Virus record (IMG/VR): IMGVR_UViG_3300043104_000334
Direction: 5' to 3' (one strand)
Source of the DNA: a virus
Lineage: Duplodnaviria; Caudoviricetes
Length of the DNA stretch: 64,000 bases
Shown: one piece after another, positions 1 to 64,000 of the stretch
Layout of the letters: every line of letters starts with the position of its first letter
Position numbering within the stretch: position 1 is the first letter of the stretch
The notes under the pieces: generated by a model
What the model was told of the DNA's origin: nothing
The model's input: only the letters and a program-made list of their open reading frames with translations
Database searches by the model: none
Made by a program: the position numbers and the translations under genes

Positions 1-489
1 GCCAATAAGCTTGTTACACAAGGAATCCCAAACATCTACCTCATCCAAAAGTTTCACAAGCAACTCCGCTCCAAATACATACCGCTCCCGGTCAAACATA
101 GATGTACCAATATCTGCATTGGATACCATAGCTCCTACCTCATTATCATAAACAACATTTCCGTTTATGATTCCGGATATCATGTCTGAGCTTAATCCAA
201 GTACAGTTCTCCATACCGGTGCTCCCCTACCTGCTAAGAAAGGATTAAGGACTCTGCATGTGAGGTCAATATACCCGACCCTTGTATATTTATCCTCGTA
301 TATCTTATCATTGCAGTTAGGGTCATCAGAATGGTCTGCCTTTCCGAAGATTGAGGATGACACAACGTTGTGCTCATAATTATACGCTGTGTCAAGCCGC
401 ACCATAGGAGCCGACGTAATTGACTGTCGTTCACTAGGGGCCATTCGCTTCTTATCATCTTTGTTTATTGGTCTAACAGAAATACTCAT
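1..489 (-). CDS. RNA polymerase beta' (RpoC)-like subunit, N-terminal part; runs off the window start (not in ORF track)
   Basis: Manual translation from ATG at 489 is open to position 1: MSISVRPINKDDKKRMAPSERQSITSAPMVRLDTAYNYEHNVVSSSIFGK...TRVGYIDLTCRVLNPFL...GAELLVKLLDEVDV. This matches RpoC motifs LFCERIFGP, RMGHIELAAPV and GAEAIRELLKRIDL in order. Lies downstream of the beta-like gene. Confidence 0.75.
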   Translation of the reverse strand, partial: MSISVRPINKDDKKRMAPSERQSITSAPMVRLDTAYNYEHNVVSSSIFGKADHSDDPNCNDKIYEDKYTRVGYIDLTCRVLNPFLAGRGAPVWRTVLGLSSDMISGIINGNVVYDNEVGAMVSNADIGTSMFDRERYVFGAELLVKLLDEVDVWDSLCNKLIG

Positions 490-492
490 TGT

Positions 493-1338
493 TTATACCA
501 ATCCCTTCCCGTAATCATGTAAAATCATTTCGAGTGCATGCTCATTTATCTCAGTCTTGTACACAAGTCTTAAGCCGTCAAGTCCTGAAACCGGAACTGC
601 ACAAGTAAAGAACTTTGATAAATCATACACTGTTCTACATGGCATTATGTTGTCATACCCTTCATCAAACAATGCCTGCGTATCTGCATAATCCCAGTAC
701 CCAGTACCTTTCTTGATGAACATGAATGTCGTGGCTACACCTGCACCCTCTCGTTTTAAATCGCAAATCTTAACGTGTGGCAACAACATCTCTGGATAAC
801 TCGCTGGCTCAACATAAGAGTTCTGTGTATACCAAACAGTATCCGTTCCAAGATAGGGAACCCTATCAGAATCCGGTGGTCCCTCATAATCACACATAAG
901 ACTACCGATTTCTTCTTTTGGCAACTTGAGAGCATTTGCGTGCCTTGTGCTAGCACGCATTGATGGCGAACGACCATGTCCCTCATCGAATTCCTTATTG
1001 TTCACAACCTCTTCATCAACACCGTAGAAGCAACCTTTTTCAGGGTTGATTCCACCATTCTCCACAGGAATGATATTACTCATAAGCATACCAAGTTCAA
1101 TGAGTGACATCCCATAGATATCATTCTGTCTGAACAATGAATGCTGATGCACATCGTCCCATCCATGATAGAACCCTATCACCCTCCAGTGTGGAATATT
1201 GTAGTCAAGCAAATCAGTTGAGAATCTGTTATAAACGATCATCAACTCATCTTTACTCAGCTGCTTGCTAAACTGTACAATACCATTTGATACCGTGCAG
1301 CCGGCAAAGCATTCCCCAACTAAAGATATTTCATTCAT
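493..1338 (-). CDS. Putative divergent RNA polymerase alpha (RpoA) N-terminal-domain-like protein
   Basis: Probable start is ATG 1338 (GGAGG RBS, ATGA overlap with upstream stop). Segments YNRFSTDLL..IPHWRVIGF, EMLLPHVKICDL..FIKKGTGY, IMPCRTVY and DGLRLVYKT parallel RpoA GNALRRILL..LPGAAVTAV, EILNPDLHIATL..VEKGRGY, IPVDSIF and DKLTLEVWT. Confidence 0.5.
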   Translation of the reverse strand: MNEISLVGECFAGCTVSNGIVQFSKQLSKDELMIVYNRFSTDLLDYNIPHWRVIGFYHGWDDVHQHSLFRQNDIYGMSLIELGMLMSNIIPVENGGINPEKGCFYGVDEEVVNNKEFDEGHGRSPSMRASTRHANALKLPKEEIGSLMCDYEGPPDSDRVPYLGTDTVWYTQNSYVEPASYPEMLLPHVKICDLKREGAGVATTFMFIKKGTGYWDYADTQALFDEGYDNIMPCRTVYDLSKFFTCAVPVSGLDGLRLVYKTEINEHALEMILHDYGKGLV

Positions 1339-2018
1339 GAAATTCCTCCCGTAATAATGTACCCAATTGCAACCGCAGCAATAGCTACAGCCCAAGCAGC
1401 ATAGGTACAAGATTTATTCTTTGTACGAAGTGTCATAAATCTAATGTTTCTCTTCGTGATTGGAAATAAGACTGGACATCCCTCTACAGTAAGCATATCA
1501 GCAAACAGATGTGAGCAATACCCAACACACAACCCAAGCACACTATACTTCCATAAAGGGAAGTCTGATACACCAATTGCAAAGTAAAGCAATACTGGTA
1601 CTAATAATGTGTGCATTAAACCCCTGTGTCTTGTTGCCCACTGGAATGTTTTGCTATTATAAATAAACTTCTTTGCAACGGCAATTATAATAAATCCAAT
1701 AGCAATAAGCATAAGCTTATCTGCTTCAATACCATAGTTCTTGAATCCAAGCATTGTAACTATTGCAAGTATTCCTGCAATGAGTACACCGGCTAAGATA
1801 AGTAAATTCAATGTCTTTGTCGTAAGGTTTGTAATCACCTTACGCTTTCTACCAATCTTAGTCATATCGTGGTCAATATCAGGAAGCATACATCCAACTG
1901 CCGAAGCAGGCAGGATAAGCAACCCATAAGGGTCACCATATCCTTTTGACACGATACACGCACCTGCTATTCCAAATCCTATTCCAACTACTTTATGTTG
2001 TACACCTGTCATAGCCAT
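1335..2018 (-). CDS. YdjM-family membrane-bound metal-dependent hydrolase
   Basis: Motifs H..G, LPDIDH, HRGLMH, SHLFADMLT.EG.P.LFP; several TM helices. Confidence 0.85.
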   Translation of the reverse strand: MAMTGVQHKVVGIGFGIAGACIVSKGYGDPYGLLILPASAVGCMLPDIDHDMTKIGRKRKVITNLTTKTLNLLILAGVLIAGILAIVTMLGFKNYGIEADKLMLIAIGFIIIAVAKKFIYNSKTFQWATRHRGLMHTLLVPVLLYFAIGVSDFPLWKYSVLGLCVGYCSHLFADMLTVEGCPVLFPITKRNIRFMTLRTKNKSCTYAAWAVAIAAVAIGYIITGGIS

Positions 2019-2079
2019 ACCTTTCTAGAACTACAACGTTCCACGTTATTTTGCATGAGACAGATAGTACCTCATACAA

Positions 2080-5000
2080 TTATTTCTGAAAACTTCCAAG
2101 GATTAGATTTGTTGCATTTTCAAACTCGTCATCTTCTTGACTTGCAACTGTGTCCTCGACAGCTTCAGAAGTATTACTCTTCACAGAGTTCTGCTTTTTG
2201 TTCGTATTCTTCTTGTACTGAACACTTGCCTGCTGAATAACACTAGGCTTCCAGTGCGCAAGCTGAGCACCATTATCCTTGTCAAGTGGAATGAACTCAC
2301 CATCATTAGGTTCACACATTACACCAAGTGCAAGGAAAGAATACAGAAACTGCGTAACTGCACGCCGCTGTCCGGGTGAGTCAATATGGTACTGCTTCCT
2401 GAGTTCGCCCGGGAAATATGTATCAATGTTGAAGTTATCTCTGGCAATGGCGTTATCACATCTTTCGTTTGTCAATTCATGTATATATGCAGATGCGCCA
2501 TAAGCACATAGCGCGTCAATCTCCATTGTACCAAATCTCTGTCCACCACCATTTGATGAACCGTGTGTAGGCGCATCTGTCATCTCACCATAAGGTTCCC
2601 AAATGTTCTGTCCGCCTCTTGCATGAATCTTCTTATGAGACTCCTGTATAAGCTTGAACACATGCAGATAAGCAACCACGATTTCTGTCTCAGTCATGTT
2701 TCCATCGTTATCCGGTAACATAACTTTTGTTGTGCCACGCTCATTGAAACATCCTGCATAAATACGAATGTCGTTGATAACCTCAACTAGATGTTGCTTG
2801 AAAGACTCAACGTGCTTTATGTGACTTTCATTAAGCAAATCACCATGTCTCAAGAATACAGCATTTAGGTCACCGGTAGAATTCATAAGGTCAACAGTAA
2901 GGGACATCAACATAGCAATCTCTTCCTCTGAAATACAGTTGTACGCATCTGATGAAAGTTTAAACTTGCACACATGAGAAAACAGCCCTGTATGAGATTC
3001 CTTTATCTGGCCAACATTCATACGTGAACCTACACCAAGTGGATTAAGACAAATATCCAATGGAAAACCATTTGCAAGACGTGGCATGTTAGATGTCTTT
3101 TCTTTCTTACTAAGAACACCTTTGTTACCATGTCGGTTAGACATCTTGTCACCACCACTAAACGGGTCGATAGAGACCGTATTCAGTGTCAAGCCATAAT
3201 TACCTGCTCTGTGTTCTGACTTGATAGAATCATATTTTTCATAGAATCCATAAGCCTTAGAAAGCGGAATATCTTTCTTCTTACTCTCCATGAATCGCCT
3301 ATCAGAGTAAGCAACACTAATTGAGCTACTAAGTTCCGGAGACATCCATCTACCGTTGTTTGATTTGCTCATACGGTAAGACCGAGTAGAGTTTGGGTTA
3401 CTTGTAAAGTCTTCCTTGTTGATTCTATAGGATGCAAGTCTGTTACACATTGATTCTGAAATATGCGCACCATCCTCATAATTGTAACCATCACAGATGT
3501 AACCAACAAGCGCATTACATCCAAGAGTTAAGATACCATTCTCAGAGATAAAATTTGAAGATACGAGCATCTGACCCTTATGGAATCTCTGCCCTACTTC
3601 AACGAGCACTTTCATCTTTGTTACAGAATAACCGCTATCAAAGTATTCATCAAACTGATAAATGGTACCATCAGAAATATCCTGTGAATCATACCGAACC
3701 GCAAGATGATACTTCTCTTCACGCCAGTTATATTCACATGTAACAACTGTACCGCTATCTTTTGCAATAATTCCAAACTTGTCGTTAAGCCATGCAAACT
3801 GCTCATAAGCACTCGTGATAACATCTGGTTCTTCTGCAAATACCAATCCCTTAGCCTGCTTCTCCTGTGCAACAGCAAAGATAGCACGCGCCGCATCATT
3901 ACTACTCATATACGGAATCGTGGATGACGCATAACTAAGCGACTGACTAGCATTGACATTGACGAAATCAACTTGACTGATAGGTCTGTATGCAAACGTA
4001 GATTTCTCGACAGAGTTTCTGGTGGGTACACGACACTGAACAATCTTAGTGTTATCCTTTACAACGTAATCACTGCCAAACTCAAGCGAGCAGATATCCG
4101 CAATTACATACCGCTCTTCATCCCGGCTAGTAAGAGGAATCTTCTTGTCAGTCTTAATAACTGACTGATTGCCAAGATGCTGTACTCTGTAATACAACGT
4201 AGACATCTTACCATCTGTAGAGATAACAGAGTCACAGCAGGAATTGTAAACTGTACCCATCTTCTGTGACTGCGGAATTTCATAAGCATCAATCTTCGCA
4301 TAAGAACCGATTGCAATTTCACGCTGAGAATCCGCAATGGAATGCTTGTTCGCCGTATAGACATTCACTTTTGTGCAAGCAGACTGATATGCAATAGGAT
4401 TATGGAGATTATCACCCTGCAACCGAACAATACATTTTGCTTCATCCCTAAGGTACTTCCAGAAGTTCTTTGTAAACGGATAGAATTCATTGTCGATTAA
4501 ATCGCGGTCAAGGAAATTCTGTCTCTTACCTTTATAGATTTCCTTGAACTTCCTATTCATTTGTTTGAATCCCTCACGGACTGCATAGCAGAATGCACGA
4601 TGGTACTGTTCCTCAATAGGAATTAAAACCTTTCTGAAACCTGCATCTGCATTTACAATTCGATCAATCCATTTGCCCTCAAACAACTTCACACAGAATG
4701 ATTGAAGTGCCATAAAGTCATACGTAGTGTAAGCACCATTAGCCGGTACAAAATCCTTGTCACAATTAAGGTAATACCAGTCACCATGTGGCTTACCAAT
4801 GTCTTTACCCCGGAACTGTCTGTTAGAGATAATCTCTTCGTAGAAGTTAAGAACTCTTACCTTTCCGCCGGACCTCTTGTCGCTCACCTTAATGGATTCC
4901 TTTCCATAAGCAACAATGACATCAAGCATATCGCTTGTAAGCTGTGTGCCTGATTCATAGATAATTGGTACCGGAAGTTTATCGTAGAACTTGGATGTAT

Positions 5001-6117
5001 ACATTCCATGCTCTTCCGGGAAATACTTTCGCAGCGACTTGGAAATTCTAAGACCTACAGGCGCAAACGGAATAAAGATATCTTCCGCCAGATAGAAACC
5101 CTCGATGTTTGGCACATACTTGATATAGAGTTTATAGACTCCATCGGCATTAAACAACCGAATCATATTACTGTCAACTACTTCACCAGCATGCGCAAGG
5201 ATTCTACCGTTTACAAGTTCCGACTCAACATCTCTTGCAAGTACCTCTCCAACAGCACGGTCAAGTGACAACAACTCATTCAAATCATCCCGAATAGCCG
5301 TATTGTCATAAGAGTCATCACCCTCACCATTCTCTTTGATACGCGTAAGAGTAAGCCTGGGAACGAGTTGTTTCTTGTAGTCGATACCATTTACGCTAGC
5401 AGAGTTAGCAACAATTCCACCAAGTCTCTGCTCTTTCTCTTCTTCATCCTTAAACATGTTAACAATGAAGAAGTTAGCAAACTCTTTAAAGAGTTCTTCT
5501 GGCTCATAGCCCTCATCCTTTGCCATTGCCACGATAAGGTCAAGCAACGTGTACTTAGTCTTAGACGACTTTCCACTCCGGTCAGACATCCGAATTTTTA
5601 ATGCGCTTGCATTATCATCAATCCAGATAGACCGAGTACCATTCTTAATCTTAAGACAAGCCGCCTTTGCAGTATTGTCATTTGCTTCGAACGATACCGT
5701 AGGCTCCTGCTCAAGCATATGTATGAATGCATACTGCTGGTTATCATACTCGATAATACCGTTCTCATAGACATGAGGAAGATTCATAACAGTGACGTCC
5801 TGAGCCTTATCAGGATTGAATCCCGGAATGTCAAACCTTACTGTAACATGATGTGTAAGGTCATTGTACTTTCCCGGGTCTACCTGTTTCACCTTGATTC
5901 TTTCAGCACTCGTTTTGAGCATATCAGGATTGCACTTAATAGCATTGATGAGAGCCGGCATGAACACGTTGAGTACATCCTCAACGGCCCGCTTATCCGT
6001 ATACTTCTTAAATGACTCGTAGACGGGACTTGGCTTCATGTCCGGTATAAGACTAGGTCTTGCAAGTTCATTCTGGTACGCGTATAATATATTTTTATTC
6101 TTGTCATAATCCAGCAT
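2080..6117 (-). CDS. Divergent DNA-directed RNA polymerase beta (RpoB)-like subunit
   Basis: PYMSSNDAARA..AQEKQA, GYNYEDG, GDKMSNRHGNKGV, DICLNPLGVGSRMNVGQIKE and GGQRFGTMEIDALCAYGA appear in canonical RpoB order; 1345 aa. Confidence 0.95.
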   Translation of the reverse strand: MLDYDKNKNILYAYQNELARPSLIPDMKPSPVYESFKKYTDKRAVEDVLNVFMPALINAIKCNPDMLKTSAERIKVKQVDPGKYNDLTHHVTVRFDIPGFNPDKAQDVTVMNLPHVYENGIIEYDNQQYAFIHMLEQEPTVSFEANDNTAKAACLKIKNGTRSIWIDDNASALKIRMSDRSGKSSKTKYTLLDLIVAMAKDEGYEPEELFKEFANFFIVNMFKDEEEKEQRLGGIVANSASVNGIDYKKQLVPRLTLTRIKENGEGDDSYDNTAIRDDLNELLSLDRAVGEVLARDVESELVNGRILAHAGEVVDSNMIRLFNADGVYKLYIKYVPNIEGFYLAEDIFIPFAPVGLRISKSLRKYFPEEHGMYTSKFYDKLPVPIIYESGTQLTSDMLDVIVAYGKESIKVSDKRSGGKVRVLNFYEEIISNRQFRGKDIGKPHGDWYYLNCDKDFVPANGAYTTYDFMALQSFCVKLFEGKWIDRIVNADAGFRKVLIPIEEQYHRAFCYAVREGFKQMNRKFKEIYKGKRQNFLDRDLIDNEFYPFTKNFWKYLRDEAKCIVRLQGDNLHNPIAYQSACTKVNVYTANKHSIADSQREIAIGSYAKIDAYEIPQSQKMGTVYNSCCDSVISTDGKMSTLYYRVQHLGNQSVIKTDKKIPLTSRDEERYVIADICSLEFGSDYVVKDNTKIVQCRVPTRNSVEKSTFAYRPISQVDFVNVNASQSLSYASSTIPYMSSNDAARAIFAVAQEKQAKGLVFAEEPDVITSAYEQFAWLNDKFGIIAKDSGTVVTCEYNWREEKYHLAVRYDSQDISDGTIYQFDEYFDSGYSVTKMKVLVEVGQRFHKGQMLVSSNFISENGILTLGCNALVGYICDGYNYEDGAHISESMCNRLASYRINKEDFTSNPNSTRSYRMSKSNNGRWMSPELSSSISVAYSDRRFMESKKKDIPLSKAYGFYEKYDSIKSEHRAGNYGLTLNTVSIDPFSGGDKMSNRHGNKGVLSKKEKTSNMPRLANGFPLDICLNPLGVGSRMNVGQIKESHTGLFSHVCKFKLSSDAYNCISEEEIAMLMSLTVDLMNSTGDLNAVFLRHGDLLNESHIKHVESFKQHLVEVINDIRIYAGCFNERGTTKVMLPDNDGNMTETEIVVAYLHVFKLIQESHKKIHARGGQNIWEPYGEMTDAPTHGSSNGGGQRFGTMEIDALCAYGASAYIHELTNERCDNAIARDNFNIDTYFPGELRKQYHIDSPGQRRAVTQFLYSFLALGVMCEPNDGEFIPLDKDNGAQLAHWKPSVIQQASVQYKKNTNKKQNSVKSNTSEAVEDTVASQEDDEFENATNLILGSFQK

Positions 6118-6129
6118 AACACTGCTCCT

Positions 6130-6552
6130 TTATACTAAGTTGAATTTGCGAAGTAAGTCTTCGTCAAGCTCCTCCATTTCATCAGCATCATACTCACCCA
6201 TGTTTGTCACTTCTGCAGGCAGTGAAACCGGAACGTTATCACCCTCACAAAGAGGTATAGCAGTGATATCACCAAGGTCATCAACAACCAAGATGATTTT
6301 CTGACCTGCACACACTACCGGCAAAGCAACCTCCCAGTCATCTCCACACTCTGAGATAATGGTCGAGAAATCTTTCTCCGTATTCATGAAGTTACTGAAA
6401 TCTTCAATACCAGAAATCTCAATAACCTTGAGTCCGCCGTAAGCCGTAAAGGCAACCTGTACAAAGTCACCACTAGCCTTTGCGAAGATGCTTTCATCGT
6501 CCTCACCCATGTTCGCAAACCCTACTACCTGTGTCCATTCATTTCTTAGCAT
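6130..6552 (-). CDS. Acidic hypothetical protein, first gene of the RNAP cluster
   Basis: 140-aa ORF with AAGGAGG RBS, downstream of a promoter-motif copy. Confidence 0.75.
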   Translation of the reverse strand: MLRNEWTQVVGFANMGEDDESIFAKASGDFVQVAFTAYGGLKVIEISGIEDFSNFMNTEKDFSTIISECGDDWEVALPVVCAGQKIILVVDDLGDITAIPLCEGDNVPVSLPAEVTNMGEYDADEMEELDEDLLRKFNLV

Positions 6553-6612
6553 AATAATAATGCCCTCCTTATTATTGTTTCTGGAAAGAATAGTTCTATA
6601 ACTCTTCTTTCA

Positions 6613-6645
6613 ATTATATATGTGCTCAGTCAAGTTTCTTCTTCA
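6613..6645 (-). promoter_or_regulatory. Putative promoter TGAA-N19-CATATATAAT upstream of the RNAP cluster
   Basis: Copy 1 of 5 of the bipartite motif; overlapped by a 19-bp imperfect inverted repeat (6621-6639 / 6645-6663). Confidence 0.65.
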
Positions 6646-6666
6646 GAAAATTAACTGAGCACACTA

Positions 6667-6699
6667 TATTTTACAGGAGGAAAACCCTCCTGTAAAATA
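6667..6699 (-). terminator. Hairpin terminator after the giant adhesin gene
   Basis: Perfect 14-bp stem TATTTTACAGGAGG / CCTCCTGTAAAATA, about 10 nt after the stop codon. Confidence 0.7.
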
Positions 6700-6708
6700 G
6701 TTGCTTAA

Positions 6709-9700
6709 TTAGTGTGTACCAGTTGTTGTCAAATCAGTCGTACTCGTATTGTATGCGTCATATACAACAAGAGGTGCCCATTTTGAGTCAATTTTGGTTA
6801 CTACTGTTCCGGTGGAAGAATATACATCAACTCCATTCTCACCTACTGTAATTGTATTGTTGTTACAATTATCTGGCTTATTGTCATTGCTGTAAAGCGT
6901 AATCTTATTATCTTTTCCACCATTCATCAGTCTCGCATCATATTCCAATTCATAGACACTACCCTGAACTGTAATACCAGCAAATGCAACAATAACCGAA
7001 TTCGGATGATCATTCTTAAGTTTTTGATTAGCTGTTAAGACTTCAGTCTTGGAAGTTGCTGCCCCTGCATATGTAGCAATTGTTGAGCTAGGTAAATTCA
7101 ATGTGAAATACCAACGCTGAGATTGCTTCATGAAATTAAGAGCTGTTACACCATTTCCTGTAGACCCACTCATTGCAGTACCGCCGAGCTGATTTGTACC
7201 AGTCCCTTCGGATGCATCTCCATAAAGATAAGATGAACCAATGTAGTCCAAATCATTACAATCAAGAACGATCTTTGATGCAGTACCGATATAATCATAT
7301 TTCTTATATGCAGCTTTATTTATGCCCCAATAAGATAATACAGTATCAGTATAACTCTCTTCAGTCGATGTTGTATTACGACGAGCCGCTTCAGTAGTAA
7401 GGTCAATAGAAAGACCTGTCTCAGTAAGCTTCTTCACATTAGCAGCACTGGTGTCACTATAATATAAAGTGTATGAACCAGAGCTACCAGCATAGAGGTC
7501 AATCGCATAAAACTTACCCTCACTGTAATCATATAGATAATAATGAGGAGTAATTGTCATAACGGCCGTTCTCGTATCTTCACCACTATTCTCATCCGCA
7601 ACTGATGACGGACCATCATCTCCACCAAATGAACCACCCTCAAGTGTATTGATACCATAATAATTACCAATAGTCTCAATATCAAAATAGGATGCATATC
7701 CAATCTTCAACTGTTCTGTTGAATAGGTAGAGTTACTCTGCAGAGAAGCTGCTGTCAATGGTAATGTACCCCACTCGCCTGCCTTACCTAATCCAGTTAT
7801 ACTACCATACCGATAATTGGTTACAGACAATGTAGCGTGTGATTGTGTCTGGGCCGTATGTCCTCTACTTGATAACATAATATCTGCAGTCGTAGTAAGA
7901 ATCTTTACTGGGTAACTCGAATCGACATTATGAACAACATTAGGAATAGACCATGAAGTTAGTGCTTTCTTAAATAATTCTGAATATCTAAAATCACCAA
8001 CATCTTCAAGAGCAAGATTTCCAATACGCCCAACAACCTCAATTGTAGTTGAACAATAAGTTGTATTATCTGCTACAAGGTTATAATCTCTTGTAATGTT
8101 TCTATTCTGATATTGATCAAAGTCGATATTCGAGCCAGCATTAATAGCTATCGTAGCAAATGTTACTGTTGCCGTAGTTGTTTCTTCAGCTGATGTAACA
8201 ACTTGGAATGAGTAATCAAGACCGTACTTAAATTCCGAATCACTTGACAGTGCATTTTGTAGAGCATCTGTCGCTCCATGGAATACACCTGAAGCTGCGT
8301 TAGTTAAACTACCATCTGAAGCTTTAGAAACAGAACCAGTATTGTTCTCAAGTGTATTACATCTATACTCAGAAAGATTTATCCAAGTATTTGCAGGTAT
8401 GGTGACAGTATCACCATTGACCTTTGTACCAATAACCGGGAATGTAAACATAACATCACGTTCTGCAACCCATCTGCCAGTATTCATATTGTTAGTATAA
8501 CCCTTAGCATTTGAGTTGATTTTTCCGGTATTAGAGTCAGCACCATTATAAGTGCATCCAACACCTAGAGATGCTGTAGCTACGCCGGCAATAGAGTCAC
8601 CATACGCATCATAGAAGTCACCGAAATCAGTTATCCATAAATGGACTGTATTTCCTATGACAACGTAGTTATTTTTGTTTGCTTCAGCAACGCCCTGCGT
8701 ACTTACTCGCATATCCTCGCCAGTCTCATCCTCAGCAGGACCGTTTCCATCATAGTCTCCGTATCCATTTCCAATTAACTGAGAATACTGAGAAGATACT
8801 GGGTCATGAATAAGAACATCGTTAAGAACACCATTATCAGAATCTGGTGAAAGCTTTGCTACATACTCAGTTTTTCTATCAGCCGTAATCTTTGGAGCAC
8901 TTACCTGTTCACTATCAACACACTGCTGACACAATGATTGATTACTGAAATCAAGTGCAAGATTATAATAAACATTCACACCGATAGGTGAAGTGTAAAC
9001 ACCATTTTTCGCAGTCTGAATCATTGAAATGTTACTAATTACTAATGCAGTACAATAATTAATTGTTGAACCATCACTAGTGTTTGTGTAACCTGAAACA
9101 TTTCCTGCTCCATTGTTGCTGACATTGGATCCACTACTTATGAGACTACCATTCAAGTATCTATTTACAGTAAAGCTTCCAATATTCGGATATGCAAATG
9201 TTGTATAATAACCATTGAATGTTTGTGTCTGTGCCGTTCCCTCACTCTTCGACACAAAATTTGTTCGTCCCGGTACTGTACTTGTTATTGGTACTGTTCT
9301 ACTATAACACGTTGCTACTATTATGTTGCTATTCTGTGACCATTTTTCACCATTTGTTACATATCCAGATAAGGTAGCCTTTGATAAAGAATCAATAAAT
9401 GATTCTCCTCTAATGATACCGTCAGATGAATATTTTACAGATGGATTAGAAGATACATGTCCAGTATAACCAACGTATAATGTTTTTGCATCGTTAAGAT
9501 TACCAACGTCATCATACTTATCCCAAAATACATTAGTGTTTAGTGTATTCTGCAATTCTTCTGCAGTACCGTATTTATTTGCATGATTGCGGTAATAAGT
9601 CTGTCCGTTCTCAGTAAATCCAAAATTAAACAGATTTATACCACTGTCGATAGCATAAGACTCAGCAAGAATATTCTGAGAACCAACGTTCGCAACACTA

Positions 9701-12700
9701 ATAGACATTGCATCTGAAATAATGTTAGCAGTATAACCGTTTTCTACACTGTTAGCACATTCCCATGCATTTACAACATGAAGTGCCTCTGTTAACGCTT
9801 GGTCGTCTGTTAAAACGTCACCAATCTTACTCTGGTAGTTTGTGTTACCATGACTGCTGTCCGCGTTCCAATGTGCTGTCTGCTTACCATAACTCTTACT
9901 AATAGACACACTATCAATTGCTCCACTATTCGCAAGAGTTCCTACAGAGTTGTCTGCAACAACAGTCATACTGATAGTACAATTTCCTAACCAATAATGT
10001 TCAGCACCATTGTCTCCAGACACAGTTGTAGATGTCCATCCATCTCCACTCTTGTACTGCGGACTTTTGAATTTCGTAAACCAAACTCTACCATTCGAGC
10101 CATTATAATCACCATTGGCTTTCCACATATCAACAGAGATATTTGTGTTGGAAGATGCTTGGCCTACAGCGCTACTCGATATTAAACTCGTATTTACGCT
10201 AGCTATTTCAGCACGCTCAAGTGTATAAACCTTAGCACTTAACAACTCTCGATAAGCATATACATCAACAGTCTCAACAAGTGAAAATGTAAATGTTTTT
10301 GTAGCCGGGTGAATTATATTCTGCGTGGCATGTGTTACTGTACAACCGTATCCAGCTGTATATCCATCACACGTTAATGTATCAGCTGTATAAGTGTATC
10401 CACTATAGGTTTTTGTACCAATCTTTACTGAACAAGCAGTAAGTAAATATCTTTGCTTATTACTTGTTGATGTTGGAGCTGTAACAGACTTTGAAGCTAC
10501 GCTTCCATCCCCTGACGCAGTCACATCACCAGTTGAACAATTGAATGTCACCGTGTAGTTACATGTATGCCCAGATGCTCCCCATGTTGGGTCTACGCCA
10601 CCACTAGCAGTAATTGTAAGAACTGTACCGCAACCTGCACAAGCACTAGAACTCTTCTGTTCTCCATTACCAGCTGACCACTTAGCAGAAGCAGTAAATC
10701 CAGCCACAGAAGTCGAATATGTTACACCATCCTTCGTGCATGTATGTGTCTGACCTGTTGCCGAAGCCATTACACCACCGCGTGTCGATTGCGTACCTGT
10801 CGCCCCACATGTATCACATGACCATGTATTAGTCAGACCGTTAGCATCTGCCGTGCCACTCTTTTCAGTCACATTCTGCGATTTTGAACCAAGTGTGTGC
10901 CCCGGACAACTAAGCGTACATCTTGCATTACTATCCTTACTACTAGCCCAAATATCAGTGATAGTTACCTTGAACTTTATAGTACGCGTGATAGCAGCAT
11001 TCTTGTTTTGTGCATTCTGAGTATCACTCTTATTGTTCTTGTACAATGCGTCTGACGTTTTTAACTGTTGACCATAGGCATGTATACGCCCGCTAAGGTC
11101 AATAGAACAAACACGACCACCTGCAGCTACTGCAAGGTTTTCAGTACTAGGGATTCCCTCAGATACATTCCAATCAGAAGCTAGGCCATCGTATGTGTTG
11201 CTCTTTGTTCCAGCACAGTTAGCGACTATCTCTGCATAGGCTTCAATATCACTTGTTGTACTGAATGTCCAGTCAATATGGTCAACTACATCCGGTCCAA
11301 CCCAGTCATTATAACTGTGACCAACATTATTGGTGTCATTTTCCAAACACCAGTAAGCATCACTACAATCTTCTATATCTGTTGGTATTACACTCGTTGA
11401 ATTAATTGTCACCGTGAACGAAGCAGGTGCTGACATATGACCAGCCTTTTCAGTCTTACTAGTACTCTGAGCAAGCTCTGATATATCAATATAATACTGT
11501 TGTTTTAACAGCTTTTTCAGTTCCGTTCCAGTAACAGTAAATTTATACGTACTAGTAGCACCCTTACTTGATGATGCACTAAACGACACATACGTACCAA
11601 TTGCTTCACTGTGCTTTGTTACTTCATCATATGTAGAAGAAGTACTAGCTCCTCTTATGTACATTCCCTTTATCAGACCGCTTACTCTCGGAGTCGGGGA
11701 TTTATCACATATACTATATTTTGGTGTTGCTTGTACAACTACTGTATATGACGCACTAGTATTCACGGCTTCTAGAGTATCATTATCAGCACCCAAATAT
11801 AATGCAAATGTTGCATTTTGATACTCTCCTTCAGTCAAGACTGTCTCTTCTTCGTGAACACTACTGAGTACACTGAAAGTATAGGATGTCGGACGGTCAC
11901 CAGTACTAAAGCAGTTATGACTTATTTCATTACCTACATCGAAATACTTGTCATAGTACAATATCTTGTTGCCAGTAATTTTTGCAGCTGAAACTGAGAC
12001 ACGCTTATCCTCAGAATCAGTATGCTTTTTAATACTAACTGAGAACTTTACGGAGCTAGCAAGAACAGTAGCATTCTTATTACCTTTTACCTTCTGAATA
12101 AATGATATTGGGTTCTCCTGATTAATTAATTGTTTAATCGCTACTTCATTTGCAGTAAATTGTAATGTTGCTGTCTCACCATAACTTCCAGATGCACTAA
12201 ACTCAATTCCTGATATCCCATTTGTACTCTTAAACTTGTATGCAGTTATCATACTTTTTGCATACGTTGTGTTTTCAGAATCACATGTTCCTTTGTTATA
12301 CTTGTTTGTATTGATTGATATGGAGATATCGTAACTTCCACTTCCAGTTATATTGTCTTTTGTACTATCTGCTGCATCAAAATACATAGTAAACTTAGTT
12401 GACTGTGCAGTACCAGTATACAACTTTGTTTTCGTAAGATGGTTTGTACTTTTTATGGAATAACTAAAATCACCAGCACTCGTGGCTTTCCAGCAGTTAT
12501 GGTTTGTTTTGCTGGTTGCTGACCAGTAGGGATCTACAGAATCACCGTTTTTATCTGTTGGCGCATCAACAGCTGTTACACTGTCGGTACTCGTCACACT
12601 TACAGTAAACTTAAGGCTGTGTGATAATACAGTACAGTCAGCATCCTTGACTCCAAAACTCAATTTAATACCGTCGCCTTTATCACCAAGGTAACCAGCA

Positions 12701-14076
12701 AGTTCTCCACCAGACATACCTTCATATACAAATGTAAGCTTACCATCAACTGTCTTCTTTTCAAATCCCTTTGGAGCAGTAGAAGTATAAGCCTCCACTT
12801 GAGTGGATGAACTGTCACATAGTAATTTCTTACTTAATGTTGTGGGCTCAACAGTTATTGTCACATTATAGCTGTCATTATAGTACTGGCCCTTTTTCTT
12901 AAAGTCTGCAATACTTGTATCTTTACCAACATCTAAATGTACTGTAAATATAGATTCCTGCGCAGTTTTATCAGTAAAGTCAGCCGCAGTGAGATGGTCT
13001 GTTGATGTTACATAGTATGTTAAATTTGGTTGGTTTATCTCCGCTTCCTCATCACAATTGAATACTCCGAAGTAACCACGTGCATAATAGTTCATACTAT
13101 TATACTTTACATACTGTGTACCGCACCATTGTTTCTGCGAACTGCCACCACTAGCTACTACACCCCAGCCCCGTTCATGACCATGATTATGCTGACCATC
13201 TAACCATGCTCTACAATATACATGTGCGTAAGTATTAACTGTACATTTGTTCTTCACTACATCTTTCATGAAGTCTGAAACACTTGAATAGCCTGTAGTC
13301 CAAGCGCTTCCATTACCAATATTCTTTAATATTTGTGATGGTTGATACACATTGATACCACCATCTGAGTACTTTTCTACAAATCCTACAGTCCATGTTA
13401 TGACTGGTAACTTATAATCTGGATACTTATTAGGGCTCTTGTACCAAGCTTTGAAGTTTGTAGCTACATCATCACCAGCAAGTGCTTTTAACACTGCCAC
13501 ATATGTGGTAATCTTATGTTTCTTAGTAGTACTATCATACGGAAATAAGTAGTCACTTATATCATTCTTACTTCCCCATAATATTTTCTGAATCAGTGTC
13601 TTAACTGTAGTATCAGTCACAGACGCTGTCGTCCAGTTATTACTACTATTAACCGTAAATTGTAACAGGTCAGCATTTGGAAGATAATCACTACTACCCA
13701 CAAGATACCCATATACATCTACTCCACTCGATATATTACCAGAATATACGGTATCACTATCTGATAACTTTTTACCAGTAGCCGCTCTCTGATTTACAAT
13801 AGTCTCTGCATCTGCCTCTAATCCATTCATGTTATCACGGCTGCTACAATACGTTGAAAGGTCAAGAGATGATATATAATCTACTTTTATTATAACTGCC
13901 GGACCGGCTTTTGCAATAGTTCCTGAACCACTCCAAGTGCTTGCATTTGCTGATTTACCATCATGAGAGCTTATTGACCCTCCATCACCGGCGCCATATG
14001 CAATAACACTTCCAGCACCAACTAATGCACATATGAGGAACATCAATGCTAATGATTTTTTAAGAATCTTTTTCAT
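6709..14076 (-). CDS. Giant secreted Ser/Thr-rich protein, probable Tad-pilus-associated adhesin
   Basis: N-terminal signal peptide, three ~190-aa internal repeats, Cys-rich segment, C-terminal ...TTGTH, no LPXTG; last gene of the pilin-like run. Confidence 0.7.
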   Translation of the reverse strand: MKKILKKSLALMFLICALVGAGSVIAYGAGDGGSISSHDGKSANASTWSGSGTIAKAGPAVIIKVDYISSLDLSTYCSSRDNMNGLEADAETIVNQRAATGKKLSDSDTVYSGNISSGVDVYGYLVGSSDYLPNADLLQFTVNSSNNWTTASVTDTTVKTLIQKILWGSKNDISDYLFPYDSTTKKHKITTYVAVLKALAGDDVATNFKAWYKSPNKYPDYKLPVITWTVGFVEKYSDGGINVYQPSQILKNIGNGSAWTTGYSSVSDFMKDVVKNKCTVNTYAHVYCRAWLDGQHNHGHERGWGVVASGGSSQKQWCGTQYVKYNSMNYYARGYFGVFNCDEEAEINQPNLTYYVTSTDHLTAADFTDKTAQESIFTVHLDVGKDTSIADFKKKGQYYNDSYNVTITVEPTTLSKKLLCDSSSTQVEAYTSTAPKGFEKKTVDGKLTFVYEGMSGGELAGYLGDKGDGIKLSFGVKDADCTVLSHSLKFTVSVTSTDSVTAVDAPTDKNGDSVDPYWSATSKTNHNCWKATSAGDFSYSIKSTNHLTKTKLYTGTAQSTKFTMYFDAADSTKDNITGSGSYDISISINTNKYNKGTCDSENTTYAKSMITAYKFKSTNGISGIEFSASGSYGETATLQFTANEVAIKQLINQENPISFIQKVKGNKNATVLASSVKFSVSIKKHTDSEDKRVSVSAAKITGNKILYYDKYFDVGNEISHNCFSTGDRPTSYTFSVLSSVHEEETVLTEGEYQNATFALYLGADNDTLEAVNTSASYTVVVQATPKYSICDKSPTPRVSGLIKGMYIRGASTSSTYDEVTKHSEAIGTYVSFSASSSKGATSTYKFTVTGTELKKLLKQQYYIDISELAQSTSKTEKAGHMSAPASFTVTINSTSVIPTDIEDCSDAYWCLENDTNNVGHSYNDWVGPDVVDHIDWTFSTTSDIEAYAEIVANCAGTKSNTYDGLASDWNVSEGIPSTENLAVAAGGRVCSIDLSGRIHAYGQQLKTSDALYKNNKSDTQNAQNKNAAITRTIKFKVTITDIWASSKDSNARCTLSCPGHTLGSKSQNVTEKSGTADANGLTNTWSCDTCGATGTQSTRGGVMASATGQTHTCTKDGVTYSTSVAGFTASAKWSAGNGEQKSSSACAGCGTVLTITASGGVDPTWGASGHTCNYTVTFNCSTGDVTASGDGSVASKSVTAPTSTSNKQRYLLTACSVKIGTKTYSGYTYTADTLTCDGYTAGYGCTVTHATQNIIHPATKTFTFSLVETVDVYAYRELLSAKVYTLERAEIASVNTSLISSSAVGQASSNTNISVDMWKANGDYNGSNGRVWFTKFKSPQYKSGDGWTSTTVSGDNGAEHYWLGNCTISMTVVADNSVGTLANSGAIDSVSISKSYGKQTAHWNADSSHGNTNYQSKIGDVLTDDQALTEALHVVNAWECANSVENGYTANIISDAMSISVANVGSQNILAESYAIDSGINLFNFGFTENGQTYYRNHANKYGTAEELQNTLNTNVFWDKYDDVGNLNDAKTLYVGYTGHVSSNPSVKYSSDGIIRGESFIDSLSKATLSGYVTNGEKWSQNSNIIVATCYSRTVPITSTVPGRTNFVSKSEGTAQTQTFNGYYTTFAYPNIGSFTVNRYLNGSLISSGSNVSNNGAGNVSGYTNTSDGSTINYCTALVISNISMIQTAKNGVYTSPIGVNVYYNLALDFSNQSLCQQCVDSEQVSAPKITADRKTEYVAKLSPDSDNGVLNDVLIHDPVSSQYSQLIGNGYGDYDGNGPAEDETGEDMRVSTQGVAEANKNNYVVIGNTVHLWITDFGDFYDAYGDSIAGVATASLGVGCTYNGADSNTGKINSNAKGYTNNMNTGRWVAERDVMFTFPVIGTKVNGDTVTIPANTWINLSEYRCNTLENNTGSVSKASDGSLTNAASGVFHGATDALQNALSSDSEFKYGLDYSFQVVTSAEETTTATVTFATIAINAGSNIDFDQYQNRNITRDYNLVADNTTYCSTTIEVVGRIGNLALEDVGDFRYSELFKKALTSWSIPNVVHNVDSSYPVKILTTTADIMLSSRGHTAQTQSHATLSVTNYRYGSITGLGKAGEWGTLPLTAASLQSNSTYSTEQLKIGYASYFDIETIGNYYGINTLEGGSFGGDDGPSSVADENSGEDTRTAVMTITPHYYLYDYSEGKFYAIDLYAGSSGSYTLYYSDTSAANVKKLTETGLSIDLTTEAARRNTTSTEESYTDTVLSYWGINKAAYKKYDYIGTASKIVLDCNDLDYIGSSYLYGDASEGTGTNQLGGTAMSGSTGNGVTALNFMKQSQRWYFTLNLPSSTIATYAGAATSKTEVLTANQKLKNDHPNSVIVAFAGITVQGSVYELEYDARLMNGGKDNKITLYSNDNKPDNCNNNTITVGENGVDVYSSTGTVVTKIDSKWAPLVVYDAYNTSTTDLTTTGTH

Positions 14077-14079
14077 AGT

Positions 14080-15081
14080 TTAAATCCTCCCATTAATTTC
14101 AAAGTCATAGTCATAAGAATAACCATGCATGGCTGCGGTCTCTGGAGAGCTAAGCACCTCAAGGATAGTATAATCCTTTTCAATCTCCGTTCTATTCTCC
14201 GCCCATGTATACTTCTTTACTCCATTGTTATTCTTATAACAAATAACGTATTCAGCCTTATCAATCTTAGCACCACCAATACCGAACGTAACAGTATCAT
14301 ATAGAACTGTTCCATCTGATACAGACATATACGTAAGAACTGATGGAGAAGTAACCGGATTGGAACTTGTGAATTCTGTCATCTCAGACGGTATATAATA
14401 CTGAACGTCTGTATTACCCTCAAGTCCAATGTATAAAGCAGAATTGCAAGCATTCATCAAAGTTTCCGAAATCGTAACTTTTGCATTGTCACTACTACCA
14501 TATCCAGTTCCGCTCTTTAATGGTAAGTCATATTCCACTATAGGTAATCCATCAGAACCGGTGGATGTAAGACTACATTTTCCATAGGTGTCAGCACCAA
14601 GATAGTAAAAGTAGACATATCCGGTTGTATCAGTGACGCTATAAGGAAGCTTAGGAGTCCATTTATAATCGTAGGAGTCCATTGTCACTGAATTAACATC
14701 CTGTAGCACTCTTTGCTTACCATACAGATAGTAGCCATCATATCCAGCTACAATAAAGAACGGCATATAAGATTGCTCCAAATCCTCACGATTCTTCTCT
14801 GAATCTCCCCATCCAAGATTTCTGAGAAGAACAGCCTCGTAAGTATTAAGAGCAATCTCAGGTTCCACTTTCATAAACTCAGTATTGATATAATCTGTAT
14901 CAATATGAGTTCCATCTTCAAGCATATCCTGTGTAGCAGCATCAACCGCATAGTTCACTTGAAGATCAAGCTGTCTCTGTTGAAACTCATAGACTGCCTG
15001 CTGTTGCCAAGAAAAGAAATTAACAAAAGCAATGCAGTCCATAAGTATCGTTAAAGGCAGAGCAATTACCATCCACTTCAT
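14080..15081 (-). CDS. TadG/TadE-like minor pilin
   Basis: N-terminal TM followed by QLDLQVNYAVDAA, resembling the TadG-type LQ.A.DAAA helix; Tad locus context. Confidence 0.55.
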   Translation of the reverse strand: MKWMVIALPLTILMDCIAFVNFFSWQQQAVYEFQQRQLDLQVNYAVDAATQDMLEDGTHIDTDYINTEFMKVEPEIALNTYEAVLLRNLGWGDSEKNREDLEQSYMPFFIVAGYDGYYLYGKQRVLQDVNSVTMDSYDYKWTPKLPYSVTDTTGYVYFYYLGADTYGKCSLTSTGSDGLPIVEYDLPLKSGTGYGSSDNAKVTISETLMNACNSALYIGLEGNTDVQYYIPSEMTEFTSSNPVTSPSVLTYMSVSDGTVLYDTVTFGIGGAKIDKAEYVICYKNNNGVKKYTWAENRTEIEKDYTILEVLSSPETAAMHGYSYDYDFEINGRI

Positions 15082-15082
15082 A

Positions 15083-15544
15083 TTATCTCACCATCCCTGA
15101 TAATCGAATCTCCATGCTATTATAGGACATTCCCATCATAGCATTAGAGAGCTTTTGAAAAATATTGTAGCTGTCCTGCGTGATTACGATTGTACAAATA
15201 TCGCCCGTTCTCCATTCAGTATTCTCGTCAACCTCAGTATAAACCCACTCAGAAACATATTTACCAGATGCATCTGGGTCAGGGTTTACAATCTTCTCTT
15301 CACGATAATACTTATAAGAGAAATCACCATTACAACTCGCAATAGACAAGTTCAAATCTGAAATCGCTTTTTCAGTTATCTGTCCATTATCTATAACCAT
15401 ATCCACGAAGTTTCTTGCTGCTGTCTGGCATGTATTCATATCTGACCGCCATGTAATAACTCCAATGAAGTATGACGGTAGCACAATAAGACTCATGAAT
15501 AAGATGATAATGGCAATAACATTACTTACCACTGATTGTCTCAT
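15083..15544 (-). CDS. Pilin-like protein (Tad locus)
   Basis: Single N-terminal hydrophobic helix, AARNFVD..IDNGQIT; context. Confidence 0.55.
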   Translation of the reverse strand: MRQSVVSNVIAIIILFMSLIVLPSYFIGVITWRSDMNTCQTAARNFVDMVIDNGQITEKAISDLNLSIASCNGDFSYKYYREEKIVNPDPDASGKYVSEWVYTEVDENTEWRTGDICTIVITQDSYNIFQKLSNAMMGMSYNSMEIRLSGMVR

Positions 15545-15547
15545 ATC

Positions 15548-16069
15548 TTATTTCCTCTCTTCAAAAATATTTACATACTGACTTGTTATCATCCACTGTT
15601 CATCCTTAGCGTTCCAAACCAAATAGAGATTTGTTCCAGCTAAAGACCAGTTAGATGTTGCACTTAACTGTGCTTTCCACTCATCAGTCTTGTTTTTATA
15701 AACATCATCAGTTAAAACTAACTTGTTGTTACCACTGATACACGAAGAAAACACAGAATTGGTATTATAAGAATAACGAACCAATCTGCCCTCACTAGGG
15801 CAATACTCGTCATTTATAATAGCCAATATCTGTGCTCCACCATAATCAATACTGACAGGTGCCAATGATGTTGGTACAAGCACTTTATGTCCGTCTATAG
15901 TTTGTAAAGTCCAATCAACTGAGTCAGACACTTTGTACACAGTCTTATCAGATAAATAGTCCATCTGAGTCGTGCTACATACATGGACCAGTGTGCATAA
16001 TAAAGGAATGCTTGCAACCATCATTGACACAATAAGAATCAATTCAGCCAATCCCGTTTGCACTTTCAT
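15548..16069 (-). CDS. Pilin-like protein
   Basis: N-terminal TM with G-LAELI, the closest match to a prepilin motif in the run; context. Confidence 0.45.
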   Translation of the reverse strand: MKVQTGLAELILIVSMMVASIPLLCTLVHVCSTTQMDYLSDKTVYKVSDSVDWTLQTIDGHKVLVPTSLAPVSIDYGGAQILAIINDEYCPSEGRLVRYSYNTNSVFSSCISGNNKLVLTDDVYKNKTDEWKAQLSATSNWSLAGTNLYLVWNAKDEQWMITSQYVNIFEERK

Positions 16070-16071
16070 AA

Positions 16072-16488
16072 CTACTTTACCTCCGTTAGTATAACAGTCT
16101 TCATCATAGGGTTTAATCTGCCCTGTTCAACCTGAACAGAATACACCTTATTTTTGTTAGTAGTAAGCAGACACATAAGTTTTTGGCATTTTGTATCATT
16201 ATACTTGTATATGTATGTTGAACCAATAAGCACAGCATCAATTTCACCCTCGGCATCACAGATACTGGAATAGAGAACAGCTCCTGGCTTTGCATTCTTA
16301 CTGCTTACTGACACAACACTGGAAGAGCTAGATGCGTCAGCTGCTTCTCCATACGTATTAACATAGTTTGTTAATACATTTGTACATAGTACAAATATAC
16401 CCATAACTATACCAAGTAAGCCTGCCATCATCCACACTGTTATAGCAACACGCATAGTTTCACTTACTTCATCCTGCATTAAGCTCAC
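16072..16488 (-). CDS. Pilin-like protein, paralog of 17081-17776
   Basis: DEVSETMRVAITV versus EDVSATMRVGITV. Confidence 0.55.
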   Translation of the reverse strand: MSLMQDEVSETMRVAITVWMMAGLLGIVMGIFVLCTNVLTNYVNTYGEAADASSSSSVVSVSSKNAKPGAVLYSSICDAEGEIDAVLIGSTYIYKYNDTKCQKLMCLLTTNKNKVYSVQVEQGRLNPMMKTVILTEVK

Positions 16489-16499
16489 CTCCCTCGATG

Positions 16500-16970
16500 C
16501 TACATATAGTTGAACTTAATACCAGTGATAATACCACCGGCGTACCCATCTGCACTTACCGTATTATTAAGGTCCTCGACAAGATTTGCTCTAAATTTCT
16601 TTGTAGAACCGAGCACACCGGACAGATACGAATAAGTTACTTGACGCGTACCAGAGCTATCAGTTACATAAAATTTACCAGTACTTTTATCATTGAAATA
16701 TATAGTTGTGTTTATTTGGATAACTACATCCAAATCGTATCTGTAATATACCATTGCACTAAGTACATCTGTACTATACAGATTTGTTGTGCAATCATAC
16801 ATAGAATATTCTCTGTAATAATTTATTCTGTCAGACGTAGCCTGCTGTGTCGCAGAATAAGATGACAGAATTGTTGTACTACGCAGCAATAAAACTACTG
16901 CAGAAAGTATAGCTGCAGATATCATCATATCTACACCCATTGTAATATAATCATAAATTAGGTCAGTCAT
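16500..16970 (-). CDS. Pilin-like protein
   Basis: N-terminal TM; EYSMYD and C-terminal GIITGIKF resemble 17081-17776 (EFATYD, SIIGIFF). Confidence 0.55.
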   Translation of the reverse strand: MTDLIYDYITMGVDMMISAAILSAVVLLLRSTTILSSYSATQQATSDRINYYREYSMYDCTTNLYSTDVLSAMVYYRYDLDVVIQINTTIYFNDKSTGKFYVTDSSGTRQVTYSYLSGVLGSTKKFRANLVEDLNNTVSADGYAGGIITGIKFNYM

Positions 16971-17028
16971 TTTCTTCGCTCTCCTTACAAATTATAGGTT
17001 GATATAAGTTATTAAAATAAGTTATATC

Positions 17029-17048
17029 AGAGGGACCGAAGTCCCTCT
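17029..17048 (-). terminator. Hairpin with C(UUCG)G tetraloop after the candidate major pilin
   Basis: Minus strand reads AGAGGGAC-TTCG-GTCCCTCT. Confidence 0.7.
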
Positions 17049-17080
17049 AAGCTGATTTGACTGATCAACGCAGTTACAGA

Positions 17081-17776
17081 CTAGCTAAGCTGTCTGAAGA
17101 AGATACCGATGATAGAACCGGTCGGGTCCTTGATAAGTACAGAGCTGAATCTACCGGAGCTGAGCAGGTAAGCTGCATTACCAAGTTCCGTTGTTCCAAT
17201 AATATCGTATGAAGAATCTACGAGACCATTGGTGTTGTGCAGGTAACTTGTGTAGTTTGCTGAGCCAGCCTCACGATACAGTGATTCTTTGGCTGTAGTC
17301 TGTGTTCCATCAACCCATTTAACCAGATATGCGGTCTTAGCCTGTGACGTAATGAGAACGCCTTCAAGCGCATTGGAACCATTGGTTGCTGTTGCTGAAT
17401 TACCAGATTTTAAAGCAACAAGACTGTTCGTTGTTGATGATGACGCACCATCTTTGGTGAGCAGTGCACCATAGTTTACTGCAAGGTTTGTGGCACCGGT
17501 TGTCTGCTGAAGAGATGTTGTCTGAATTACGATAGCAACATCACGACCCTGGAACAATGACAACGCGGTAGCCACCTGTGTACCTGAAACCTTGGTATTG
17601 TCATAGGTAGCAAACTCCTGAGTTGATACACTATCAATACCGGACTGCAACGTAGTCTGACCGTTGCTTAACAACGAGTTACTCATAACCATAAGGTTAA
17701 GTACTGTTGCAACAAGCGCAGCTACAAGGATAACTGTAATACCAACACGCATTGTTGCGGAAACATCTTCTGACAT
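17081..17776 (-). CDS. Candidate major pilin
   Basis: Strong AAGGAGG RBS, own downstream hairpin, N-terminal hydrophobic helix, first gene of the pilin-like run. Confidence 0.55.
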   Translation of the reverse strand: MSEDVSATMRVGITVILVAALVATVLNLMVMSNSLLSNGQTTLQSGIDSVSTQEFATYDNTKVSGTQVATALSLFQGRDVAIVIQTTSLQQTTGATNLAVNYGALLTKDGASSSTTNSLVALKSGNSATATNGSNALEGVLITSQAKTAYLVKWVDGTQTTAKESLYREAGSANYTSYLHNTNGLVDSSYDIIGTTELGNAAYLLSSGRFSSVLIKDPTGSIIGIFFRQLS

Positions 17777-17918
17777 ATTATATGTCCTCCTTAAAAGTAT
17801 TTTGCCTAGCCTACAATTTTGTAGCGGATAACTTTAATACAAGAATACTTAAGGATATCTTTAATACACGTATACGTAATTTATATCAATGCCTATGTGG
17901 GTAAGCAGTGATACCAGT

Positions 17919-18155
17919 TTATGACTTCTTCAGCCAAACAATGACGCCAATAAGCAGCACCAAATCCACAGCAAGGAGGATAAGGAACATAGGCGTAAAG
18001 CCGAACTTAACAGTGTTCACAATGAACATGATAAGCATGACCGGCAGGGCGATTGCCATGATTGCCAGTGCGATAGCGATGAATATGTAGAGTCCTCTCG
18101 ATTTTGTGTTTGAGCTTGAGCACATATAGCTCAGTTCTTCAAAGAATTCTTTCAT
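17919..18155 (-). CDS. Small two-TM membrane protein
   Basis: 78-aa hydrophobic ORF with GGAGG RBS. Confidence 0.65.
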   Translation of the reverse strand: MKEFFEELSYMCSSSNTKSRGLYIFIAIALAIMAIALPVMLIMFIVNTVKFGFTPMFLILLAVDLVLLIGVIVWLKKS

Positions 18156-18156
18156 T

Positions 18157-18720
18157 TTACTTTACCTCCGAAATTACTTCCAAATTAACAATTGCAAACT
18201 CATACCCCTCCGAGTAACGTCTTTCCTTGACCGTTACTTCACACTCGAGTATAGACTGCTTTTTCACTGTTGACAGTTTCTTTGCCTGATTTCCAAATGC
18301 AACAACAGGCATTGCGTAAGGAGCTTTAAGCATATCCTTACTTTTAAGCGTAGCCATATAGAATGGCTTTGCATCAGGTCCGACTGTACGAAGATAGCAT
18401 TTATCTGAGTTAAGGAACATCCCCACAACCTTCCCATTCAGATACTTACTCAATTCAAATCCTTCGGACGGGACAAAGTCAAACTTCTTAACACATAAGC
18501 ACAAGTCTACCGGCTTGTCTGATGTACCTAATCTTGTAATGACCCAGTCACTCGTGACAATACAGTCACCAACAGAAATGTCATTGAAAATTGGAAGCAA
18601 GATTTTAAAACCTTTTAATGTTTCAACCTCCATCTTATGGAGATTGTACTTGAAGCCATTGATATCAACAACATCACCAATGTTTGCTTCAGTGATTCTT
18701 GCCTTTAATTCACAATTCAT
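18157..18720 (-). CDS. Single-stranded DNA-binding protein-like (OB fold)
   Basis: YLRTV...MPVVAFGNQAKKL...LECEVTVKERRY resembles SSB OB-fold strands. Confidence 0.55.
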   Translation of the reverse strand: MNCELKARITEANIGDVVDINGFKYNLHKMEVETLKGFKILLPIFNDISVGDCIVTSDWVITRLGTSDKPVDLCLCVKKFDFVPSEGFELSKYLNGKVVGMFLNSDKCYLRTVGPDAKPFYMATLKSKDMLKAPYAMPVVAFGNQAKKLSTVKKQSILECEVTVKERRYSEGYEFAIVNLEVISEVK

Positions 18721-18755
18721 ATGCGTACCCCTTTTGGCAATGTAACATAACTACA

Positions 18756-20756
18756 TTAACCAAAGTTACTTAAATTTGATAATGTGTCAACCATCTCAGA
18801 TACACCAAGAATAAGGACAGGCCCAATAAAGCATCCAATCAAAGCCAATGCTGCAGGAGCAACCGCAATAAGCTTTGCTGAATTCTTCCTTTGTTCAAGT
18901 TCCTCAGTTCTCAACATTTCTGTAATAGTCAACGTCTGTGCCTTGTCCAGTGCCATATCAGAAAATGCATCATGCAGACTAAGAGTATAAACACTACTCT
19001 TAAGTTTTCTCAATAGACGCTTAAAATCATTTACTGGACTTGAAGCTTCAAGTCTGTCCAAGGCAAGCATAGGGTTCGCTATATAAGAGTAGTGACACCT
19101 ACGAATAGCAGCCTTATGAACAGCAGCTTGTTTTTCCAACCAGCATAATGCTTTGTACACGTCCATCTTAGTTTCTGACAATACAATCATCATGGTCTGT
19201 AACTGCGACACATCATTTGTTGCCTCATACATAACAAGCTTCTTACGCATACTAAGTGTAATCTCTGGTATATGCCAACACAGTATTGCTACTACGTAAC
19301 ACACAAGCCACCACCACCAATAATAGTGTGCACCATGGTAGCCTTCATACTTTGTACGTAAGCGTTTCATCTGTTCTGAGGCATCTGAATCAGAAATACC
19401 AGTAATACGCCCTTGGACGTAACTTTGTAGGGTTTCGTCGTCATAGGCTTCATACTCTTCCTGATCCAGCTTCATAAAATCATCATCCATCATTACTATC
19501 TGGTTATGCTGTGTTTCGGTAACTGTCTGTGGAATAAAACTCAGGGAATTGTAATTATTGTAGAAGTTATCCCGCACAGTAATAGTACCAAACAGTAATA
19601 TAACAAAAGCCGCAAGAAACCCTGCAACAGCGTAAATCGGCTTTGCAGTGTAAATATATCTTATGTCTTTTGCGGACAATGAATCATTAAGCATGTTCTG
19701 TAGCTTTACTACAGTTTTATATTTCTTAGGCGAGATTGCATCCACAAAGTCACGAACTTTCTTGTTCTTACTAAGTTCGTCAATGGCTTTTGACTTATCA
19801 ATCTGATTAACGACACTAGGCCTACACGCCGTCGAAATATAATGGTAAGAGAACATGGTTGTAAGCATTATCGCTACATGCATAAACAATCCATAGTACC
19901 CTTTCAATAGGGAAGCTGTACCCGGTATCTGATTTAATAGATACCACTCAAATACAGGCATAATAATAAGACCTGCAAGCGATAACATCTGCAGGGAGTT
20001 AAATGCAATCTTCTGTTTTGTAAGACGCCGAATCTCAGCATCACACTCCTGTCTCAGAGTAGTCATATCCTCTGAGAATGAGTCAGCACCATTTTCATGT
20101 TTAACAGCACCATTCTCATTTACAATGTAACAGGTATTCGCGAATGTTTTGATAATCGCAACCGGATAAGAATGCTGAAACTGTTCAAGTCGTTCGGCAC
20201 CATTTGTATCTGTTAAGATACGATAAATGTTATTCATAGGCGTCTCGAGGTATTTACTCTTTTCAGCATACAAAACCGCTAATGGAATGTTATCTGTCTC
20301 AAGATACTTTTCGCGTACACTCGAGATTGTCATGGAACACTCTTCCATTAGCTTGATATAGATTTTGTCATTTTCTTTCTCTATTACCGACTGATAATAA
20401 ACGTATCCCATAAATCCCATAAGGATTGATACCAAAGCATCACGCATGATTACCATAGATACGACCGGTAGGATTATCATGATAGATACATTCTTCTCAA
20501 ATATCTTTACAGACTCTTCTTTTACCGTGTCAGAATCGTAACACGATAGAGATGCATACATCTCAACAATTCGTCTGAACGGACCACGAATGATTATGTT
20601 GTTATAATAAACAGCAAATCGATTATGCAGTTTCCGTTTTTGCTTAAGCGCGAACTCTTTGTTTTCCTTGGCCTTTGCTTTTGCAGTGAAGTATATAAAG
20701 GCTATAATAGTAGCAACGAGTATGCCTAAGTTCATAAGAATCATTTGCTTAGTCAT
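18756..20756 (-). CDS. Fused TadB-TadC-like pilus platform membrane protein
   Basis: Two TM-flanked helical halves, each ending in a T2SSF-like segment (LRQECDAEIRR; TEMLRTEELEQRK..IAVAP); Tad locus context. Confidence 0.7.
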   Translation of the reverse strand: MTKQMILMNLGILVATIIAFIYFTAKAKAKENKEFALKQKRKLHNRFAVYYNNIIIRGPFRRIVEMYASLSCYDSDTVKEESVKIFEKNVSIMIILPVVSMVIMRDALVSILMGFMGYVYYQSVIEKENDKIYIKLMEECSMTISSVREKYLETDNIPLAVLYAEKSKYLETPMNNIYRILTDTNGAERLEQFQHSYPVAIIKTFANTCYIVNENGAVKHENGADSFSEDMTTLRQECDAEIRRLTKQKIAFNSLQMLSLAGLIIMPVFEWYLLNQIPGTASLLKGYYGLFMHVAIMLTTMFSYHYISTACRPSVVNQIDKSKAIDELSKNKKVRDFVDAISPKKYKTVVKLQNMLNDSLSAKDIRYIYTAKPIYAVAGFLAAFVILLFGTITVRDNFYNNYNSLSFIPQTVTETQHNQIVMMDDDFMKLDQEEYEAYDDETLQSYVQGRITGISDSDASEQMKRLRTKYEGYHGAHYYWWWWLVCYVVAILCWHIPEITLSMRKKLVMYEATNDVSQLQTMMIVLSETKMDVYKALCWLEKQAAVHKAAIRRCHYSYIANPMLALDRLEASSPVNDFKRLLRKLKSSVYTLSLHDAFSDMALDKAQTLTITEMLRTEELEQRKNSAKLIAVAPAALALIGCFIGPVLILGVSEMVDTLSNLSNFG

Positions 20757-20784
20757 TCTTATTTCTCCTTATACATAACTATAA

Positions 20785-21222
20785 TTAGGAACGATTCGAA
20801 TACGAGTAATTCATAGGATTTGTTTCACTACTCCAGAAGTACTCATTACTGTCATCCGGATTATACTTGATATCAAGTGATGTAGGGTAGTCAGGATTCG
20901 TATTGTAGTCAATAGCAAATGTAACCATCTCATTACTATCGTCTATGAAGTAGTAAGTGACAGTGTACTTAGTCCTAACACCTATTTCAGCATAAATGCC
21001 ACGCGAATACAAAACTTCGCATTTATTCACATCATAGACATCTGCGGTTGTAACTCCTGTACATCTCTGTTTTGCTTGATACAATTTAGTGTTTCCATAT
21101 ACAGCAGCAACAACAAGTAAAATCCAAAGTGGAATACAAATGATAGTCAAAATCTTTAATCCGTATCCTGCCAAATCGTTCTGTAAACATTTGTTTCCAA
21201 TTTCATTTGTCCGTACGTCCAT
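20785..21222 (-). CDS. DUF3592-like membrane-anchored protein (paralog 1)
   Basis: TM, then TTADV..Y.VTY, then IKYNPDDSNEY. Confidence 0.55.
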   Translation of the reverse strand: MDVRTNEIGNKCLQNDLAGYGLKILTIICIPLWILLVVAAVYGNTKLYQAKQRCTGVTTADVYDVNKCEVLYSRGIYAEIGVRTKYTVTYYFIDDSNEMVTFAIDYNTNPDYPTSLDIKYNPDDSNEYFWSSETNPMNYSYSNRS

Positions 21223-21225
21223 AGT

Positions 21226-21570
21226 CTAATCCTCCATTTTAACAATAAGATATTCACTAGGATAACTAGGATTATACCGTATGTTTATTGTATCAGGATA
21301 CCCAGTATCTGAATAAGTCTTTCTTACCGAAATTTGTTTATCGCTGTTAACCCGAGCTGTATAGACTACATTGTACCTTGTCTTATCTTTCCAGACTGTA
21401 CCTCTCATATCTTTAACTTCTGTAGCTGTTACAGTAGCAACTGCAGTAGATGTACAGCTTCTTTGCAATCTTACATTACCAGTAATACACAACATGACAA
21501 GAACCGTAAGCACGACTGTGCATGCAACTCTTACCTTGTGTTCATCTGATAACTTGAATCTCTTACGCAT
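21226..21570 (-). CDS. DUF3592-like membrane-anchored protein (paralog 2)
   Basis: TM, then AVATV..YNVVY, then IRYNPSYPSEY. Confidence 0.55.
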   Translation of the reverse strand: MRKRFKLSDEHKVRVACTVVLTVLVMLCITGNVRLQRSCTSTAVATVTATEVKDMRGTVWKDKTRYNVVYTARVNSDKQISVRKTYSDTGYPDTINIRYNPSYPSEYLIVKMED

Positions 21571-21588
21571 GCGTAATCATCCTCCAAT

Positions 21589-21981
21589 CTAGGTCCTGTT
21601 TATCTTTGTCCAATCAACATTTTCACCAGCCTTGTAATAGTAATAATCACTAAGCTGTTTCTGATTGTATTTCACAGTAACATTGTCAGGATGTTCTTCC
21701 GTCCGATATGTTATAACGAACGTAATCTCTTCATTGTTGTTATCCTCAAACGCATAAGTAACATTGTACTTGAAGAATTCACTACTTGAGCCATCACCCT
21801 CATCAGTACATTCATAAGGAAGCTCCTGAACATATTTAACAGTAGCATCCTTATATACTGACTCCAACATACTAGTACTTGGTATCAAATAGGAATAAAT
21901 TAAAATTCCGAAAAATGATGAAAAGAAGCATATTGTGAAAGTTCTCATTCTCTTTCCAGAAGTACTACCTTTTCTTAACAT
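21589..21981 (-). CDS. DUF3592-like membrane-anchored protein (paralog 3)
   Basis: TM, then DATV..YNVTY, then VKYNQKQLSDY. Confidence 0.55.
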   Translation of the reverse strand: MLRKGSTSGKRMRTFTICFFSSFFGILIYSYLIPSTSMLESVYKDATVKYVQELPYECTDEGDGSSSEFFKYNVTYAFEDNNNEEITFVITYRTEEHPDNVTVKYNQKQLSDYYYYKAGENVDWTKINRT

Positions 21982-22033
21982 ATCTTTAGTCTCCTCTCTA
22001 AGTTTCCTTAGACATACGTATTTATGCTAGACC

Positions 22034-22059
22034 TACAGGAAACAATTTTGTTTCCTGTA
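22034..22059 (-). terminator. Hairpin terminator
   Basis: 11-bp stem TACAGGAAACA / TGTTTCCTGTA, 15 nt after the stop of 22075-23436. Confidence 0.7.
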
Positions 22060-22074
22060 AGCTGTCATCCTTAT

Positions 22075-23436
22075 TTAAACTACACAGATTAAATCCCACT
22101 CTGACTTCTTTACCTGATGCTTAAGACTTGCAATCAGTGGACGATTCACAGACATTCCCATAGAGTCGATATCTTCCTGCAAGGCAATATACAAAGCTGC
22201 AGATACTGGCGTAGGCACATCACCAGAACTTTCAGCTGTGTCAAAATCAGATATGGCTTTCTTTGTTTTCTGATAAGTGCCAACTTCTGTCATGATAGGA
22301 GCAATCTGTATATAGAGTTTCCTACATGCAAGAGCAGACTTTAAGTCTCCGTTAATGTGCGCAATTTCTTTACGCTTCTTGTTAATGTCTTCATACGTAA
22401 TTGTAAGATACTCTTCTTTCTTCTCAGCCTTCCCATCAACAGTAACACCGATTTCTCCAACCGGAATAGCATCCCAGTCTTCTTTATTGACGCTGTATTT
22501 CATGGCATCAACAACAGGTGCATTCTTGGTTGTGCGCAGTATAGATATAGCCTCATCAAATGCTGCGATTACATCAGCAGCCATCTCCGGTACAGGTGTA
22601 TCTCTCCAGGCATCTCTAACTTTATCAGCAGTAAATGACCGTCCGAATTTATCGAATAATCCGGAAATCATATCGTACACCTTGCAGTATGCTTTTGCAC
22701 TGTCACTTTCATCGTCAAGAGCCTTAAGTCCATCAATCTTAAGATTGATTTCTTTAAGTGTAAGAACAAACTGTTCTTTCTCAGGCATAGCAACAGTTTT
22801 TACGTTTGCTGCATTCAAGAGCATCCGACGTTTCTCAGCATCTTTCTCGGTCATAAGTCCATTGTCAACGAGAGCCTGCAGATAGATTTCTTCTGCATTC
22901 TCAACACCATTGTCCCGATCATCATAATACTGTCTGCGGAGGACATCACCGAGTCTTTCCTTGGTATCCGTTGTATTCATAATCTCTCCGTAACGAGTCT
23001 TGAACTTAGCACTCTCCTCAGGTGTAAACTCGTAACCCTTTGCAATAAGCTGGATGTACAACTCAGCCGCACAGAGTTTAAGCTCCTTGTATTTCTCAAT
23101 CCATGTATTTGAACCGACAAGATAGCCAACATTAGCATCTACACGTTTTGCCCAGTTACCGACACCCATAATGAGGTTGGCTGCACATAGCTGCTTAAAG
23201 TAAGCTATGTCAGACTTAATTTCCTCAAACTCATCATGCATCTTTGTAAACTCTTCATCAGAGTAACATCCGAGGTTTAAAGCCTCCTTAAGAACATCAG
23301 TACCAATGTTCTCGCCATTCTTAATTTTCATAAGAGCCTGCCCTACAAGTTCAGCGCATCTCTTATCAAATATAAGATTACCGAAAGTTACTTCATCGTC
23401 TCTTAATTTGAAATTGAAACTAGGATTCCAACCCAT
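22075..23436 (-). CDS. Helical hypothetical protein with C-terminal duplication; monocistronic
   Basis: 453 aa; GGAGG RBS; flanked by a promoter-motif copy and a terminator. Confidence 0.8.
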   Translation of the reverse strand: MGWNPSFNFKLRDDEVTFGNLIFDKRCAELVGQALMKIKNGENIGTDVLKEALNLGCYSDEEFTKMHDEFEEIKSDIAYFKQLCAANLIMGVGNWAKRVDANVGYLVGSNTWIEKYKELKLCAAELYIQLIAKGYEFTPEESAKFKTRYGEIMNTTDTKERLGDVLRRQYYDDRDNGVENAEEIYLQALVDNGLMTEKDAEKRRMLLNAANVKTVAMPEKEQFVLTLKEINLKIDGLKALDDESDSAKAYCKVYDMISGLFDKFGRSFTADKVRDAWRDTPVPEMAADVIAAFDEAISILRTTKNAPVVDAMKYSVNKEDWDAIPVGEIGVTVDGKAEKKEEYLTITYEDINKKRKEIAHINGDLKSALACRKLYIQIAPIMTEVGTYQKTKKAISDFDTAESSGDVPTPVSAALYIALQEDIDSMGMSVNRPLIASLKHQVKKSEWDLICVV

Positions 23437-23495
23437 GTTTTAAACCCTCCATGTAAGAATACTCAGCAGGTTAAGAGACTCATCTCTCCCTTACA

Positions 23496-23528
23496 CTGAT
23501 ATATGATTTTCAGTTAATTTGTGTTTCA
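23496..23528 (-). promoter_or_regulatory. Putative promoter TGAA-N19-CATATATCAG
   Basis: Copy 2 of the motif, about 60 nt upstream of ATG 23436. Confidence 0.6.
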
Positions 23529-23636
23529 TTTTTTAGTCATGTGAGATATAATATTTATTAATATTAAGTTCAACAAAGTTGACCACTTCCACAGACAAAC
23601 ACATTAAATTCAGTCACAGTTATCTTCCCTGCTCTC

Positions 23637-24046
23637 TTAACATGTCAGCCATTTTACTGCTTCGGTTTCCTGCAGTGAACCTTTGCCATATCTTTCTGCA
23701 ATATCACTAATTCTCTCTTGAATGGTCATATCCTGACCGGCAGGACCCGTAGTGATGTCTGCATAATTCAAAAGCCGCAGCATTGAAGAGTCATATTCTG
23801 TCTGCACAATACTGTGGTAACGAATCTCATTCCAGAACTTGTATCCTTGCTCTTTTAATAAGAATCCACCTTTCTCTGCATGTTCTTCCGGTCTCTTGGA
23901 AAACTCATAACCAATATCATGTAACATACCAAGTATGAACGCTTCATCCGGATTAACGGGATATACATCGTGTTCTGTTTCTGCCATCTTTTTCATTTTG
24001 TTGCTACTGACAAGCTGTGTCTTAATCTATCTTCTGAAATCCTCAT
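23637..24046 (-). pseudogene. HD-domain phosphohydrolase, apparently frameshifted near its 5' end
   Basis: GMLHDIGY...YH...YAD in 23637-23996. The segment MRISEDRLRHSLSVA (first His, GGAG RBS, ATG 24046) is 50 nt upstream and out of frame. Confidence 0.6.
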
Positions 24047-24129
24047 TTGCCTGTCTCTCCATTAATTAAGTAATTAACCTAAAGTCTAAAATAGGCATTC
24101 TATCAGCTTAATGTTTTGAACTGATAAAG

Positions 24130-24203
24130 TGGACCATATAGGACTTGAACCTATGACCAACCGGTTATGAGCCGGCCGCTCTCACCAACTGAGCTAATGG
24201 TCC
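24130..24203 (-). tRNA. tRNA with CAT anticodon, probably tRNA-Ile2; CCA not encoded
   Basis: GGACCATTAGCTCAGTTGGTGAGAGCGGCCGGCTCATAACCGGTTGGTCATAGGTTCAAGTCCTATATGGTCCA folds as a cloverleaf; GGACC acceptor stem resembles Firmicutes Ile2 rather than fMet. Confidence 0.9.
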
Positions 24204-24209
24204 TGCTTG

Positions 24210-24458
24210 TTACATAAAATGACTACCTGCTAATATAGCATTAATTCTTGCATAACAACGTAAAATATTATTCAAACGCTGTTCCTTATTTTCCTCATAT
24301 TCTCTCTGCTCTTCAGGAGTTAAAGAACCCCACCATTCCTCATAAAGGTGCTCCTTGTACCAAGCAATAGCATCAAAGTATGGTGTTGTTCGATACCATC
24401 TAATCCTTTTCACATAAGCGTGAAATGCCATATTTACGGACCTCCTTATCGTAGTCAC
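24210..24458 (-). CDS. Small hypothetical protein
   Basis: ORF track; likely start at MAFHAY after AAGGAGG. Confidence 0.55.
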   Translation of the reverse strand: MTTIRRSVNMAFHAYVKRIRWYRTTPYFDAIAWYKEHLYEEWWGSLTPEEQREYEENKEQRLNNILRCYARINAILAGSHFM

Positions 24459-24645
24459 GTTTTATACTTGGATACGCAGCAACATAATGAGTGACATTTC
24501 CTTTACTCATGTATCCTGCACTATGCTGTATTTTATTTCTATGTTTTTCATAAAGTGATCCGCCCTGCATACCCAAGTCATGCATAAGCTGCACACGTTG
24601 TGCAATCTTCTTTTTCCTACGACTTCTTCTTTCTGCCCTGTTCAT
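24400..24645 (-). CDS. Small basic hypothetical protein
   Basis: MNRAERR start, common in mobile-element small proteins. Confidence 0.55.
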   Translation of the reverse strand: MNRAERRSRRKKKIAQRVQLMHDLGMQGGSLYEKHRNKIQHSAGYMSKGNVTHYVAAYPSIKRDYDKEVRKYGISRLCEKD

Positions 24646-24650
24646 AAATG

Positions 24651-24914
24651 TTACCCCATATCCTGTTTCTTACATTTAAGTAGTTTACATCGTTTTCCCT
24701 GAATAGCTTCTACACTTCTGTGAATTATTTTCCCTAATTCAAAATCAGTTATGGAATGTTCGAGTATCATTTCACATTCCTCTACCGTGTATTGTTTATG
24801 ACTTCTATCAGCGAACTTTTTACTTTCATCATAATTCTGTTTACGCTGACGCGTTCTATATATTAGCGCTTTCTCTTTATCAGCATAAGCATGTATAGAT
24901 TTTGGCATAAGCAT
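24651..24914 (-). CDS. Small HTH-like DNA-binding protein
   Basis: YTVEECEMIL..TDFELGKIIHRSVEAIQGKR; AAGGAGG RBS. Confidence 0.55.
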   Translation of the reverse strand: MLMPKSIHAYADKEKALIYRTRQRKQNYDESKKFADRSHKQYTVEECEMILEHSITDFELGKIIHRSVEAIQGKRCKLLKCKKQDMG

Positions 24915-24922
24915 CTACCTCC

Positions 24923-25159
24923 TTATTGACCCTTATAAAGATGTGTTTCATTCTCACATGTTATGAATAACATGCTTTCCCGCTTTACAATACTTATGCC
25001 AGTTAGATATGTAGTCATATACTTTTCATCACGCAAAATGATATTTCTTTTCGGATATTTTCTACGCATCCTTGCAAACAGTGATGCATTATTAACAATA
25101 CAGATAGGTATGTTATAGTCTGTATTATCAATAACTCTTTCTATTCCTGCATCAATCAT
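24923..25159 (-). CDS. Small hypothetical protein
   Basis: GGAGG RBS, 78 aa. Confidence 0.6.
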   Translation of the reverse strand: MIDAGIERVIDNTDYNIPICIVNNASLFARMRRKYPKRNIILRDEKYMTTYLTGISIVKRESMLFITCENETHLYKGQ

Positions 25160-25203
25160 TGATTTCCTCCACTTTAAATACAGTAGTTAAGACCACTATA
25201 TTT

Positions 25204-25225
25204 AGAATGGGATTTCTCCCATTCT
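25204..25225 (-). terminator. Hairpin with GAAA tetraloop after the TadA-like gene
   Basis: AGAATGGGA-GAAA-TCCCATTCT. Confidence 0.7.
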
Positions 25226-25230
25226 TTATT

Positions 25231-27090
25231 TTATGCTGTTAGCACGTGAGCCCAATTCTCACGATACCAAGCAATGAAATTCTTTCTGTCTTCACCTTTA
25301 AGCTTGGAGCAGATTCTTCTGAGCGCCTCCTCAGTGTAACCATCTTTCGCTTCGTATGTCATTGTTTCTGGATTAAACTCAATAATATGCCGTGACGTGA
25401 ATCTCACACGGTCTGTTGTACGCGTATAATATTCACGTTGTAAACTAGCCAGCTGGTCGATTGCATCAGCAACATTTTCTGACCGTTTAAGCTCCGGATA
25501 AGGTTCAATCTCGTTAAGCTTAACAATCTCAGAAATAAATGCGATGACACGTTCGCCCTTAACGAAGTCAAGATGTACATTGTTCTTGATTGCATCAAGA
25601 ACAGTTGACATTGCAACATCATGGTTCTCGTACTCACCACAAGCAACAAGCGAGTTTGTAAGACCGTTGATAAGGTCAGCATCTGTCTTTGCATGATGTG
25701 AGAAGATTGTAAATGCAGATGCAATAAGACAGAACTGAATCATACGAGCAGCAACGATGTCTTCTGCAACCTCACCAACCATTGAGAGATAACCATCAGT
25801 CTTCTTCAACAAGTCCTGTAGATTTGCAGCTGATACATAATCCGTGGGCTTAACAGTAAGAACGTTCTTCCATGGATAAAGCTCACGGATAGCCAACTCA
25901 AACGACATCTCCAAGATACGAATGTTAACCATAGCAACGTCCGCCATTGCAGCTTTCATCATTGAGGTCTTACCAGTATTCTGCTGTCCTGTAAATGCTG
26001 TTGTTTGCTCGCCACGCATTAAGTAGTATATAAGTGTGCTCGGTAGCTCCCAATTCTTGATACGTGGTTTGTTAAGTAATTTTTCCTTAACGTAGAGTCC
26101 ACTAGAGAACTTACGAACAAAACAAGCCCAGCATTCACCAGCTGGCGGTCGAATAGCAGTCACACGAGCACCATCATAAGCATCATTTACTTTGTACGGA
26201 GATTTCTCCGTCATTGGTGCAGTCGTACCCCATGCCACGAGCTGGTTGATAATTCGTTTCATTTCTTCCTCTGTACCAAAGCTAAGGAACGAGAAATGAA
26301 TCCACGTAGCTTTAAGCTGTACCCATACAGAGTTTACCGTTCTGTAAGGAACATTGTATGTGCCATCAATCACGTATCGAATAGAACCTGATGTACCAAA
26401 GTTGAAACCATCAATGTCAAGACCACGAAGTGTATCCGCAACACCAAATCCAAATCTATTCTGATAAACAAGAATTGTAATGATGTCAAGCATTTCGTTA
26501 TACTCAAGCTGATGTCCATCAAGTTCCTTTTCGAGAACTTCACTAAGAAAAGTCGAGTCAAATAAGCAACGTTTGTTAATTTCACCCGTTAACTCATTTT
26601 TGATTTCACGCTCTGTAGCGAGGTCATACTTATCACACAAATAAGCCATTGTATCAGTCTTATGCTGTTTCTTCACCATGTAAATAAGAACTTCCCACTG
26701 AATGTTAGGTTCAATGTAGTAGAGGTCATTGAAATCAACAACCTCCATACAATCTTGAACCTCAGGAAGTTCACGCTCAATAATCTGACGAATACACGAT
26801 AAGACCATATTCTTTGCTCTTTCAACACCGTACACACATTCATCAAGAGCTTTGGCAATTGTCCTCTTCTTATAAGACATAGCCTTGAAATGTGTATCTG
26901 TTGTGAGCATTAAGTCATCATCACGAACCAATTCAGCCAGCTCCGTAGAGACAAGTTCACCTAATGATTCTATAGTAATCTTGCTCTTATAGTCAGCTGT
27001 AGGTCTTTCATTCTTTCTTGAGCGATACATAAGAAAGGTTATACCGGCTAAGACAGCAATGGTAAATATAGATAAAACTATTTGTACCAT
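25231..27090 (-). CDS. CpaF/TadA-like pilus assembly ATPase
   Basis: ARVTAIRPP, VRKF, Walker A GQQNTGKT, LEMSFEL (Asp-box-like), Walker B MVGEV, His box SHHAK; N-terminal TM. Confidence 0.85.
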   Translation of the reverse strand: MVQIVLSIFTIAVLAGITFLMYRSRKNERPTADYKSKITIESLGELVSTELAELVRDDDLMLTTDTHFKAMSYKKRTIAKALDECVYGVERAKNMVLSCIRQIIERELPEVQDCMEVVDFNDLYYIEPNIQWEVLIYMVKKQHKTDTMAYLCDKYDLATEREIKNELTGEINKRCLFDSTFLSEVLEKELDGHQLEYNEMLDIITILVYQNRFGFGVADTLRGLDIDGFNFGTSGSIRYVIDGTYNVPYRTVNSVWVQLKATWIHFSFLSFGTEEEMKRIINQLVAWGTTAPMTEKSPYKVNDAYDGARVTAIRPPAGECWACFVRKFSSGLYVKEKLLNKPRIKNWELPSTLIYYLMRGEQTTAFTGQQNTGKTSMMKAAMADVAMVNIRILEMSFELAIRELYPWKNVLTVKPTDYVSAANLQDLLKKTDGYLSMVGEVAEDIVAARMIQFCLIASAFTIFSHHAKTDADLINGLTNSLVACGEYENHDVAMSTVLDAIKNNVHLDFVKGERVIAFISEIVKLNEIEPYPELKRSENVADAIDQLASLQREYYTRTTDRVRFTSRHIIEFNPETMTYEAKDGYTEEALRRICSKLKGEDRKNFIAWYRENWAHVLTA

Positions 27091-27872
27091 CTATCAATAC
27101 CTCTTATAATCTTTCTATTTGGAGCATCAAACAGGAACTGCATGATCTCCAACATTGGTACACGGAAGTTAACGAGTTCATAATCACCAACAATGATGTT
27201 GTAAGCAGCCTTGTCAAGCTCACCATTGTAAGCCAGCTTTGCAAGCGCAGAACTACGCGGGAACTTGTAAAGGTTCTGCACAGAGACTTTCATTTGATCT
27301 GCCAGTCTCTTATCGGATGATACAGTTGCATCATGCTTTGACACAACAATAGCCCGGTTATACTTGAATGCCGGATTCTTCAACTTGCTTATTGTTTCAT
27401 TGAGCTTCCTTATTCCACGTGGCGATTGCTCCATAAGAAGCAAACAGCAATCACAGATACCGAGTACCCTCTCATTAAGCTCTGAGTTTATATCACCCGA
27501 AATCTCAATAAGAGTCAGGTCGACCGGAACCTTTTCGATTGCATCAATAAGGAAGTCCTCTTTCTCATTTTGTGCCATAGTTGAATTGAGTATGTCATAT
27601 ATAAAGACATGCTCATCCCCCGCCTGAACTCCATAGTTAAGGAGCTCTTTTGCATCATCATTGGAATTCTCGACCATAGCCTTGAGCATATAAGGGCTAT
27701 CAAGAACATCATTGGTCGCATAATTCGTAATCAACTCAATAATGTCCTTTGCATCACCGGTTGAGAAAACTGCGACATCTCTGCCCTGCGAACGTGAGTA
27801 TACACCACCAAGCGTTTCAATGAACGTTGACTTACCGCACGTCGGTACCACTGATATCACTGCTACTTTCAT
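27078..27872 (-). CDS. CpaE/TadZ-like (MinD/ParA family) protein
   Basis: N-terminal VISVVPTCGKST; located between the CpaB-like and TadA-like genes. Confidence 0.7.
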   Translation of the reverse strand: MKVAVISVVPTCGKSTFIETLGGVYSRSQGRDVAVFSTGDAKDIIELITNYATNDVLDSPYMLKAMVENSNDDAKELLNYGVQAGDEHVFIYDILNSTMAQNEKEDFLIDAIEKVPVDLTLIEISGDINSELNERVLGICDCCLLLMEQSPRGIRKLNETISKLKNPAFKYNRAIVVSKHDATVSSDKRLADQMKVSVQNLYKFPRSSALAKLAYNGELDKAAYNIIVGDYELVNFRVPMLEIMQFLFDAPNRKIIRGIDRWYK

Positions 27873-28575
27873 CTTTCACTCGTGCTCCTTTCGTAAACAT
27901 TCTTTCATCGATTGATAGGTAAGCACCAAAGAGTTTGTAAAGCTCCTTGATAAGCCCATCATCCGGTACCGGCATAATATGCCGAGATTCCATGCTCTCG
28001 ATGATCTCGAAAGACGGGAACTTGCACCATTTTGTCTTCTTATCATTCAACACTTCCTGAAGCACATCTTCATCCGTCTTCTCGACATGCCACTTGTTGA
28101 ATTCTCTGTCAGAAGCTTCCTGCTTCTCTTCTTCCTCTTCAGCGGGAGCATCTTTCGCTTTGGTTGACTTCTTGTTAGATTTCTCCTTAACCATCGGAGC
28201 AGGCGAACCAAACTTGATAATATTGGTCTTTTCATCCTGAATGATGTAGAGCAAGTCCTGCACATAGGACTCAGATATCCTGTTAGTAAGAATACATAAC
28301 AACATATCATAATCCGTAGCACCAACGTTATCATAAATAACGAAGTCATACTTAAGTGCGTCATAGCCGTCTGATGCTTTCATAGCATCAAGATCAGCTT
28401 CCGGATTGATAATAATCCGTACATTTCTGAATCCACCCTCAAGATCATTCTCAATCAGCCGAGAGAAATATTTGTTTGATGTATACACAGCTACCGTACC
28501 GTAATTGTAGAGAACCTTAATGAGAGGATAGATAATGATACGGGAATCTGTTTCTGATTTAATAGCAATCTGCAT
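27832..28575 (-). CDS. Hypothetical Tad-locus protein (possibly degenerate P-loop fold)
   Basis: Coupled to neighbours; YDFVIYD strand. Confidence 0.6.
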   Translation of the reverse strand: MQIAIKSETDSRIIIYPLIKVLYNYGTVAVYTSNKYFSRLIENDLEGGFRNVRIIINPEADLDAMKASDGYDALKYDFVIYDNVGATDYDMLLCILTNRISESYVQDLLYIIQDEKTNIIKFGSPAPMVKEKSNKKSTKAKDAPAEEEEEKQEASDREFNKWHVEKTDEDVLQEVLNDKKTKWCKFPSFEIIESMESRHIMPVPDDGLIKELYKLFGAYLSIDERMFTKGARVKDESSSDISGTDVR

Positions 28576-29612
28576 TATTGAATCGCCTCCAAGTCTTCAA
28601 CAGACTCTTCTAATGAATCTACAGCTTCTCCAGTTGCTGCATCCAAAGAAGTATCTGTGTCATATGTTGATGTGTCAGTAGTGCTACTTGTAGTTCCACT
28701 CTCTCCTACTACATTACCGTCTTCGTCAGTATGTTCTGCAACCCAAGCGGACTGCGCGGCAAGCTGTCCAGACAGCTGTGTTCTGATTCCTGAAATGAAG
28801 CTTGACGCAACACTGCTGTTATTACTGTCAGAATATAAGAGAAGAACCTGATCGATATGGCTGCGGAATGTTTCATTAATACATCTTGTTACATCCGTAA
28901 TGTTAGGGTTGAACCGAACATAATCTTCCATATCACTCTGAATAGGATAAAATGCAATAGTATCACTATTACCCGGCTCAAGATACTTTGTAACATACGC
29001 AACAGTAGTGGAAGGGTACGTAGCCAAATCCTGCAGTAAGGACATGAGAATTACATTCTCTTCCTCTGATACAAACAATGTAATTGTTGTACTGTTATAT
29101 AGCCGCATAATCTTTTTATGGCTTAAAACAATAAGTTCTTCACCATCAGGCAACATATAACGAATATCAATATAGTCGCCTACAACAGTACTTACCGGCA
29201 TGGATTCAAGCGTAAGCTCGAATGGGAACTTTGCAGTACCATCTTCATCATCTTCATCCATAAGCATGTCGAGCGATAGAATTGTTCCCGGCTGGATATC
29301 GACCTTGTAACTTTTGCCAACAAGCTGCGTAATATCGGTTACAGATGAGTCAGCAAGAGTAGAAGCAGGAATTGACACTGCCACCAAATCACCCTCAAGA
29401 ATCTCATTTCCGGAGTAAACCTTTTTGGTTACCTCATACACATCAACCATCGCACCGATTGCGTTAAGCTGAGCCTGCACCTGAGCATTCTGTGCCGCAA
29501 GCTGCTCATTCGTTGAAATCTGATTTTTATTCTGCTTATAGAAGTATATTGTTCCGGTAGCACCGAGTCCAATAACCAAGATAAACAAAATGATAATAAT
29601 CACTTTTTTCAT
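28575..29612 (-). CDS. CpaB/RcpC-like SAF-domain pilus assembly protein
   Basis: TM plus coiled coil, SAF pattern (VYSGNEILEGDL..LVGKSYKVDIQPGTILSLDML), VGDYIDIR. Confidence 0.8.
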   Translation of the reverse strand: MKKVIIIILFILVIGLGATGTIYFYKQNKNQISTNEQLAAQNAQVQAQLNAIGAMVDVYEVTKKVYSGNEILEGDLVAVSIPASTLADSSVTDITQLVGKSYKVDIQPGTILSLDMLMDEDDEDGTAKFPFELTLESMPVSTVVGDYIDIRYMLPDGEELIVLSHKKIMRLYNSTTITLFVSEEENVILMSLLQDLATYPSTTVAYVTKYLEPGNSDTIAFYPIQSDMEDYVRFNPNITDVTRCINETFRSHIDQVLLLYSDSNNSSVASSFISGIRTQLSGQLAAQSAWVAEHTDEDGNVVGESGTTSSTTDTSTYDTDTSLDAATGEAVDSLEESVEDLEAIQ

Positions 29613-29688
29613 TGTTTGATTGAAACCTCTCTTTCTATTTGCTTGGCTTTATTTAACCTTGTTAGGTATTTCATAATGCATTAAAGCA

Positions 29689-29859
29689 TTACGTACGTAA
29701 TAATATAAAGAACATAAGAATTGCAACGACTATGTAAGACACTACTGTCTTATTTTTTATCTTATGCCCCTTTAATATAAATACAATCATAAAGCATAAG
29801 ACAGCTAACGGCATTGCACTTCCAATGTAGTGGAGTATCATCCATACAATATCTTTCAT
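29689..29859 (-). CDS. 56-aa two-TM membrane protein (below ORF-track cutoff)
   Basis: GGGAGG RBS; MKDIVWMILHYIGSAMPLAVLCFMIVFILKGHKIKNKTVVSYIVVAILMFFILLRT. Confidence 0.6.
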   Translation of the reverse strand: MKDIVWMILHYIGSAMPLAVLCFMIVFILKGHKIKNKTVVSYIVVAILMFFILLRT

Positions 29860-29874
29860 AGATAACCTCCCACA

Positions 29875-30462
29875 TTAAAGATACACAGTTCTTGTCTGGT
29901 CGTCCTCATTTTCGTCCTTTGAATGTTCATCTTTCCATTCATCAACAAGCATATCCATGTGTAACCAATCATGGAACTGTCCGTTATGAAAACCGTGACC
30001 ACGGTATCTTCCTGATATGGTAAAGCCACATTTTTCATAGCAATGCACAGCAGCTTTGTTTGTTTCGAGAACATCAAGATGAACACTGTGAACACCAAGC
30101 TCGTCAAAGCAGTATTTGCACATAAGCTCGATTACTTCTTTACCAAGACCAAGATGTCTGTAGACCGACTCACCTATGTTTATGGATAACCACGCAGCAA
30201 AATCTTTTGCTCTATGATCGATATGACAATACCCAATCATAGTGTCATTATCCTTAAACACGATACCCATACGCAGAACAGAATCATCATGTACCCAGCC
30301 AGGCATGCGTGTAATGTCAACTACCTTGTTGTTTTTCTCAAGGTTTACCACGGTAGCTTCTTCAGACATCCACTCAACATACTTCATAATGGCTTCATCA
30401 TCATCACGAAGAATTGAGAGATAAACCCTGTCACCGTTTATTCTACAAATATTCTTATCCAT
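29875..30462 (-). CDS. RimJ/RimL-type GNAT acetyltransferase
   Basis: IGESVYRHLGLGKE, LDVLETNKAAVHCYEKCGF; start refined to MDKN. Confidence 0.9.
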   Translation of the reverse strand: MDKNICRINGDRVYLSILRDDDEAIMKYVEWMSEEATVVNLEKNNKVVDITRMPGWVHDDSVLRMGIVFKDNDTMIGYCHIDHRAKDFAAWLSINIGESVYRHLGLGKEVIELMCKYCFDELGVHSVHLDVLETNKAAVHCYEKCGFTISGRYRGHGFHNGQFHDWLHMDMLVDEWKDEHSKDENEDDQTRTVYL

Positions 30463-30463
30463 G

Positions 30464-30982
30464 TTATTTCGCTCCCCATCTGAAGTATTCCTTACCACCG
30501 ATAATGACCTGCTTTGAATCTGTATATTTATGAAAATAAGGAATATCAGCTTCAGTAGGGATATCCGTGAATAAAGTGTAGTCTGAGTATCTACCTGCAA
30601 CCTCGTTTATGAGTTTGTATGTATTGCTCGACATATGACCATCAGCCGGGCCAACAGCACACATAAACAATACATTTCTCACTTCCCTGTCAATAACAGG
30701 TTTAAGGAATGCGATGATACAGTCAAAGTAATGATGATACTCAGCCGGATGCTCTTTCTCAAACTTTGCAAGGTCAACCATAACAAGATAATCATTTTTA
30801 AGCTTGTAACTGTGGCCCTGCTCAATTATGAGTCTAGTATCCTCAGTGAACGCTGATATATACATGCTAGCAGCATTTTCTGTGTTAAACATGCTTGTGT
30901 ATAATCTGCTAGTGCTGTAGTACTCAGCAATACTCTGCATCGCCTTACTAACATCTGACTCACTCATCTGTTTAATTCCCAT
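30464..30982 (-). CDS. Hypothetical protein
   Basis: 172-aa ORF coupled to neighbours. Confidence 0.7.
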   Translation of the reverse strand: MGIKQMSESDVSKAMQSIAEYYSTSRLYTSMFNTENAASMYISAFTEDTRLIIEQGHSYKLKNDYLVMVDLAKFEKEHPAEYHHYFDCIIAFLKPVIDREVRNVLFMCAVGPADGHMSSNTYKLINEVAGRYSDYTLFTDIPTEADIPYFHKYTDSKQVIIGGKEYFRWGAK

Positions 30983-31874
30983 TGTTAGCCCTCCTCACTA
31001 CTAGTACGATTATCTCATCCTCCGTACGATTATAAGTACACTGGTTGGAAAACCGTAACCTGTTACTGTATATCCAATCCAATGGAATTACAGTAGTCTT
31101 TACCTTTAATATACCCATTCCACCCTCTTCAATGCTATTAGCAATTGTATCAAGGTTATGCTCAAGAGTGTCACTGTTATCTATGACAAACTCTTTTACA
31201 TTATCAGGAATAGGCGTTCTCACTGGCACGAGCATTGTATCATACTCATACTTTGCTGGTGCTGTTGCCTTAAGTTCATACACAATCTTTACACCACTCG
31301 TCTTAAAGATAAATTTGTAAAGATAAGTATAAATGCACACAGCATCTGTAACGTCATCCTTACGACCTGACCACCTGTTATTTAGGTCATCAAACCAATC
31401 CTTAGAACCTTTATGGTGTGTTTGTTTACGGTACTCTTCCGGTAGGATATGAGACTTCCATTCCCAGTTATTTATTCGCTTTGGTCTAACACCAAATGAA
31501 TCCTCAAATAGGAATATGAAATTATCGAAGATAGCCGTTATCTTATAACGACTCTCATGATAGTTTAATCCTCCGGATTTACCATTCTTACTGGTTTCAC
31601 TTTTCTTTGTGATGATGTCTTCAATACCCACCATCAAAATCTCGGCACCCTGAAATAGGGAACGAAGCTGTTTACGTGCAACAGCACATAAGTCATACAC
31701 GTCTGTCTCTGAGCCTTTACCAGATATCTCATAATCATCTAAGACATTACCATTGACATCTCCGACCACTATAGCAGAATTTGACTTTGACGAATCGATT
31801 GCAATGAGAATCTTCTTCCCACCATAAGATGGCATATATTCGTCAACTTCATATCCATTCTTAAAAATATGCAT
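30972..31874 (-). CDS. RuvC-like Holliday junction resolvase with C-terminal extension
   Basis: ILIAIDSS, VGIED, WK..I and DDVTDAV give the RuvC catalytic pattern. Confidence 0.75.
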   Translation of the reverse strand: MHIFKNGYEVDEYMPSYGGKKILIAIDSSKSNSAIVVGDVNGNVLDDYEISGKGSETDVYDLCAVARKQLRSLFQGAEILMVGIEDIITKKSETSKNGKSGGLNYHESRYKITAIFDNFIFLFEDSFGVRPKRINNWEWKSHILPEEYRKQTHHKGSKDWFDDLNNRWSGRKDDVTDAVCIYTYLYKFIFKTSGVKIVYELKATAPAKYEYDTMLVPVRTPIPDNVKEFVIDNSDTLEHNLDTIANSIEEGGMGILKVKTTVIPLDWIYSNRLRFSNQCTYNRTEDEIIVLVVRRANNGN

Positions 31875-31895
31875 ATAGGCACCTCATACTTAATT

Positions 31896-32270
31896 TTATT
31901 TCTTTAATTCTGAACGAACTCTCATAAGGATGTCTCCTAGGAATTCATCAGTAATCTCAGAATTACCAGTACTCAAAAGCTTTTTAGCTATACATTCATT
32001 TTGCTTAAACTTTTCAAGAGTAAGCTCATAAAGTACATCTCGCTTAGTACTATCCCAATCTTTCCTTTCCGTGACATAGGCACCAAGCTCTCTAGCTTCC
32101 TTACCTGAGAGCTTTACAAACATTCCAGCCATGCCACTGTCACAACACCGCGCCGCCTGATACGCAGACTCAACACAGATAAATAAATTATTACCAACAC
32201 GAATATGCGCAATAGCATCATTACTCATGTAAGCATATTTACCTGTCAGGCTTGTTATTGAGTTTCTCAT
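31896..32270 (-). CDS. NADAR (YbiA-like) family protein
   Basis: MSN, VESAYQAA, RKDWD, EKFKQN..KLLSTGN, LGDILMRVR. Confidence 0.8.
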   Translation of the reverse strand: MRNSITSLTGKYAYMSNDAIAHIRVGNNLFICVESAYQAARCCDSGMAGMFVKLSGKEARELGAYVTERKDWDSTKRDVLYELTLEKFKQNECIAKKLLSTGNSEITDEFLGDILMRVRSELKK

Positions 32271-32317
32271 TCTTCCTGTTAGACATTACGGTCTAAGTTA
32301 ATCCTCCCTCGTAGTTA

Positions 32318-32485
32318 TTACCACCCAATAATTATTCGTGCTAAGCCGACGATGATAAGAAGTAGCCCGGTTATTGTTACTGTATTAACAATAACTTTTA
32401 ACCAATGGCTAGGTCTTATCTTATCGTCAAATAACTTAACACAAATACATATTATGAGAATGAGAACTATGCCAGATACTAACAT
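32318..32485 (-). CDS. 55-aa two-TM peptide encoded in a long rod-like hairpin
   Basis: GGAGGTGA RBS; MLVSGIVLILIICICVKLFDDKIRPSHWLKVIVNTVTITGLLLIIVGLARIIIGW. Confidence 0.6.
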   Translation of the reverse strand: MLVSGIVLILIICICVKLFDDKIRPSHWLKVIVNTVTITGLLLIIVGLARIIIGW

Positions 32486-32502
32486 AGACTCACCTCCATT
32501 TC

Positions 32503-33492
32503 TTATTTAATTTTTGTATCTGCTTTTTGCGCCGCACGAATCAAAGGATTATCTGAACCCTTAACCTTTGATTCTTCAACATTGACCTTGTGACTTTCTG
32601 CCAACTGTCTTGTAAGAAGCTGACCGCCAGCTTCCCAGATACCGAGTGGGTCGTCAGGTTTCTCACTGTATTCAATAACAGGTTCAGAAATATCGGTGTC
32701 ACCGAGAATATAATCTGTAAGGTTCTCTTTCTTTACCCATGGCGATACACATCGTAGCAGGTAAAGAAGCATTGGAGCAAGAGCCTTATAATTGTTAATT
32801 GCCCCATTATATGCAACATGGTTCCTGTTATATCCATAGTATGTATTATTACCATGAGTATCCTCTATACACAGGTATGCATACCGGCTATCCCTGTCTG
32901 TATCCAGATCAACACTCGGAAATTGTGTCTCAATACCCTGCATAAGTTTACGCACGAATTCACCATCAATTCTACCCAGTCGCGAAAGCTCATAAATCTT
33001 ATACGTATTTAACCGGTATTGATCAACAGCATCTTCACTGACTTTCCATAAGACCGGTATAGCGGAATTGTTTGGTCCACTGACAAATGGCACATAAAGC
33101 GTTGATAGTACCGTGAAACTTATATCCTTGACATCAATATAGTCTGACACGAACATACTGAATACCGTCATCCCATAACATTCATAGCCGTCAGGAGTTA
33201 GGTCGTGCTCATCAAAATCCTCTACGATATTACCATGCTCAAAGTAAAACACAAGAAGTGAAGAATCGGTCTTACTCTTTGCTAATACACAAACCGGTCC
33301 TCTAAACTTATCACTGTCATAGTATTTTACATTGCCACCCATGGTAAGTGCGCCATGCAGCTTCCCTACACCAAAAAGTTGTCTTATAACAACATTGGAA
33401 CCTTTGAACTTACCCCAGGCAAGTGTGTTATCCGGAGTAAAATGATTTACCTTTAAATCAGGTATTCCACGTAAAGCAATTTCCATATCCAT
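32503..33492 (-). CDS. Hypothetical protein, paralog of 33513-34673
   Basis: Shared VNH.TPD.T.AWG, LYVP...GP..S.IP.LW.VS, GYNRNHVAYNG and NPLIRAA.KAD.KIK. Confidence 0.8.
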   Translation of the reverse strand: MDMEIALRGIPDLKVNHFTPDNTLAWGKFKGSNVVIRQLFGVGKLHGALTMGGNVKYYDSDKFRGPVCVLAKSKTDSSLLVFYFEHGNIVEDFDEHDLTPDGYECYGMTVFSMFVSDYIDVKDISFTVLSTLYVPFVSGPNNSAIPVLWKVSEDAVDQYRLNTYKIYELSRLGRIDGEFVRKLMQGIETQFPSVDLDTDRDSRYAYLCIEDTHGNNTYYGYNRNHVAYNGAINNYKALAPMLLYLLRCVSPWVKKENLTDYILGDTDISEPVIEYSEKPDDPLGIWEAGGQLLTRQLAESHKVNVEESKVKGSDNPLIRAAQKADTKIK

Positions 33493-33512
33493 ATTCTTTT
33501 ACCTCCATGCTA

Positions 33513-34673
33513 TTATTTTATCTTCACATCTGCTTTCTCAGCCGCTCTAATTAATGGGTTAGCTGAACCCTTCCTGTAAAACTCTTCATACTTTGGTACA
33601 TCTGTTGATAACTTGATATTGTCAGTAAAGCCGAGCGGATTTAAAGGCTTCATGTTATCACCCGCATACCAGATAACAATCTGTGACGCACTGATCTTTC
33701 CACAAATGTAATCAAGTATATTTGTATCAACCAGCTTCTGACCGGCACCAGTAATCCCAGTAAGAATAATAGGCATGATTGCTTTGTAGTCCTCAACTGT
33801 TCCGTTATAAGCAACATGGTTCCGATTATACCCAAAGAATGTATACTCATTGACTTCACCAATTACTGATATCCAACTATACCGCTGTTCAGTGTCGAGG
33901 TCAACAGCCGGAAACTGTTTCTCAATAAATCCCATCAGCTCATGTACGTACTCATCTGTAATTCGCAGGTCATTTAGCATATCTGCAATCTTGCAGGTAT
34001 CAAGCTGGCAAGCACCGACGGCCGTTCTACTCACATTCCAAAGGATTGGAATAATTGAATCTCTCGGGCCCTTAGCGCACGGTACATAAAGGTCAACTGC
34101 TGTTTCAAGCATAGCCTGTAAATAAGTCTTAGTCGGAACATCAAAAGAGAACATACCGATATACTCATAACCGCTTGGTACAAGATTTGTATACTGGATT
34201 TCACTAACAATCCAATCCGGCTCAAATCCAAACGCCAGAATTGTAGCATCATCGATATTACGAACGATTACGTAGACCGGACCTGCATGCTGTGAAATGT
34301 ACTTGTTTACCGTGCCTGTTGTTTTATCCATAAAGTCTGGTACAGGGATGTCTGAAATCTTCTTGATAATAACCTTTGAGCCCTCGTACTGTCCCCATGC
34401 GATAGTATCATCCGGCGTATAATGGTTAACAACTAATCCCGGTATACCAAGTAAAACAACATCTAAATCCATATTTTTGTTTCCTCCTTTTAATTTGTTC
34501 CAATCCTTAATGGGAACCTTTTTCAAATCGTCGAGTATCATATCGCATACCTTGTCATCCTCGAACTCTTTAGGATTTTCAAAGAATGCGCTCCAGTATG
34601 TCCTTATATAGGACATATCAGCATCAGTGAGATACACCTTGAGAACATTTTGCAGTTCATCAATTTTGTTCAT
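33513..34673 (-). CDS. Hypothetical protein, paralog of 32503-33492, with internal start at 34472
   Basis: Same shared motifs; in-frame AAGGAGG-N9-ATG at 34472. Confidence 0.8.
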   Translation of the reverse strand: MNKIDELQNVLKVYLTDADMSYIRTYWSAFFENPKEFEDDKVCDMILDDLKKVPIKDWNKLKGGNKNMDLDVVLLGIPGLVVNHYTPDDTIAWGQYEGSKVIIKKISDIPVPDFMDKTTGTVNKYISQHAGPVYVIVRNIDDATILAFGFEPDWIVSEIQYTNLVPSGYEYIGMFSFDVPTKTYLQAMLETAVDLYVPCAKGPRDSIIPILWNVSRTAVGACQLDTCKIADMLNDLRITDEYVHELMGFIEKQFPAVDLDTEQRYSWISVIGEVNEYTFFGYNRNHVAYNGTVEDYKAIMPIILTGITGAGQKLVDTNILDYICGKISASQIVIWYAGDNMKPLNPLGFTDNIKLSTDVPKYEEFYRKGSANPLIRAAEKADVKIK

Positions 34674-34682
34674 TTAGCCCTC

Positions 34683-35534
34683 CTAAACATAGTACTCACT
34701 AACATTGATAAATTGTCCTTTAGCAATATTCCAGAGTACCTTATTCCCGCCAGCTTCTAAGAATATTTGATAGCTAGCTGCATCCGTAAATTTGTACATA
34801 CTTATTAACTGCAAGAGTTTTGCTTTTGGTACTACAAGAACACGCTTGTTTTCCTTACTGAAATCTTCAGCATTTAACATTGTTGGTAAGAGCTCCCTCC
34901 ACGGTCTTTGTACATGACCAGTAAGCAAAGCAATTGGCTGCATCTTCTGAATAGGTATAACTAATCCTTCAATGGTAAGATTACAACCGATGTTAAGTTC
35001 TTCCCTAAGCTCCCTACTACCACATCCAACAATAGGGTTCTTTGCAGACATATCACTTATATCAAGAGAACCGCTAGACGTACATGCAAATAATCCAGAA
35101 CCAACCGATACAGATGTATTTCGCTCTACGAGTAAATAATCAAAATTTACATCATGAAGTAAAGTACTTGTACCAATAATGTTAGGAAGCTCATTAACGG
35201 CGAGAACCTTTTCAAATGAATCAAGCTTACCATACTTCCTAAGGACTAAACTAAGTTTATCCCAAGCTAAAGAATCCCTGTTATGAAATCCTACAATATT
35301 ACAACATAGAAAGTCATAAAACATTACAGGCGATATCATGCAATATCCACCTATTAAGGAATCCATTCTAACGCAAGGCCCATTGAATAGGTTCGGCGTT
35401 TTATACTTACTGATAATTGCATTACGTTCAGCCTCAGTAAATATATCAACATAGGTATCTATTTGGGATATCCCAAACTGTTGCGGAATAGACTTGGATA
35501 CTAATACTCGGTTAGGTGGATACTCGTTTTGCAT
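34683..35534 (-). CDS. Nudix-fold hydrolase
   Basis: SGSLD.....GCGSRELREELNI Nudix-box-like motif. Confidence 0.7.
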   Translation of the reverse strand: MQNEYPPNRVLVSKSIPQQFGISQIDTYVDIFTEAERNAIISKYKTPNLFNGPCVRMDSLIGGYCMISPVMFYDFLCCNIVGFHNRDSLAWDKLSLVLRKYGKLDSFEKVLAVNELPNIIGTSTLLHDVNFDYLLVERNTSVSVGSGLFACTSSGSLDISDMSAKNPIVGCGSRELREELNIGCNLTIEGLVIPIQKMQPIALLTGHVQRPWRELLPTMLNAEDFSKENKRVLVVPKAKLLQLISMYKFTDAASYQIFLEAGGNKVLWNIAKGQFINVSEYYV

Positions 35535-36085
35535 GGTTGCCTCCTAGTTGTATTCTTAGGATGCGCTGATATCGTAGCACTGATTGAATACTCTTTGCTG
35601 GTATTATTTTGAAGTTTCTCAAGCTCCTCGATAGCATCCTGCCGATTGCTAATGTGCTCTGCTACAGACTGAACGGAATCAATGTAAGATACCCATGCAT
35701 TACCAAATTCATTCATCATGAATTCATTTACTGCATTCCATCCAGCAAGCTTCCGCAGTTTACCATAAACAAGCATAAAAATATCCTTACGACACGTAGC
35801 GTTGTTTATATACTCTGCGAAAGCACCATCAAGTGCTTTAAAGTCCTGCGCATAGAGTAAGTCACAATAAGCCCGAACATGGTCAGCGACATTGTATAGA
35901 CAAAACTCTCTATACGGTACGAGTTTATCTTTCTCAATACCATAATCCTTAAAGGGACTTTCGTCCGATTCTTTAAGGATGAACAACTCATCATTAAGGA
36001 AATCTTTCTTTGGTGTGTTCCATCTTCCACAAGACTCCCTTTCACACTCAACTCCAAAAGCTAACATACCTGTAAGGTACTGCAT
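35501..36085 (-). CDS. Hypothetical protein
   Basis: 194-aa ORF. Confidence 0.7.
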   Translation of the reverse strand: MQYLTGMLAFGVECERESCGRWNTPKKDFLNDELFILKESDESPFKDYGIEKDKLVPYREFCLYNVADHVRAYCDLLYAQDFKALDGAFAEYINNATCRKDIFMLVYGKLRKLAGWNAVNEFMMNEFGNAWVSYIDSVQSVAEHISNRQDAIEELEKLQNNTSKEYSISATISAHPKNTTRRQPCKTSIHLTEY

Positions 36086-36087
36086 AC

Positions 36088-37095
36088 TTAATCACTCCTT
36101 TTCATTTTAGATTTATTGATATACATTTCTTTATCAGCTTCCTCATACATCTCCTGATAGGTCTTCTTACCAGTAGTATTAGAAGCTTTACCAAATGCAA
36201 CTTTGATATCAATGTCCATAGCCATTATTGTTTCATCTGTGTTACATGCCACATAGAGTTCCTGCATAAGTTCATCAACGTTTTTCTGCTTTGTAACAAC
36301 TATAAACTCGTCACCACCTATACGTACTTCCCAAGTCTCATCATACATATCACAAATTCGTTTTAACTGTGCACCAACACGAATAAGGACAACATCACCT
36401 TGAGTGTGTCCAAGAGTATCATTAACACTCTTGAAATTATTAACATCACCAAGAATAATGCTAACATCTTTACTTTTGAAGAAATCAAGCTCAATAAGGT
36501 TGTTGAGAAACTTTCTATTCCAACATCTTGTCATTGTATCAATAAGAGTCTCTTCCTCAAGTTTATCAATCTTATTAAGACTCTGCAAAACAGGTACCTG
36601 CCCAAACCTTGAATAGATAGCTACAAGGAATGTACAAGCAATTGCAATTTCAGCCTCAGTCAATGAATAATCTTTCCTAAGGAATACATGGACAACACAA
36701 GCAATTATTGTGTTAAATAATGTTACAGACGTGATTAAAGTGAGCAACATTTGGTGTCCATACATTACTGCCAACATTAGCATAGGGTAGATGTACACGA
36801 ATGTTATACAATAGGGACTTGTGAGCATTGTATACAAATGAAATATCAAATATATGCTAAATGCAATATAAGCATATGCTATCTTTGTATCTAACATATA
36901 AGAATACAGAATGATATAAAGCACCATCATACCAGCTAAGACAGCAATGTATGTAACCACATAAGTAAGACTTCTATTCCCTTTTATATACTCAAAGTAA
37001 TATGCAATTACCAAGACAGTACTTATAACAAGAAATCCCATCAGTAATAACATATTACGTAATCTTACTGCTGGGATACTAAATAGCTTATTCAA
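36088..37095 (-). CDS. Membrane-anchored diguanylate cyclase (GGDEF)
   Basis: About 5-6 TM helices; DTMTRCWNR, DVNNFKSVNDTLGHTQGD, RIGGDEF. Confidence 0.92.
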   Translation of the reverse strand: MNKLFSIPAVRLRNMLLLMGFLVISTVLVIAYYFEYIKGNRSLTYVVTYIAVLAGMMVLYIILYSYMLDTKIAYAYIAFSIYLIFHLYTMLTSPYCITFVYIYPMLMLAVMYGHQMLLTLITSVTLFNTIIACVVHVFLRKDYSLTEAEIAIACTFLVAIYSRFGQVPVLQSLNKIDKLEEETLIDTMTRCWNRKFLNNLIELDFFKSKDVSIILGDVNNFKSVNDTLGHTQGDVVLIRVGAQLKRICDMYDETWEVRIGGDEFIVVTKQKNVDELMQELYVACNTDETIMAMDIDIKVAFGKASNTTGKKTYQEMYEEADKEMYINKSKMKRSD

Positions 37096-37997
37096 AAATC
37101 GACCTCCTTGAATTTAAACCCAACAATGCTGTCATCCTTTGCATAGAGGATACTCAACTTATAATAGTTGTCTGGGTTAATATAAAATATATACTTGTCT
37201 GATTTAATGTCATCAGTACTAGCATATACTAACTCACCCTTATCGTTTTTGTAATAAGCATAAGTTTTCTTTTCTTCTATATAATAAGCATCTGACTTAT
37301 TTTCGTCAGGTACCGCTCCCCTTAATACATACCCTATATTCTTACAGGTTTGACTTCCATGTCGTGATACAATTGCTTTTGTCTGTATAAGATAAGCAAG
37401 TTTATAATCACTCGTTTTATCAATAAATTTTGTCACCTGTTTACCAGTCATAATAGCACCATCAACAAGATTGAGACTATCACTATCAAATACCTTAGAT
37501 TTCCTAACTTGACTCTCAGCAAGAAGTTCATCTAATGTTGGTGTTGTTACGTCCGGTATACATGACTGTAGCTCAGATATTTTATCTCCAAATGTTATTG
37601 TATTTACAAGGTTATAGGTGTTTGTGTATACGAGATTTTCATAATCTACCCTAACATTTAATAATAACGTAAATAGACCGATTATTAAGGCGACAGCTAT
37701 AATAAGCTGTGTTATAAACCTATAACTGAAATACCTCTTATAGGTTACTTTAATTTTTGTATGTGCAATAATTATCAATGCAAAGATGTTAAGGAGCGGA
37801 ATAGCCATAAGGATATGAAGTACTACCATAGGCACACCACCCAAATCCTCATCGTCTAATGGCTCTAAAACAAGTCCGTCTTTCTTCTCGGCATCAATAT
37901 CTTTTTCTTCGTACAACTTACGACAATCAACACAGTAGTACATATCAGTTGATTCATCATATTCAAGGTCGTATCCACCACACCTTTTGCATCTCAT
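37092..37997 (-). CDS. Zinc-ribbon membrane protein with pilin-like C-terminal domain
   Basis: CKRC..CVDC, two TM helices, C-terminal similarity to 17081-17776. Confidence 0.65.
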   Translation of the reverse strand: MRCKRCGGYDLEYDESTDMYYCVDCRKLYEEKDIDAEKKDGLVLEPLDDEDLGGVPMVVLHILMAIPLLNIFALIIIAHTKIKVTYKRYFSYRFITQLIIAVALIIGLFTLLLNVRVDYENLVYTNTYNLVNTITFGDKISELQSCIPDVTTPTLDELLAESQVRKSKVFDSDSLNLVDGAIMTGKQVTKFIDKTSDYKLAYLIQTKAIVSRHGSQTCKNIGYVLRGAVPDENKSDAYYIEEKKTYAYYKNDKGELVYASTDDIKSDKYIFYINPDNYYKLSILYAKDDSIVGFKFKEVDF

Positions 37998-38007
37998 ACG
38001 TAGTCTC

Positions 38008-38496
38008 CTAGTACAGTAGACTTGTTTTACCTGTCCACTTATTTGTTAATGCCTCAACTGCATTTCGGTCAAATGGAGTTTTTGACATTTCGTAATCTAA
38101 TTCAATCCATCGTTCCGGACAATTAGCCAGTGCAACTGCACGTGTATAGACTATATTATCTTCAATGGTTTCTTGTGACACATCAGCGTCATCATTTGGT
38201 TTCTTTAATGTTTTCTTGTAGCTATCCCTAGGCACATTATACCTAATCATCAAATCACGCTCAGCTTCTTCTTCCGTAGAGAAGTGATACCACATTTTAT
38301 GCATTTTCACAACTCCACCATGAGCATGACATTTACCGAAACAAGACCATCTTCCTGTCGCTATATTATAGGAAAATGACGGCGTATTTTCACTATGAAA
38401 TGGACAACATTGTTTTGGCGAAACAACAAGGTCAACATCTTTATTTATATGCTCAGCATAATATTCTGGCACAGTAGGCAATCTTCCAGATACCAT
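38008..38496 (-). CDS. Stand-alone CHC2 zinc-finger (primase zinc-binding domain) protein
   Basis: CPFHSENTPSF......WSCFGKC. Confidence 0.85.
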   Translation of the reverse strand: MVSGRLPTVPEYYAEHINKDVDLVVSPKQCCPFHSENTPSFSYNIATGRWSCFGKCHAHGGVVKMHKMWYHFSTEEEAERDLMIRYNVPRDSYKKTLKKPNDDADVSQETIEDNIVYTRAVALANCPERWIELDYEMSKTPFDRNAVEALTNKWTGKTSLLY

Positions 38497-38519
38497 AATA
38501 GAGTCTCCATCGTATAATC

Positions 38520-38556
38520 AGTCTTGGGAGCATAAACACTATACACTCCCAAGACT
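38520..38556. terminator. Inverted repeat, possible terminator
   Basis: 11-bp stem AGTCTTGGGAG / CTCCCAAGACT. Confidence 0.5.
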
Positions 38557-38565
38557 AAACTGTAA

Positions 38566-38793
38566 TTATAATTCTTTAAGCATACGATACATGCTTATAA
38601 GGATTAAGCATGCTACCAGAACTGCCACAAGAATGATTGCAAAATAGACACATGCAATAGACAGCGGAACATTCATTCCAGTAGACATAGCCGCGATAAG
38701 CATCGCGCCACATGCAATAAACCCTACGGCAATGATGATTGTTAAAAACATCATCAGCATTATGTTAAGTATATGATTTCTTTCGTCTCTCAT
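38566..38793 (-). CDS. Small two-TM protein
   Basis: 75-aa hydrophobic ORF with RBS. Confidence 0.6.
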   Translation of the reverse strand: MRDERNHILNIMLMMFLTIIIAVGFIACGAMLIAAMSTGMNVPLSIACVYFAIILVAVLVACLILISMYRMLKEL

Positions 38794-38806
38794 CTTAAGT
38801 GCCCTC

Positions 38807-39028
38807 CTATATGTTCATGCCAATACATACACCGTAATTAGGTCTCCATTTGCTTCCTGCCAACTTTTCACTGTAGACATAATCCGGACAATTGCGCCGC
38901 AACACTCTTTTAACCTCGTTGATATCCGTACATGTAAGGCTAGCAATGCGCAACGGTGTGTAATGCTTACACTGGTAATACATGCAAATTAGTCCTTTCT
39001 TTTCAGTCCATGTTAATCCTTGATTCAT
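38807..39028 (-). CDS. Small HTH-like protein
   Basis: YTPLRIASLTCTDINEVKRVLRR; AAGGAGG RBS. Confidence 0.55.
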   Translation of the reverse strand: MNQGLTWTEKKGLICMYYQCKHYTPLRIASLTCTDINEVKRVLRRNCPDYVYSEKLAGSKWRPNYGVCIGMNI

Positions 39029-39163
39029 TTTTGTTTCCTCCTTAGCTTTATGCTTTAAATATGTTTTACAACAGTTTAATGTATACTATTAAGATAATAC
39101 ACATTTTTGTGGACAAAAATAGATGTCCACAATAGTTACATAGAGCAAATATACACTCTTTCA

Positions 39164-39196
39164 TTTATATATGTTACTTGAATCCGTATGTGTTCA
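39164..39196 (-). promoter_or_regulatory. Putative promoter TGAA-N19-CATATATAAA
   Basis: Copy 3 of the motif, intergenic; a hairpin (39107-39132) lies in the leader. Confidence 0.6.
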
Positions 39197-39200
39197 GGTT

Positions 39201-39989
39201 TTAGATATTAGCCTCAAAGAGTTTGTACAAATCCTCGTTAGGTAATGCAAATACAACTTTTTTGTAAAGCTTGCCATAAGACTGCAATGTCTTAGCAAAC
39301 ACTTTTGCAACAAACTCCGGATTGTTTCTAAATACACCACATCCCCATGCGCCGAGGATTAGGGTATCACATCCGTTAAGGTAGGGTAGCGTCACTATCG
39401 CTTCAATACGATTCGTAATAGCAAGATCAACATATCTCGCTTTCGATATTGGTACCCTATTACAATTTGGTGCCGCACACGATATCACATCAAACAACAC
39501 TGGTGCTGTAATGCTACCTCTCGCCATTGTAAACGGGACAGCTGGACTGTAAATTACTTCATCTAGATATGTCTCCGGCATATCCTTTCTCTTTGCACGA
39601 GCCTTGTAAATAATCATTGAATCCAAGATAGGATACAATCCCGACACATGACAAAGTGATTCTTCCTGCGCATAGGAACCTTTTAAGAACCCACCACCCG
39701 GCTTAAAATAGGATGCGAAATTGAGTACACAGATTTGTCTGTCTCCCTCACCATAACAATCTAACGCTACCTCATATGTTGGCTTTCTTATAAACGAGAT
39801 GTGCGTCTTGTCAGGAACAGAATCCGCTTTTGTGTCTATATACTTCCACTCATCCTCTGTAATAAGCTGACCGATTCTAGCAAAGGATTTCTCTTTTGAG
39901 TTCTCAATTGCTGCTCTAAATACAGCATGATTGTTTATCATACCCAACCATACTTCAGCTTGTTTTGCATTATCTTCTTTCTTAGACAT
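39201..39989 (-). CDS. TIGR02452-family macrodomain (bacterial PARG-like)
   Basis: VLNFAS..PGGGF.KGS.AQEESLC, DVISCAAPN, LILGAWGCGVFRN. Confidence 0.9.
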   Translation of the reverse strand: MSKKEDNAKQAEVWLGMINNHAVFRAAIENSKEKSFARIGQLITEDEWKYIDTKADSVPDKTHISFIRKPTYEVALDCYGEGDRQICVLNFASYFKPGGGFLKGSYAQEESLCHVSGLYPILDSMIIYKARAKRKDMPETYLDEVIYSPAVPFTMARGSITAPVLFDVISCAAPNCNRVPISKARYVDLAITNRIEAIVTLPYLNGCDTLILGAWGCGVFRNNPEFVAKVFAKTLQSYGKLYKKVVFALPNEDLYKLFEANI

Positions 39990-40002
39990 TTCATGTCTCC
40001 TT

Positions 40003-40545
40003 TTAAATTTCATTTTTATTGACCCATTCTACCGGGCACGAACAGTTTCCATAATACCAGTGCAGGAACATATTTCTATCAGTAACATAATCTATTTTAC
40101 CCTGTTTATACAACAATTGCAATGCTGCTAGAGCCCTAGCATTACAAACTGGAGTCTTGTCCGGATTATGAAATAAATCATAAAAGGAACCCTGACTCAA
40201 GGCATAATCAATTTGTTTTTCACTGAGACTAGTAAGGTACAATAAATCATGACACCCCATCGGCAAGTAATCTTTGTAAGGAGAATCATCGAGTAATTTC
40301 CATATGTCTCTCATTGGATTACCTTTTGAATCTTTTACATAACATGTAGCTAGGTTTCTTGCCTGATAGATACCAGATGCAGACGATACATCTATACACG
40401 GTTCCATAAATGAGAGCACAGAACTCTCAATCTCTTTCCTGCATAATATTTTGCTTACCTCAAGAGCATCCTTATCCCATTGTACATCAACTGTTCTTGT
40501 ATAAAGCTGATTATTCTTTATGAAATAAATACATCTCTTAGCCAT
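40003..40545 (-). CDS. DarT1-associated NADAR-like (DUF6977-like) protein
   Basis: MAKR..F, IDVSSAS..ARNL, FYDLFHNPDK..VCNARALA resemble that family's LEISSKS..LSAFNL and FTDIEFNP.KSINCQA motifs (recalled, unverified). Confidence 0.5.
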   Translation of the reverse strand: MAKRCIYFIKNNQLYTRTVDVQWDKDALEVSKILCRKEIESSVLSFMEPCIDVSSASGIYQARNLATCYVKDSKGNPMRDIWKLLDDSPYKDYLPMGCHDLLYLTSLSEKQIDYALSQGSFYDLFHNPDKTPVCNARALAALQLLYKQGKIDYVTDRNMFLHWYYGNCSCPVEWVNKNEI

Positions 40546-40560
40546 ACGTAACGTTGCCTC

Positions 40561-41169
40561 TTACTTTGTGGCAACTTTCTTCGCGGCATCAATAAGAGGA
40601 GAACTCTTCTTCCTTTTCTTTGGAATGTCGATTACATCCTGATACTGTATACCGTTATCATCACAAATCTTTTTAAGGAATTCATTAAGCTCGGCACCGA
40701 TTATCTTCTGCATCTTATTATTGCTAGGTAGGCCAATAGGCAAGTTAATGTGCTCCGCCATATCAATTAAGGATTTTACGAACTCCGATACTACAATTGA
40801 GAAATCCTCGTTAGCACTATAAGAGCTCGCAAGACATACCTTAATAAGCTTAACGAGTTCCGGATGGACATTGATTGTTTTCGTAACAGCACCATCCGCT
40901 ACGATATTGATTGTTGCGTTACCGGGCTCAAGCTTAAACCCTTTCACGCCATCAATAATGTCCCAGATTAATGGCTGTTGTCCCAATTTACTCTTCCCTT
41001 TTACGGTACTCAGTTTTACTTTATGTTCACCGATGTTAACCGCACCAAAGTAAGGCGGGTAAGAACCTGCCATGTTAAACAGTTCCTGATTCCTGCTTTG
41101 ATTTGCAATAACAACCTCGTCCACAATATCATGACCTGTTGAACCCTCAGGAAAACTTTTAATCTTCAT
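40561..41169 (-). CDS. Hypothetical protein
   Basis: 202 aa; C-terminal SPLIDAAKKVATK. Confidence 0.7.
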   Translation of the reverse strand: MKIKSFPEGSTGHDIVDEVVIANQSRNQELFNMAGSYPPYFGAVNIGEHKVKLSTVKGKSKLGQQPLIWDIIDGVKGFKLEPGNATINIVADGAVTKTINVHPELVKLIKVCLASSYSANEDFSIVVSEFVKSLIDMAEHINLPIGLPSNNKMQKIIGAELNEFLKKICDDNGIQYQDVIDIPKKRKKSSPLIDAAKKVATK

Positions 41170-42046
41170 CTTCTGTTTCCTCCTCTACTGTACTGAGCAG
41201 TGTCATATACTCTTCCTCAGACAAATAGGAATCCGGTTTATCAAACCACTTTAATTCACTTGTTGAGAATGTAACTTCGTAAATAGTAACGTTCTCATTG
41301 TATGTTGGCACTTCTATTTCAGCATCATCAGAAGTATCATAGAAGATTTCAATATCTTCGCCGTTTGCCACTTTATCATAGTTCACATCAGACACAGCAT
41401 AGGACACAATTCCCATAGGCATATAATCTGATGTACGGATAAATAGCTGTTCGTACATAGACTCATAATCATCTGAACTTCCAAGAATCTCATAAACATA
41501 ACACTCTGTATCAGTGCCATACCAACACTCTGTTTCATCAGCTAAAGTGTAGTCATTGATATTACTCAAAATATCCCACACATTATCTGTGACCGGAACG
41601 GTATCATAGGATGTCTTCACCCACACTTCATAATCCGTGTCATAGACATAGACATCATAGTTACCGTTCTCCTCATTCTCCTCCCAGTACTCATACAACT
41701 CTGTTCCATCAGAGTCGGAATACACATAGGAAGATTCTGTAGTGTTTCTTCCACATGTGTACACATAGTTGTACACATCAGAACCCTCACCTGCAACTGT
41801 ATCTTCAATACTCAATGTGAGAAGTGCATAGTCACAGGATTCTACTGCTTCCTCAGCTTTCTCGATAATCTCCGCAGAGTTAAGCTGAGAGGCTGTAAAC
41901 AACTTGGCACCATCAAACTTAATAAATAGTGTCAATGCACCAATTACTAATGCACATGCAAATGTTGCACATGCAATAGTGATTGTTCTTCTTGAGATGC
42001 CACTCTTTTTCTCTTTGTCTTTTTTCTTACCCATTCTTATTCTCAC
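41159..42046 (-). CDS. Membrane-anchored acidic exported protein
   Basis: Basic N-terminus plus TM, Asp/Glu/Tyr-rich beta-type body. Confidence 0.7.
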   Translation of the reverse strand: MRIRMGKKKDKEKKSGISRRTITIACATFACALVIGALTLFIKFDGAKLFTASQLNSAEIIEKAEEAVESCDYALLTLSIEDTVAGEGSDVYNYVYTCGRNTTESSYVYSDSDGTELYEYWEENEENGNYDVYVYDTDYEVWVKTSYDTVPVTDNVWDILSNINDYTLADETECWYGTDTECYVYEILGSSDDYESMYEQLFIRTSDYMPMGIVSYAVSDVNYDKVANGEDIEIFYDTSDDAEIEVPTYNENVTIYEVTFSTSELKWFDKPDSYLSEEEYMTLLSTVEEETEDED

Positions 42047-43452
42047 TTTCTCAATTCTTGTCTAAAGATAGATACAGATAAATCTGTACTCAATAGTACA
42101 TTTCTGAATCCCTTTGCACCACGAACACCCGCAGTCGATAAAGTTCGCACTCCTGCAAGTTCCTGCTCTTCAGTAAAGGTCATATGCATATCATAGTCAG
42201 TATGTCTTTGAACAATATGGCCACCCTGTACATAACCAGACCGAATAGCTTTTCCTGCATAAGCAGCCTCAATACCCTTGTCATTGTACTGGTTAATGCA
42301 TAATGCCGCAACATTCAACCGCTTTACAATCTTACGTGTAATTTCATAGGCATCCGTAATTATTTCATATTGCTCTCTACGCCTTGCCCATTTATCTGAT
42401 GGTACAGAACTACACAAGCCCATGTAGTCAATTACAACTAAGCCAAGATTAGTATATACTTTTGCAACACTCTCCGCTTCATCATAATAATCTTCTACGA
42501 CTAAATCTTCCTTGAAGATGAACTTACCGTAGTTACCTGATTCAAATAAATCAATCCTAGCAGACTCATAAATCTGTTTCTGTTCATCCGTCATTTCATC
42601 ATACTTGTTCATGATATTATCAGGTATCTTTATTCTGCCACCATACACACGTGTGATGTGATAAGCAATAAGAATATTCTCTGTCTGCGCTTTACTAAGC
42701 TCAAGTTCATACCAAAGCACATCTTTCTTTGCTTCAGTTAAAACTCTATAAGCAAAATGTACTTCACCAAATCTTGTTTTACCACCTTTAGGCTGAGAAG
42801 TGAATGTATAGATAAGTCTTGTGTAAATGCCACCGATGTCTCCATCAATACATGGAATTCCTGTTTTACAGATGAACTCCATTTTTCCCTCTTCTTCTTC
42901 CGTAGTTGAGTAATCTACATCTCTGATTTTCTCAGTGTTGTAAACATCATCCAATTCCGCCAAACTACTCCTAAGTCCTGCCGATACCTCATTTATATCA
43001 GACCCATCCATAAGCTTAGGATAAGCACTTAGCATAACATCCTGAATACTGTCAGAACGTTTACTAGACATAAAGTCATATATGTCTACTTTGAAATCTC
43101 TTCCAGTAAGGTCAGGCTGTATATAGGTATCATACGCAGCCTGTGTAGCCTCAGATATAATCTGATAAGCCTCCTCTAACTGTGAAGCTTCTCTGTAGTC
43201 AAGAGAAGTCATTGTCTCAGTCTTAACATTATATTTCTTAATGTCCTGCTTTCCATCAACTTTAAGGTAAGCAGTCAAGAACTCTTTTCTAGGAACAATT
43301 GATAACCGTGCGCAATACTTCAGGAAACACACGAGAAGTCTATCAACTCCATTAAAGTTCTTAGGCTCAAAGTATCTAGCGAACCAGTTTGTATAAATGC
43401 CAGCACGCGGGTCTTCACCCTCATGCGTGAACCATTTAAAAACTCGTTCCAT
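42043..43452 (-). CDS. DnaB-like replicative helicase
   Basis: TGIPCID, Walker A SQPKGGKT, YELELS, LVVIDYMGL, INQYN. Confidence 0.85.
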   Translation of the reverse strand: MERVFKWFTHEGEDPRAGIYTNWFARYFEPKNFNGVDRLLVCFLKYCARLSIVPRKEFLTAYLKVDGKQDIKKYNVKTETMTSLDYREASQLEEAYQIISEATQAAYDTYIQPDLTGRDFKVDIYDFMSSKRSDSIQDVMLSAYPKLMDGSDINEVSAGLRSSLAELDDVYNTEKIRDVDYSTTEEEEGKMEFICKTGIPCIDGDIGGIYTRLIYTFTSQPKGGKTRFGEVHFAYRVLTEAKKDVLWYELELSKAQTENILIAYHITRVYGGRIKIPDNIMNKYDEMTDEQKQIYESARIDLFESGNYGKFIFKEDLVVEDYYDEAESVAKVYTNLGLVVIDYMGLCSSVPSDKWARRREQYEIITDAYEITRKIVKRLNVAALCINQYNDKGIEAAYAGKAIRSGYVQGGHIVQRHTDYDMHMTFTEEQELAGVRTLSTAGVRGAKGFRNVLLSTDLSVSIFRQELRK

Positions 43453-43481
43453 TATAATTCTCCTTTTCGGATTATTTGTAT

Positions 43482-43742
43482 TTAAATACGATTAAGGTAT
43501 ACTTCGAGATAATCATCCTTAGTCAATGCAATATCAATGTCAGAGCTTTCAAGAGTATTATTGTAGTACTCTTTAACCTTGTCATTGAGTTCACTAACAA
43601 GCCTGTCAGTTAATGCACCAAGAATCTTGTCGGTTTCATTCGGTAACGGCAGGTGCCGATACTTCTTGAAGAGCTCTTCAAGAATTCTGTCACTAAGGAT
43701 ACTCTTAACATTCTTATCAAGGCTTGATGATGTTAGCATCAT
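43482..43742 (-). CDS. Hypothetical protein
   Basis: 86 aa, AAGGAG RBS. Confidence 0.6.
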   Translation of the reverse strand: MMLTSSSLDKNVKSILSDRILEELFKKYRHLPLPNETDKILGALTDRLVSELNDKVKEYYNNTLESSDIDIALTKDDYLEVYLNRI

Positions 43743-43757
43743 AGTAACTTGCTCCTT

Positions 43758-44261
43758 TCATAAATTTATAAGCTTATCTAAATTGCAGATAGGGATATTC
43801 TTTCCCTTACAATAAGACATGTCATATGCCGCTGTACGGTCGGCATATGTATTGCCGGCGTTATCAGCATGTCCCTTAACCCAGATATAATTTATCTTAA
43901 GATTAGGAACCTGCTCAAGGATATCCCTTACAGATTTAACAAACCATTGTGTAGCCGGCTTATTTGTCTTCCACCCGCCTGTAAGCCATTCACCAACTCC
44001 CTTGTAATCATAGATAAGGTCAAGCTGGTAAGTATCCATCAATTCTTCGTTCTTCTTCTGTACGTTAGCAGCCACAGACGTAATAGCGGACCAAGCTGCA
44101 AGCACCTCTCCACCAACATTTCGCATAGACACAAATGCAGGGTTTGTACACTTAATGTGAATCTGGCTTACTGGAGCATTGCCATTCCAAAATACGATTC
44201 CGCCGTGCACCTCACCGTTGTCTCCAAAACTACCATCTGTGTAAGCAATATACTTTTGCAT
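43758..44261 (-). CDS. rnhA: Ribonuclease HI
   Basis: AYTDGSF, RNVGGE, YDYKG, WVKGHADNAGNTYAD. Confidence 0.9.
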   Translation of the reverse strand: MQKYIAYTDGSFGDNGEVHGGIVFWNGNAPVSQIHIKCTNPAFVSMRNVGGEVLAAWSAITSVAANVQKKNEELMDTYQLDLIYDYKGVGEWLTGGWKTNKPATQWFVKSVRDILEQVPNLKINYIWVKGHADNAGNTYADRTAAYDMSYCKGKNIPICNLDKLINL

Positions 44262-44273
44262 ATGATATCTCCT

Positions 44274-44900
44274 TTACCAAAATGATTTTATACAAACCGT
44301 ATTGTAAGCACCCGTACCCCTCAGATACTTTAGCTTGTCAAACTTGTCTACTACCTTTAAATCCTGTTCTGAACCACCGAACATAAAGATAGTGAAACCA
44401 TTAGACCGAACCCTGCGCTCAATGATATAACCGATGGTATCGAACATCCAAAACTGGACATCACGAGGTATACGTATCACGGCACATCTAGCATCCGAAT
44501 AAAGCTGTGTCATTTCTTTGTCCGTATAGGAATTTAAAATATTCCTTACTTCAGTCACATCCTTTAAGGGCGGCATATCGAACCCTTTAGACGTAATCAA
44601 AGAATACAGGTTATAGGCCCACACAGTTTTACCGGAGTTTGGTCTAGAACATATAATCATGTTCTTTTGGTAAAATGCAATATCATTGACTATGGTAGTC
44701 ATAAGCTCTTCCATGAACGTACCATAATCTTTTTGTTCTTTATCAGGTAGAAAGCTCTTATCAAACTTTAGTCCCTGATACTGAGCTGGTACACCATACA
44801 CAATAGGCACCATGCTTGTTTGTTCTTTCATACAGTCTGGACACGGCTCTCCACTTACAAGCCTGCCAGTTCCACCACACTTGATACATACCGAACTCAC
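44274..44900 (-). CDS. DnaC/IstB-like helicase loader (zinc finger plus P-loop)
   Basis: CIKC..CPDC, GVPAQY, SRPNSGKT, IIERR; upstream of the helicase; Walker B degenerate. Confidence 0.65.
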   Translation of the reverse strand: MSSVCIKCGGTGRLVSGEPCPDCMKEQTSMVPIVYGVPAQYQGLKFDKSFLPDKEQKDYGTFMEELMTTIVNDIAFYQKNMIICSRPNSGKTVWAYNLYSLITSKGFDMPPLKDVTEVRNILNSYTDKEMTQLYSDARCAVIRIPRDVQFWMFDTIGYIIERRVRSNGFTIFMFGGSEQDLKVVDKFDKLKYLRGTGAYNTVCIKSFW

Positions 44901-44955
44901 TTTAACACACTCCTAACTTTACGTTATATTCCTGCTTATGCAGTGTCATATTTCT

Positions 44956-45333
44956 TTACATAAGATTATCCGCAATCTTATAGTACTTGCTTGGCAGAGC
45001 TTTTGTTTGCAGGTCCATAAGTATCTGGTCCATAATTGCTCCCATGCAGTCATCCGGATATCCTGTGACGTAAGCATTTCTGAATTTAAGGAAACTCAGA
45101 TGATCCGGAAACGTTTTCTTGTAAGCATCACTCACATCAGACGAATGCTGCTTAAGCATAGCCTCGTTAACCAGTATGCAGGACAGGAAGAATGTATACT
45201 GCATTACATCCATCTCAGAACCGAGGTTACATTTGCCAATCCGGTTCACGAAGCTGTCAATTGCATTCTGAAGCTCAGTTTCCTTTGTGTTGCCCTGCAC
45301 ACTCTGCGCAGCCTTTAATAATTCTTCACTCAT
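44956..45333 (-). CDS. Hypothetical protein
   Basis: AGGAGG RBS, 125 aa. Confidence 0.65.
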   Translation of the reverse strand: MSEELLKAAQSVQGNTKETELQNAIDSFVNRIGKCNLGSEMDVMQYTFFLSCILVNEAMLKQHSSDVSDAYKKTFPDHLSFLKFRNAYVTGYPDDCMGAIMDQILMDLQTKALPSKYYKIADNLM

Positions 45334-45348
45334 TACTTAATCCTCCTT

Positions 45349-45708
45349 TTAATAGAACTGTTCCCAACAGTACTGTTTCTTCATACTTTCTATAAGCTGG
45401 TTGAAATCGTCCTTACTTCGGATGTACGTAAACCTAAGCTCGGCTGACCTGTCTCTGTAAAGTTCACATAGCAAGCTAACAGCATGTGGAGTTATTTCTC
45501 CAACAACCCTAGGTATTACTTTTGTTGTTTTAAGTAATGGCTGAAGATATCCAATATCAATCTTGTCATTAAGGTCTATAACAACCTCATCAAATCGTGA
45601 GCTTGCAATAAACGGGTGACTGGTAATTTTATTGAACTCAATGCTTGACATAACAACTGTGTCAAATGAAACTTCATTCATTACTATGTCTGTAACCAAT
45701 AATCGCAT
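45349..45708 (-). CDS. Hypothetical protein
   Basis: Start refined to MRLLV after AGGAGG. Confidence 0.6.
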   Translation of the reverse strand: MRLLVTDIVMNEVSFDTVVMSSIEFNKITSHPFIASSRFDEVVIDLNDKIDIGYLQPLLKTTKVIPRVVGEITPHAVSLLCELYRDRSAELRFTYIRSKDDFNQLIESMKKQYCWEQFY

Positions 45709-45724
45709 ACTTAATCCTCCTGTA

Positions 45725-46270
45725 TCACAGCTTGTCACCGAGATATAAGATTTCTGAGATAGCCGCCACAAGTTCATTAAGTCCAAACTCGTAAGCAACA
45801 ATCATAACAAGAATGAACTTTTTCTCCATACAATTGTTGACAGAACCGAACTTACGCTTAATAGCGGAAATCGCTGTCTCGATACTTGGCATCGTAGAAG
45901 ACCCCATAGCAGCCATGAAAAAGCTCTGTAATGCCTTCCGCTCAAATCCCATGTAGTTGATGTTGGATACACGGATTGTAACGATTTTGTTATATCTCAC
46001 AATCTGCAGGTATCCACACAATCTTGCATGTAATGCCGCGGCATTCTCAACGAAGAGCACAGCCTGACTCCGGGACTTTCCACTGTAGAGTGAATCATCA
46101 TTTATCTTCTTATCATGCAGGTCAATCTGATACTGCCGAATGATTCTGTTACGAATGTTTTCAAGAATATCTTCAACATCCTTTTCACTGTAGTCTTTAC
46201 CATCAATAAGTAAAGCTGCTTCGATGTCAAGCATAATCTTGTTGATATCATAGAAATCTGATATTACCAT
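45725..46270 (-). CDS. Hypothetical protein
   Basis: Start refined to MVISDF after AAGGAG. Confidence 0.65.
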   Translation of the reverse strand: MVISDFYDINKIMLDIEAALLIDGKDYSEKDVEDILENIRNRIIRQYQIDLHDKKINDDSLYSGKSRSQAVLFVENAAALHARLCGYLQIVRYNKIVTIRVSNINYMGFERKALQSFFMAAMGSSTMPSIETAISAIKRKFGSVNNCMEKKFILVMIVAYEFGLNELVAAISEILYLGDKL

Positions 46271-46284
46271 AATTATTCTTCTCC

Positions 46285-46632
46285 TTATTTTGTTAACGCA
46301 ATATAAACCTTGTCTCGTATACCGGATGGAAAATACGTATATATTACATCTGCGTATTCTTTGATATTTTCCAAATCTCTGCATAACTTATCAATACTCT
46401 CACTATGCGCAAATGCATTACGATATTCATACATAGCCACACTGAATACAAAGTTGCTAGTTATGTTCATTCTGTTTGGAGTATGCACATCTGATAATGA
46501 TGCTGCCAAATACTTAAAATATTCACATACAACAAACACAATAAATAATTTGTCAGTACACATGCCAGACCTGAGCGTCAGTAAGCAATTATCTATCTTA
46601 CTGTCTAATTCGTCCAATGACATTATACTCAT
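46285..46632 (-). CDS. Possible HEPN-domain RNase
   Basis: Small helical protein with RNAFAH (Rx4H) at a typical position. Confidence 0.45.
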   Translation of the reverse strand: MSIMSLDELDSKIDNCLLTLRSGMCTDKLFIVFVVCEYFKYLAASLSDVHTPNRMNITSNFVFSVAMYEYRNAFAHSESIDKLCRDLENIKEYADVIYTYFPSGIRDKVYIALTK

Positions 46633-46967
46633 TTCTGTACCTCCAAGTTATTATGCAGATCGTAATATATACCACCATGTGAATTCTCAAATTCATCATC
46701 TGTTATACCACACTCAAGCATTATACCAAAATACTCTTTTGCTATAGCTTTATGCTCTTTTGTTCCAAGCTCAGTACAAACAACCGACTTGCTTGTAAGG
46801 ATAAGCTTTGACACAGGAAACCCACCATCTTCTACCTCGGTTTTATAAGACTCGAAAGCGCCGGTTGAGACAAGTTTATTTCCTAAGGATTCAAGCTTTA
46901 TTTTGAATCGTTCAAACTTTGTTTTCGGGGCTATAACACCTGCAGCTGATACTAATGTCTCAACCAT
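46629..46967 (-). CDS. Hypothetical protein
   Basis: Start refined to MVETLV; ATGA-coupled to the HEPN-like gene. Confidence 0.55.
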   Translation of the reverse strand: MVETLVSAAGVIAPKTKFERFKIKLESLGNKLVSTGAFESYKTEVEDGGFPVSKLILTSKSVVCTELGTKEHKAIAKEYFGIMLECGITDDEFENSHGGIYYDLHNNLEVQK

Positions 46968-46968
46968 A

Positions 46969-47424
46969 TTATATCTCTCCATTCTGTTGCAACTCTTTAT
47001 CATATCCAAAATAGAACCCATTGTCCATGCAAGCATCTACAATATGCCGAAGTACATCTGTTTTAGTCATAGCCCACGTAAATTCGTGGTCCATATAGAA
47101 CTTTCCAGCAAACAAATACAACCTCGTAAGAGCATTGTCTAATCTGCCAACAATAAGCTCCTTCGTTTCGGCATCTGTTTCTACAAAGGTATCATCAGCC
47201 GTGACATCTTCAATAAGCTGAAGAACTTCCATGATAGGCGTAAGGACCAACGGGTCTTTACAGTCTTTCACAAGCTGTCTTAACACCATACTCAATGACT
47301 GCTCAACCTGCCCGAGCTGTTGCTTCCGAATAGTTTCTCGTGTGTTTGCATGTAATCGCGGAATTACTCTCTCAAGTAATATGACCGCGCTCAACACTTC
47401 ATTGTTGTCCTGACTCATCTTCAA
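46969..47424 (-). CDS. Hypothetical protein
   Basis: ORF track, GGAGG RBS. Confidence 0.65.
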   Translation of the reverse strand: MKMSQDNNEVLSAVILLERVIPRLHANTRETIRKQQLGQVEQSLSMVLRQLVKDCKDPLVLTPIMEVLQLIEDVTADDTFVETDAETKELIVGRLDNALTRLYLFAGKFYMDHEFTWAMTKTDVLRHIVDACMDNGFYFGYDKELQQNGEI

Positions 47425-47761
47425 TTACCTCCTCCATGCTATCCTCTTCGACGTCCTCGTTACTGTAGGTAAATCTTGTGGCAACACCCTTTACCTTTGT
47501 CAAACTACTTGTTATAGATGACCGTGTAGATGAGTCGATAAGCGTTATAATGCCTAATAGAATCACACAAGTCAAAGCTTCCTGCCAGTCTACAAATGTC
47601 GACAACTCAAATATCTTAGCTACAACTGACCAAGCAAGAAATATAAGTGATACGAAAAAGGCGTCTAGTGTATACCGCTGTGTTGGTACGATAAGCGCGT
47701 CAAAGAATTCTTCAAGCGCATCCATTATACCATCAATGAGTATTTTTAAGAAATCATTCAT
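47399..47761 (-). CDS. Two-TM membrane protein
   Basis: Hydrophobic segments; directly downstream of promoter-motif copy 4. Confidence 0.65.
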   Translation of the reverse strand: MNDFLKILIDGIMDALEEFFDALIVPTQRYTLDAFFVSLIFLAWSVVAKIFELSTFVDWQEALTCVILLGIITLIDSSTRSSITSSLTKVKGVATRFTYSNEDVEEDSMEEVIEDESGQQ

Positions 47762-47772
47762 TAAGATTCACC

Positions 47773-48168
47773 TCAATCTCTTCTTTCAATTATATATGAA
47801 AGTCCAGTATAACTGTTTTCATATTCTGAACAGAAAAATGTTATTTTACATTCAGGATACGTAAAGTAGTATCTGTAAGATGGACAATTATCTTTAGTAA
47901 AGCTCACGTCAATATAGGAAGAAGTTATATCCTCTGAATAAACAGAATAACCATCTGCTTTCATATTAACGTAAACATTACTAATACCATTTATTGTGGT
48001 AAGCCCAACATTGTCAGATAATACTTCATAGTAGGTATCAGTGTACTCATCAACAAGATAAACTGTGCCATTTGTTTCAATAGGCACATTGTTAATATTG
48101 TACGCCGTGATACCTACACATAAGACAGTTGCTACTGTGAATAATAATTTACGTAATATTCTTATCAT
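47773..48168 (-). CDS. Exported hypothetical protein
   Basis: N-terminal signal/TM. Confidence 0.65.
   Translation of the reverse strand: MIRILRKLLFTVATVLCVGITAYNINNVPIETNGTVYLVDEYTDTYYEVLSDNVGLTTINGISNVYVNMKADGYSVYSEDITSSYIDVSFTKDNCPSYRYYFTYPECKITFFCSEYENSYTGLSYIIERRD
47789..47821 (-). promoter_or_regulatory. Putative promoter TGAA-N19-CATATATAAT inside the 3' end of 47773-48168
   Basis: Copy 4 of the motif; 47778-47798 is identical over 21 nt to 6602-6622. Confidence 0.55.
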
Positions 48169-48179
48169 AGCAGTCTCCG

Positions 48180-48638
48180 TTACTTAACCCAACGTTCTAC
48201 TTCCTCACCATTATAGTAGAGGTGCAGAACTTTGTTTCCATCAGAATCTTTCTTGATATCAATTGTAAATCCGATGGTACTAAGAGCATCCAGATTCTCC
48301 TGCTTATAGAAATCAGCTGGTTCCCACGTAAGGTAAATACGCCCAAACTCAATACGGATTTCATCGTCGGTTTTATACCACTTGATGTCCGTTTCCGGGT
48401 CATGCATGCCAAGCTTATTTGAATAATCATTAAGCTTCCCGGAACTCGTCATAAAACTTCTGATATATTCGATATTCGTTTCGGTAGAGTTCTGATTGTT
48501 AACATACCAGATAAGGTATACACAAGTTGCAATTACTACAATTGCACAGGGAATGAGAATATATTTCATTGTTCCCGCTCCCTGCATAAAATCTTTCTTC
48601 TTTGTTACTTTCCCAAGTTTACGTTTTGCCATAATCAT
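48180..48638 (-). CDS. Membrane-anchored hypothetical protein
   Basis: Single TM. Confidence 0.65.
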   Translation of the reverse strand: MIMAKRKLGKVTKKKDFMQGAGTMKYILIPCAIVVIATCVYLIWYVNNQNSTETNIEYIRSFMTSSGKLNDYSNKLGMHDPETDIKWYKTDDEIRIEFGRIYLTWEPADFYKQENLDALSTIGFTIDIKKDSDGNKVLHLYYNGEEVERWVK

Positions 48639-48892
48639 TCACCTCCATTAGTTTTCTTACTTCGTTCACTTTCAAGCCAAGCCTCAATCTCTTCATCACT
48701 AAGCCCTTCAACATTGTAAGCACTAATTTCTCCGTCATCTTCTGTGAGCTCGTATGAAACAGAATTAGCTTCCCTTGCTTCTTTCTGCAATTCATCAACA
48801 ACAATAAGAGTTCCCATAATGAGAACAATTGTTACAAATACACTTGATACTACAATCAATGTTTTGTTTTTGTGCCACAGATACTTAATCAT
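48635..48892 (-). CDS. Small membrane-anchored acidic protein
   Basis: Single TM, AGGAGG RBS. Confidence 0.6.
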   Translation of the reverse strand: MIKYLWHKNKTLIVVSSVFVTIVLIMGTLIVVDELQKEAREANSVSYELTEDDGEISAYNVEGLSDEEIEAWLESERSKKTNGGE

Positions 48893-49264
48893 TTATTTCC
48901 TCCTGTCAACGAGATACATCTCACTCATAAAATTATCCTCCTCAATCAGAAGAAAATCATATAAAGCACCGTCCTCAAGGTCTTTAAAGCAAACAGTACT
49001 CTTGCTTAAACTAAACCCTATGAACTGCAACGTTTTGAATGAATCTTGCAATTCCAGTTTGTAATCACAGATTACACGCAACATCCAAACCGGAATTTCT
49101 AATTCCATTGTCTCAGCATTTATGATAAGATCACGTAGCCCGAACATATCTCCCATAGGCTCAGGTGACTTCTTTCTTTTTCTTTTGTCTTTCATCACAA
49201 GTGCTGTTACACCACTTACCATTGTTACCATTGCTGTTACAAAAACTAGTTTTTTGTTCTTCAT
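48893..49264 (-). CDS. Hypothetical protein
   Basis: Start refined to MKNKKLV. Confidence 0.55.
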   Translation of the reverse strand: MKNKKLVFVTAMVTMVSGVTALVMKDKRKRKKSPEPMGDMFGLRDLIINAETMELEIPVWMLRVICDYKLELQDSFKTLQFIGFSLSKSTVCFKDLEDGALYDFLLIEEDNFMSEMYLVDRRK

Positions 49265-49283
49265 AAAAATTTCCATCCTTACT

Positions 49284-51023
49284 TTATTTGTGTTTCCATT
49301 GAGCATATAGCTTTATTGTTTTGTTGTTCTTTGTAGTTAAATTCTTTATCTTTGTTTCATCACTGTAGCTTATACCTGTACCATCCGCTTTAGTGTTCCA
49401 ACCAATAAATATGTAGTTCTTTCTAGTAAAGCTGCATGTAGGTAATCTATATGATTTTCCATACTTGCATACTTTGCTACTCATCGTTCCAGAACCACTA
49501 TTTGAATAAAATTTTATTTTATACGTATTTGGCATCCATTTCGCGTATAGTATATAATTCTTCTTTTTATTCTTTTGTATCTTAGTGACAGCCTTTGTCA
49601 AATCTTTGTCACTATACCATCCATCAAATGTGTAACCTAAACGTTCAGGCACCAACAATTTTGAGCCGGTAGATGGTAGATAATATTTAGTCTTACTCCC
49701 ATTATTGCTACCATCATTCATGTTATATTTTATTTTATAAGCACGTTCTGCAGATGTGATGCTACTATTTAGCTTGCCTTGTGTTGCTGCAACTGCCCTA
49801 ACCTTTGTATAATCGGTCACCGTAATCTTTCCACTATAAATGTAGGATTTACTACTCGCTACACTTGGAGTTGTTCCGTCGGTTGTATAATATATGATTG
49901 AATTGTTAGTCTTACAAGACATGGAAATACTATAACTAGTAATAATCTTTTTACCAGTCTTAGTGTCACTACTGTACACGGGAATAGCCTTTATTGTAAC
50001 ATTCTTTGTAACATCTGTTACTGCTGACAATGTACCAACATCATATTCATAACTATCTGTATCCATAGTACACTCAGGTAAGTACCCATCCCAATAAGAC
50101 AACGCTGTGTGATTCTCAACAGTATCTTTATACTTGCTATAGGCATAATCACTTCTTGCAAAATAAGTATAGTATGGTTCATCTTCTGATTCTTGATCAT
50201 CAAAAGTACAATCAACATTATACCATGAGCCATTCATTAAAACCTTATTCCACTCATGATTATACCCTGTTACAGATATACAGTCTACACCAATTGCATT
50301 ACACAACATTTCAAATACATGAGCATAACCAGCACACACAGTGCTATTAAAGCAAAGTGCACTATACGCACTTTGTGTTAAGTATATGTCATCCTTTTCA
50401 TTGTCTACCATTTTGTTTTCATCAAGCACATCATGATTGTATGTTATGTTTTCGCAAACTAAATCGTGTATTGACTTAACAGTATTTAAAACATCTGTAG
50501 TATCAATTTCGATCTCATTAATCCATGACTCGATAGCGTCTTTAAATAAAGCTGTAGCTTCAGCACGTTCAACACCATTTGCAAAACTACTATAGGACAC
50601 TAAGTAAATTCCATTGTGATTATCAAGATGCCCTGTCAGCACTGATGTCTGCAAATAGTAATATTGTGGATTAGAATATCTGAACATCCTTTCAACAAAT
50701 ACCTGTTGCTCTAATGTAAGTTCATCAGAATATATAAAATCAGAAATATAACGAGAGTTATATTCTGTAAAGTCCTTATTCGTATTCATGTATGTTAAAC
50801 ATAAGTTATTCAGCCTATCCCAGAAATCACGCTCAGGTTCATCAAGTTGATTGTAGAAATAGTATGTGGAAAATTTGTCCCAATAGGATGTATATGTTTC
50901 AGCCCGTTTAAATGTATTAACATACTGTATGTTTGTGCTACTACTCGCATATGCTATATTTGAACTACTAGTCAATGATAGCATTAGTACAAGTATTAAG
51001 CACTTCTTCAAATTTAAAAACAC
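49284..51023 (-). CDS. Secreted transglutaminase-like (Cys-His-Asp) protein with Fn3-associated domain and InlB-B/Listeria-Bacteroides repeats
   Basis: VCAGYA, HEWNKV, WYNVDCTFDD; IYYTTDGTTP; GYTFDGWY and FIGWNTKADGTG; probable GTG start after GGGAG. Confidence 0.8.
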   Translation of the reverse strand: MFLNLKKCLILVLMLSLTSSSNIAYASSSTNIQYVNTFKRAETYTSYWDKFSTYYFYNQLDEPERDFWDRLNNLCLTYMNTNKDFTEYNSRYISDFIYSDELTLEQQVFVERMFRYSNPQYYYLQTSVLTGHLDNHNGIYLVSYSSFANGVERAEATALFKDAIESWINEIEIDTTDVLNTVKSIHDLVCENITYNHDVLDENKMVDNEKDDIYLTQSAYSALCFNSTVCAGYAHVFEMLCNAIGVDCISVTGYNHEWNKVLMNGSWYNVDCTFDDQESEDEPYYTYFARSDYAYSKYKDTVENHTALSYWDGYLPECTMDTDSYEYDVGTLSAVTDVTKNVTIKAIPVYSSDTKTGKKIITSYSISMSCKTNNSIIYYTTDGTTPSVASSKSYIYSGKITVTDYTKVRAVAATQGKLNSSITSAERAYKIKYNMNDGSNNGSKTKYYLPSTGSKLLVPERLGYTFDGWYSDKDLTKAVTKIQKNKKKNYILYAKWMPNTYKIKFYSNSGSGTMSSKVCKYGKSYRLPTCSFTRKNYIFIGWNTKADGTGISYSDETKIKNLTTKNNKTIKLYAQWKHK

Positions 51024-51207
51024 AGCATACTCCCTTTCGCTATTTGCAGTGCTCATATAATATAAACAATCTCTAATGAGCACTGTAATAGTCAGTTGAA
51101 CAGTCAATGCCTATTCCGCATAATGTATACGAATATTACTGTGAATACACCAGAGAATATCGTTATAGCAATATCCAGAATAGTATTGATTGTATGTAAA
51201 CATTCTA

Positions 51208-51651
51208 TCATTTTAACATCTCCACAAATGTTATAAGATATTGAATCCTATCGTGAATAGTAAATCTATTACGATAGAAAAAGTGACATATAAGAATAGC
51301 AATTAAAATAGACATCATAATATTCTCAGATTTTGTAATCTTTAATTGCTTTCCTAAAATCCATGATATCCATGTTCGTATCACTATGATTCCAATAATT
51401 GGTGACATTATAAATAAAGCAGCATTACTGCTATATGCTGTCTCCCAGTCAAAGTGAGCCATAGCAATTAACATATGACTCACTCCACACCCTGGGCATA
51501 ACAATCCAGTTATCACATTAAACAAACATGGTATCCCAATATTAAATTTTGATACCGTAATCGCCTGTAATGACATTACAATGCATAAGCATGCAGTAAG
51601 TAACAGCCGCTGCTTCGGTGACTTAAGCCGTAGCGTTTGCATTGAGCTCAT
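51208..51651 (-). CDS. DUF2752-family membrane protein
   Basis: GIPCLF..ITGLLCPGCG. Confidence 0.85.
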   Translation of the reverse strand: MSSMQTLRLKSPKQRLLLTACLCIVMSLQAITVSKFNIGIPCLFNVITGLLCPGCGVSHMLIAMAHFDWETAYSSNAALFIMSPIIGIIVIRTWISWILGKQLKITKSENIMMSILIAILICHFFYRNRFTIHDRIQYLITFVEMLK

Positions 51652-51958
51652 TCTGCATAATGCAGTAGTTCACAATACCAAGACCGAAAATGGCAAGAAT
51701 CAAGAATAAGATGGTATTGTTTCCACCCTTGATGCTGTCCATCTTTACACCCATTTTGTAATTCCAGTACCACCCATAGATACCGCAGGTGATAATAGTA
51801 AACAGGAATGCTTTCCCTCCGGTTGTCTGATAGTCATCATCCGGTGTAAGAGTATTCATGTCATTCGTGATACATACGAACCAATAGATTCCATAGATAC
51901 CACACGTGATGATACTCAATATGATCTGCACTACAATGTTACGATTTTTAATTTCCAT
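51623..51958 (-). CDS. DUF4234-family membrane protein
   Basis: Duplicated IITCGIYG.YW. Confidence 0.85.
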   Translation of the reverse strand: MEIKNRNIVVQIILSIITCGIYGIYWFVCITNDMNTLTPDDDYQTTGGKAFLFTIITCGIYGWYWNYKMGVKMDSIKGGNNTILFLILAIFGLGIVNYCIMQNELNANATA

Positions 51959-52034
51959 GTTTTTTAATTACCTTTCTTTTATACTTAACTCCTTAAAATA
52001 TGCTCAGGGATTCATATCTAAGAAATTAGTTACC

Positions 52035-52397
52035 TTATAATTCGATTGTAAATAACTCGTTAGTTGATAAGATACCGAATGTGTATGTATTCTCATCATA
52101 ATCGTCAAGATACAGTGTGTCATCTGATATATTGTTTTCGATACAATATTCATAGCACCTTTCTGTAAGAATATCGAGAACACTCTCAGATAAACTTTCA
52201 GTGTCAATGATGCTTACGCTAATGTTACTAAGCGACAGCACATTATCTTCATGCGAGAAACCATCCTCTTGTATCACTGAATCCTCTGTATCGCTTACAT
52301 AAGATTCATATTCAGCAGAAGATTTCTTGCTGTACAGATATACACACAGTATCATCATAACAACCACAAGTAAACATAACAAGACTTTCTTCTTCAT
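52035..52397 (-). CDS. Small membrane-anchored partner of the M15 peptidase
   Basis: TM followed by YESYVSDTED. Confidence 0.7.
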   Translation of the reverse strand: MKKKVLLCLLVVVMMILCVYLYSKKSSAEYESYVSDTEDSVIQEDGFSHEDNVLSLSNISVSIIDTESLSESVLDILTERCYEYCIENNISDDTLYLDDYDENTYTFGILSTNELFTIEL

Positions 52398-52405
52398 AAT
52401 TCACC

Positions 52406-53425
52406 TCAATGATTAAACACTGAGAAGTGCATTGGGTCACATGAACTCTTTCCCCAGTTACCTCTCCAGTATAATCCGTATTTTTCAAATATTTGCATTA
52501 TTGTACACCCCTTATATATGCAAGTGTATTTGTACTGGTTATCAGTCAGCTTGGACCAATTCTCATAAGACCTTGGATATGGTCTATCAGACGAGCCATT
52601 GTTTGTATTCCAATTCCAAGATACCTCATTTCCTTTTTGGTCACTATAGTTTATATCTATAGTACCACCATACGAATGAGTTGAAGTTGAATGACTGCTG
52701 CTAGAATTATTCATCTCTCTTACACAATATCCACCAGCAACAGTAATCACAGGTTGATCAGCGCTTTCATATATCTCTTTAAAAATCTGCTTTATGATAG
52801 GTTGCAATGTAGTACAACACTGAACATTTATTGTAGCCGATACCTTAGTAAGATCTGTACTCGTCGGATTAGGGTTTGCCCATTGCCAAACATCAACCTG
52901 AATAGAACTCATAGCCTGACTATTCAAACTCCTAATGGTACTACCAGTTATACTATCACCTTGCCACTGTTTCAAGTCTGAATACGTATATGATGAGTTT
53001 GGATATAACAATGCAAATACTGCATTACAAGACTTTGTACTTCCACTACTACTACCAGCAGCTTGAGCTGTTTGCACAGCAGCTAATAACTCATTCAAGT
53101 CTGTTGGAACATCTGCAGATATTGTTGCTGAACCTGTTGAACCAATTGAACTAGCCAAATTATATGAACCTGATGCCATTTCGTCAGCATCATCCTCTGA
53201 CATACCAATAGACAAGGCTAAACTTGTGTCCCCAGTTAGACCTGTATAGGACTGTACAAATATAAGATTCTTAGATAAACCTGAAGTACTATCAGGTTTA
53301 ATAGAGTCATACGTTTCGAGAATGCTATCATTTGATGATGTACCAATAAGCAGATATATAGCAACCACAAACCCTATAAGAGTTACCAAGAATCTGAACA
53401 GTTTAAATAATGATTTAGTATTCAT
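52406..53425 (-). CDS. Membrane-anchored M15-family peptidoglycan peptidase
   Basis: GGYCVR, STHSYGGTIDIN, WRGNW..DPMHF. Confidence 0.85.
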   Translation of the reverse strand: MNTKSLFKLFRFLVTLIGFVVAIYLLIGTSSNDSILETYDSIKPDSTSGLSKNLIFVQSYTGLTGDTSLALSIGMSEDDADEMASGSYNLASSIGSTGSATISADVPTDLNELLAAVQTAQAAGSSSGSTKSCNAVFALLYPNSSYTYSDLKQWQGDSITGSTIRSLNSQAMSSIQVDVWQWANPNPTSTDLTKVSATINVQCCTTLQPIIKQIFKEIYESADQPVITVAGGYCVREMNNSSSSHSTSTHSYGGTIDINYSDQKGNEVSWNWNTNNGSSDRPYPRSYENWSKLTDNQYKYTCIYKGCTIMQIFEKYGLYWRGNWGKSSCDPMHFSVFNH

Positions 53426-53459
53426 AGTGTCTCCTTATAGAATTTGTAAATGCGAAATG

Positions 53460-53843
53460 CTAATTTCTAAATATTGTATAGTACAAGTTTTCCTCTGCGT
53501 CATACAAGATATCCTGCTCCTTATCACCAATCAAGCACTCAATTGTTTTTGTATCTTCATCAAAAGAAACAAAGGTACAGTTACTCCAATCAATTGCTTC
53601 ATCCGGAAATGTGTTTATGAATACTTCAAGATATTCCGGATCGATTGCACTGACTGCATCTTCATTGTTGACGAATACTTTATTTGATGTCATCTCAGAA
53701 ATAGCGACACCGTCCTCCGAATCATAGGATTCAGTGTCATTTTTAATATATTGTTCATAACTTGCATCCTTACTCATTAGTATGACAACAACAGCGCAAA
53801 CTAATACAATAGTAGTAATGAGCAACGGAATTATTTTCTTCAT
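53460..53843 (-). CDS. Small membrane-anchored partner of the C39-like peptidase
   Basis: TM followed by YEQYIKNDTES. Confidence 0.7.
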   Translation of the reverse strand: MKKIIPLLITTIVLVCAVVVILMSKDASYEQYIKNDTESYDSEDGVAISEMTSNKVFVNNEDAVSAIDPEYLEVFINTFPDEAIDWSNCTFVSFDEDTKTIECLIGDKEQDILYDAEENLYYTIFRN

Positions 53844-53845
53844 GC

Positions 53846-54775
53846 TTACCCAACCTTTCTTATTACCCAGTATCCCTTGAAATGATAATTGTATCCTTTG
53901 TGGGATGTTGCGAGGTTTCCGCTGGAGTCATATAATGGATAGTCATAAGTACTCACTGTATCATACGATACGCTGAGATGATTCTTTGCCTTAGTAGAAC
54001 TATCTGCTACATGAAATGATTTTCCATCATCACTCAAATCAGTTATACAAATTATATGACCACCATCAGTAAATAATCCACTACTTGAACTGACAAGGAT
54101 AGCAGTATTAGCATCACCCGCATATTTTTCAATTGCTCGCATTACAACTGAACAACCCACTGTGCTCGATGAATACTCAACCATTTCATATGTGCCATAT
54201 GTTCCTTTACTATTTAGTTCCGTAACAAATGTTGTTGGACCATCCCAACCCATACCATTTGAGTTACCCCACCCAGCTCTTACAGTACTAGGGAATTGAC
54301 TTTTGAAATCTGGTGGAGAAATAATTGTTCCGGACAACTCAGCTATAACGAATGTCATACTACAAAGTCCACAGCCATTATTACTAATATTACCACTTGG
54401 CCCAAGTGATGTACTAGCATAATTTGATTGTTGTACCTGATAATGATTATGATTAGAACTATCATGGGGTGAATTACCTGCAGTGTCATTTGCATTCTTA
54501 CTCACTGAACCATAGGTGCCCGCAGCCATTTCTTGTGCATCAGATTCTGATACACCAACCGATAAAGCAAGACTTGTATCTCCTGTAAGACCAGTATACG
54601 ACTTTAGGAAAACAAGTGTCTTAGATAATCCTGAAGTACTATCTGGTTTAAGAGAATTATACGTTGCAATTATACTACTATCCGATGATGCACCAATCAT
54701 AAGATACACAGCAATAACAAATCCCAGTATTATCATAAGGAATTTAAATATCTTTGCTAATATCCTACCACGCAT
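53846..54775 (-). CDS. Membrane-anchored C39-like cysteine peptidase
   Basis: Q...NNGCGLCSM, FTDGGHII, VADS. Confidence 0.8.
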   Translation of the reverse strand: MRGRILAKIFKFLMIILGFVIAVYLMIGASSDSSIIATYNSLKPDSTSGLSKTLVFLKSYTGLTGDTSLALSVGVSESDAQEMAAGTYGSVSKNANDTAGNSPHDSSNHNHYQVQQSNYASTSLGPSGNISNNGCGLCSMTFVIAELSGTIISPPDFKSQFPSTVRAGWGNSNGMGWDGPTTFVTELNSKGTYGTYEMVEYSSSTVGCSVVMRAIEKYAGDANTAILVSSSSGLFTDGGHIICITDLSDDGKSFHVADSSTKAKNHLSVSYDTVSTYDYPLYDSSGNLATSHKGYNYHFKGYWVIRKVG

Positions 54776-54783
54776 AATTCCTC

Positions 54784-55842
54784 CTATAATCCAGATGTGT
54801 AATAGTACTTATAGAATATATATCTAAGCACATGTGATATTGTATAGTTGCCTTTGTTGGTTCTGCCAACGCCACCATGATAAGATGAGAAATCGATTCC
54901 TGTAATATTCTCAAGTTGTGTTACATAAGTCTTAACGTTGATATCGTCTAAGGTTATCTCTCTGTTATAAGCTTTCTCCCTAGCATCAACAAACATCTGG
55001 TATCCTACCTGATATATTGCATCTTGTACGTCTTGTCTGTTAATAACGTTAATAAGCTTTTTACCGAAGTCATACGTAATAAGTGCACATCCTTGCTGAG
55101 CTAAAGCCCAACAAGCATACACCGTAATATCACTAATAGGGTCAATTCCACAATTTATCCATGTAGTACTATATTGCCTAAGCGATGTTGTATAACTCCA
55201 AATAGGATTAACTCTATTATCTAAATGACTTTCATCCCAGTCATATGTAGTTATCTGGAATGGACCAACACCAAGTCCTGTCATAGCAGACGTTACCCTG
55301 CTTCCACTTCTAGGGGATTGCAATAACGCCACCGGAATACGATAACATTTGCCATCCTCGTTTGTATTGTAATTGGACTCAGTGTTTGCCATATACCAAG
55401 CACTGTCTACCTGTTCAAGATTTTTGGTAAGAGTAATCCAATCAATTTCCTTGTTATAAGTAGCTGGATTAAAATCCATTACATTTGTTAGACTGATGCC
55501 TTTATAGTCGGAATCAATTTCACCCCACATAGTAGCAAGGGCCATGCATGGGTTAATAGTTTCCAAAGCCATCTTATACATAGCAGTATTCTTGTCGCCG
55601 TATATTTCCTTAAGAGTCTGCGAATTAACACTCGCTAATGAGTAGTAAATGTTTTCATCAACTGTTGTAAGGTATTCACCAAACACATCATCAATAGCTA
55701 CAACAGACTGTGTTGTAAGCGTAACCTTATTGACAGTACTCTTAGTACTCGTATCAGCCACAGCTTCGTTAGGCTTGATACAAGCACACACAAGCAACGC
55801 TAACACTTGTATTACAACAAATAATTTGACTACTTCTTTCAT
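54784..55842 (-). CDS. Exported protein, possible lysozyme-like fold
   Basis: Signal peptide; ATMWGE and GLGVGPFQIT. Confidence 0.45.
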   Translation of the reverse strand: MKEVVKLFVVIQVLALLVCACIKPNEAVADTSTKSTVNKVTLTTQSVVAIDDVFGEYLTTVDENIYYSLASVNSQTLKEIYGDKNTAMYKMALETINPCMALATMWGEIDSDYKGISLTNVMDFNPATYNKEIDWITLTKNLEQVDSAWYMANTESNYNTNEDGKCYRIPVALLQSPRSGSRVTSAMTGLGVGPFQITTYDWDESHLDNRVNPIWSYTTSLRQYSTTWINCGIDPISDITVYACWALAQQGCALITYDFGKKLINVINRQDVQDAIYQVGYQMFVDAREKAYNREITLDDINVKTYVTQLENITGIDFSSYHGGVGRTNKGNYTISHVLRYIFYKYYYTSGL

Positions 55843-56954
55843 TATAAATCATGCTCCGTAAAATACTTATAGATAGCATTTGCATATTTAAGACGCTTAC
55901 TACCACTACACGAACTCTGTACGAGGTAATACTTATTACCGGACTTACTCCACTGATCTTTGCAGTTCTTGTAATTCTCATATGTAATTGCTACACGACC
56001 AGTAGCATCCTCTATTGTTGTTGCGTCATAAATATTGTCAAATACATTATAGACTTTTAATTCCTCAATAATCATACAGCACTCAGCTGTAATCATAGTG
56101 GCTTCAAAGTCACTTGGGAACTGTTCATTTGCAAGCTCGTAGTACTCGAGCAAGGATTGCTGTCTTCTTGAATAAGTCCATTGTACACAGCCATACCCAT
56201 ACTTTCCACCACGACAGGTATCCCTAACCTGCTCCATATTTGTACTGCATTCATAGGAACCTTGCTTCATTGCGAAACACCCCTCTACGTAAATGTTCCC
56301 TAAGATACCAGCAGCATTCTCAGCAGGAACACCTTGTTGATTTACCAAGAAATCCCATAAGACTGCAATGGTGTTAATCTTATCTTTACAATCCCAATCA
56401 GGGGTTTCGTATTCAGTATTGTAAATCTCAACAAGTCTCTCAGTGTTAATGTTTACAGGTTCACTGTCATAAAGTGTACATCCACGGTCCTCAAGTTTTA
56501 TACTTCCGATAATAACTGAACTATCATAATAAGGAGAACTGAGAACATCATTCTCTTCATCAATAATTGTAGCCAGCTCATTCAGGTTAACCGTGCCAGA
56601 CTTAGCATCTTCATTATCAAGAGCTTTTACTTCGGTATCCCTAAGTTTGTAGAATGTACTAGATACACCGGCAACAGGAATATCAGATACACTGTTAAGT
56701 AGTTTAGCCTCACTGTAAATATTGATAAGGCGCAACGATACCCCTGCCGTTGTTTCTGCAGATTGACTTACCTCAATAAGCTCAATTACATCAGTGCCAG
56801 AGTCATCACACAAATTGTATAAATCACTTAATGAGGCAAGACTGCTACAGAATACATAAAGGTTCAACACAAATATCAACACGATAATCGTGTTACCAAC
56901 CTTTGCCAACGCGCTTCCATGTTTCATTACTACATCACTCAGTTTCTTAATCAT
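55842..56954 (-). CDS. Phage-tail-lysozyme-family muramidase
   Basis: AAGILGNIYVEG, GYGCVQWT..RRQ.L, YE, R..YA. Confidence 0.85.
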   Translation of the reverse strand: MIKKLSDVVMKHGSALAKVGNTIIVLIFVLNLYVFCSSLASLSDLYNLCDDSGTDVIELIEVSQSAETTAGVSLRLINIYSEAKLLNSVSDIPVAGVSSTFYKLRDTEVKALDNEDAKSGTVNLNELATIIDEENDVLSSPYYDSSVIIGSIKLEDRGCTLYDSEPVNINTERLVEIYNTEYETPDWDCKDKINTIAVLWDFLVNQQGVPAENAAGILGNIYVEGCFAMKQGSYECSTNMEQVRDTCRGGKYGYGCVQWTYSRRQQSLLEYYELANEQFPSDFEATMITAECCMIIEELKVYNVFDNIYDATTIEDATGRVAITYENYKNCKDQWSKSGNKYYLVQSSCSGSKRLKYANAIYKYFTEHDL

Positions 56955-56986
56955 CTTTTCGATTCTCCCATCTTTTCGATTTGATT

Positions 56987-57412
56987 TTATTCTTCAGCAT
57001 AGCTTCGATAAATAGTGCTAAGCATTTTCATTGCAGTCTCATTTAAGAACGTTCCTGCATCATAGTCAAACACATAATCGAAGTTGTACGTGAATTTGTT
57101 TCCATTATACATGGCAGATACAATAGGTTGCCCACCCTGCAACTTAGCCCGAACTTTCATAAGAGCAATACCAACGAAGTTCTTTGCAATCTTATGTTTG
57201 CACCGTTCACAATAGCAACATCCAAGCATCGAGTCATGTATGTGTGTCGAGTCATAGACAAGCATAGACTCACCGGTTTCGAGAAGTTCATTCCGATACT
57301 TTTCGTTACCAAGACACTTAAGGTAAACTACCCTAATAATGTCCTTGACATTTGTGTACTTGTCAAACTCACCATCATGAACCAATGTTTTACTTACTTT
57401 AACTATGTTCAT
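56987..57412 (-). CDS. Truncated NADAR-like protein
   Basis: K...NEKYRNELLETGESMLV...HDSMLG..KNFVGIALMKVR. Confidence 0.7.
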   Translation of the reverse strand: MNIVKVSKTLVHDGEFDKYTNVKDIIRVVYLKCLGNEKYRNELLETGESMLVYDSTHIHDSMLGCCYCERCKHKIAKNFVGIALMKVRAKLQGGQPIVSAMYNGNKFTYNFDYVFDYDAGTFLNETAMKMLSTIYRSYAEE

Positions 57413-57423
57413 CAGATCCTCCT

Positions 57424-57822
57424 TTAATAATCATATTTATCACCTGCATTGACTGTAAGCTTACCATCAGAATCAATTGTGATAGAGTACATTCTACTAT
57501 TATAATAGAACAATGCACTATACCCATTTTCCTCTGTGTAGTACACCCAATTACACTCAGCAGCTACATCATAAGGGATACCATAGACTTCAAGAACTTT
57601 CTCATTTTCTGTAAGCACACTCGCAATGAAATTATCATCCGCATCCGTTGTACTTGTGATGTCAATCTGATTAGCCTCAGTGTCTTCTGCTACATAATCA
57701 GCATACTGATTTCTCTGCTTCGATTGATAAACCCATAAAGCAAAACAGATAGTCGCAAATACAAGAAATACGATGATATCCCTTATTACTTTTGTATTCA
57801 ATCTAATTTCTTTACGTTCCAT
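57424..57822 (-). CDS. Small membrane-anchored partner of the lysozyme 57837-59105
   Basis: TM followed by YADYVAEDTEA. Confidence 0.7.
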   Translation of the reverse strand: MERKEIRLNTKVIRDIIVFLVFATICFALWVYQSKQRNQYADYVAEDTEANQIDITSTTDADDNFIASVLTENEKVLEVYGIPYDVAAECNWVYYTEENGYSALFYYNSRMYSITIDSDGKLTVNAGDKYDY

Positions 57823-57836
57823 ATTTCCTGTTCTCC

Positions 57837-59105
57837 TTACTTTAATATATTCTCGTACACAAATATTGCTATACCACACCGCTTCTCCCAGCCACCAATT
57901 TCTTCACGTTCGTCATAACTAACCTGACTTGCGCAATAATGTGTCCTGCCGCGTTTGTACTGAGATTTAAGTGCACACCGCTCATCCTTACTTGCAAAAT
58001 AATATGTAGCCTGTTCAACACTATTGGCATTTTCATTAAACGTTTTAGCATCACTTGCCTGATAACTAGCTTTCATATACGTCAATATATATTCACATTG
58101 AAAGTTTGCATCGTACCACTGTACTCCTTTATCAATTGCCGCTTGAACTATTTCCTTTGCAGTTCCTCCATCCCACTGTAATACACCTATCGCTTTGCCA
58201 TTCTTAAAATCACCAGTTATCTTATTATTAACTATTTTAGCAGCTCCTCCACTCGCCCAATTAACTACTTCCTCATTTGACATTGGGCCATTGCTGCTAG
58301 GTGTTTCTTCTGCACCTTGTCTACATCCCATATAGTACCCACACTCAGCATAGAAGTTACCAAGAACCCCGGCTATAGCATTTTTATTATATCCAGCAGC
58401 AGCTAACGTATTTGTGACAGCTACCATATTTTTTATTAAATCTGTCGCACCGTCTGGCGCTACAAGCAGTGACGTCATATAATCCTGACCGTTATCATCT
58501 ACTGTAGCACCATGTAACGTATTTGTTTGATACAACCCAGGATATTTACTATCCCAATTTGTATTAGTAAATGAAATTGTTATAGGGTCTCCTGTAAGTC
58601 CAGAGAAATCACCAACGCCAAGACTTGTACCACCTGATGAAACAGTTGATGAAGAACTGGTACCGGCTTCCGCAGTAGCCATATCAGCATCTTCCTGCTG
58701 AACATCACTGCTCATAGTAAGCGTAACAGTTGTTGTGCCATCAGCATTTACTGTCACGTAAAATAACTTTTTATCAAATCCATTCTTTGAATTGCTAACA
58801 CGAGCCGTAAGAGACGTATACTGGTCTACAAGTTTGTCCAATGAGACATTGGCGGACACAATAAGGTATATTGTTATGACTACAATCAATCCAACAACTA
58901 CTAAGCTGATAGTCGGATTAAATAATATAAATGTCAGTATACTAGGCTTATGCTTTGTTGGACCTTTTTCAGCTATCTTAGCATCCCTAGCAGCCTTTCT
59001 CGCTTGTGCTCTCTTTTCCCACTTTGAATAAACCTTTACAGACTCGGTTATTGTCTCCTCACCGTGGTCAGTCATGGTAGTGACTTGTCTCATTTCATAC
59101 TTCAT
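57837..59105 (-). CDS. Membrane-anchored phage-tail-lysozyme-family muramidase
   Basis: AIAGVLGNFYAECG, AIGVLQW, FASKDER. Confidence 0.8.
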   Translation of the reverse strand: MKYEMRQVTTMTDHGEETITESVKVYSKWEKRAQARKAARDAKIAEKGPTKHKPSILTFILFNPTISLVVVGLIVVITIYLIVSANVSLDKLVDQYTSLTARVSNSKNGFDKKLFYVTVNADGTTTVTLTMSSDVQQEDADMATAEAGTSSSSTVSSGGTSLGVGDFSGLTGDPITISFTNTNWDSKYPGLYQTNTLHGATVDDNGQDYMTSLLVAPDGATDLIKNMVAVTNTLAAAGYNKNAIAGVLGNFYAECGYYMGCRQGAEETPSSNGPMSNEEVVNWASGGAAKIVNNKITGDFKNGKAIGVLQWDGGTAKEIVQAAIDKGVQWYDANFQCEYILTYMKASYQASDAKTFNENANSVEQATYYFASKDERCALKSQYKRGRTHYCASQVSYDEREEIGGWEKRCGIAIFVYENILK

Positions 59106-59113
59106 ATTATCAC

Positions 59114-59464
59114 CTATTTATTCAGCAGACTACGGTACATTATCTCTAATGTAGTAAGCCTTCTGTTGTCATCGACTGATGGATTTACAAACGTACTTGG
59201 TGAGTATGTAACAGCATCTAAGAATCCATTCTTAGAGATAGACCTGACAAGCGCTGATGCTGTTTCTTCATTTGTAACAATACAAATGTCAAGCGCTTCA
59301 TCATAAGCTGCGATAAAATGTACAACAGCCGGAAATGTATAATCGGACACTTCTTCCAACTTACATGTGTCATCGTAGACCGTAAGCTTTTTGTTTATGT
59401 ACACACCAGAAATTTCATAAGCCGCTAATTTCTGCGTATCATCATTCCTTAATAGTATTCTCAT
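59114..59464 (-). CDS. Hypothetical protein
   Basis: 116 aa with RBS. Confidence 0.6.
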   Translation of the reverse strand: MRILLRNDDTQKLAAYEISGVYINKKLTVYDDTCKLEEVSDYTFPAVVHFIAAYDEALDICIVTNEETASALVRSISKNGFLDAVTYSPSTFVNPSVDDNRRLTTLEIMYRSLLNK

Positions 59465-59485
59465 ATAGTTGCCCTCATCCCTTAA

Positions 59486-59914
59486 TTATTCTGCATTAGT
59501 GAGTTCGTTTATTGTATCAGAGTCGCCAATATATTCATCATCGACATATAGCATTGCATAGAACTTATCATCAGTTATCCAGAAACTAGCATATGCATCG
59601 TTATCAAAGATTAGCATACCGTTTACTGTATTATCATCGTTGCTTTCTCTAACATTAGATATTTGCACAAATGAGTATCCATAAAGTGAGCTAACATTGT
59701 TTATGAAGTCACTAACATCCTGTCTGCCTTTTATGGAATCAGCCTCTAAACTATCGTAATAATTGAATGTGTCTGTTGTGCTGTCTTCACTTGATATGTA
59801 TGCATCATATGTATTTTTATACTCACAATATTTGTGGTAGCATATGACTATAGCAATTATATTAAGTACCATAAGGATACCCAATATAACTAGACTCTTG
59901 TACTTGTCTTTCAT
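59486..59914 (-). CDS. Small membrane-anchored partner of 59911-60777
   Basis: TM followed by YDAYISSED; ATGA-coupled. Confidence 0.7.
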   Translation of the reverse strand: MKDKYKSLVILGILMVLNIIAIVICYHKYCEYKNTYDAYISSEDSTTDTFNYYDSLEADSIKGRQDVSDFINNVSSLYGYSFVQISNVRESNDDNTVNGMLIFDNDAYASFWITDDKFYAMLYVDDEYIGDSDTINELTNAE

Positions 59915-60777
59915 ACGTAAGACCCCCTGACTATCTTTACAATCTTACCCTTCCATTCTGGATGGCATACAGATGTTCCAGGATTACCGTGCCATGAACC
60001 TGTACCACTTGGATACCATGTAGGAACACTTGTATTGTTTTTGTTTACGAGAAACTCTATTGTATTCATAGTGTCTGCACTCGCTTCATGTCCCCATACT
60101 GTCCAGTTGCTATCACCACTACTTTTTATTTCACCCACTACACATGGTATTATTACAGTGCCATTAGACGTCTCAACATAAACATCAATTGTCTGTCCGA
60201 CATCAGCTATGCCACCATTATCAATCCATGATACTGCAACAACATACCTACCATCAACGACACCAAACCCTTCATCATCAAAAGCTGTTACATCACCGAT
60301 CGTACTATCCCAATTAGGATATTTACTTTTTCGCCATATGTACTGTGGGGATGATTGACTTGTTATCATCTGCCAACCCATATACGTATAACAAAACTTG
60401 CTGTAAGGACAGCTACTAAAGTCTATTGTATCACCATCTACGATAAGTTTGGTGTCACCTGAACTAGATTCAGTAGTACCAGCTTCCGCAGTAGCTGTAT
60501 CAATATCTTCCTGTTGTATATCACTACTACTTGAGGTAAGTGTCAATGTTGTAGTTCCATCAGCATTTACCGTAACATAGAATAATTTCTTATTAAATCC
60601 ATTCTTTGAACTAGTAGGCTTACTCGTCAATGACGTGTACTTTTCGATTAGAGTGGAGTCTTTCACCTGTATGGAGCAAACTAAAGCAATATATGCAGCT
60701 CCTAATATTAAGACTAATAATACAAGCCTTATTAAAATAGGAGACACTTTATGCTTTCCATTATTTTGATTATTCAT
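59911..60777 (-). CDS. Membrane-anchored putative cell-wall hydrolase (3D/DPBB-like C-terminus)
   Basis: N-terminus shared with 57837-59105; GRYVVAV..VGQTIDV..IPCVVGEIK..IEF. Confidence 0.55.
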   Translation of the reverse strand: MNNQNNGKHKVSPILIRLVLLVLILGAAYIALVCSIQVKDSTLIEKYTSLTSKPTSSKNGFNKKLFYVTVNADGTTTLTLTSSSSDIQQEDIDTATAEAGTTESSSGDTKLIVDGDTIDFSSCPYSKFCYTYMGWQMITSQSSPQYIWRKSKYPNWDSTIGDVTAFDDEGFGVVDGRYVVAVSWIDNGGIADVGQTIDVYVETSNGTVIIPCVVGEIKSSGDSNWTVWGHEASADTMNTIEFLVNKNNTSVPTWYPSGTGSWHGNPGTSVCHPEWKGKIVKIVRGSYV

Positions 60778-60848
60778 ATTTGTACCATAGAATGCAATGC
60801 ATTTCCTTTATACGCAATTGAATAGACTATTTAACAATAACCTACTCA

Positions 60849-60869
60849 ATAGGGAGAAATTCTCCCTAT
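60849..60869 (-). terminator. Hairpin overlapping the VirB4-like stop codon
   Basis: ATAGGGAGA / TCTCCCTAT. Confidence 0.5.
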
Positions 60870-62950
60870 GAACCGGACATAACATTTTTCTCTTTTACCG
60901 GTGTATTTACTTTATACTTCTTAAACTTGCCATCATCGTTCTTTTCAACCTCGACCTGAATAATAGGATAAAGATTCTTGTTCTGCATATTGTTAATAAA
61001 CACAAAACAGTTCTTGTACCTGTTTGAACTTCCGGGTATCTTTATGTGGTCCTCGAGATGCTTAAGCCCAAACTGCTCAATAACAACTTTACGTGCATCA
61101 AGCGTAAGCTCACCAACAAACAGTCCTCTTGTATTTTCAATAAGAGGCTTGGCAATTTCACTATTCTGCAATGCCTGTACTGAATTACCCAAGAGCAAGG
61201 TATCCTGATTCTGTGACCGTCTAAGCGTATACTCCTGAACGTACATCTTCATGATTTCATCAGAAACAACCTGTGACTCTTCAAGTATTTTAAATGTACG
61301 CTTACCCTCAGCATACTTTCTTGTTGTGAACTCACCATTAAGCTTTGACATATACAGAAACTTAAGTCGGAATAAATCCTCATCAATGTCTGAAATTGTT
61401 GCATCTCCAAGGATACCAAAGTCAAATGCTAATGTGTCACTGTGCAGGATTTTGGCGTAATCAAACTCACGCTTAAACACATAAGACTTTGAACCTGTTG
61501 CAGACATAAACATCCTGAGTGTTCCGATAACAGTCTTATGAATGTTATACTGAGCACGCTTCTGTGGAGTAAGGTATTTCTCAAACCTATCAAACACTTC
61601 ATAAGGATTCAACGATTCCGTTGTGTTCCATGAGTTCATGTTTGTAGGTATCGCACCAATCGAGATGTACAATGTATCCAAGAATTCATCAAGCAATTCT
61701 TCAAGTTCAAGAAGCGTTTCTCTATCCCGAACACCAGATAAGATAATCATCTGTTCCTTTGAGAACTTTACTCTTGATTTGAAATAGGCTTCTGCATTAT
61801 CCTGCGATGTATCTTCCTTGTGCATAACGAAACTGTTGATATACTCAGTTGACATAGGACGCAATGATACTGTATAGCCATTTGTAGCGTTGATGAAATT
61901 GGTATACTCATTACCTTTAATATCCATCATAACACAAGCAGAACCATTTTCATAAGCTGACTGTGCCATATTCATTGCGAGGACAGTCTTACCAACACCT
62001 GATGGCGCTACACAATACATATTACGTGCAACAGTTATCTCACTAAAGTCAATATAGTAAGGCGTACCATTAAGCACATTCTGTCCGACATAATATCCTG
62101 TCTTATCGTTGTATGAGCCGCAGTTGGGAACAATCTGTGACAAAATGACATTTGTTGTCATAACAGGTGTTGTACCCTTGAGGTCATAGTTCTTTCCACC
62201 AAACATTGAAATGTACTCAAGGTCACTACGAATAGAACCATGTGCTGGCATATAGATACATCCCATGGAACCAAGCATATCGAAGATAATCTTCTCTGCG
62301 TTGTTAAGGGTTTGAATATCTTTAGCCCGAACAATAAGGTACATTCGAGTGTTCTTCAGTTGTTTGCCAGACTCAGCAACTTTTACTGTATATAGACACC
62401 TCGCTGACCTTTCACGCATTCTCTTTGATGTAAGGTCAGAATCAAGGTTATTTTCCCACATGTTAATACGACTTTTTAAACCGGAATTATTAGGGTCATA
62501 ATCATAATTACTATTCTTGAATGTTGCATCAAGTATAGCTCGATTGCCCCTATCACGAAGAGCAGAGTTAAGCACTCCTAAAAGTGTAATAGGAGTGCTT
62601 GTTCCCAACTCATAGATTTGTATGATTGTTGACATGTACAGCTTTGTAACATACATGTTATTCGTAATAAGAATCCTGTCTCCGATGTTATCTGGAATCT
62701 TACCTCTGTCTTTCATCGTAAGACTAACGAGATAAGAAATCCACATCTTCACCCATAAGAATCTATCGGGCTTTACTTTGCCCTCATTACGAATCTCAGC
62801 AGCTTTCCTAACTGATTTCCGTATGTTCTTCTGAGTCTTTTCTGCGTCTACTTCGCCATACTCGTCATAGGCAACCTCAACTTTAGAAGCCTCTTCAATG
62901 TTATTACTCCTCTGCTTTGAGTCAGCCTTTAACTCATCCCTAAGCGCCAT
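60866..62950 (-). CDS. VirB4/TraE-like conjugation (T4SS) ATPase
   Basis: G..YVGQ..NGTPYYID, RNM.VAPSGVGKT, MDIKGNEY, ILEESQ, LRRS..LLLGNS. Confidence 0.8.
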   Translation of the reverse strand: MALRDELKADSKQRSNNIEEASKVEVAYDEYGEVDAEKTQKNIRKSVRKAAEIRNEGKVKPDRFLWVKMWISYLVSLTMKDRGKIPDNIGDRILITNNMYVTKLYMSTIIQIYELGTSTPITLLGVLNSALRDRGNRAILDATFKNSNYDYDPNNSGLKSRINMWENNLDSDLTSKRMRERSARCLYTVKVAESGKQLKNTRMYLIVRAKDIQTLNNAEKIIFDMLGSMGCIYMPAHGSIRSDLEYISMFGGKNYDLKGTTPVMTTNVILSQIVPNCGSYNDKTGYYVGQNVLNGTPYYIDFSEITVARNMYCVAPSGVGKTVLAMNMAQSAYENGSACVMMDIKGNEYTNFINATNGYTVSLRPMSTEYINSFVMHKEDTSQDNAEAYFKSRVKFSKEQMIILSGVRDRETLLELEELLDEFLDTLYISIGAIPTNMNSWNTTESLNPYEVFDRFEKYLTPQKRAQYNIHKTVIGTLRMFMSATGSKSYVFKREFDYAKILHSDTLAFDFGILGDATISDIDEDLFRLKFLYMSKLNGEFTTRKYAEGKRTFKILEESQVVSDEIMKMYVQEYTLRRSQNQDTLLLGNSVQALQNSEIAKPLIENTRGLFVGELTLDARKVVIEQFGLKHLEDHIKIPGSSNRYKNCFVFINNMQNKNLYPIIQVEVEKNDDGKFKKYKVNTPVKEKNVMSGS

Positions 62951-63042
62951 AAATATAGCCTCCTTCAAAAACAATTCTTAGCTGAATAATCCAATAGCAC
63001 TGTGCTCATCTCATCAGCAAATTCGTATTCATGTTCTAAGCT

Positions 63043-63657
63043 TCATAAAGCTTCATCAAATTCTTTAATGTCTAAGTTGCCAGCCAGAATATGATTTCCG
63101 CCGACCCAAGAACTTCCATGAACTTTCACGTTTTCAGATAAACGTGCAAACTCATGTATTTGGGCGTCTTCAGAAACTTCTGCATTGTCAGAAACCTTAG
63201 CATAATCGTACACCCATGCATAGCCGGATACCTTTGCATTACCGGATACTTTTGCATGTCCAAACACAGCAGCGCCATCTGACACGACTGCTGAACCATA
63301 GACATGTGCATCACCGTCAACCAGTGTCTTGTCTGTCACATGTGCAGAATCACTGATGTATGCACTTCCCCATACTCTTGCATCACCATCAACACATCCA
63401 CCGGAAATCATAGCTTTACCACGTACTTCCGCATTACCAGCAACTATAGCATTGTCAAATACTGTTGCAGACTCGTAGACCCAGCAGTTTCCACTCTGGC
63501 TGAGATTACTTGGCGACTCAATGTATCCGCCTATATCCCCATCCATAACGTCTTTGAAATTCTTTACCGCCTGAATCTGATAGAGCGTACGATTGCCAAT
63601 TGTCAAGGTTCTGTCCTTTAATAAAACGTACTTGATATCTCCACTAATTTTACTCAT
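63043..63657 (-). CDS. Left-handed beta-helix (hexapeptide repeat) protein
   Basis: LYQIQAV..GDIGGYIES..NLSQSGNCWVY followed by (A.V.G.A.V) repeats. Confidence 0.85.
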   Translation of the reverse strand: MSKISGDIKYVLLKDRTLTIGNRTLYQIQAVKNFKDVMDGDIGGYIESPSNLSQSGNCWVYESATVFDNAIVAGNAEVRGKAMISGGCVDGDARVWGSAYISDSAHVTDKTLVDGDAHVYGSAVVSDGAAVFGHAKVSGNAKVSGYAWVYDYAKVSDNAEVSEDAQIHEFARLSENVKVHGSSWVGGNHILAGNLDIKEFDEAL

Positions 63658-63714
63658 TGCTTTGTACCTCCACTGTACAATAATTGCTATTACGTTATCA
63701 TTATTTCCTTATCA

Positions 63715-63747
63715 TTTATATATGCTCATTTTGGTATATACCTTTCA
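63715..63747 (-). promoter_or_regulatory. Putative promoter TGAA-N19-CATATATAAA
   Basis: Copy 5 of the motif, about 57 nt upstream of ATG 63657. Confidence 0.6.
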
Positions 63748-63779
63748 GTAGCATAAATTATTTTTGTGAGTTCCTGCTT

Positions 63780-64000
63780 TTATTTCTTAAGTGTATTCTC
63801 GTAAAATGCCTTAGCTGCATCCTCATGCTGCTTATAACCACTGAAGCTGAAGAAATAGGATGGAATCATCTCGTATATCATTTCCTTTTGCCAAGGTGTA
63901 AGACTGCCAAAATTCTTGTCCTCGAATAGTCCATGTACAATTGTGCATACTACACAGTCGTAAGCTTTTCTATCAGGGTACTTATCGTACTTATGATACC
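63780..64000 (-). CDS. 3' end of a hypothetical gene entering the window
   Basis: Open frame ...YHKYDKYPDRKAYDCVV...FYENTLKK*. Confidence 0.5.
   Translation of the reverse strand, partial: YHKYDKYPDRKAYDCVVCTIVHGLFEDKNFGSLTPWQKEMIYEMIPSYFFSFSGYKQHEDAAKAFYENTLKK

Follow-up and report, generated by a model that had tools for sequence, protein, structure and literature searches.

A divergent beta, alpha-like and beta' RNA polymerase gene set, likely the core RNAP operon of a giant non-cellular replicon

In bacterial chromosomes, rpoBC lies next to rplKAJL and rpsL/rpsG/fusA. Two-barrel RNA polymerases (RNAPs) are also encoded by mobile elements: YonO of the SPbeta prophage and the RNAP of yeast killer plasmids are single-polypeptide enzymes of this kind, minimal or fused, which have neither the accessory domains of beta/beta' nor alpha. 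To our knowledge, no bacterial plasmid carries beta, beta' and alpha. None encoding the three subunits appears in reviews of 2021 (PMC7824862) and 2026 (PMC13282480), and the multisubunit RNAPs of bacterial viruses described so far are all fragmented, none of them with alpha (PMC7824862, PMC13282480). The jumbo-phage enzymes are split into 4–5 polypeptides (PMC7824862, PMC13282480; AR9 and YerA41 annotations). The literature that we searched, a search that lay outside most subscription journals, holds no report of an element-encoded alpha or of plasmid-borne rpoB/rpoC. A complete, very divergent, unsplit beta/beta' set with an alpha-like subunit on a non-cellular element is new to the phage and plasmid literature searched.

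The locus described here lies in a 64-kb stretch (the window) of a source contig of ~200 kb. Its RNAP genes are all on the minus strand, in the operon order small acidic protein, beta, YdjM-like membrane protein, alpha-NTD-like protein and beta'. We consider it likely that the stretch represents the core RNAP operon of a giant non-cellular replicon, which is probably extrachromosomal and resident in gut Bacillota. The features of the region are:

1..489, minus strand: beta' gene, first 163 codons; in full (1269 aa) it crosses the left edge of the window
493..1338, minus strand: alpha-NTD homologue, 281 aa, without a C-terminal domain
1335..1952, minus strand: homologue of the YdjM-family inner-membrane metal-dependent hydrolases (Pfam PF04307, 6.1e-25)
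2080..6117, minus strand: unsplit beta gene, 1345 aa (Pfam Rpb2_6, 7.8e-34)
6130..6552, minus strand: small acidic protein, 140 aa; opens the operon, 12 nt 5' of beta
6611..6623, minus strand: ACATATATAATTG, a -10-like motif and candidate promoter only, 59 nt 5' of the first operon gene
6669..6697, minus strand: perfect 12-bp hairpin without a U-tract, directly 3' of the upstream giant gene
6709..14076, minus strand: secreted S/T/G/N-rich surface protein, 2455 aa, recognized by its signal peptide and composition

An initial annotation of this DNA had read it as an unsplit beta-like gene with intact catalytic-side motifs, an RpoC-like N-terminus and a probable alpha-like gene between them; all three parts are present at the positions given. 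In beta, a Pfam Rpb2_7 match just below its cut-off accompanies that to Rpb2_6, the motifs GDKMSNRHGNKG, NPLGVGSRMNVGQ and GGGQRFGTME are all present, and RpoB of the PDB is matched at 3.8e-47. Across 22 relatives, the active-site and double-psi beta-barrel motifs (GDKxxxRHGNKG, NPLGVPSRMN and GGQRFGEME class) are invariant or nearly so. Residues 1–600 have no Pfam match; their AF2 model (pLDDT 84) resembles the N-terminal half of RpoB from B. subtilis, S. aureus and C. difficile (Foldseek E 1e-11) over about 590–620 columns, and on this model the N-terminal half of beta (lobes, protrusion and fork) is complete. The window ORF at 1..489 is the start of a 1269-aa beta' encoded on contig SRR11792099_1856 of the same element (L001:15629-19438), which matches Rpb1_1/2/4/5 and the beta' of the PDB (5e-71). 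The NADFDGD motif, which the extension had been expected to reveal, is found at residue 496, just beyond the window edge, and an alignment of six family beta' proteins shows its three aspartates conserved in each. Furthermore, beta' carries RIDYSGR and AAQAIGEPGTQLTM, and its bridge-helix and trigger-loop blocks align to cellular RpoC. Judging from the sequence, the three RNAP genes are full length and retain their catalytic residues as well as the principal structural elements.

The architecture is that of the cellular core enzyme, as represented by B. subtilis and C. difficile. Beta and beta' are unsplit and have the same domain order, and the motifs NADFDGD, GDKxxxRHGNKG, NPLGVxSRMN and GGQRFGxME, the bridge helix, a trigger loop without lineage-specific insert (as in Bacillota) and the C-terminal zinc-site cysteines of beta' are common to both. 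Both also have the alpha-NTD fold, which in the element is encoded alongside beta/beta', with rpoA placed between rpoB and rpoC together with the membrane-hydrolase gene. By contrast, beta is only ~25% identical to any cellular RpoB, the best-scoring matches being Clostridia. Its flap comprises 112–118 aa, compared with 154–160 aa in cellular RpoB (~42 aa shorter), and lacks the flap-tip helix motif EERLLRAIFGEKA, a helix that binds sigma region 4 and NusA. Every family beta' aligned lacks the Cys4 segment of the N-terminal zinc ribbon, and ~100 extra residues precede the clamp region of beta'. With the jumbo-phage RNAPs (phiKZ, AR9/PBS2, YerA41) the element shares a two-barrel beta/beta' enzyme on a large non-cellular replicon, strong divergence from the host enzyme and the lack of a recognizable sigma gene; it differs from them in having one polypeptide each for beta and beta' and an alpha-NTD homologue, and no phiKZ-type virion genes occur among the families returned for the element or its relative. 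Like YonO and the killer-plasmid enzyme, it is a mobile element's own two-barrel RNAP, but it keeps the full bacterial architecture. The earlier view that the locus matches neither the cellular nor the phiKZ/AR9 pattern holds: the set is unsplit, includes alpha, and falls outside the sampled RpoB and apart from the phage betas.

The alpha-like protein has the fold of the alpha N-terminal (assembly) domain, the match to which covers all 281 aa. It displays no sequence-level similarity to RpoA, and its profile finds 136 clusters without reaching true RpoA; a two-copy complex prediction (score 0.01) speaks neither for nor against dimerization. No alpha-CTD is joined to this domain, and the window, L084 and L128 contain no alpha-CTD-like sequence, whereas in the relative G001:C5 an alpha-CTD-like domain resides on separate proteins. 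Neither sigma nor omega was found in the ~80 kb of the ~200-kb element examined, and no ORF of the window or L084 gave a Sigma70 or Rpb6 Pfam match. A 216-kb collinear relative has no Sigma70_r2, and its region 4 matches are only sub-threshold. The description of the transcription machine as self-contained is not supported by what was searched, in which no sigma, omega or alpha-CTD was found. Two further candidates were set aside. The 108-aa gene after beta' has no Rpb6 match and, by eye, a strand-rich sequence, and is not retained as omega; the ORF at 37092-37997, with a weak TFIIB zinc-ribbon match, encodes a protein in which a zinc ribbon is combined with two transmembrane helices and an outer domain, and is not retained as a transcription factor.

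These features also bear on whether the genes specify an independent enzyme. The element's subunits might instead mix with host alpha, omega or sigma, or redirect the host polymerase. Such an arrangement would fit the lack of sigma, omega and alpha-CTD in the part of the element examined, the Bacillota-like trigger loop and the Clostridia as nearest cellular matches by score. We nevertheless regard it as unlikely in view of the low identity of beta to any cellular RpoB, an alpha-like protein with no sequence-level similarity to RpoA, the missing beta flap tip and beta' zinc ribbon, and the co-encoding and co-conservation of all three assembly partners. In the preferred reading, that of an element-specific core RNAP, the alpha-like protein would act like cellular alpha and nucleate the assembly of beta with beta', and the resulting enzyme would transcribe the element's own genes, almost all of which lie on one strand, without the host core enzyme. 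The set has no flap-tip helix, no beta' zinc ribbon and no alpha-CTD, and a gene with sigma region 2 was not found; promoters are therefore probably recognized through a non-canonical factor. Candidate factors are small HTH proteins resembling sigma region 4, some of them fused to an alpha-CTD-like domain. So far these are seen only in relatives, and the fusions are limited to one subclade. If this reading is true, the enzyme provides a third, independent sample of alpha2-beta-beta' divergence, one that dispenses with flap tip, zinc ribbon and alpha-CTD and still assembles through alpha, and it raises the question of how a bacterial-type core finds promoters without a recognizable sigma. More tentatively, the elements may constitute a new class of giant autonomous gut-Bacillota replicons, recognizable as neither phage nor plasmid, with a deep-branching beta–alpha–beta' RNAP, non-sigma70 initiation and, possibly, a membrane tether via the YdjM-like protein. 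Such a class of large replicons in Lachnospiraceae-rich gut communities would be uncatalogued and missed by current phage and plasmid classifiers. The sigma4-HTH/alpha-CTD fusion proteins, acting in trans, would be an example of an initiation factor within that broader reading.

As far as sequence comparison tells, the three genes are conserved in sequence and order throughout a large, deeply diverged family. All six relatives inspected, with beta identity as low as 27%, have the order beta–YdjM–alpha–beta'; the loci L082, L083, L085, L087 and G001:C5 show it. The beta family comprises more than 110 clusters at 27–80% identity, many of them on contigs of 150–310 kb. In an unrooted beta tree with long branches, obtained by a quick search, the family forms one clade (support 98) and the 13 cellular RpoB sampled form another (support 100), with the betas of phages AR9 and YerA41 separate from the family. 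On this tree the family lies outside the sampled chromosomal RpoB, and the proposed phylogenetic comparison with cellular and phage RNAPs thus places it in a clade apart from both. The family would bear on the origin of such polymerases, as escaped cellular genes or as old lineages kept on mobile replicons. No close relative is present in IMG/VR, among the INPHARED phages or among the PLSDB plasmids, and single-protein scans of IMG/VR as well as a first scan of species genomes gave no match. A family member was found in one of 185,579 species genomes, and that bin also contains normal rpoB and rpoA on other contigs. The link to Bacillota comes from a Lachnospiraceae MAG bin, with which the 216-kb relative was binned, and from Atlas taxa, although MAG binning is not proof of a host.

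The contig could alternatively be a chromosome piece of a very divergent or reduced cell, and the genes its ordinary rpoB, rpoA and rpoC. A full beta, alpha-like and beta' set accompanied by Hsp70, tRNAs, replication genes and, in the relative, a tmRNA is compatible with a cell, but this reading is highly improbable. Chromosomal rpoBC reference loci adjoin ribosomal-protein genes, whereas the window adjoins genes for surface protein, pilus and replication; the reported absence of rplJ, rplL and rpsL neighbors is correct for the window, and the reference genomes do have them. Neither the window nor the 216-kb relative, the two ends of which share repeats, has an rRNA gene, and the Pfam families listed for the two include none of ribosomal proteins. 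Moreover, related contigs cluster at 150–310 kb, Sigma70_r2 does not occur on the relative, and the only species genome with a family member has a normal rpoB and rpoA.

A virus is a more serious alternative. The replicon may be viral, a jumbo phage for instance, with capsid, portal and terminase genes that have diverged beyond recognition and an RNAP that, like those of phiKZ and AR9, lets infection proceed without the host enzyme; we see this as possible, if doubtful. Nearly all genes of the 216-kb relative are on one strand, and this strict orientation, with a uniform GC skew over 216 kb, would suit a virus, as would the tRNAs and a tmRNA, which are also found in huge phages, and the replication proteins that the element encodes itself (PolA, DnaB, primase, ligase and clamp loader). 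A number of cell-wall hydrolases, phage-tail lysozyme domains among them, and NADAR, PARG and GNAT genes resembling counter-defense genes point the same way, and two independent contigs apparently stop at the same point, ~98 kb 3' of beta. However, none of the Pfam and PHROG families listed for the element and the relative belongs to a capsid, terminase, portal or tail, and the family of these elements is missing from IMG/VR and INPHARED. Specifically, no virion family was detected with PHROGs in the 29 window ORFs scanned, with Pfam in 35 window ORFs searched singly or 44 smaller ORFs of the window and L084 searched in batch, or, for the relative's 119 ORFs of at least 200 aa, in the best 25 of 68 PHROG and 49 Pfam families, beyond which a weak virion match may lie. 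Sequence profiles found neither Terminase_6N nor HK97 capsid/Phage_capsid on the relative. Among the families listed, the ribosomal and capsid genes whose absence was to be checked are not seen; a Phage_portal match on the relative (15.9 bits, below cut-off) is a point in favor of a virus. The Tad-like pilus ATPase, the SAF/CpaB-like protein, the VirB4-like ATPase and the three FtsK/SpoIIIE-family proteins of the relative, like the chemotaxis and c-di-GMP signaling genes and the giant surface protein, suit a resident element better. A plasmid-like element, with a Tad-like pilus and machinery of the VirB4/FtsK type, is our tentative preference over a tailed phage. The context of Tad pilus, VirB4 and replication genes (DnaB, primase) given by the initial annotation is confirmed, with VirB4 assigned through a weak TraG P-loop match (2.9e-7); its term conjugative is not, since of the families searched for neither a MOBP relaxase nor Rep_trans is present on the relative.

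Several minor features accompany the RNAP genes. The YdjM-like protein, annotated at 205 aa on the contig, is encoded between beta and the alpha-like gene in every relative inspected and is 51% identical to that of the 216-kb relative, compared with only 37% for beta. The last three genes of the operon (YdjM-like, alpha-like and beta') are translationally coupled. The small acidic protein has no Pfam or PHROG match and no BLAST match in the 216-kb relative; it is weakly similar to small genes 5' of beta in L082 and L083. The candidate promoter motif occurs in the window in one exact copy and two copies with one mismatch, a count that shuffled sequence reaches in 4 of 100 trials and that does not clearly exceed chance, and intergenic k-mers show no enrichment. 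The 12-bp hairpin may act as a terminator or processing site. The 2455-aa surface protein, without Pfam or PHROG match, is a conserved neighbor outside the polymerase set: all relatives have a gene of 2100–2600 aa 5' of beta, separated from it by one to four small genes.

The left end of the window carries five genes arranged head to tail and tightly packed on the minus strand. Every sizeable ORF of the window lies on this strand, and GC skew is negative along its whole length. The genes of the operon are the following:

6130–6552, minus: acidic protein of 140 aa, first gene of the operon
2080–6117, minus: RNA polymerase (RNAP) beta subunit, 1345 aa, unsplit
1335–1952, minus: YdjM-family membrane protein, inside the RNAP operon
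493–1338, minus: alpha-like protein of 281 aa, between YdjM and beta'
1–489, minus: start of beta' (163 codons), continuing past the window edge

An exact look-up of beta retrieved the same element on a Logan contig of 161,903 bp (SRR11792099_1856). According to the sequence and the gene calls on this contig, the acidic protein gene and beta are 12 nt apart, the YdjM and alpha-like genes overlap by 4 nt, and beta' follows after 3 nt. Judging from this arrangement, YdjM, alpha-like and beta' are probably translated as a unit.

The catalytic-side motifs of beta, GDKMSNRHGNKG, NPLGVGSRMNVGQ and GGGQRFGTME, are all present and are invariant or nearly so across 22 relatives. Pfam Rpb2_6 is matched at 7.8e-34, with Rpb2_7 slightly below the cut-off, and the best solved-structure relatives are bacterial RpoB (3.8e-47). 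Residues 440–1270 share only ~25% identity with cellular rpoB (tblastn, phage and plasmid collections), and residues 1–600 have no family match. We modeled these 600 residues with AlphaFold on 19 relatives (pLDDT 84). The model matches the N-terminal half of RpoB from B. subtilis, S. aureus and C. difficile (Foldseek E 1e-11, ~600 columns), and on this basis the gene is a complete, unsplit beta. The flap lacks the flap-tip helix motif EERLLRAIFGEKA, and relative to RpoB of Bacillota or Actinomycetota it is shortened by ~42 residues.

On the Logan contig, the whole of the truncated beta' gene can be read and encodes 1269 aa; Pfam Rpb1_1, 2, 4 and 5 are matched, and solved beta' chains are hit at 5e-71. 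Its translation contains RIDYSGR, the bridge-helix block and AAQAIGEPGTQLTM, where the trigger loop has no insert. The initial annotation had made its reading depend on DxDGD in the beta' continuation, and NADFDGD is indeed found there at residue 496. At the N terminus of beta', the Cys4 zinc ribbon has been lost, and ~100 additional residues come before the clamp region.

Neither Pfam nor PHROGs gave a match for the 281-aa protein. Modeled with the 23 relatives collected (pLDDT 91.5, pTM 0.90), it yielded 338 Foldseek matches in the PDB at E<=0.001, the top ones being exclusively bacterial RNAP alpha chains (E 2e-8, probability 1.0). It stops at the end of the N-terminal domain (NTD) and thus has no alpha-CTD. 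A profile built from the family retrieves 136 clusters among 1.8 billion representatives; it does not reach true RpoA, and ten of its weakest matches have no RpoA Pfam domain. Because of this, homology of the modeled protein to alpha-NTD is argued from fold and gene position. The earlier observation of beta, beta' and alpha-like genes is confirmed and strengthened, and its interpretation is right about the polymerase, a divergent RNAP encoded by the element itself.

A word-based beta search retrieved >110 clusters at 27–80% identity ahead of the first cellular RpoB (~25%), none with a name more specific than the generic 'beta subunit' and many on contigs of 150–310 kb. We found no close relatives in IMG/VR, INPHARED or PLSDB. 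In the neighbourhoods of five relatives, with beta identity from 54% down to 27%, the gene order is the same in 5/5: large secreted protein, one to four small genes, beta, YdjM, alpha-like (240–310 aa) and beta'. In a quick, unrooted IQ-TREE search (LG+C20, 37 rows, 1237 columns; long branches, no outgroup), one branch sets off the 22 family members (SH-aLRT 98). A second sets off the 13 cellular RpoB (SH-aLRT 100, stem length 1.32), which were sampled from Bacillota, Actinomycetota, Bacteroidota, Pseudomonadota and Mycoplasmatota. The betas of phages AR9 and YerA41 lie apart from both groups. Within the limits of an unrooted, long-branched tree, the family does not nest among the 13 sampled chromosomal RpoB, and internally it is at least as deep as the bacteria sampled.

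Among 185,579 species genomes, a single family member was found. Its contig of 215,949 bp was binned with a Lachnospiraceae MAG from feces, and this MAG has its own rpoB and rpoA on other contigs. Between beta' and the VirB4-like gene, the 216-kb relative and the window are collinear; the relative has 35% GC and carries 222 of its 252 ORFs (>=100 aa) on one strand. Both ends share repeats, including the same tRNA-Asn, as would be expected if a circle or concatemer had been cut at a repeat. The relative has no rRNA, Terminase_6N or HK97 capsid, and its Phage_portal match is sub-threshold. In the window, virion proteins were detected neither with PHROGs (29 ORFs scanned) nor with Pfam in the ORFs that it scanned. 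The Pfam/PHROG families listed for the relative include FtsK (three), PolA (two), clamp loader, UvrD, Hsp70, T2SSE, PilZ (two), an MCP signalling domain, PspA, VWA, LRR and endolysins. The polymerase genes sit on a non-cellular replicon. Calling it conjugative goes beyond the evidence, since the relative has no MOBP relaxase or Rep_trans and the VirB4-like protein is a weak TraG match. 'Self-contained' is likewise too strong, given that the relative has no sigma region 2 and the alpha-like protein no CTD.

These data establish that the three polymerase subunit genes are full length, are conserved together and have kept their catalytic residues. Bacterial RNAP assembles from alpha2 through alpha2-beta to alpha2-beta-beta'. 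By analogy, the alpha-like protein would scaffold beta and beta', and the resulting enzyme would transcribe the element itself. Initiation would be non-canonical, because the flap tip, zinc ribbon, alpha-CTD and sigma region 2 are missing. A possible lead comes from alpha-CTD proteins of the 216-kb relative (C5):

C5 200028–200819 (L116:28–819, a piece of C5), minus: alpha-CTD protein, ~250 aa
C5 199250–199999 (L115:19250–19999, another piece), minus: alpha-CTD protein, ~250 aa
C5 168871–169278, 160717–161220 and 201975–202856: three weaker alpha-CTD proteins

The first two are paralogous and have a clear alpha-CTD (PF03118, 64.5 and 39.4 bits), preceded by a sigma-region-4-like HTH that is a sub-threshold Pfam Sigma70_r4 match in one and similar by eye in the other. 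The C5 proteins may supply the missing promoter-recognition or alpha-CTD function in trans. Homologues of the sigma4-like/alpha-CTD proteins occur on another contig, which probably also carries a family beta, since beta cluster P0083 has a longest recorded contig of the same length, 195,720 bp. In a distant relative (L087:8149–9412), a ParB_N protein and a 136-aa Sigma70_r4-only protein lie directly upstream of the small gene preceding beta, with Sigma70_r4 two genes upstream of beta. Neither type of protein was found within the 80 kb read of the window's element, for which we therefore offer in-trans initiation as a hypothesis.

Two reviews describe the multisubunit RNAPs of jumbo phages as split and lacking alpha and sigma (PMC7824862, 2021; PMC13282480, 2026). 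Our literature search, with most subscription journals outside its reach, returned no bacterial element with beta, beta' and alpha.

The rest of the window and its left flank encode the following:

6709–14076, minus: secreted S/T/G/N-rich protein, 2455 aa, signal peptide, no family match
25231–27090, minus: divergent T2SS/T4P-family ATPase
28575–29612, minus: SAF/CpaB-like protein
within 18756–31874, minus: 666-aa protein, weak TadB-like lead
36088–37095, minus: GGDEF diguanylate cyclase
39201–40013: microbial PARG
56987–57412: one of two NADAR proteins; also one GNAT in the window
within 52035–62974, minus: M15 hydrolase, C39-like peptidase, two phage-tail-lysozyme-domain hydrolases
60866–62974, minus: VirB4-like ATPase, weak TraG P-loop match
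also in the window: DnaB, primase zinc ribbon, RNase H, HD protein, transglutaminase/Listeria-Bacteroides-repeat surface protein, one tRNA-Met
immediately past the left edge: M23 peptidase, NAD-ligase, Hsp70/MreB-like protein, PolA

All relatives encode a counterpart of the secreted protein (2100–2600 aa) upstream of beta, with one to four small genes between the two. The cluster at 18756–31874 (minus), conserved at 36–57% identity in the 216-kb relative, probably encodes a pilus or secretion module of the Tad-like type. At 52035–62974 (minus), several genes for cell-wall hydrolases come after the VirB4-like gene. PARG, NADAR and GNAT-type enzymes can reverse ADP-ribosylation, and these genes may therefore counter host defence.

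The YdjM-family membrane hydrolase gene holds the same position inside the operon in every relative (C5, L082, L083, L085, L087). Conservation within the block is highest for this gene, ahead of beta and the alpha-like gene (51% identity between window and 216-kb relative versus 37% for beta); to our knowledge, YdjM-family proteins have no known role in transcription. In both the window and the 216-kb relative, nearly all genes share one strand, and GC skew stays negative over the 216 kb with no switch. A circle of this size that replicates bidirectionally would not usually look like this. About 98 kb downstream of beta, the source contig and the Logan contig both seem to stop. The elements have their own c-di-GMP and chemotaxis-type signalling genes (GGDEF in the window, two PilZ and the MCP domain in the relative). 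Finally, the relative encodes its own tmRNA (L116:7133–7541, minus; Rfam 99.5 bits; tag ATKRPMALAA) and, besides the tRNA-Asn found at each end of the contig, a tRNA-Met and one additional tRNA.

Follow-up and report, generated by a model that had tools for sequence, protein, structure and literature searches.

A predicted alpha-NTD-like protein encoded between unsplit RNA polymerase beta and beta' genes on a mobile element

To our knowledge, every cellular multisubunit RNA polymerase (RNAP) uses an alpha-type platform. The archaeal D subunit and the eukaryotic Rpb3 and AC40 subunits act as heterodimers with L, Rpb11 and AC19, respectively, and residues 1-235 of E. coli alpha are said, after Igarashi and Ishihama and Hayward et al., 1991, to suffice for core assembly and basal transcription. 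Among the multisubunit RNAPs of bacterial viruses, only those of phiKZ and AR9 are well studied, and they stand out by having no alpha; in enzymes of this type, beta and beta' come divided among four or five polypeptides, and there is no alpha or omega homolog (PMC7598289; PMC13282480). Nor did the literature searched yield any description of a phage or a bacterial mobile element that encodes an alpha homolog, and an RNAP alpha homolog goes unmentioned in further jumbo-phage papers searched, including PMC7824862. Here, we describe a gene which, with a probability that we put at about 0.8, encodes an alpha assembly subunit consisting of the N-terminal domain (NTD) only and belonging to an element-encoded, bacterial-type RNAP. 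This reading draws on the predicted fold of the protein, on weak sequence matches, on operon context, on selection, and on the absence of the C-terminal domain (CTD) throughout the family.

The gene is located at positions 493..1338 on the minus strand of a 64,000-nucleotide stretch of viral DNA (IMGVR_UViG_3300043104_000334), hereafter called the window, in which all genes lie on the minus strand and GC skew is negative throughout. It encodes 281 amino acids plus a stop codon, corresponding to a protein of 31.8 kDa with a pI of 4.84, and its annotation is based on the open reading frame (ORF) and its translation, on relatives, on a structural model and fold matches, and on dN/dS. The frame runs from an ATG at 1338-1336 to a TAA stop at 495-493. 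A longer frame, initiated at a TTG, extends to 1410; we rejected this start, as the same methionine (ATG 1338) begins all homologs and a Shine-Dalgarno motif, GGGAGG, can be read from the sequence at 1345..1350 on the minus strand, 6 nt 5' of the ATG. The start codon shares nucleotides with the TGA that ends the upstream gene, which encodes a YdjM-like protein (ATGA), and the beta' gene begins about 3-4 nt past the TAA, so that the gene is part of a tightly coupled operon. Among orthologs, dN amounts to 0.26-0.30 and dS is saturated; the one ratio that could be computed gives a dN/dS of 0.07, and the closest pair shows synonymous differences only. The gene is under purifying selection and constitutes constrained protein-coding sequence. 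The gene pointed out in the sequence-only reading is a real one, as shown by its 281-residue ORF, its ribosome-binding site, the selection acting on it and the existence of relatives.

These relatives form a sizeable family. A word-indexed search yielded 23 close relatives of 269-294 residues (33-98% identity), encoded on contigs of up to 207 kb, and a profile search of 1.84 billion representatives returned at least 135 distant ones, counted as clusters at 50% identity. Many of the latter are short forms of 217-250 residues, whose match to the profile is limited to its N- and C-terminal thirds. Two alignments were used in the analyses below, one comprising the 23-sequence family (A1) and one with 111 members (A2). 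None of the 23 close relatives carries a Pfam domain or a name, and no relatives were found in IMG/VR, INPHARED, PLSDB plasmids or GTDB representative genomes. The window protein itself gave no match in Pfam (E <= 0.1) or in PHROGs. It lacks the canonical RpoA signature, PF01193 together with PF01000 above the gathering score, and PF01000 is touched by a single one of the 111 relatives, with an E-value of 0.011.

A template-free AlphaFold2 model, computed from A1, which contains no recognised RpoA sequence, reached a pLDDT of 91 and a pTM of 0.90. The search of such a model against RpoA and Rpb3 had been named beforehand as a check on the proposed similarity to alpha, and it turned out positive with both Foldseek and VIA-align. 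Foldseek found 338 matches in the PDB at E <= 0.001, the best with an E-value of 7.2e-8 and a probability of 1.00; all 49 of the matches listed, out of the 338, were bacterial RNAP alpha chains, with TM-scores by target of 0.5-0.59. VIA-align, which is independent of Foldseek and was run against 48,161 representative chains, gave the top rank to the alpha of E. coli (4yln_A; 195 residues at Z 9.8 and an rmsd of 3.8 A), aligning residues 9-281 of the model with residues 12-225 of alpha. The alpha subunits of C. jejuni, plastids and cyanobacteria followed at Z 9.2-8.2 and that of F. tularensis at Z 7.1; archaeal D, Rpb3 and AC40 came after the bacterial alphas, at Z 6.0-5.1, and unrelated folds, in which just about 80 residues aligned, set in at Z 5.2. 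In the ESM Atlas, a shape search returned alpha clusters only (TM 0.51-0.52), and a feature search gave no usable match. The best matches in BFVD, a library of viral structures, were giant-virus Rpb3 proteins, with E-values of 7e-5 to 8e-4.

The model shows the two-domain organisation of an alpha NTD: the two ends of the chain together build domain 1, which has two long helices, and domain 2 forms an insert between these ends. At the start, two short strands and a helix comprising residues 29-44 correspond to strands 1-2 and helix H1 of alpha; at the end, two strands lead into a terminal helix, residues 266-280, equivalent to alpha helix H3. The enlargement of domain 2 accounts for the moderate TM-scores (0.4-0.59). 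According to this model, the protein is predicted to possess an alpha-NTD fold, as found in the RpoA/Rpb3/D superfamily.

At the level of sequence, the protein is about 10-14% identical to bacterial alpha. The sequence-only reading had pointed to alpha-like segments in colinear order; these are real but weak in sequence, and two motifs could be placed colinearly. In an ungapped profile-profile scan, family residues 76-90 scored highest on E. coli alpha 75-89, a placement with z 4.0 that ranks 42nd among 59,274, and family residues 203-217 scored highest on alpha 141-155. The first pair shares a helix motif, S-[YL]-x-E-L in the family and E-D-[VI]-x-E-I in alpha, the second a loop motif, K-G-T-G-Y in the family and R-G-R-G-Y in alpha. 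Both placements are colinear with the structural alignment, and between motifs two and three the family has about 60 residues more than alpha. The N-terminal helix LRxDLLxxxIPH resembles LRRILLSSxPG of alpha in an ambiguous register, and the C-terminal helix is matched to alpha by structure only. We take R45 of E. coli alpha to be a beta-binding residue; for the equivalent helix of the family, the register is likewise ambiguous (an offset of 3 or 4), and no arginine is conserved at this place in the clade of the window protein.

Support from profile methods was marginal in strength but pointed the same way. With hhalign against an alignment of 11 bacterial RpoA sequences, family residues 182-221 aligned with alpha 121-159, the region of the GRGY motif, at an E-value of 0.0097 and a probability of 4%, and global mode returned nothing. 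A path obtained at low mact, which laid the family helix 75-96 on alpha H1, was rejected, since its ungapped z is -1.2 and placement on alpha H2 ranks 42 of 59,274. Among PDB sequences, the best matches of the A2 profile were alpha subunits (8dkc_A, E 0.0048; 7l7b_A, E 0.038), and a profile built from the short forms only again placed these two first, but at E 0.13-0.22; the A1 profile had no match among PDB sequences. The 11 bacterial RpoA sequences stem from bacterial contaminants in the phage collection, a search for homologs of E. coli RpoA having given only near-identical enterobacterial sequences, useless for a diverse profile. Several records labelled as phage, among them OR846589.1, OR848276.1, OR849874.1, MT836419.1 and CAKLQH020000003.1, carry bacterial rpoA and rpoB with ribosomal-protein genes as neighbours, and these neighbours identify the records as bacterial contamination. 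Such records are a useful source of diverse RpoA and, at the same time, a trap in searches for phage-encoded RNAP.

As the fold is a prediction and no sequence-family match is significant, one may ask whether the resemblance is merely structural, arising by convergence or as a model artefact in a protein whose role is unrelated to RNA polymerase. We consider this the least probable of the readings discussed here. Over 195 residues, the match takes in the two domains in their proper order, and it lies well above unrelated folds; the same family emerges from three independent libraries (the PDB searched with Foldseek, BFVD and the ESM Atlas), and the weak sequence matches, which are independent of the model, rank alpha first. 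Moreover, the conserved position of the gene between those for beta and beta' would hardly have come about by chance.

The three parts of the protein can be delimited approximately. The N-terminal part of domain 1 comprises residues 1-49 (1192..1338, minus strand), as judged from the secondary structure of the model, the VIA-align superposition and the LRxDLL...IPH motif. Residues 50-239 (622..1191, minus strand) form the enlarged domain 2, corresponding to the Rpb3/RpoA insert domain, according to segment placement, hhalign and the PDB profile matches; it holds the S-x-x-E-L helix at residues 76-90 together with the K-G-T-G loop at 209-214. Residues 240-281 (496..621, minus strand) make up the C-terminal part of domain 1, as indicated by the model, by conservation and by the alignment to alpha up to residue 225.

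An insertion in the middle of the protein had also been proposed, and there is indeed one in domain 2: the two motifs are separated by 129 residues, compared to 68 in E. coli alpha. Alignment occupancy and region lengths place this lineage-specific insertion at residues ~97-180 (799..1050, minus strand). In A2, occupancy drops to 0.1-0.45 over residues 100-165, and the middle region has a family median of 106 residues versus 146 in the window protein. The insertion is missing or much shorter in the relatives of 217-250 residues, which match the profile in two stretches.

The proposed absence of a CTD was borne out as well, for the window protein and for the family. The protein stops at the last helix of the NTD, residues 266-280 of 281, and is aligned to alpha through residue 225. 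In the 111 relatives, C-terminal extensions have a median length of 2 residues and a maximum of 50; as no tail is longer than this, there is no room for a CTD, and PF03118, the alpha CTD, does not occur among the matches listed for these relatives. The best explanation for these results is that the protein is a highly diverged, remote homolog of the N-terminal (assembly) domain of bacterial alpha. We would place it in the RpoA/Rpb3/D superfamily and would not file it as RpoA, because it lacks both the Pfam signature and the CTD and is encoded in an operon unlike that of rpoA.

On one side of the alpha-like gene lies the gene for beta', of which the window contains the first 163 codons up to its edge (1..489, minus strand). 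This fragment is 70% identical to the N-terminus of beta' in four related loci, here L001-L004, whose beta' proteins of 1267-1268 residues possess the Pfam Rpb1 domains 1, 2, 4 and 5 and a NADFDGD motif; across the related loci, orthologous beta' is a single ORF of 1176-1268 residues. On the other side, beyond the YdjM-like gene, an unsplit beta gene of 1345 codons (2080..6117, minus strand) is recognisable by PF00562 (E 8e-34), PF04560, and the motifs GDK..HGNKG and SRMN.GQ. Searched by tblastn against the phage collection, this beta gave only distant matches of about 22-30% identity, mostly to bacterial rpoB in mislabelled records. Both large catalytic subunits are co-encoded with the alpha-like protein, in the window as well as in nine related loci. 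All nine, as far as each reaches, retain the succession beta, YdjM-like, alpha-like, beta', down to about 25% identity to the window protein, for example in L005 and L008.

The YdjM-like gene (1335..2018, minus strand) encodes a multi-pass membrane protein, recognised by PF04307 (E 6e-25) and its hydrophobic segments. It is found between the beta and alpha-like genes in L001-L006 and L008 (L001:9318-10010, L002:9327-10001, L005:7342-8028, L006:1233-1913, L008:1511-2125) and in part in L007, which begins inside the gene; L009 begins too near the alpha-like gene to show it. We know of no membrane protein gene at a corresponding place in cellular RNAP operons. The protein might tether or regulate the polymerase, and the element's polymerase may be tied to the membrane via this product of its own operon.

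Two small genes accompany the polymerase genes. Directly upstream of beta, in a position conserved in L001-L005, lies a gene for an acidic protein of 140 residues (6130..6552, minus strand) with a pI of 4.05 and an acidic C-terminal tail, whose model (pLDDT 86) consists mostly of beta-strands; it is possibly an accessory RNAP factor. We considered it as a partner of the Rpb11, L or omega type and rejected it, its confident model having no match (Foldseek E >= 0.3, VIA Z <= 3.8). Directly after beta', an ORF of 107-127 codons without Pfam match is conserved, followed by an M23 peptidase gene (L001:14665-14988, L002:14661-14987, L005:12256-12639); its product might conceivably be an omega-like or another small subunit.

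These small genes raise the question of whether the alpha-like protein could be the larger, Rpb3/D-like half of a heterodimeric platform, with either the 140-residue protein upstream of beta or the 107-127-residue protein downstream of beta' as its Rpb11/L-like partner, which would bring the element's enzyme nearer to archaeal and eukaryotic platforms than to the bacterial alpha homodimer. Archaeal D and eukaryotic Rpb3 and AC40 do match the model, at the Z-scores given above, and are likewise devoid of a CTD, and in every long related locus the polymerase genes lie between the two small conserved ORFs. However, bacterial alpha chains score clearly higher (Z 9.8-8.2 versus at most 6.0 for D and Rpb3), and both beta and beta' are of the bacterial type. 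Of the two candidate partners, the downstream one has no Pfam match, and the largely beta-stranded model of the upstream one has no clear fold match, though it may nevertheless have an Rpb11-like fold. Altogether, we consider a heterodimeric platform unlikely.

Another possible role is directed at the host: as a mimic of the alpha NTD, the protein could bind host beta or beta' or heterodimerise with host alpha, and would in this way either poison the assembly of host RNAP or generate CTD-less hybrid polymerases that ignore host activators. Phages and mobile elements often target host alpha, as exemplified by T4 Alt, ModA and ModB and by phiKMV Rac (reviewed in PMC7824862), and a CTD-less architecture would suit a dominant-negative protein. 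Yet translational coupling links the gene to the beta and beta' genes of the element itself, between which it always lies, and the low identity to bacterial alpha (about 10-14%) makes a faithful mimicry of host interfaces unlikely. In addition, the family has diverged as much as the cognate beta and beta', to roughly 25-33% identity between distant loci. A decoy function therefore seems to us very improbable.

If the protein is an assembly subunit of the element's own polymerase, it would be co-translated from one operon with the unsplit beta and beta'. Two copies would dimerise via the N- and C-terminal helices of domain 1, as in the cellular enzyme, one protomer docking beta and the other beta', and the dimer would nucleate an alpha2-beta-beta' core able to transcribe the element's genes independently of host RNAP. 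From the comparison with bacterial alpha, we infer dimerisation, binding of beta and beta', and independence of host alpha. The most conserved residues of the family, L269, I272, L273 and Y276, lie on the terminal helix, with L269 and I272 conserved also in the wider family; as to homodimerisation, the conservation of these two residues is suggestive only. A complex prediction for two copies, made with A1 and run without controls, gave a score of 0.00, a value that speaks neither for dimerisation nor against it. As the protein ends with the NTD and has no alpha-CTD, the polymerase should respond neither to UP elements nor to class I and CTD-contacting activators, and promoter choice would rest on other factors. 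On a larger scale, it appears fairly likely that a large and varied family of uncultured giant mobile elements, represented by contigs of 150-207 kb and at least 135 clusters of alpha-like proteins, encodes a complete and self-contained RNAP core of the bacterial type, composed of unsplit beta, beta' and a CTD-less alpha homodimer.

With regard to promoter recognition, a scan of about 54 window ORFs gave no Pfam match to the Sigma70 family. A protein of 301 residues (37092-37997, minus strand) carries a sub-threshold match to the TFIIB-type zinc ribbon PF08271 in residues 1-38 (E 3.4e-5; bit score 23.8, cut-off 29) and, given the lack of a Sigma70-family match in these ORFs, is a candidate initiation factor. 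Directly upstream of the polymerase block lies an ORF of 2455 codons (6709-14076, minus strand), with relatives of about 1,900 to more than 2,000 residues at the same position in related loci. It has no Pfam or PHROG match and no DFDGD motif; lacking this motif, it is not a beta' subunit.

The remainder of the window, in which we saw no capsid or terminase gene among the ORFs scanned, encodes on the minus strand a GGDEF diguanylate cyclase (36088-37095), a DnaG-type (primase) zinc ribbon (38008-38496), a DnaB-like helicase (42043-43452), an RNase H (43758-44261), a TraG/VirB4-like P-loop ATPase (60866-62974) and a single tRNA-Met (CAT; 24129-24203). The element thus combines replication and transfer-like machinery of its own with its own transcription genes, and cell-wall hydrolase genes are present in the window too. 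Two adjacent, overlapping genes (39201-40545, minus strand) encode a PARG of the microbial type (PF10021, E 8.5e-25) and a NADAR domain protein (PF22397, E 2.3e-6), a pair that looks like a system for the reversal of ADP-ribosylation and possibly serves in counter-defence against DarT-like systems.

If our reading is true, the protein described here would be the first alpha subunit to be found beyond cells and the viruses of eukaryotes, and part of a natural, minimal transcription machine that is independent of the host and blind to its UP elements and activators. It would represent a natural experiment with a minimal, CTD-less alpha, paralleling the sufficiency of alpha 1-235 in vitro, and a compact polymerase of three proteins might serve as a host-independent transcription system. 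The gene would also provide a structural handle with which metagenomes can be searched for this unclassified element family.

Compared with known systems, the protein is closest to the NTD of bacterial RpoA (E. coli residues 1-235), with which it shares the same predicted two-domain fold and order as well as colinear motifs, and like RpoA it is encoded along with bacterial-type beta and beta'. It differs from bacterial RpoA in having neither linker nor CTD, in scoring below every Pfam threshold, and in possessing a domain 2 that is larger by about 60 residues. Moreover, while E. coli rpoA is part of the rpsM-rpsK-rpsD-rpoA-rplQ operon, the alpha-like gene is located between rpoB- and rpoC-like genes, and on a mobile element rather than on a chromosome. 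Archaeal D and eukaryotic Rpb3 and AC40 have the same superfamily fold and are platform subunits naturally devoid of a CTD; they match more weakly than bacterial alpha, however, and no partner of the L, Rpb11 or AC19 type was recognised in the element. The Rpb3/Rpb11-like subunits of nucleocytoplasmic large DNA viruses, such as ASFV, pithoviruses and mimiviruses, are likewise non-cellular assembly subunits of the alpha superfamily, with ASFV 8q3b_C matching the model at Z 4.1, but they belong to eukaryote-type polymerases of eukaryotic viruses, whereas the protein described here is nearer to bacterial alpha. With the RNAPs of the jumbo phages phiKZ and AR9, finally, the element has in common bacterial-type beta and beta' encoded by a large non-cellular genome and a presumed independence of host transcription; in contrast to the split, alpha-less organisation of these enzymes, it carries an alpha-NTD homolog as well as unsplit beta and beta'. 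An alpha NTD combined with unsplit beta and beta' would constitute an intermediate state between cellular and jumbo-phage polymerases, which bears on the origin of mobile-element RNAPs and on the extent to which they have been stripped down.

Follow-up and report, generated by a model that had tools for sequence, protein, structure and literature searches.

Phage T4 transcribes with the host RNA polymerase. Divergent phage sigma factors are represented by gp55 of T4 and gp28 of SPO1, and T4 also has an appropriator/activator pair, AsiA and MotA, in which MotA replaces the -35 reading of the host polymerase. T4 middle promoters combine a MotA box at -30 with a sigma70 -10 element, and the T4 late box, TATAAATA, is read by gp55. 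Among sporulation promoters, the B. subtilis sigmaG consensus is GHATR-17/18-CATXHTA. The mother-cell (sigmaE/K) promoters of C. difficile carry the -10 boxes CATATTAT and CATATAAT, with ATA (sigmaE) or AC (sigmaK) at -35 (PMC3789822). Jumbo phages such as phiKZ and AR9 encode multisubunit RNA polymerases with split beta and beta' and no alpha, and their early promoters are a single AT-rich block of ~10 nt, centred near -10 and placed before operons (PMC7598289).

Here we describe a bipartite signal, TGAA-N19-CATATAT, in a 64-kb stretch of DNA (the window, meaning the whole stretch analysed) that belongs to a mobile gut element of ~190 kb with its own RNA polymerase. Judged from the sequence and its retention in distant relatives, the signal very probably serves as a promoter private to the element. 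Similar to phiKZ and AR9, the element encodes a multisubunit polymerase and shows a conspicuous, conserved AT-rich block before operons. However, the pattern of a jumbo-phage virion-RNAP early promoter is not reproduced: in addition to the AT-rich block there is a second, obligatory box, set 19 nt upstream without variation, beta and beta' are unsplit and accompanied by an alpha-like gene, and the consensus is unrelated (phiKZ late, TATG; AR9 late, AACA-N6-TA).

Results

The window is 93% coding, and all of its tiling ORFs of at least 100 aa lie on the minus strand. On this coding strand, and only there, TGAA-N19-CATATAT occurs five times (6616-6645, 23499-23528, 39167-39196, 47792-47821 and 63718-63747), compared to 0.16 copies expected by chance, and none of 100 shuffles of the window reached five. 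The copies listed in a preliminary description of this DNA are therefore real, and the coding-strand enrichment on which that description had staked its promoter reading is present. The spacing it called invariant is exact as well: the shorter TGAA-N19-CATAT has six matches on the minus strand, spacings of N17, N18, N20 and N21 have none there, and TGAA stands exactly 19 nt upstream of five of the 11 minus-strand CATATAT in the window (binomial P ~1e-8). All five copies lie shortly 5' of genes, with the C of CATATAT 37-145 nt ahead of the start codon; four are intergenic, and the fifth (47821) lies within the terminal 26 nt of the ORF before it. The same element carries two further copies a short way past the start of the window (L087:11255 and 17180). 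The 21-nt identity reported between 6602-6622 and 47778-47798 is exact. The spans originally given for the five copies run 3 nt further downstream than the motif itself.

The full signal is longer than first described and reads (T)TGAA-N19-CATATAT-W-A-N-TGA-W-A-G. Over 24 collected instances, the consensus base was found 23/24/24/23 times along TGAA and 23/24/24/24/24/22/23 times along CATATAT, and the TG downstream of CATATAT was present in all 24, while the position following TGAA was mixed (A8 C4 G6 T6). A single spacing is shared by 23 of the 24 strong sites, and every copy is rich in purines at the predicted start of the transcript. Written as hexamers, TGAA-N19-CATATAT becomes TTGAAN-18-CATATA, that is, two boxes joined by a spacer of fixed length and free sequence, as in sigma70-type promoters (16-19 bp between hexamers being the range applied). 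A partial palindrome, ATATGAAA...TTTCATAT, is confined to copy 47821 and is no shared feature.

The extended sites, the polymerase operon and the predicted transcription start zones are as follows.

6607..6645, minus strand: copy heading the RNA polymerase operon, cTGAA-N19-CATATATAATTGAAAG, with orthologous copies in relatives
1..6552, minus strand: operon behind the 6645 copy, assigned from Pfam matches for beta and beta' and from gene order
6130-6552, minus strand: small acidic ORF of 140 aa, first gene of the RNA polymerase operon
2080-6117, minus strand: beta, 1345 aa, unsplit (Pfam)
3' part of 1..6552, minus strand: YdjM-like gene, alpha-like gene (281 aa) and start of beta'
23490..23528, minus strand: copy with the most divergent box, CATATATCAGTGTAAG, 69 nt 5' of gene 22075-23436 (453 aa)
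39158..39196, minus strand: copy 4 nt past the stop codon of gene 39201-40013
47783..47821, minus strand: copy within the final codons of ORF 47773-48168, with gene 47399-47761 starting 37 nt further on
63709..63747, minus strand: copy 67 nt before gene 63043-63657; same site in L086 at 9911
6608..6611, minus strand: zone where transcription of the RNA polymerase operon is predicted to start, on the G/A of the invariant TGAAAG
23491-23494, 39159-39162, 47784-47787 and 63710-63713, minus strand: equivalent predicted start zones

As proposed earlier, one copy heads the RNA polymerase cluster, an operon of the small acidic ORF, beta, the alpha-like gene and beta'. A hairpin lacking a T tail lies ~25 nt upstream of this copy (6645), the gaps between genes of the operon measure 12-130 nt, and the next motif copy is found only at L087:11255. 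The 39196 copy is separated by a 145-nt leader from the small ORFs 38807-39028 and 38566-38793, and the 47821 copy heads a block running into RNase H and DnaB-like helicase genes. Behind the 63747 copy, gene 63043-63657 is followed by a TraG/VirB4-like ATPase (60866-62974) and then by cell-wall hydrolase genes.

The sequence shows the motif itself, its enrichment, its preference for one strand and for certain positions, and its retention in relatives; that it acts as a promoter, where transcription begins and what reads it are inferred. A start at the G/A of TGAAAG would put TTGAAN near -35 and CATATA near -12 to -7, the arrangement found in promoters of bacterial holoenzymes. The promoter would then have three parts, namely a -35-like (T)TGAA, exactly 19 free bases, and the 16-bp block CATATAT-W-A-N-TGA-W-A-G, which would take in the -10 region as well as the point of initiation. 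Sites of this kind would cut the one-direction gene array into operons of ~6-17 kb, the RNA polymerase operon among them.

For a comparison at the scale of a whole element we used C5, a complete 216-kb relative in a Lachnospiraceae MAG, which is syntenic with window positions 1-63 kb and whose beta is 37% identical. Its version of the signal is TTGAA-N19-CATATATTANTGA. All 17 C5 matches of at least 16/20 are on the coding strand, and 9 of the 11 matches of at least 17/20 are intergenic. A strict 11-base pattern occurs 7 times in the 216 kb of C5 and 12 times in the remaining 2.58 Mb of that MAG (~7x denser in C5), and a reversed-pattern control gave 6 matches in the entire MAG; this measure of element specificity applies to the relative's MAG only, to which C5 is provisionally assigned by binning. 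The loose TGAA-N19-CATAT was uninformative, with 122 matches in the MAG and no enrichment in C5.

The copy before the RNA polymerase operon occupies the same place in L019-L026, in L021, L023 and L024, and in C5 (C5:70264), relatives whose beta subunits are 37-79% identical. Among these orthologous copies the boxes agree at 12-20 of 20 positions, and the 19-nt spacer at 3-8 of 19, which is the random level (11/19 in the closest pair). Persistence of the motif before the polymerase operon in every relative examined down to 37% identity fits a polymerase-promoter pair evolving together. The clades with beta 28-37% identical (L027, L028, L032 and L037) show no clear copy near beta, and their intergenic DNA is too scant to define a motif of their own. 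The 47821 copy also has an ortholog, C5:99579, likewise within the 3' end of the corresponding ORF; the 23528 copy sits in a ~4.5-kb block (20.8-25.2 kb) with no counterpart in C5. No close DNA or protein relatives, including of the beta family, were found in INPHARED, PLSDB or IMG/VR. The assignment to a promoter class made in the preliminary description thus gains from the restriction to the coding strand, the mostly intergenic position and the retention of orthologous places, while its sigmaG component stands only in part (see below).

Four gut metatranscriptome runs yielded contigs at least 99% identical to the window, which were short, scattered over 29-49 kb and of depth 2-6. The bin 39006-39672, upstream of the predicted start of the 39196 copy, was low in all four runs, a value drawn from low-depth contigs that carry no information on ends, strand or expression level. 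One RNA contig (47349-47819), likewise of a set that gives no strand or molecule ends, reads across copy 47821. Together with the 16-bp length of the block, which is long for a -10 region, this contig could be taken to indicate that the signal is no promoter at all, but either a site bound by a regulator or a partition/recombination protein, or a signal acting in the RNA, for example in processing. We hold this to be very improbable, given that the signal is asymmetric and strand-strict (5/5 in the window, 17/17 in C5), lies 29-166 nt upstream of start codons and mostly directly after hairpins or stop codons, has its two boxes set a constant distance apart by a free spacer, the boxes being unable to pair with each other, and matched no Rfam family.

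The likeness to sporulation sigmaG promoters noted in the preliminary description is partial. It holds for the geometry, as TGAANN-17-CATATAT fits the sigmaG spacing of 17-18, and for the first four letters of each box, but not for the rest of both boxes: the T of GHATR is present in only 6 of the 24 sites, and positions 6 and 7 of the -10 box are A (22/24) and T (23/24), giving AT where CAT-x-H-T-A has TA. As in sporulation sigma promoters, the boxes are ~24 bp apart centre to centre across a free spacer of set length, begin TGAA.. and CATA.., and would come to stand near -35 and -12 if transcription began within TGAAAG. Unlike in those promoters, the -35 box keeps only (T)TGAA, the -10 box is CATATAT and not CATxxTA, conservation continues for 9 further bases through the invariant TG, and searches of window ORFs and of C5 turned up no sigma70-family gene. 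By its letters, the -10 block is nearer to the C. difficile mother-cell boxes CATATTAT/CATATAAT than to sigmaG: it begins CATAT and is similar as CATATATWA, but TGAA at -35 fits neither the ATA of sigmaE nor the AC of sigmaK (PMC3789822).

These partial matches bear on whether host RNA polymerase with a host sporulation-group sigma (sigmaE/K or sigmaG/F) reads the sites, which would switch the operons on during host sporulation. The MAG holding C5 encodes sigmaG-like, pro-sigmaE-like and other sigma factors as well as SASP genes, and CATATAATA is found upstream of one host SASP gene; a comparison with two SASP genes of this MAG as host sigmaG promoters was uninformative. Reading by a host sporulation sigma is nonetheless quite improbable, considering not only the mismatches in both boxes but also the downstream A-N-TG-A block, which lacks a counterpart in sporulation consensus sequences, the density of the strict motif in C5 when the rest of the MAG stays near the reversed control, and the operons headed by the sites, which serve replication, polymerase and secretion-type functions and not spore functions.

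The signal had also been set apart from sigmaA promoters (TTGACA/TATAAT), and near-consensus sigmaA sites are indeed not enriched upstream of genes. SigmaA-type sites are at or below chance, with 19 on each strand of the window (15.7 in shuffles), 26 forward and 23 reverse in motif-less gaps, and 53 in window positions 5001-25000 against 71.4 +/- 8.6 expected.

An alternative sigma had been named as one candidate reader. We found no element-encoded sigma in the window or in the complete relative: Sigma70_r2 had no match in C5, an HMM made from the sigma factors encoded in the MAG had none in C5 or the window ORFs (best E 0.7), and Pfam detected no sigma domain in 31 window proteins. These searches belong to a reading of ~84 kb of the ~193-kb element, and a sigma or other factor could lie in the remaining ~110 kb. 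A weak sigmaE-like match in C5 (107712-108761) is to a hydrophobic N-terminus and is no sigma. Relatives encode fusion proteins of a sigma region-4-like HTH and an alpha-CTD, with a 4-Cys module; profile and word searches of contigs and clusters for such a protein in the window's element returned the relatives' copies only.

The fusion proteins could bind host polymerase or take over its recognition of the -35 box, and a bipartite geometry is what sigma-dependent promoters typically have. Both features would suit a host core re-targeted by a diverged element factor (a gp55/gp28-like sigma or an AsiA/MotA-like pair), with the element polymerase using other promoters. Moreover, 68 of the 82 intergenic gaps in the window and C5 are without a motif copy, so another promoter class may exist. 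However, a k-mer contrast over the motif-less gaps for a second promoter motif gave only Shine-Dalgarno-like and A-rich words, and thus no second recurrent motif for the element polymerase; no sigma region 2 homologue was found in the 216 kb of C5, and the motif heads the polymerase operon in every relative examined down to 37% identity. On balance, we view re-targeting of the host core as unlikely.

Discussion

We consider it probable that the sites are promoters private to this family of giant gut elements coded on one strand, and are read by the element's polymerase with an element-encoded factor outside the sigma70 family. The likeliest reader would be the alpha-like/beta/beta' polymerase in combination with a specificity factor that is not recognisably of the sigma70 family. 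With the polymerase operon under the same promoter, the system could form a self-sustaining, host-independent transcription circuit. Transcribing the polymerase operon in this way presupposes an initial supply of polymerase, which is unproblematic for a stably inherited plasmid and unexplained for an infecting phage.

A more specific version, possible but in our view doubtful, combines a host-independent alpha-like/beta/beta' core that lacks normal sigma contacts with a split specificity apparatus, the whole being autocatalytic, inherited with the element and carried by a giant plasmid-like molecule. The TTGAA box might then be read by a free-standing region-4-like HTH/alpha-CTD/4-Cys protein of the type known from relatives, and CATATAT...TG by a second component or by the core itself.

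A conserved promoter offers a practical handle on the transcription system of the element: it defines the DNA for transcription and reporter assays, divides a ~190-kb one-strand genome into operons and, as a 39-bp site, opens a route to the recognising factor. Should the element's own polymerase prove to be the reader, the pair would constitute a naturally orthogonal, bacterial-type polymerase and promoter, in which a -35/-10-like geometry persists without a recognisable sigma.

Two likenesses to T4 concern individual boxes. As in T4 middle promoters, a free-standing DNA-binding protein encoded by the element, and not a full sigma, may recognise the upstream box. The block CATATATAAATGA contains TATAAAT, similar to the T4 late box, but C5 has TATTAAT in its place.

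A fixed-spacing motif upstream of genes

The 64-kb window contains five copies of the motif TGAA-N19-CATATAT, exclusively on the minus strand and at each of the sites named in the preliminary description (C5 below is the contig of a relative):

6616-6645, minus strand, motif copy heading the RNAP operon
23499-23528, minus strand, motif copy in a ~4.5-kb block without counterpart in C5
39167-39196, minus strand, motif copy with a 145-nt leader downstream
47792-47821, minus strand, motif copy orthologous to C5:99579
63718-63747, minus strand, motif copy

Chance would supply 0.16 copies on average, and 0/100 dinucleotide-preserving shuffles reached five; all five copies lie on the coding strand upstream of genes, in line with the initial observation. 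The 19-nt spacing is fixed, as had been claimed: with the shorter box, TGAA-N19-CATAT gives six minus-strand matches in the window, while spacers of N17, N18, N20 or N21 give none on this strand, and TGAA stands exactly 19 nt upstream of 5 of the 11 minus-strand CATATAT sequences (binomial P ~1e-8). Likewise in agreement with the earlier account, four copies are intergenic and the remaining one is at the 3' end of an ORF, in its final 26 nt, CATATAT precedes the next start codon by 37-145 nt, and 6602-6622 and 47778-47798 are identical over all 21 nt. When the sites are compared side by side, conservation continues past the motif first described, reading CATATAT-W-A-N-TGA-W-A-G with purine-rich sequence after it. 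The motif sites show no overlap with any Rfam family. The unusually long leader of copy 39196 (39029-39166, minus strand; 145 nt) contains an inverted repeat, tgtggaca...tgtccaca, and then two very small ORFs.

Conservation across the element family

The window corresponds to ~89.5-153.5 kb of a 193,287-bp JGI metagenome contig, read on the opposite strand, and near-identical copies of its DNA are present in at least 16 other assemblies. The element encodes a full-length, very divergent RNAP beta, with beta' just beyond the window start, and this beta belongs to a family of ~46 sequence clusters, 44-79% identical, whose contigs measure 150-270 kb and which has no members in INPHARED, PLSDB or IMG/VR. 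On L087, a near-identical contig, two additional motif copies lie past the window start: TGAA-N19-CATATATAACTGAATG directly after a Peptidase_M23 gene, and TTGAA-N19-CATATATAATTGAAAG ahead of the next gene block. No new copies were found in the 10 kb past the window end (L086).

C5 is a 215,949-bp contig in a Lachnospiraceae MAG, with a beta 37% identical to that of the element and a gene order syntenic with window 1-63 kb (protein identity 24-70%). Here the signal takes the form TTGAA-N19-CATATATTANTGAWAG, and TGAA-N19-CATATA has eight matches on the coding strand versus one on the opposite strand. All 17 matches scoring at least 16 against a 20-position consensus are on the coding strand; a shuffled 64-kb window yields about one match per 64 kb, both strands together. 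Of those scoring at least 17, 9/11 are intergenic in a contig that is 94% coding, and 11/11 have a start codon 29-166 nt downstream. The strict pattern occurs seven times in C5 versus 12 times in the remaining 2.58 Mb of the 2.8-Mb MAG, a ~7-fold higher density, and the reversed pattern, used as a control, has six matches in the entire MAG. Motif positions are partly orthologous between window and C5: copy 47821 corresponds to C5:99579, both at the 3' end of orthologous ORFs, and the RNAP-operon copy 6645 to C5:70264, which has TTGAGG as its -35 box and a hairpin filling its spacer.

A motif copy ~0.5-0.7 kb upstream of beta is found in all closer metagenome relatives (beta identity 77-79% for L019-L026, 61% for L023 and 42% for L024), while clades with beta 28-37% identical have no clear copy near this gene. 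Orthologous RNAP-operon copies share 12-20 of 20 box positions and 3-8 of 19 spacer positions (11 between the two closest relatives), the latter being the level expected of unconstrained AT-rich DNA. Across 24 collected instances, T G A A is conserved in 23/24/24/23 and C A T A T A T in 23/24/24/24/24/22/23; the A two positions past the last T is present in 23/24, and the following T and G in 24/24 each. On these sequence comparisons, we consider the motif a real, family-conserved and element-specific class of putative promoters with predicted start sites, one copy of which would drive the polymerase operon; a non-promoter role seems very improbable.

Relation to known promoters

If transcription started at the G/A of TGAAAG, the boxes would be arranged as in a bacterial holoenzyme promoter, with TTGAAN at ~-35 to -30, CATATA at ~-12 to -7 and 18 bp between them. 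SigmaG boxes are defined by the T of GHATR (-35) and by TA at -10 positions 6-7. The likeness to sigmaG promoters proposed earlier holds for geometry and for TGAA.. / CATA.., but not for these defining positions, given that the GHATR T is found in 6/24 instances and -10 positions 6-7 are AT instead of TA. The -10 element is closer to the mother-cell boxes of C. difficile, CATATTAT / CATATAAT, than to sigmaG, whereas the corresponding -35 elements, ATA and AC, are unlike TGAA (PMC3789822). Both mismatches speak against recognition by a host sporulation-type sigma, which we regard as quite unlikely despite the partial resemblance. Early promoters of jumbo phages are reported to consist of a single AT-rich block of ~10 nt near -10, and their polymerases to be split and to lack alpha (PMC7598289); the element's signal instead has an obligatory second box, and its polymerase is unsplit.

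The signal had also been described as different from the sigmaA type, and three counts of sigmaA-type sites are without enrichment: 19 on each strand versus 15.7 in shuffles, nearly all within genes; 26 forward versus 23 reverse in motif-less gaps of window and C5; and 53 in window 5001-25000, fewer than the 71.4 +/- 8.6 expected from shuffles. This last shortfall may mean that host-type promoters are avoided. The motif-less gaps of window and C5 yielded no other recurrent intergenic motif.

Candidate readers of the promoter

The putative promoter is probably read by the element polymerase together with an unrecognised factor; re-targeting of the host core by an element factor appears rather unlikely. 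A six-frame search of C5 for Sigma70_r2 gave no match, versus 13 in the other contigs of the MAG, an HMM trained on the sigma factors of this MAG retrieved nothing among all C5 and window ORFs (best E 0.7), and Pfam detected no sigma domain among 31 window proteins scanned. One weak sigma hit proved spurious. However, relatives including C5 encode a family of three-part proteins (220-250 aa):

C5 199253-200014 and 200031-200819 (L017/L018), two tandem paralogs
L069:10001-10702, three-part protein gene
L067:5502-6191, three-part protein gene

The N-terminal part gives hits to sigma region 4 in FliA, SigA and RpoE chains (E 2e-5 to 2e-3). The central part scores 37-62 bits against the alpha C-terminal domain in Pfam and reaches E 3e-16 with a PDB profile of it; its predicted model superposes on B. 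subtilis alpha-CTD (TM 0.89). The C-terminus carries four invariant cysteines. The L069 gene is located two genes behind a promoter of the motif type (L069:8827). Known from the relatives' genes, this protein may read the TTGAA box, which we offer as a lead and not as evidence. The profile search also returned many long proteins, with lengths reaching ~1000 aa or above, that carry alpha-CTD-like repeats in tandem, at most 12 per protein (P0067, P0071, P0072, P0083 and P0091).

Gene organization and additional features

All sizeable ORFs of the window are on the minus strand and cover 93% of it; the tiling ORFs, 74 in the window and 252 in C5 (1-215949), are in each set on one strand. GC skew is negative throughout window 1-64000. 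Other genes encode a DnaB-like helicase, RNase H, a TraG/VirB4-like ATPase and several cell-wall hydrolases. The first RNAP-operon gene (6130-6552, minus strand) specifies a product of 140 aa whose C-terminus is acidic and which matches no known family; it is tandemly duplicated in C5 (69327-69758, 69740-70171). The ~4.5-kb block at 20.8-25.2 kb, absent from C5, holds its own promoter copy at 23528 and a tRNA-Met (anticodon CAT; 24129-24203, minus strand) within the gap 23997-24209. Most intergenic gaps of the window contain a GC-rich hairpin without a T run:

6670-6700 (minus strand), hairpin
60778-60865, gap with hairpin
38497-38565, gap with hairpin
25160-25230, gap with hairpin
21982-22074, gap with hairpin
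16971-17080, gap with hairpin

Classical intrinsic-terminator matches number 14 versus 9.0 +/- 3.0, which is not a clear enrichment, and the T-less hairpins suggest non-standard terminators or RNA-stability hairpins. Finally, contigs matching window 29001-49000 at 99% identity or more, spread over the entire stretch, turn up in four metatranscriptome libraries of animal gut, drawn from four studies, and the element's nucleic acid, be it RNA or carried-over DNA, thus recurs in such samples.

Follow-up and report, generated by a model that had tools for sequence, protein, structure and literature searches.

Organization of the locus

The block described here belongs to a window of 64,000 nucleotides, which is the whole stretch of DNA that we analyzed. 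Its genes are all encoded on the minus strand, and their coordinates agree with those of the preliminary description. From the first gene onward they are:

60866..62974, minus strand: divergent VirB4-family ATPase (NCBIfam, Pfam), 702 aa, first gene of the block
59911..60777, minus strand: cassette a hydrolase, 288 aa; module at residues ~10-105 (nt 60463-60750), Ser/Gly linker, double-psi beta-barrel (DPBB)-type C-domain
59486..59914, minus strand: partner a, 142 aa, bitopic, acidic; TM and YDAYIS motif; partner-family profile E 6e-21
59114..59464, minus strand: soluble protein, 116 aa; family (cluster c6) kept upstream of slot 1 in relatives
57837..59105, minus strand: cassette b hydrolase, 422 aa; module at residues 55-153 (nt 58647-58943), linker, Phage_lysozyme2
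57424..57822, minus strand: partner b, 132 aa with the ATG at 57822 as start; partner profile E 7e-20
56987..57412, minus strand: NADAR-like fragment; PF08719 E 4e-8, 34.1 bits (cut-off 35.1)
55842..56954, minus strand: conserved TM-anchored Phage_lysozyme2 hydrolase, 370 aa; PF18013 E 3e-19; without N-module and without partner
54784..55842, minus strand: conserved exported protein, 352 aa; signal or lipoprotein-like N-terminus; without N-module and without partner
53846..54775, minus strand: cassette J hydrolase, 309 aa; module at residues 1-94 (nt 54494-54775), linker, papain-like (C39_2-like) C-domain
53460..53843, minus strand: partner J, 127 aa, 2 nt from the hydrolase stop; partner profile E 6e-23
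52406..53425, minus strand: cassette L hydrolase, 339 aa; module at residues 1-94 (nt 53144-53425), linker, M15_4 zinc peptidase
52035..52397, minus strand: partner L, 120 aa; TM at residues 2-25, disordered acidic stretch, small ectodomain; partner profile E 6e-21

The start codon region of partner a overlaps the stop of its hydrolase by 4 nt, the ORF of partner b reaches upstream to a GTG at 57879, and the cassette b hydrolase starts with a cytoplasmic tail of ~55 aa ahead of the N-module. The 116-aa protein matched nothing in Pfam or NCBIfam. The NADAR-like fragment, which covers only positions 90-163 of the PF08719 profile, is an insert specific to this window, and relatives have another gene at that place. 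A promoter and terminator scan gave counts no higher than those of shuffled controls.

Two further hydrolase-type genes within the span, at 55842-56954 (Phage_lysozyme2) and 54784-55842, were absent from the preliminary description. The first (cluster c4) was found in eight of eight loci and is not matched by the module profile. The second (cluster c5) is present at every locus; searches of Pfam, NCBIfam and PDB by sequence and profile returned nothing for it, and a GPFQIT-type motif, read by eye, hints that it is possibly a divergent transglycosylase. These two conserved, partner-less genes accompany the array in every element, which does not agree with the proposal that the cassettes stand in place of the usual single VirB1; they may themselves fill the ordinary VirB1-like role.

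For comparison we used about ten related elements of ~186-200 kb from metagenomes. The gene order of the locus is syntenic across all of them: the divergent VirB4-like ATPase comes first, at the same position in every related locus, followed by three polymorphic slots and the two conserved partner-less hydrolases, so that linkage of the ATPase to the block is conserved. Its best NCBIfam matches are all VirB4 families (NF045975, E 2e-11; NF045971, 7e-9; TIGR00929, 4.5e-5), as first claimed for this neighbor, but with 19-42 bits they fall far short of cut-offs of 325-643; in Pfam it matches P-loop_TraG (E 2.9e-7). No match was obtained in plasmid and phage collections (tblastn), by PDB sequence search, or in IMG/VR with the ATPase as a single-protein query. 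On these profile matches the protein is a distant relative of VirB4. Since Pfam and NCBIfam recognized near the block this weak relative and no other T4SS core component, relaxase or coupling protein, the conjugative context is one that we infer.

The element, an unclassified mobile element of ~190-200 kb whose host is probably of the Gram-positive type, encodes an RNA polymerase of its own as well as replication genes. Hodor megaplasmids were considered as its identity and ruled out, as those exceed 300 kb and carry Rep_3 and VirD4; the paper describing them makes no mention of an RNA polymerase (PMC12934698).

A shared N-terminal module

All four cassette hydrolases have in common an N-module of ~90 aa, consisting of a TM helix, a juxtamembrane segment of ~55 aa and an acidic EDDAE-like motif at its end. 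A Ser/Gly/Thr linker, noted as Ser/Gly in the preliminary description, joins it to the C-domain. The hydrolases at 52406-53425 and 53846-54775 are identical at 57 of 88 positions (65%, E 3e-38; ~81% for the module DNA), with nothing significant beyond residue 88. Those at 57837-59105 and 59911-60777 are identical at 50 of 85 (59%, E 3e-21), and their similarity is confined to the segment after the TM helix. Such E values rule out chance as the source of the N-terminal similarity, and the C-termini are swapped as had been reported, but "near-identical", the word first used for the N-termini, is too strong for identities of 65% and 59%. The division into two pairs must also be given up: the sharing within each is real, but all four hydrolases align as a single module and the pairs are not separate families.

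A profile of the module matched the hydrolases of cassettes a, b, J and L at E 1.7e-40, 1e-43, 1e-37 and 2.6e-38, respectively. Across eight loci it matched 25 of 25 cassette hydrolases (E 3e-7 to 1e-43) and no other protein of the arrays. An exhaustive profile search yielded 163 representative carriers, 89 of them at E <= 1e-10, nearly all 254-441 aa long with the module at the N-terminus and with C-domains that fall into at least 16 clusters. The Pfam families found in these carriers were PF18013 (n = 18), M15_4 (n = 8), C39_2 (n = 2), and Hydrolase_2, SLT and CHAP (n = 1 each), all Pfam-recognized C-domains being peptidoglycan hydrolases.

A hydrophobic N-terminal helix is visible in all six hydrolase-type genes, as in Gram-positive T4SS wall hydrolases. 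Because of this TM segment the enzymes would, if uncleaved, be held on the producer, out of reach of other cells. The residues following the module helix are small (SAN, ASS, TSS), which, judged by eye, hints at candidate signal-peptidase sites.

Catalytic domains

Matches above Pfam cut-offs among the six hydrolase-type genes were to PF18013 (twice) and PF13539 (once). Two of the four initial domain assignments were recovered in this way, namely the tail lysozyme of cassette b (PF18013, E 1.5e-19, 71 bits) and the M15 domain of cassette L (PF13539, M15_4, E 2e-10, 41.5 bits), in which H250, D257 and H333 are invariant in four homologues. The C39-like assignment of cassette J was found again but weakly (PF13529, Peptidase_C39_2, E 5e-4), its 21.0 bits lying below the gathering cut-off of 24; two relatives sharing its C-domain cluster reach 6e-6 for C39_2. 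The domain probably has a papain-like fold and should not be filed as C39_2.

The C-domain of cassette a, first called 3D-like, had no Pfam match at E <= 0.1, PF06725 (3D) included; an Atlas feature match to a 3D cluster was obtained (score 0.87). Its AF2 model (pLDDT 88.7) resembles DPBB proteins only, among them expansins, RlpA-like proteins, MltA and YuiC, and with low scores (best Z 4.7; Foldseek E at least 0.012). In multi-domain lysins with NlpC/P60, Amidase_5, ELLD or LysM, the N-terminal domain shares 40-55% identity with this one. The catalytic-domain types seen are lysozyme-like, DPBB, papain/CHAP-like and M15, enzyme classes that together cover glycan, stem-peptide and cross-link bonds.

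Partner proteins

At most 15 nt after each of the four cassette hydrolases begins a small acidic protein with a single TM helix, and these proteins belong to one family. In all four cases the preliminary description was accurate: the partners are 120-142 aa long, with a TM helix at the N-terminus and a Y-x-x-Y-[VI] motif that acidic residues follow. Their single helix and acidic ectodomain of 65-120 aa form a layout that is not holin-type, and this predicted topology would place the partner on the enzyme's side of the membrane. Juxtamembrane motifs beside the TM helices are conserved in both enzymes and partners.

The AF2 model of partner L has a beta-beta-alpha-beta-beta-beta ectodomain (pLDDT 85-90 over residues 70-120). 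No inhibitor or immunity fold was recognizable in it by Foldseek against PDB (best E 0.15, ToxR/VtrA periplasmic domains) or by a wide VIA search (best Z 4.9), and sequence searches found no relatives of the partners beyond the family of ~180-200 kb elements. A complex prediction for the M15 domain (residues 100-339) with the partner ectodomain (28-120) gave a score of 0.01 and a mark of 0.32, values that count neither way on binding. Charge complementarity was dropped as an argument for pairing, since pI varies from 4.7 to 8.2 among the catalytic domains, whereas the partners are uniformly acidic at pI ~4.1.

Pairing and exchange across related elements

Pairing is one to one. In the window and 16 loci, each of 43 module-bearing ORFs directly precedes a partner-family gene (among these partners, one is truncated where its contig stops and another overlaps the stop of the hydrolase). 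Matches to the partner profile were cassette partners only, with no orphan partner genes in this set; orphan immunity genes commonly accompany true immunity systems. The partners form 17 clusters, each tied to just one of 10 C-domain clusters.

Comparisons of closely related loci located the limits of exchange. L001 and L004 are 97.3% identical until nt 10477 (codon ~159, the module end), and homology returns at 11743/11629, just past the partner stop, continuing at 98.2% identity. The same pattern of break and resumption was found between L001 and L005, at slot J of L001 and L002 (break at 14564, resumption at 15601), and at both slots of L007 and L008. In these five comparisons homology is lost at codon ~84-159, where the module ends, and regained past the partner stop; therefore the exchanged unit consists of the catalytic domain plus the partner.

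At slot 1, four near-identical elements carry four different C-domains behind near-identical N-termini, together with four different partners. One C-domain and partner type is seen again in a lineage that has diverged (L007 and L002), the sister element of which differs. Partners diverge faster than enzymes, since members of the M15 or 'HTWPG' superfamily are paired with partners not recognizably related to each other. The independent swap events are of the order of ten, not forty, as many loci are close relatives. The comparison of related elements that had been proposed at the outset thus found C-terminal swapping with co-varying partners, and these swaps exclude a domain set fixed across homologous elements. 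The original observation is confirmed, in a stronger form than was stated; its interpretation is partly supported.

Proposed function of the cassettes

The reading that we favor, with somewhat better than even confidence, is that the block encodes polymorphic exported wall hydrolases, each with a cognate inhibitor or immunity partner. Around the architecture, pairing, polymorphism and recombination breakpoints observed at these loci, we infer an export topology, binding, inhibition and a target cell as follows. Each enzyme is built from the N-module (with a predicted Sec-type TM helix or signal anchor), the linker and an interchangeable catalytic domain. The partner, displayed on the outer face of the producer membrane with an ectodomain specific to the catalytic domain of its own cassette, would neutralize that one enzyme and protect the producer and cells with the same cassette. 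Where a contacted cell has no such partner, the enzyme would stay active on that cell's wall, either making an opening for transfer or damaging a competitor. New specificities would arise when catalytic domain and partner are replaced as a unit by recombination at the linker. Against this reading stand the TM segment, which would keep uncleaved enzymes on the producer, the lack of a recognizable inhibitor or immunity fold in the partner ectodomain, the absence of orphan partner genes from the loci compared, and the want of recognized T4SS components beyond the VirB4 relative.

Gram-positive conjugation systems have their own wall hydrolases, such as CwlT (ICEBs1), PrgK (pCF10), TraG (pIP501) and TcpG (pCW3). 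Those are likewise exported or membrane-anchored, with genes just downstream of a VirB4-type ATPase where the present block has a distant VirB4 relative, but they are single, often multi-domain, conserved, and without cognate partners, whereas this block has five or six genes for single-domain proteins, of which three or four are polymorphic and have a partner apiece.

In gene arrangement the cassettes resemble polymorphic toxin-immunity loci (CdiA-CT/CdiI, Rhs and LXG-type T7SSb), which have a constant N-terminal part, a variable C-terminal effector and a small cognate gene directly downstream, and in which effector domain and downstream gene are exchanged together at a conserved junction motif; the LXG effector architecture is described in PMC9600955. 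Unlike in those systems, the constant part is here just a signal-anchor module of ~90 aa, without a large delivery domain, the payloads recognized are wall hydrolases throughout, and the locus belongs to a T4SS-like operon carried by a giant mobile element. The likeness covers architecture, pairing and recombination boundary; toxicity, immunity and delivery are putative for these genes.

The X-Tfe/X-Tfi pairs of Xanthomonadales are wall-degrading enzymes of a bacteria-killing T4SS with cognate immunity proteins; X-Tfe proteins have at the C-terminus a conserved XVIPCD, through which they bind VirD4, and the genes for their immunity proteins are upstream (PMC6759196). In the cassettes, in contrast, the conserved module is N-terminal and has a TM helix, the partner is downstream and no VirD4 was seen; the C-termini, judged from the layout, are the variable part.

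Alternatively, the partners might be entry or surface-exclusion factors, a resident partner blocking the hydrolase of matching type that a donor or virion brings in, while the swapping of cassettes would be a way to escape exclusion by resident relatives. The act would still be specific inhibition, but the selected function would be compatibility control rather than self-protection or killing. We regard this as unlikely, even though the joint swapping of partner and enzyme domain between near-identical elements fits it and several slots per element would yield combinatorial types. ICEBs1 offers a precedent: the gene of YddJ, a small surface protein, comes directly after that of the T4SS hydrolase, and YddJ confers highly specific exclusion through allele-specific recognition of ConG, a component of the transfer machine, and limits envelope damage from excess mating (10.1101/2021.01.25.428195). 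YddJ is, however, known to target the VirB6 homologue ConG rather than a hydrolase, with a single pair in each element, features that set it apart, by description, from the cassettes. Transfer by the present element is a supposition, and on sequence alone exclusion and self-immunity are not separable.

We give a similarly small chance to partners that act as activators, adaptors or chaperones, docking or switching on the hydrolase at the secretion machine, with the variety of domains reflecting a fit to the wall chemistry of different hosts. Membrane partners do control some other wall hydrolases. Strict 1:1 pairing with co-variation would suit a specific activator too, the conserved juxtamembrane motifs of enzyme and partner could pair, and the bond types that the enzyme classes jointly cover would suit such a fit. 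Swaps between elements 97-98% identical in their flanks nevertheless suggest rapid turnover of the conflict type, not slow host adaptation; the faster evolution of partners than of enzymes points the same way, and two conserved hydrolase-type genes of the array do without a partner.

A lysis module of a jumbo phage, in which each of several endolysins would be accompanied by a small membrane protein acting like a holin, is highly improbable: Phage_lysozyme2 and DPBB domains do have phage-lysin relatives and the element does encode an RNA polymerase and replication genes of its own, but the single-TM partners with their acidic ectodomains are unlike holins, a holin would have no reason to co-vary with the catalytic domain, a VirB4-like ATPase precedes the block in every element, and four of the six hydrolase-type genes match no PHROGs lysis family.

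Returning to hydrolases with cognate inhibitors, we tentatively suggest, as a possibility at less than even odds, that the cassettes form an undescribed class of effector-immunity (or lock-and-key exclusion) pairs in Gram-positive-type giant elements, in which a new module and new bitopic inhibitors would set combinatorial compatibility or kin types. To our knowledge, only single conserved hydrolases are known from Gram-positive type IV-like machines. If true, the suggestion would make the cassettes the first pairs of this kind linked with a T4SS-like machine in bacteria other than Xanthomonadales. Should the partners be specific inhibitors, the logic of polymorphic toxins would reach, in Gram-positive-type cells, to the step at which a type IV-like machine uses its hydrolase, and a route would open to study competition and exclusion among giant unclassified elements of gut-type bacteria; a new targeting module would be gained, together with a library of wall hydrolases with matched proteinaceous inhibitors, in at least 16 enzyme clusters, many without a Pfam family. 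The sharp cassette boundaries make cognate and non-cognate pairs directly testable.

Organization of the Array

Between positions 52035 and 62974 of the window, every gene lies on the minus strand and packing is tight, with intergenic gaps of -4 to 88 nt. In order of transcription, the genes are:

60866-62974 (-), ATPase, 702 aa
59911-60777 (-), hydrolase a, 288 aa, then its partner, 142 aa
between partner a and hydrolase b (-), soluble protein, 116 aa
57837-59105 (-), hydrolase b, 422 aa, Phage_lysozyme2, then its partner, 132 aa
56987-57412 (-), NADAR-like fragment, inserted after cassette b and ahead of the conserved lysozyme
next (-), TM-anchored Phage_lysozyme2 protein, 370 aa
next (-), exported protein without family, 352 aa
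53846-54775 (-), hydrolase J, 309 aa, weak C39_2, then its partner, 127 aa
52406-53425 (-), hydrolase L, 339 aa, M15_4, then its partner, 120 aa

The best four NCBIfam matches of the ATPase are all VirB4 families (2e-11 to 2.4e-4), each far under the cut-off, and the protein is a predicted distant VirB4 relative. It is from this one weak relative and the gene order that we infer conjugation. The NADAR-like fragment (PF08719, E 4e-8, 34.1 bits, slightly under the cut-off) matches only the last ~74 profile positions; in related elements, its position is occupied by a bitopic acidic protein of 153-160 aa.

Hydrolases and Partners

The N-terminal similarity described previously for two pairs of hydrolases is real: L and J are 65% identical over 88 aa (E 3e-38), a and b 59% identical over 85 aa (E 3e-21), and neither pair shows significant similarity past this stretch. 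The pairs do not, however, represent separate families, as the N-termini of all four can be aligned into a single module of ~90 aa: a TM helix, Y-x-S-[IL], S-x-x-G-[FL]-x-K-x-L-x-[FY], a short stretch resembling a hairpin and the acidic motif [ED][ED]DA[ED], after which comes a Ser/Gly/Thr linker. Small residues after the TM helix suggest candidate signal-peptidase sites, at which the enzyme might be released. The hydrolases of slot 1, the position in related elements that corresponds to cassettes a and b, have a conserved cytoplasmic tail of ~55 aa before the TM helix (MKYE..TTASGGQETITE..basic stretch). It is seen in the window at 58944-59105 (-) and, in loci L001-L008, over the initial ~55 residues of the slot-1 enzymes, and is missing in the hydrolases of cassette a and of slots J and L. 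Some cytoplasmic component could dock onto this tail.

The catalytic C-domain of hydrolase a shares 40-55% identity with the domain found N-terminally in multi-domain lysins that carry NlpC/P60, Amidase_5, ELLD or LysM. Its AF2 model, built from an alignment of these lysin relatives (pLDDT 88.7), retrieved almost exclusively double-psi beta-barrel proteins in both structure searches, including expansins, an RlpA-like protein, GH45 enzymes, MltA, LtgG and YuiC. Since the scores were low (Z <= 4.7, E >= 0.012), the "3D-like" label of the preliminary description stands as a fold-level lead and not as family membership.

Common to the four partners are M-K-K-K, a single TM helix and Y-x-x-Y-[VI] with acidic residues after it; the remainder of each is divergent. 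In the model of partner L, the TM helix leads through a disordered acidic stretch into a small ectodomain of beta-beta-alpha-beta-beta-beta topology (pLDDT 85-90), for which structure searches gave no convincing match. Three more small proteins beside the array have a single TM helix at the N-terminus (L001 11763-12245 and 17116-17466, both also acidic in their C-terminal part, and window 48893-49306 (-)); the partner profile matched none of them, and they may be either unrelated proteins or partners that have diverged strongly.

Exchange of Cassettes among Related Elements

A search with the module profile led to proteins on metagenomic contigs of 160-200 kb, and the loci retrieved (L001, L002, L004, L005, L007, L008 and L009, plus L011-L014) are all syntenic: ATPase, variable stretch, slot 1, small bitopic protein, conserved Phage_lysozyme2 gene, conserved 352-aa gene, and slots J and L. 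Each slot holds a module hydrolase and its partner; the window, compared with these relatives, has two tandem slot-1 cassettes. The variable stretch often includes a Fic-domain gene (L001 8597-9226, likewise L002, L004, L005, L007 and L008), and an AbiEii-type gene lies immediately upstream of the ATPase (L001 4734-5582, matching positions in the same five loci). In the window, neither is present between ATPase and slot 1; this part of the locus is variable as well.

Pairing was strict. In the window and 16 loci, each of the 43 ORFs matching the module profile has a partner-family ORF directly after it (in one case cut by a contig end, in another overlapping the hydrolase stop), and partner-profile matches are confined to this position. 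Clustering gave 10 C-domain and 17 partner clusters, each partner cluster occurring with a single C-domain cluster. In a more distant element (L017 207-7439), TM-anchored hydrolases of DPBB type (277 aa) and M15_4 type (337 aa) lack the module, and downstream of the former come three bitopic acidic proteins (156, 218 and 188 aa), so that pairing with small membrane proteins may predate the module.

Enzyme and partner are replaced jointly at a fixed junction. In four elements, slot-1 hydrolases (419, 342, 415 and 408 aa) have near-identical N-termini and four unrelated C-termini, and the next genes encode four different small proteins (159, 123, 120 and 149 aa). The DNA of L001 and L004 is 97.3% identical up to nt 10477 (codon ~159, the module end), shows no homology until just after the partner stop, and is 98.2% identical thereafter. 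The same pattern of breaks was found between L001 and L005, in slot J of L001 and L002, and in both slots of L007 and L008. What is exchanged is thus a unit made up of the catalytic domain and the gene of its partner. One type of C-domain and partner is common to L007 and L002, of different lineages, and their sister elements differ. Many loci are close relatives, and we put the number of independent swaps at about ten, yielding at least eight types for slot 1, five for slot J and four for slot L.

Among 1.84 billion representatives searched exhaustively with HMMER, 163 proteins carry the module (89 at E <= 1e-10). Nearly all are of 254-441 aa with the module N-terminal, and the C-terminal parts fall into at least 16 BLAST clusters. 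Among 73 sampled, Pfam families were wall hydrolases only (Phage_lysozyme2 18, M15_4 8, C39_2 2, Hydrolase_2 1, SLT 1, CHAP 1), the remaining proteins having no family.

Possible Role of the Partners

We infer that hydrolase and partner both face the outside of the membrane, where the partner ectodomain would bind its own catalytic domain. Specific binding is quite probable, as nothing else readily accounts for the constant co-replacement. A bound partner could possibly be an activator or adaptor of its hydrolase; the best reading is that it would inhibit its enzyme, as self-immunity or exclusion, because turnover is fast between elements 97-98% identical, partner divergence outpaces enzyme divergence, and two conserved hydrolase-type genes of the array, which may do the ordinary wall opening, manage without a partner.

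The cassettes follow the same logic as polymorphic toxin-immunity loci. The nearest type IV systems are the X-Tfe/X-Tfi pairs of Xanthomonadales, although X-Tfe effectors differ in having a C-terminal VirD4-binding domain (PMC6759196). In ICEBs1, YddJ and ConG show that a small surface protein encoded beside a hydrolase can confer allele-specific exclusion, which can also limit envelope damage (10.1101/2021.01.25.428195). Our literature searches returned no account of a T4SS-like locus of Gram-positive type in which hydrolase cassettes are paired and swappable.

Surroundings of the Array

The element, represented by metagenome sequence only, has no close relatives among deposited phages or plasmids, and also encodes a DnaB-like helicase and an RNA polymerase beta subunit. 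The gene for the latter (2080-6117 (-)) is unsplit, and its 1345-aa product (Rpb2_6, E 8e-34) is at most ~25% identical to phage-collection entries; it adjoins an ORF of 2455 aa without Pfam match (6709-14076 (-)). The stretch immediately downstream of the array, 49284-51958 (-), encodes two paired membrane proteins (DUF4234 and DUF2752) and a surface protein of 607 aa, which combines a transglutaminase core with CHB_HEX_C/Fn3_assoc and Listeria-Bacteroides repeats. The gene immediately upstream of the ATPase (63043-63657 (-)) encodes a beta-solenoid protein of 204 aa that has YdcK-type repeats.
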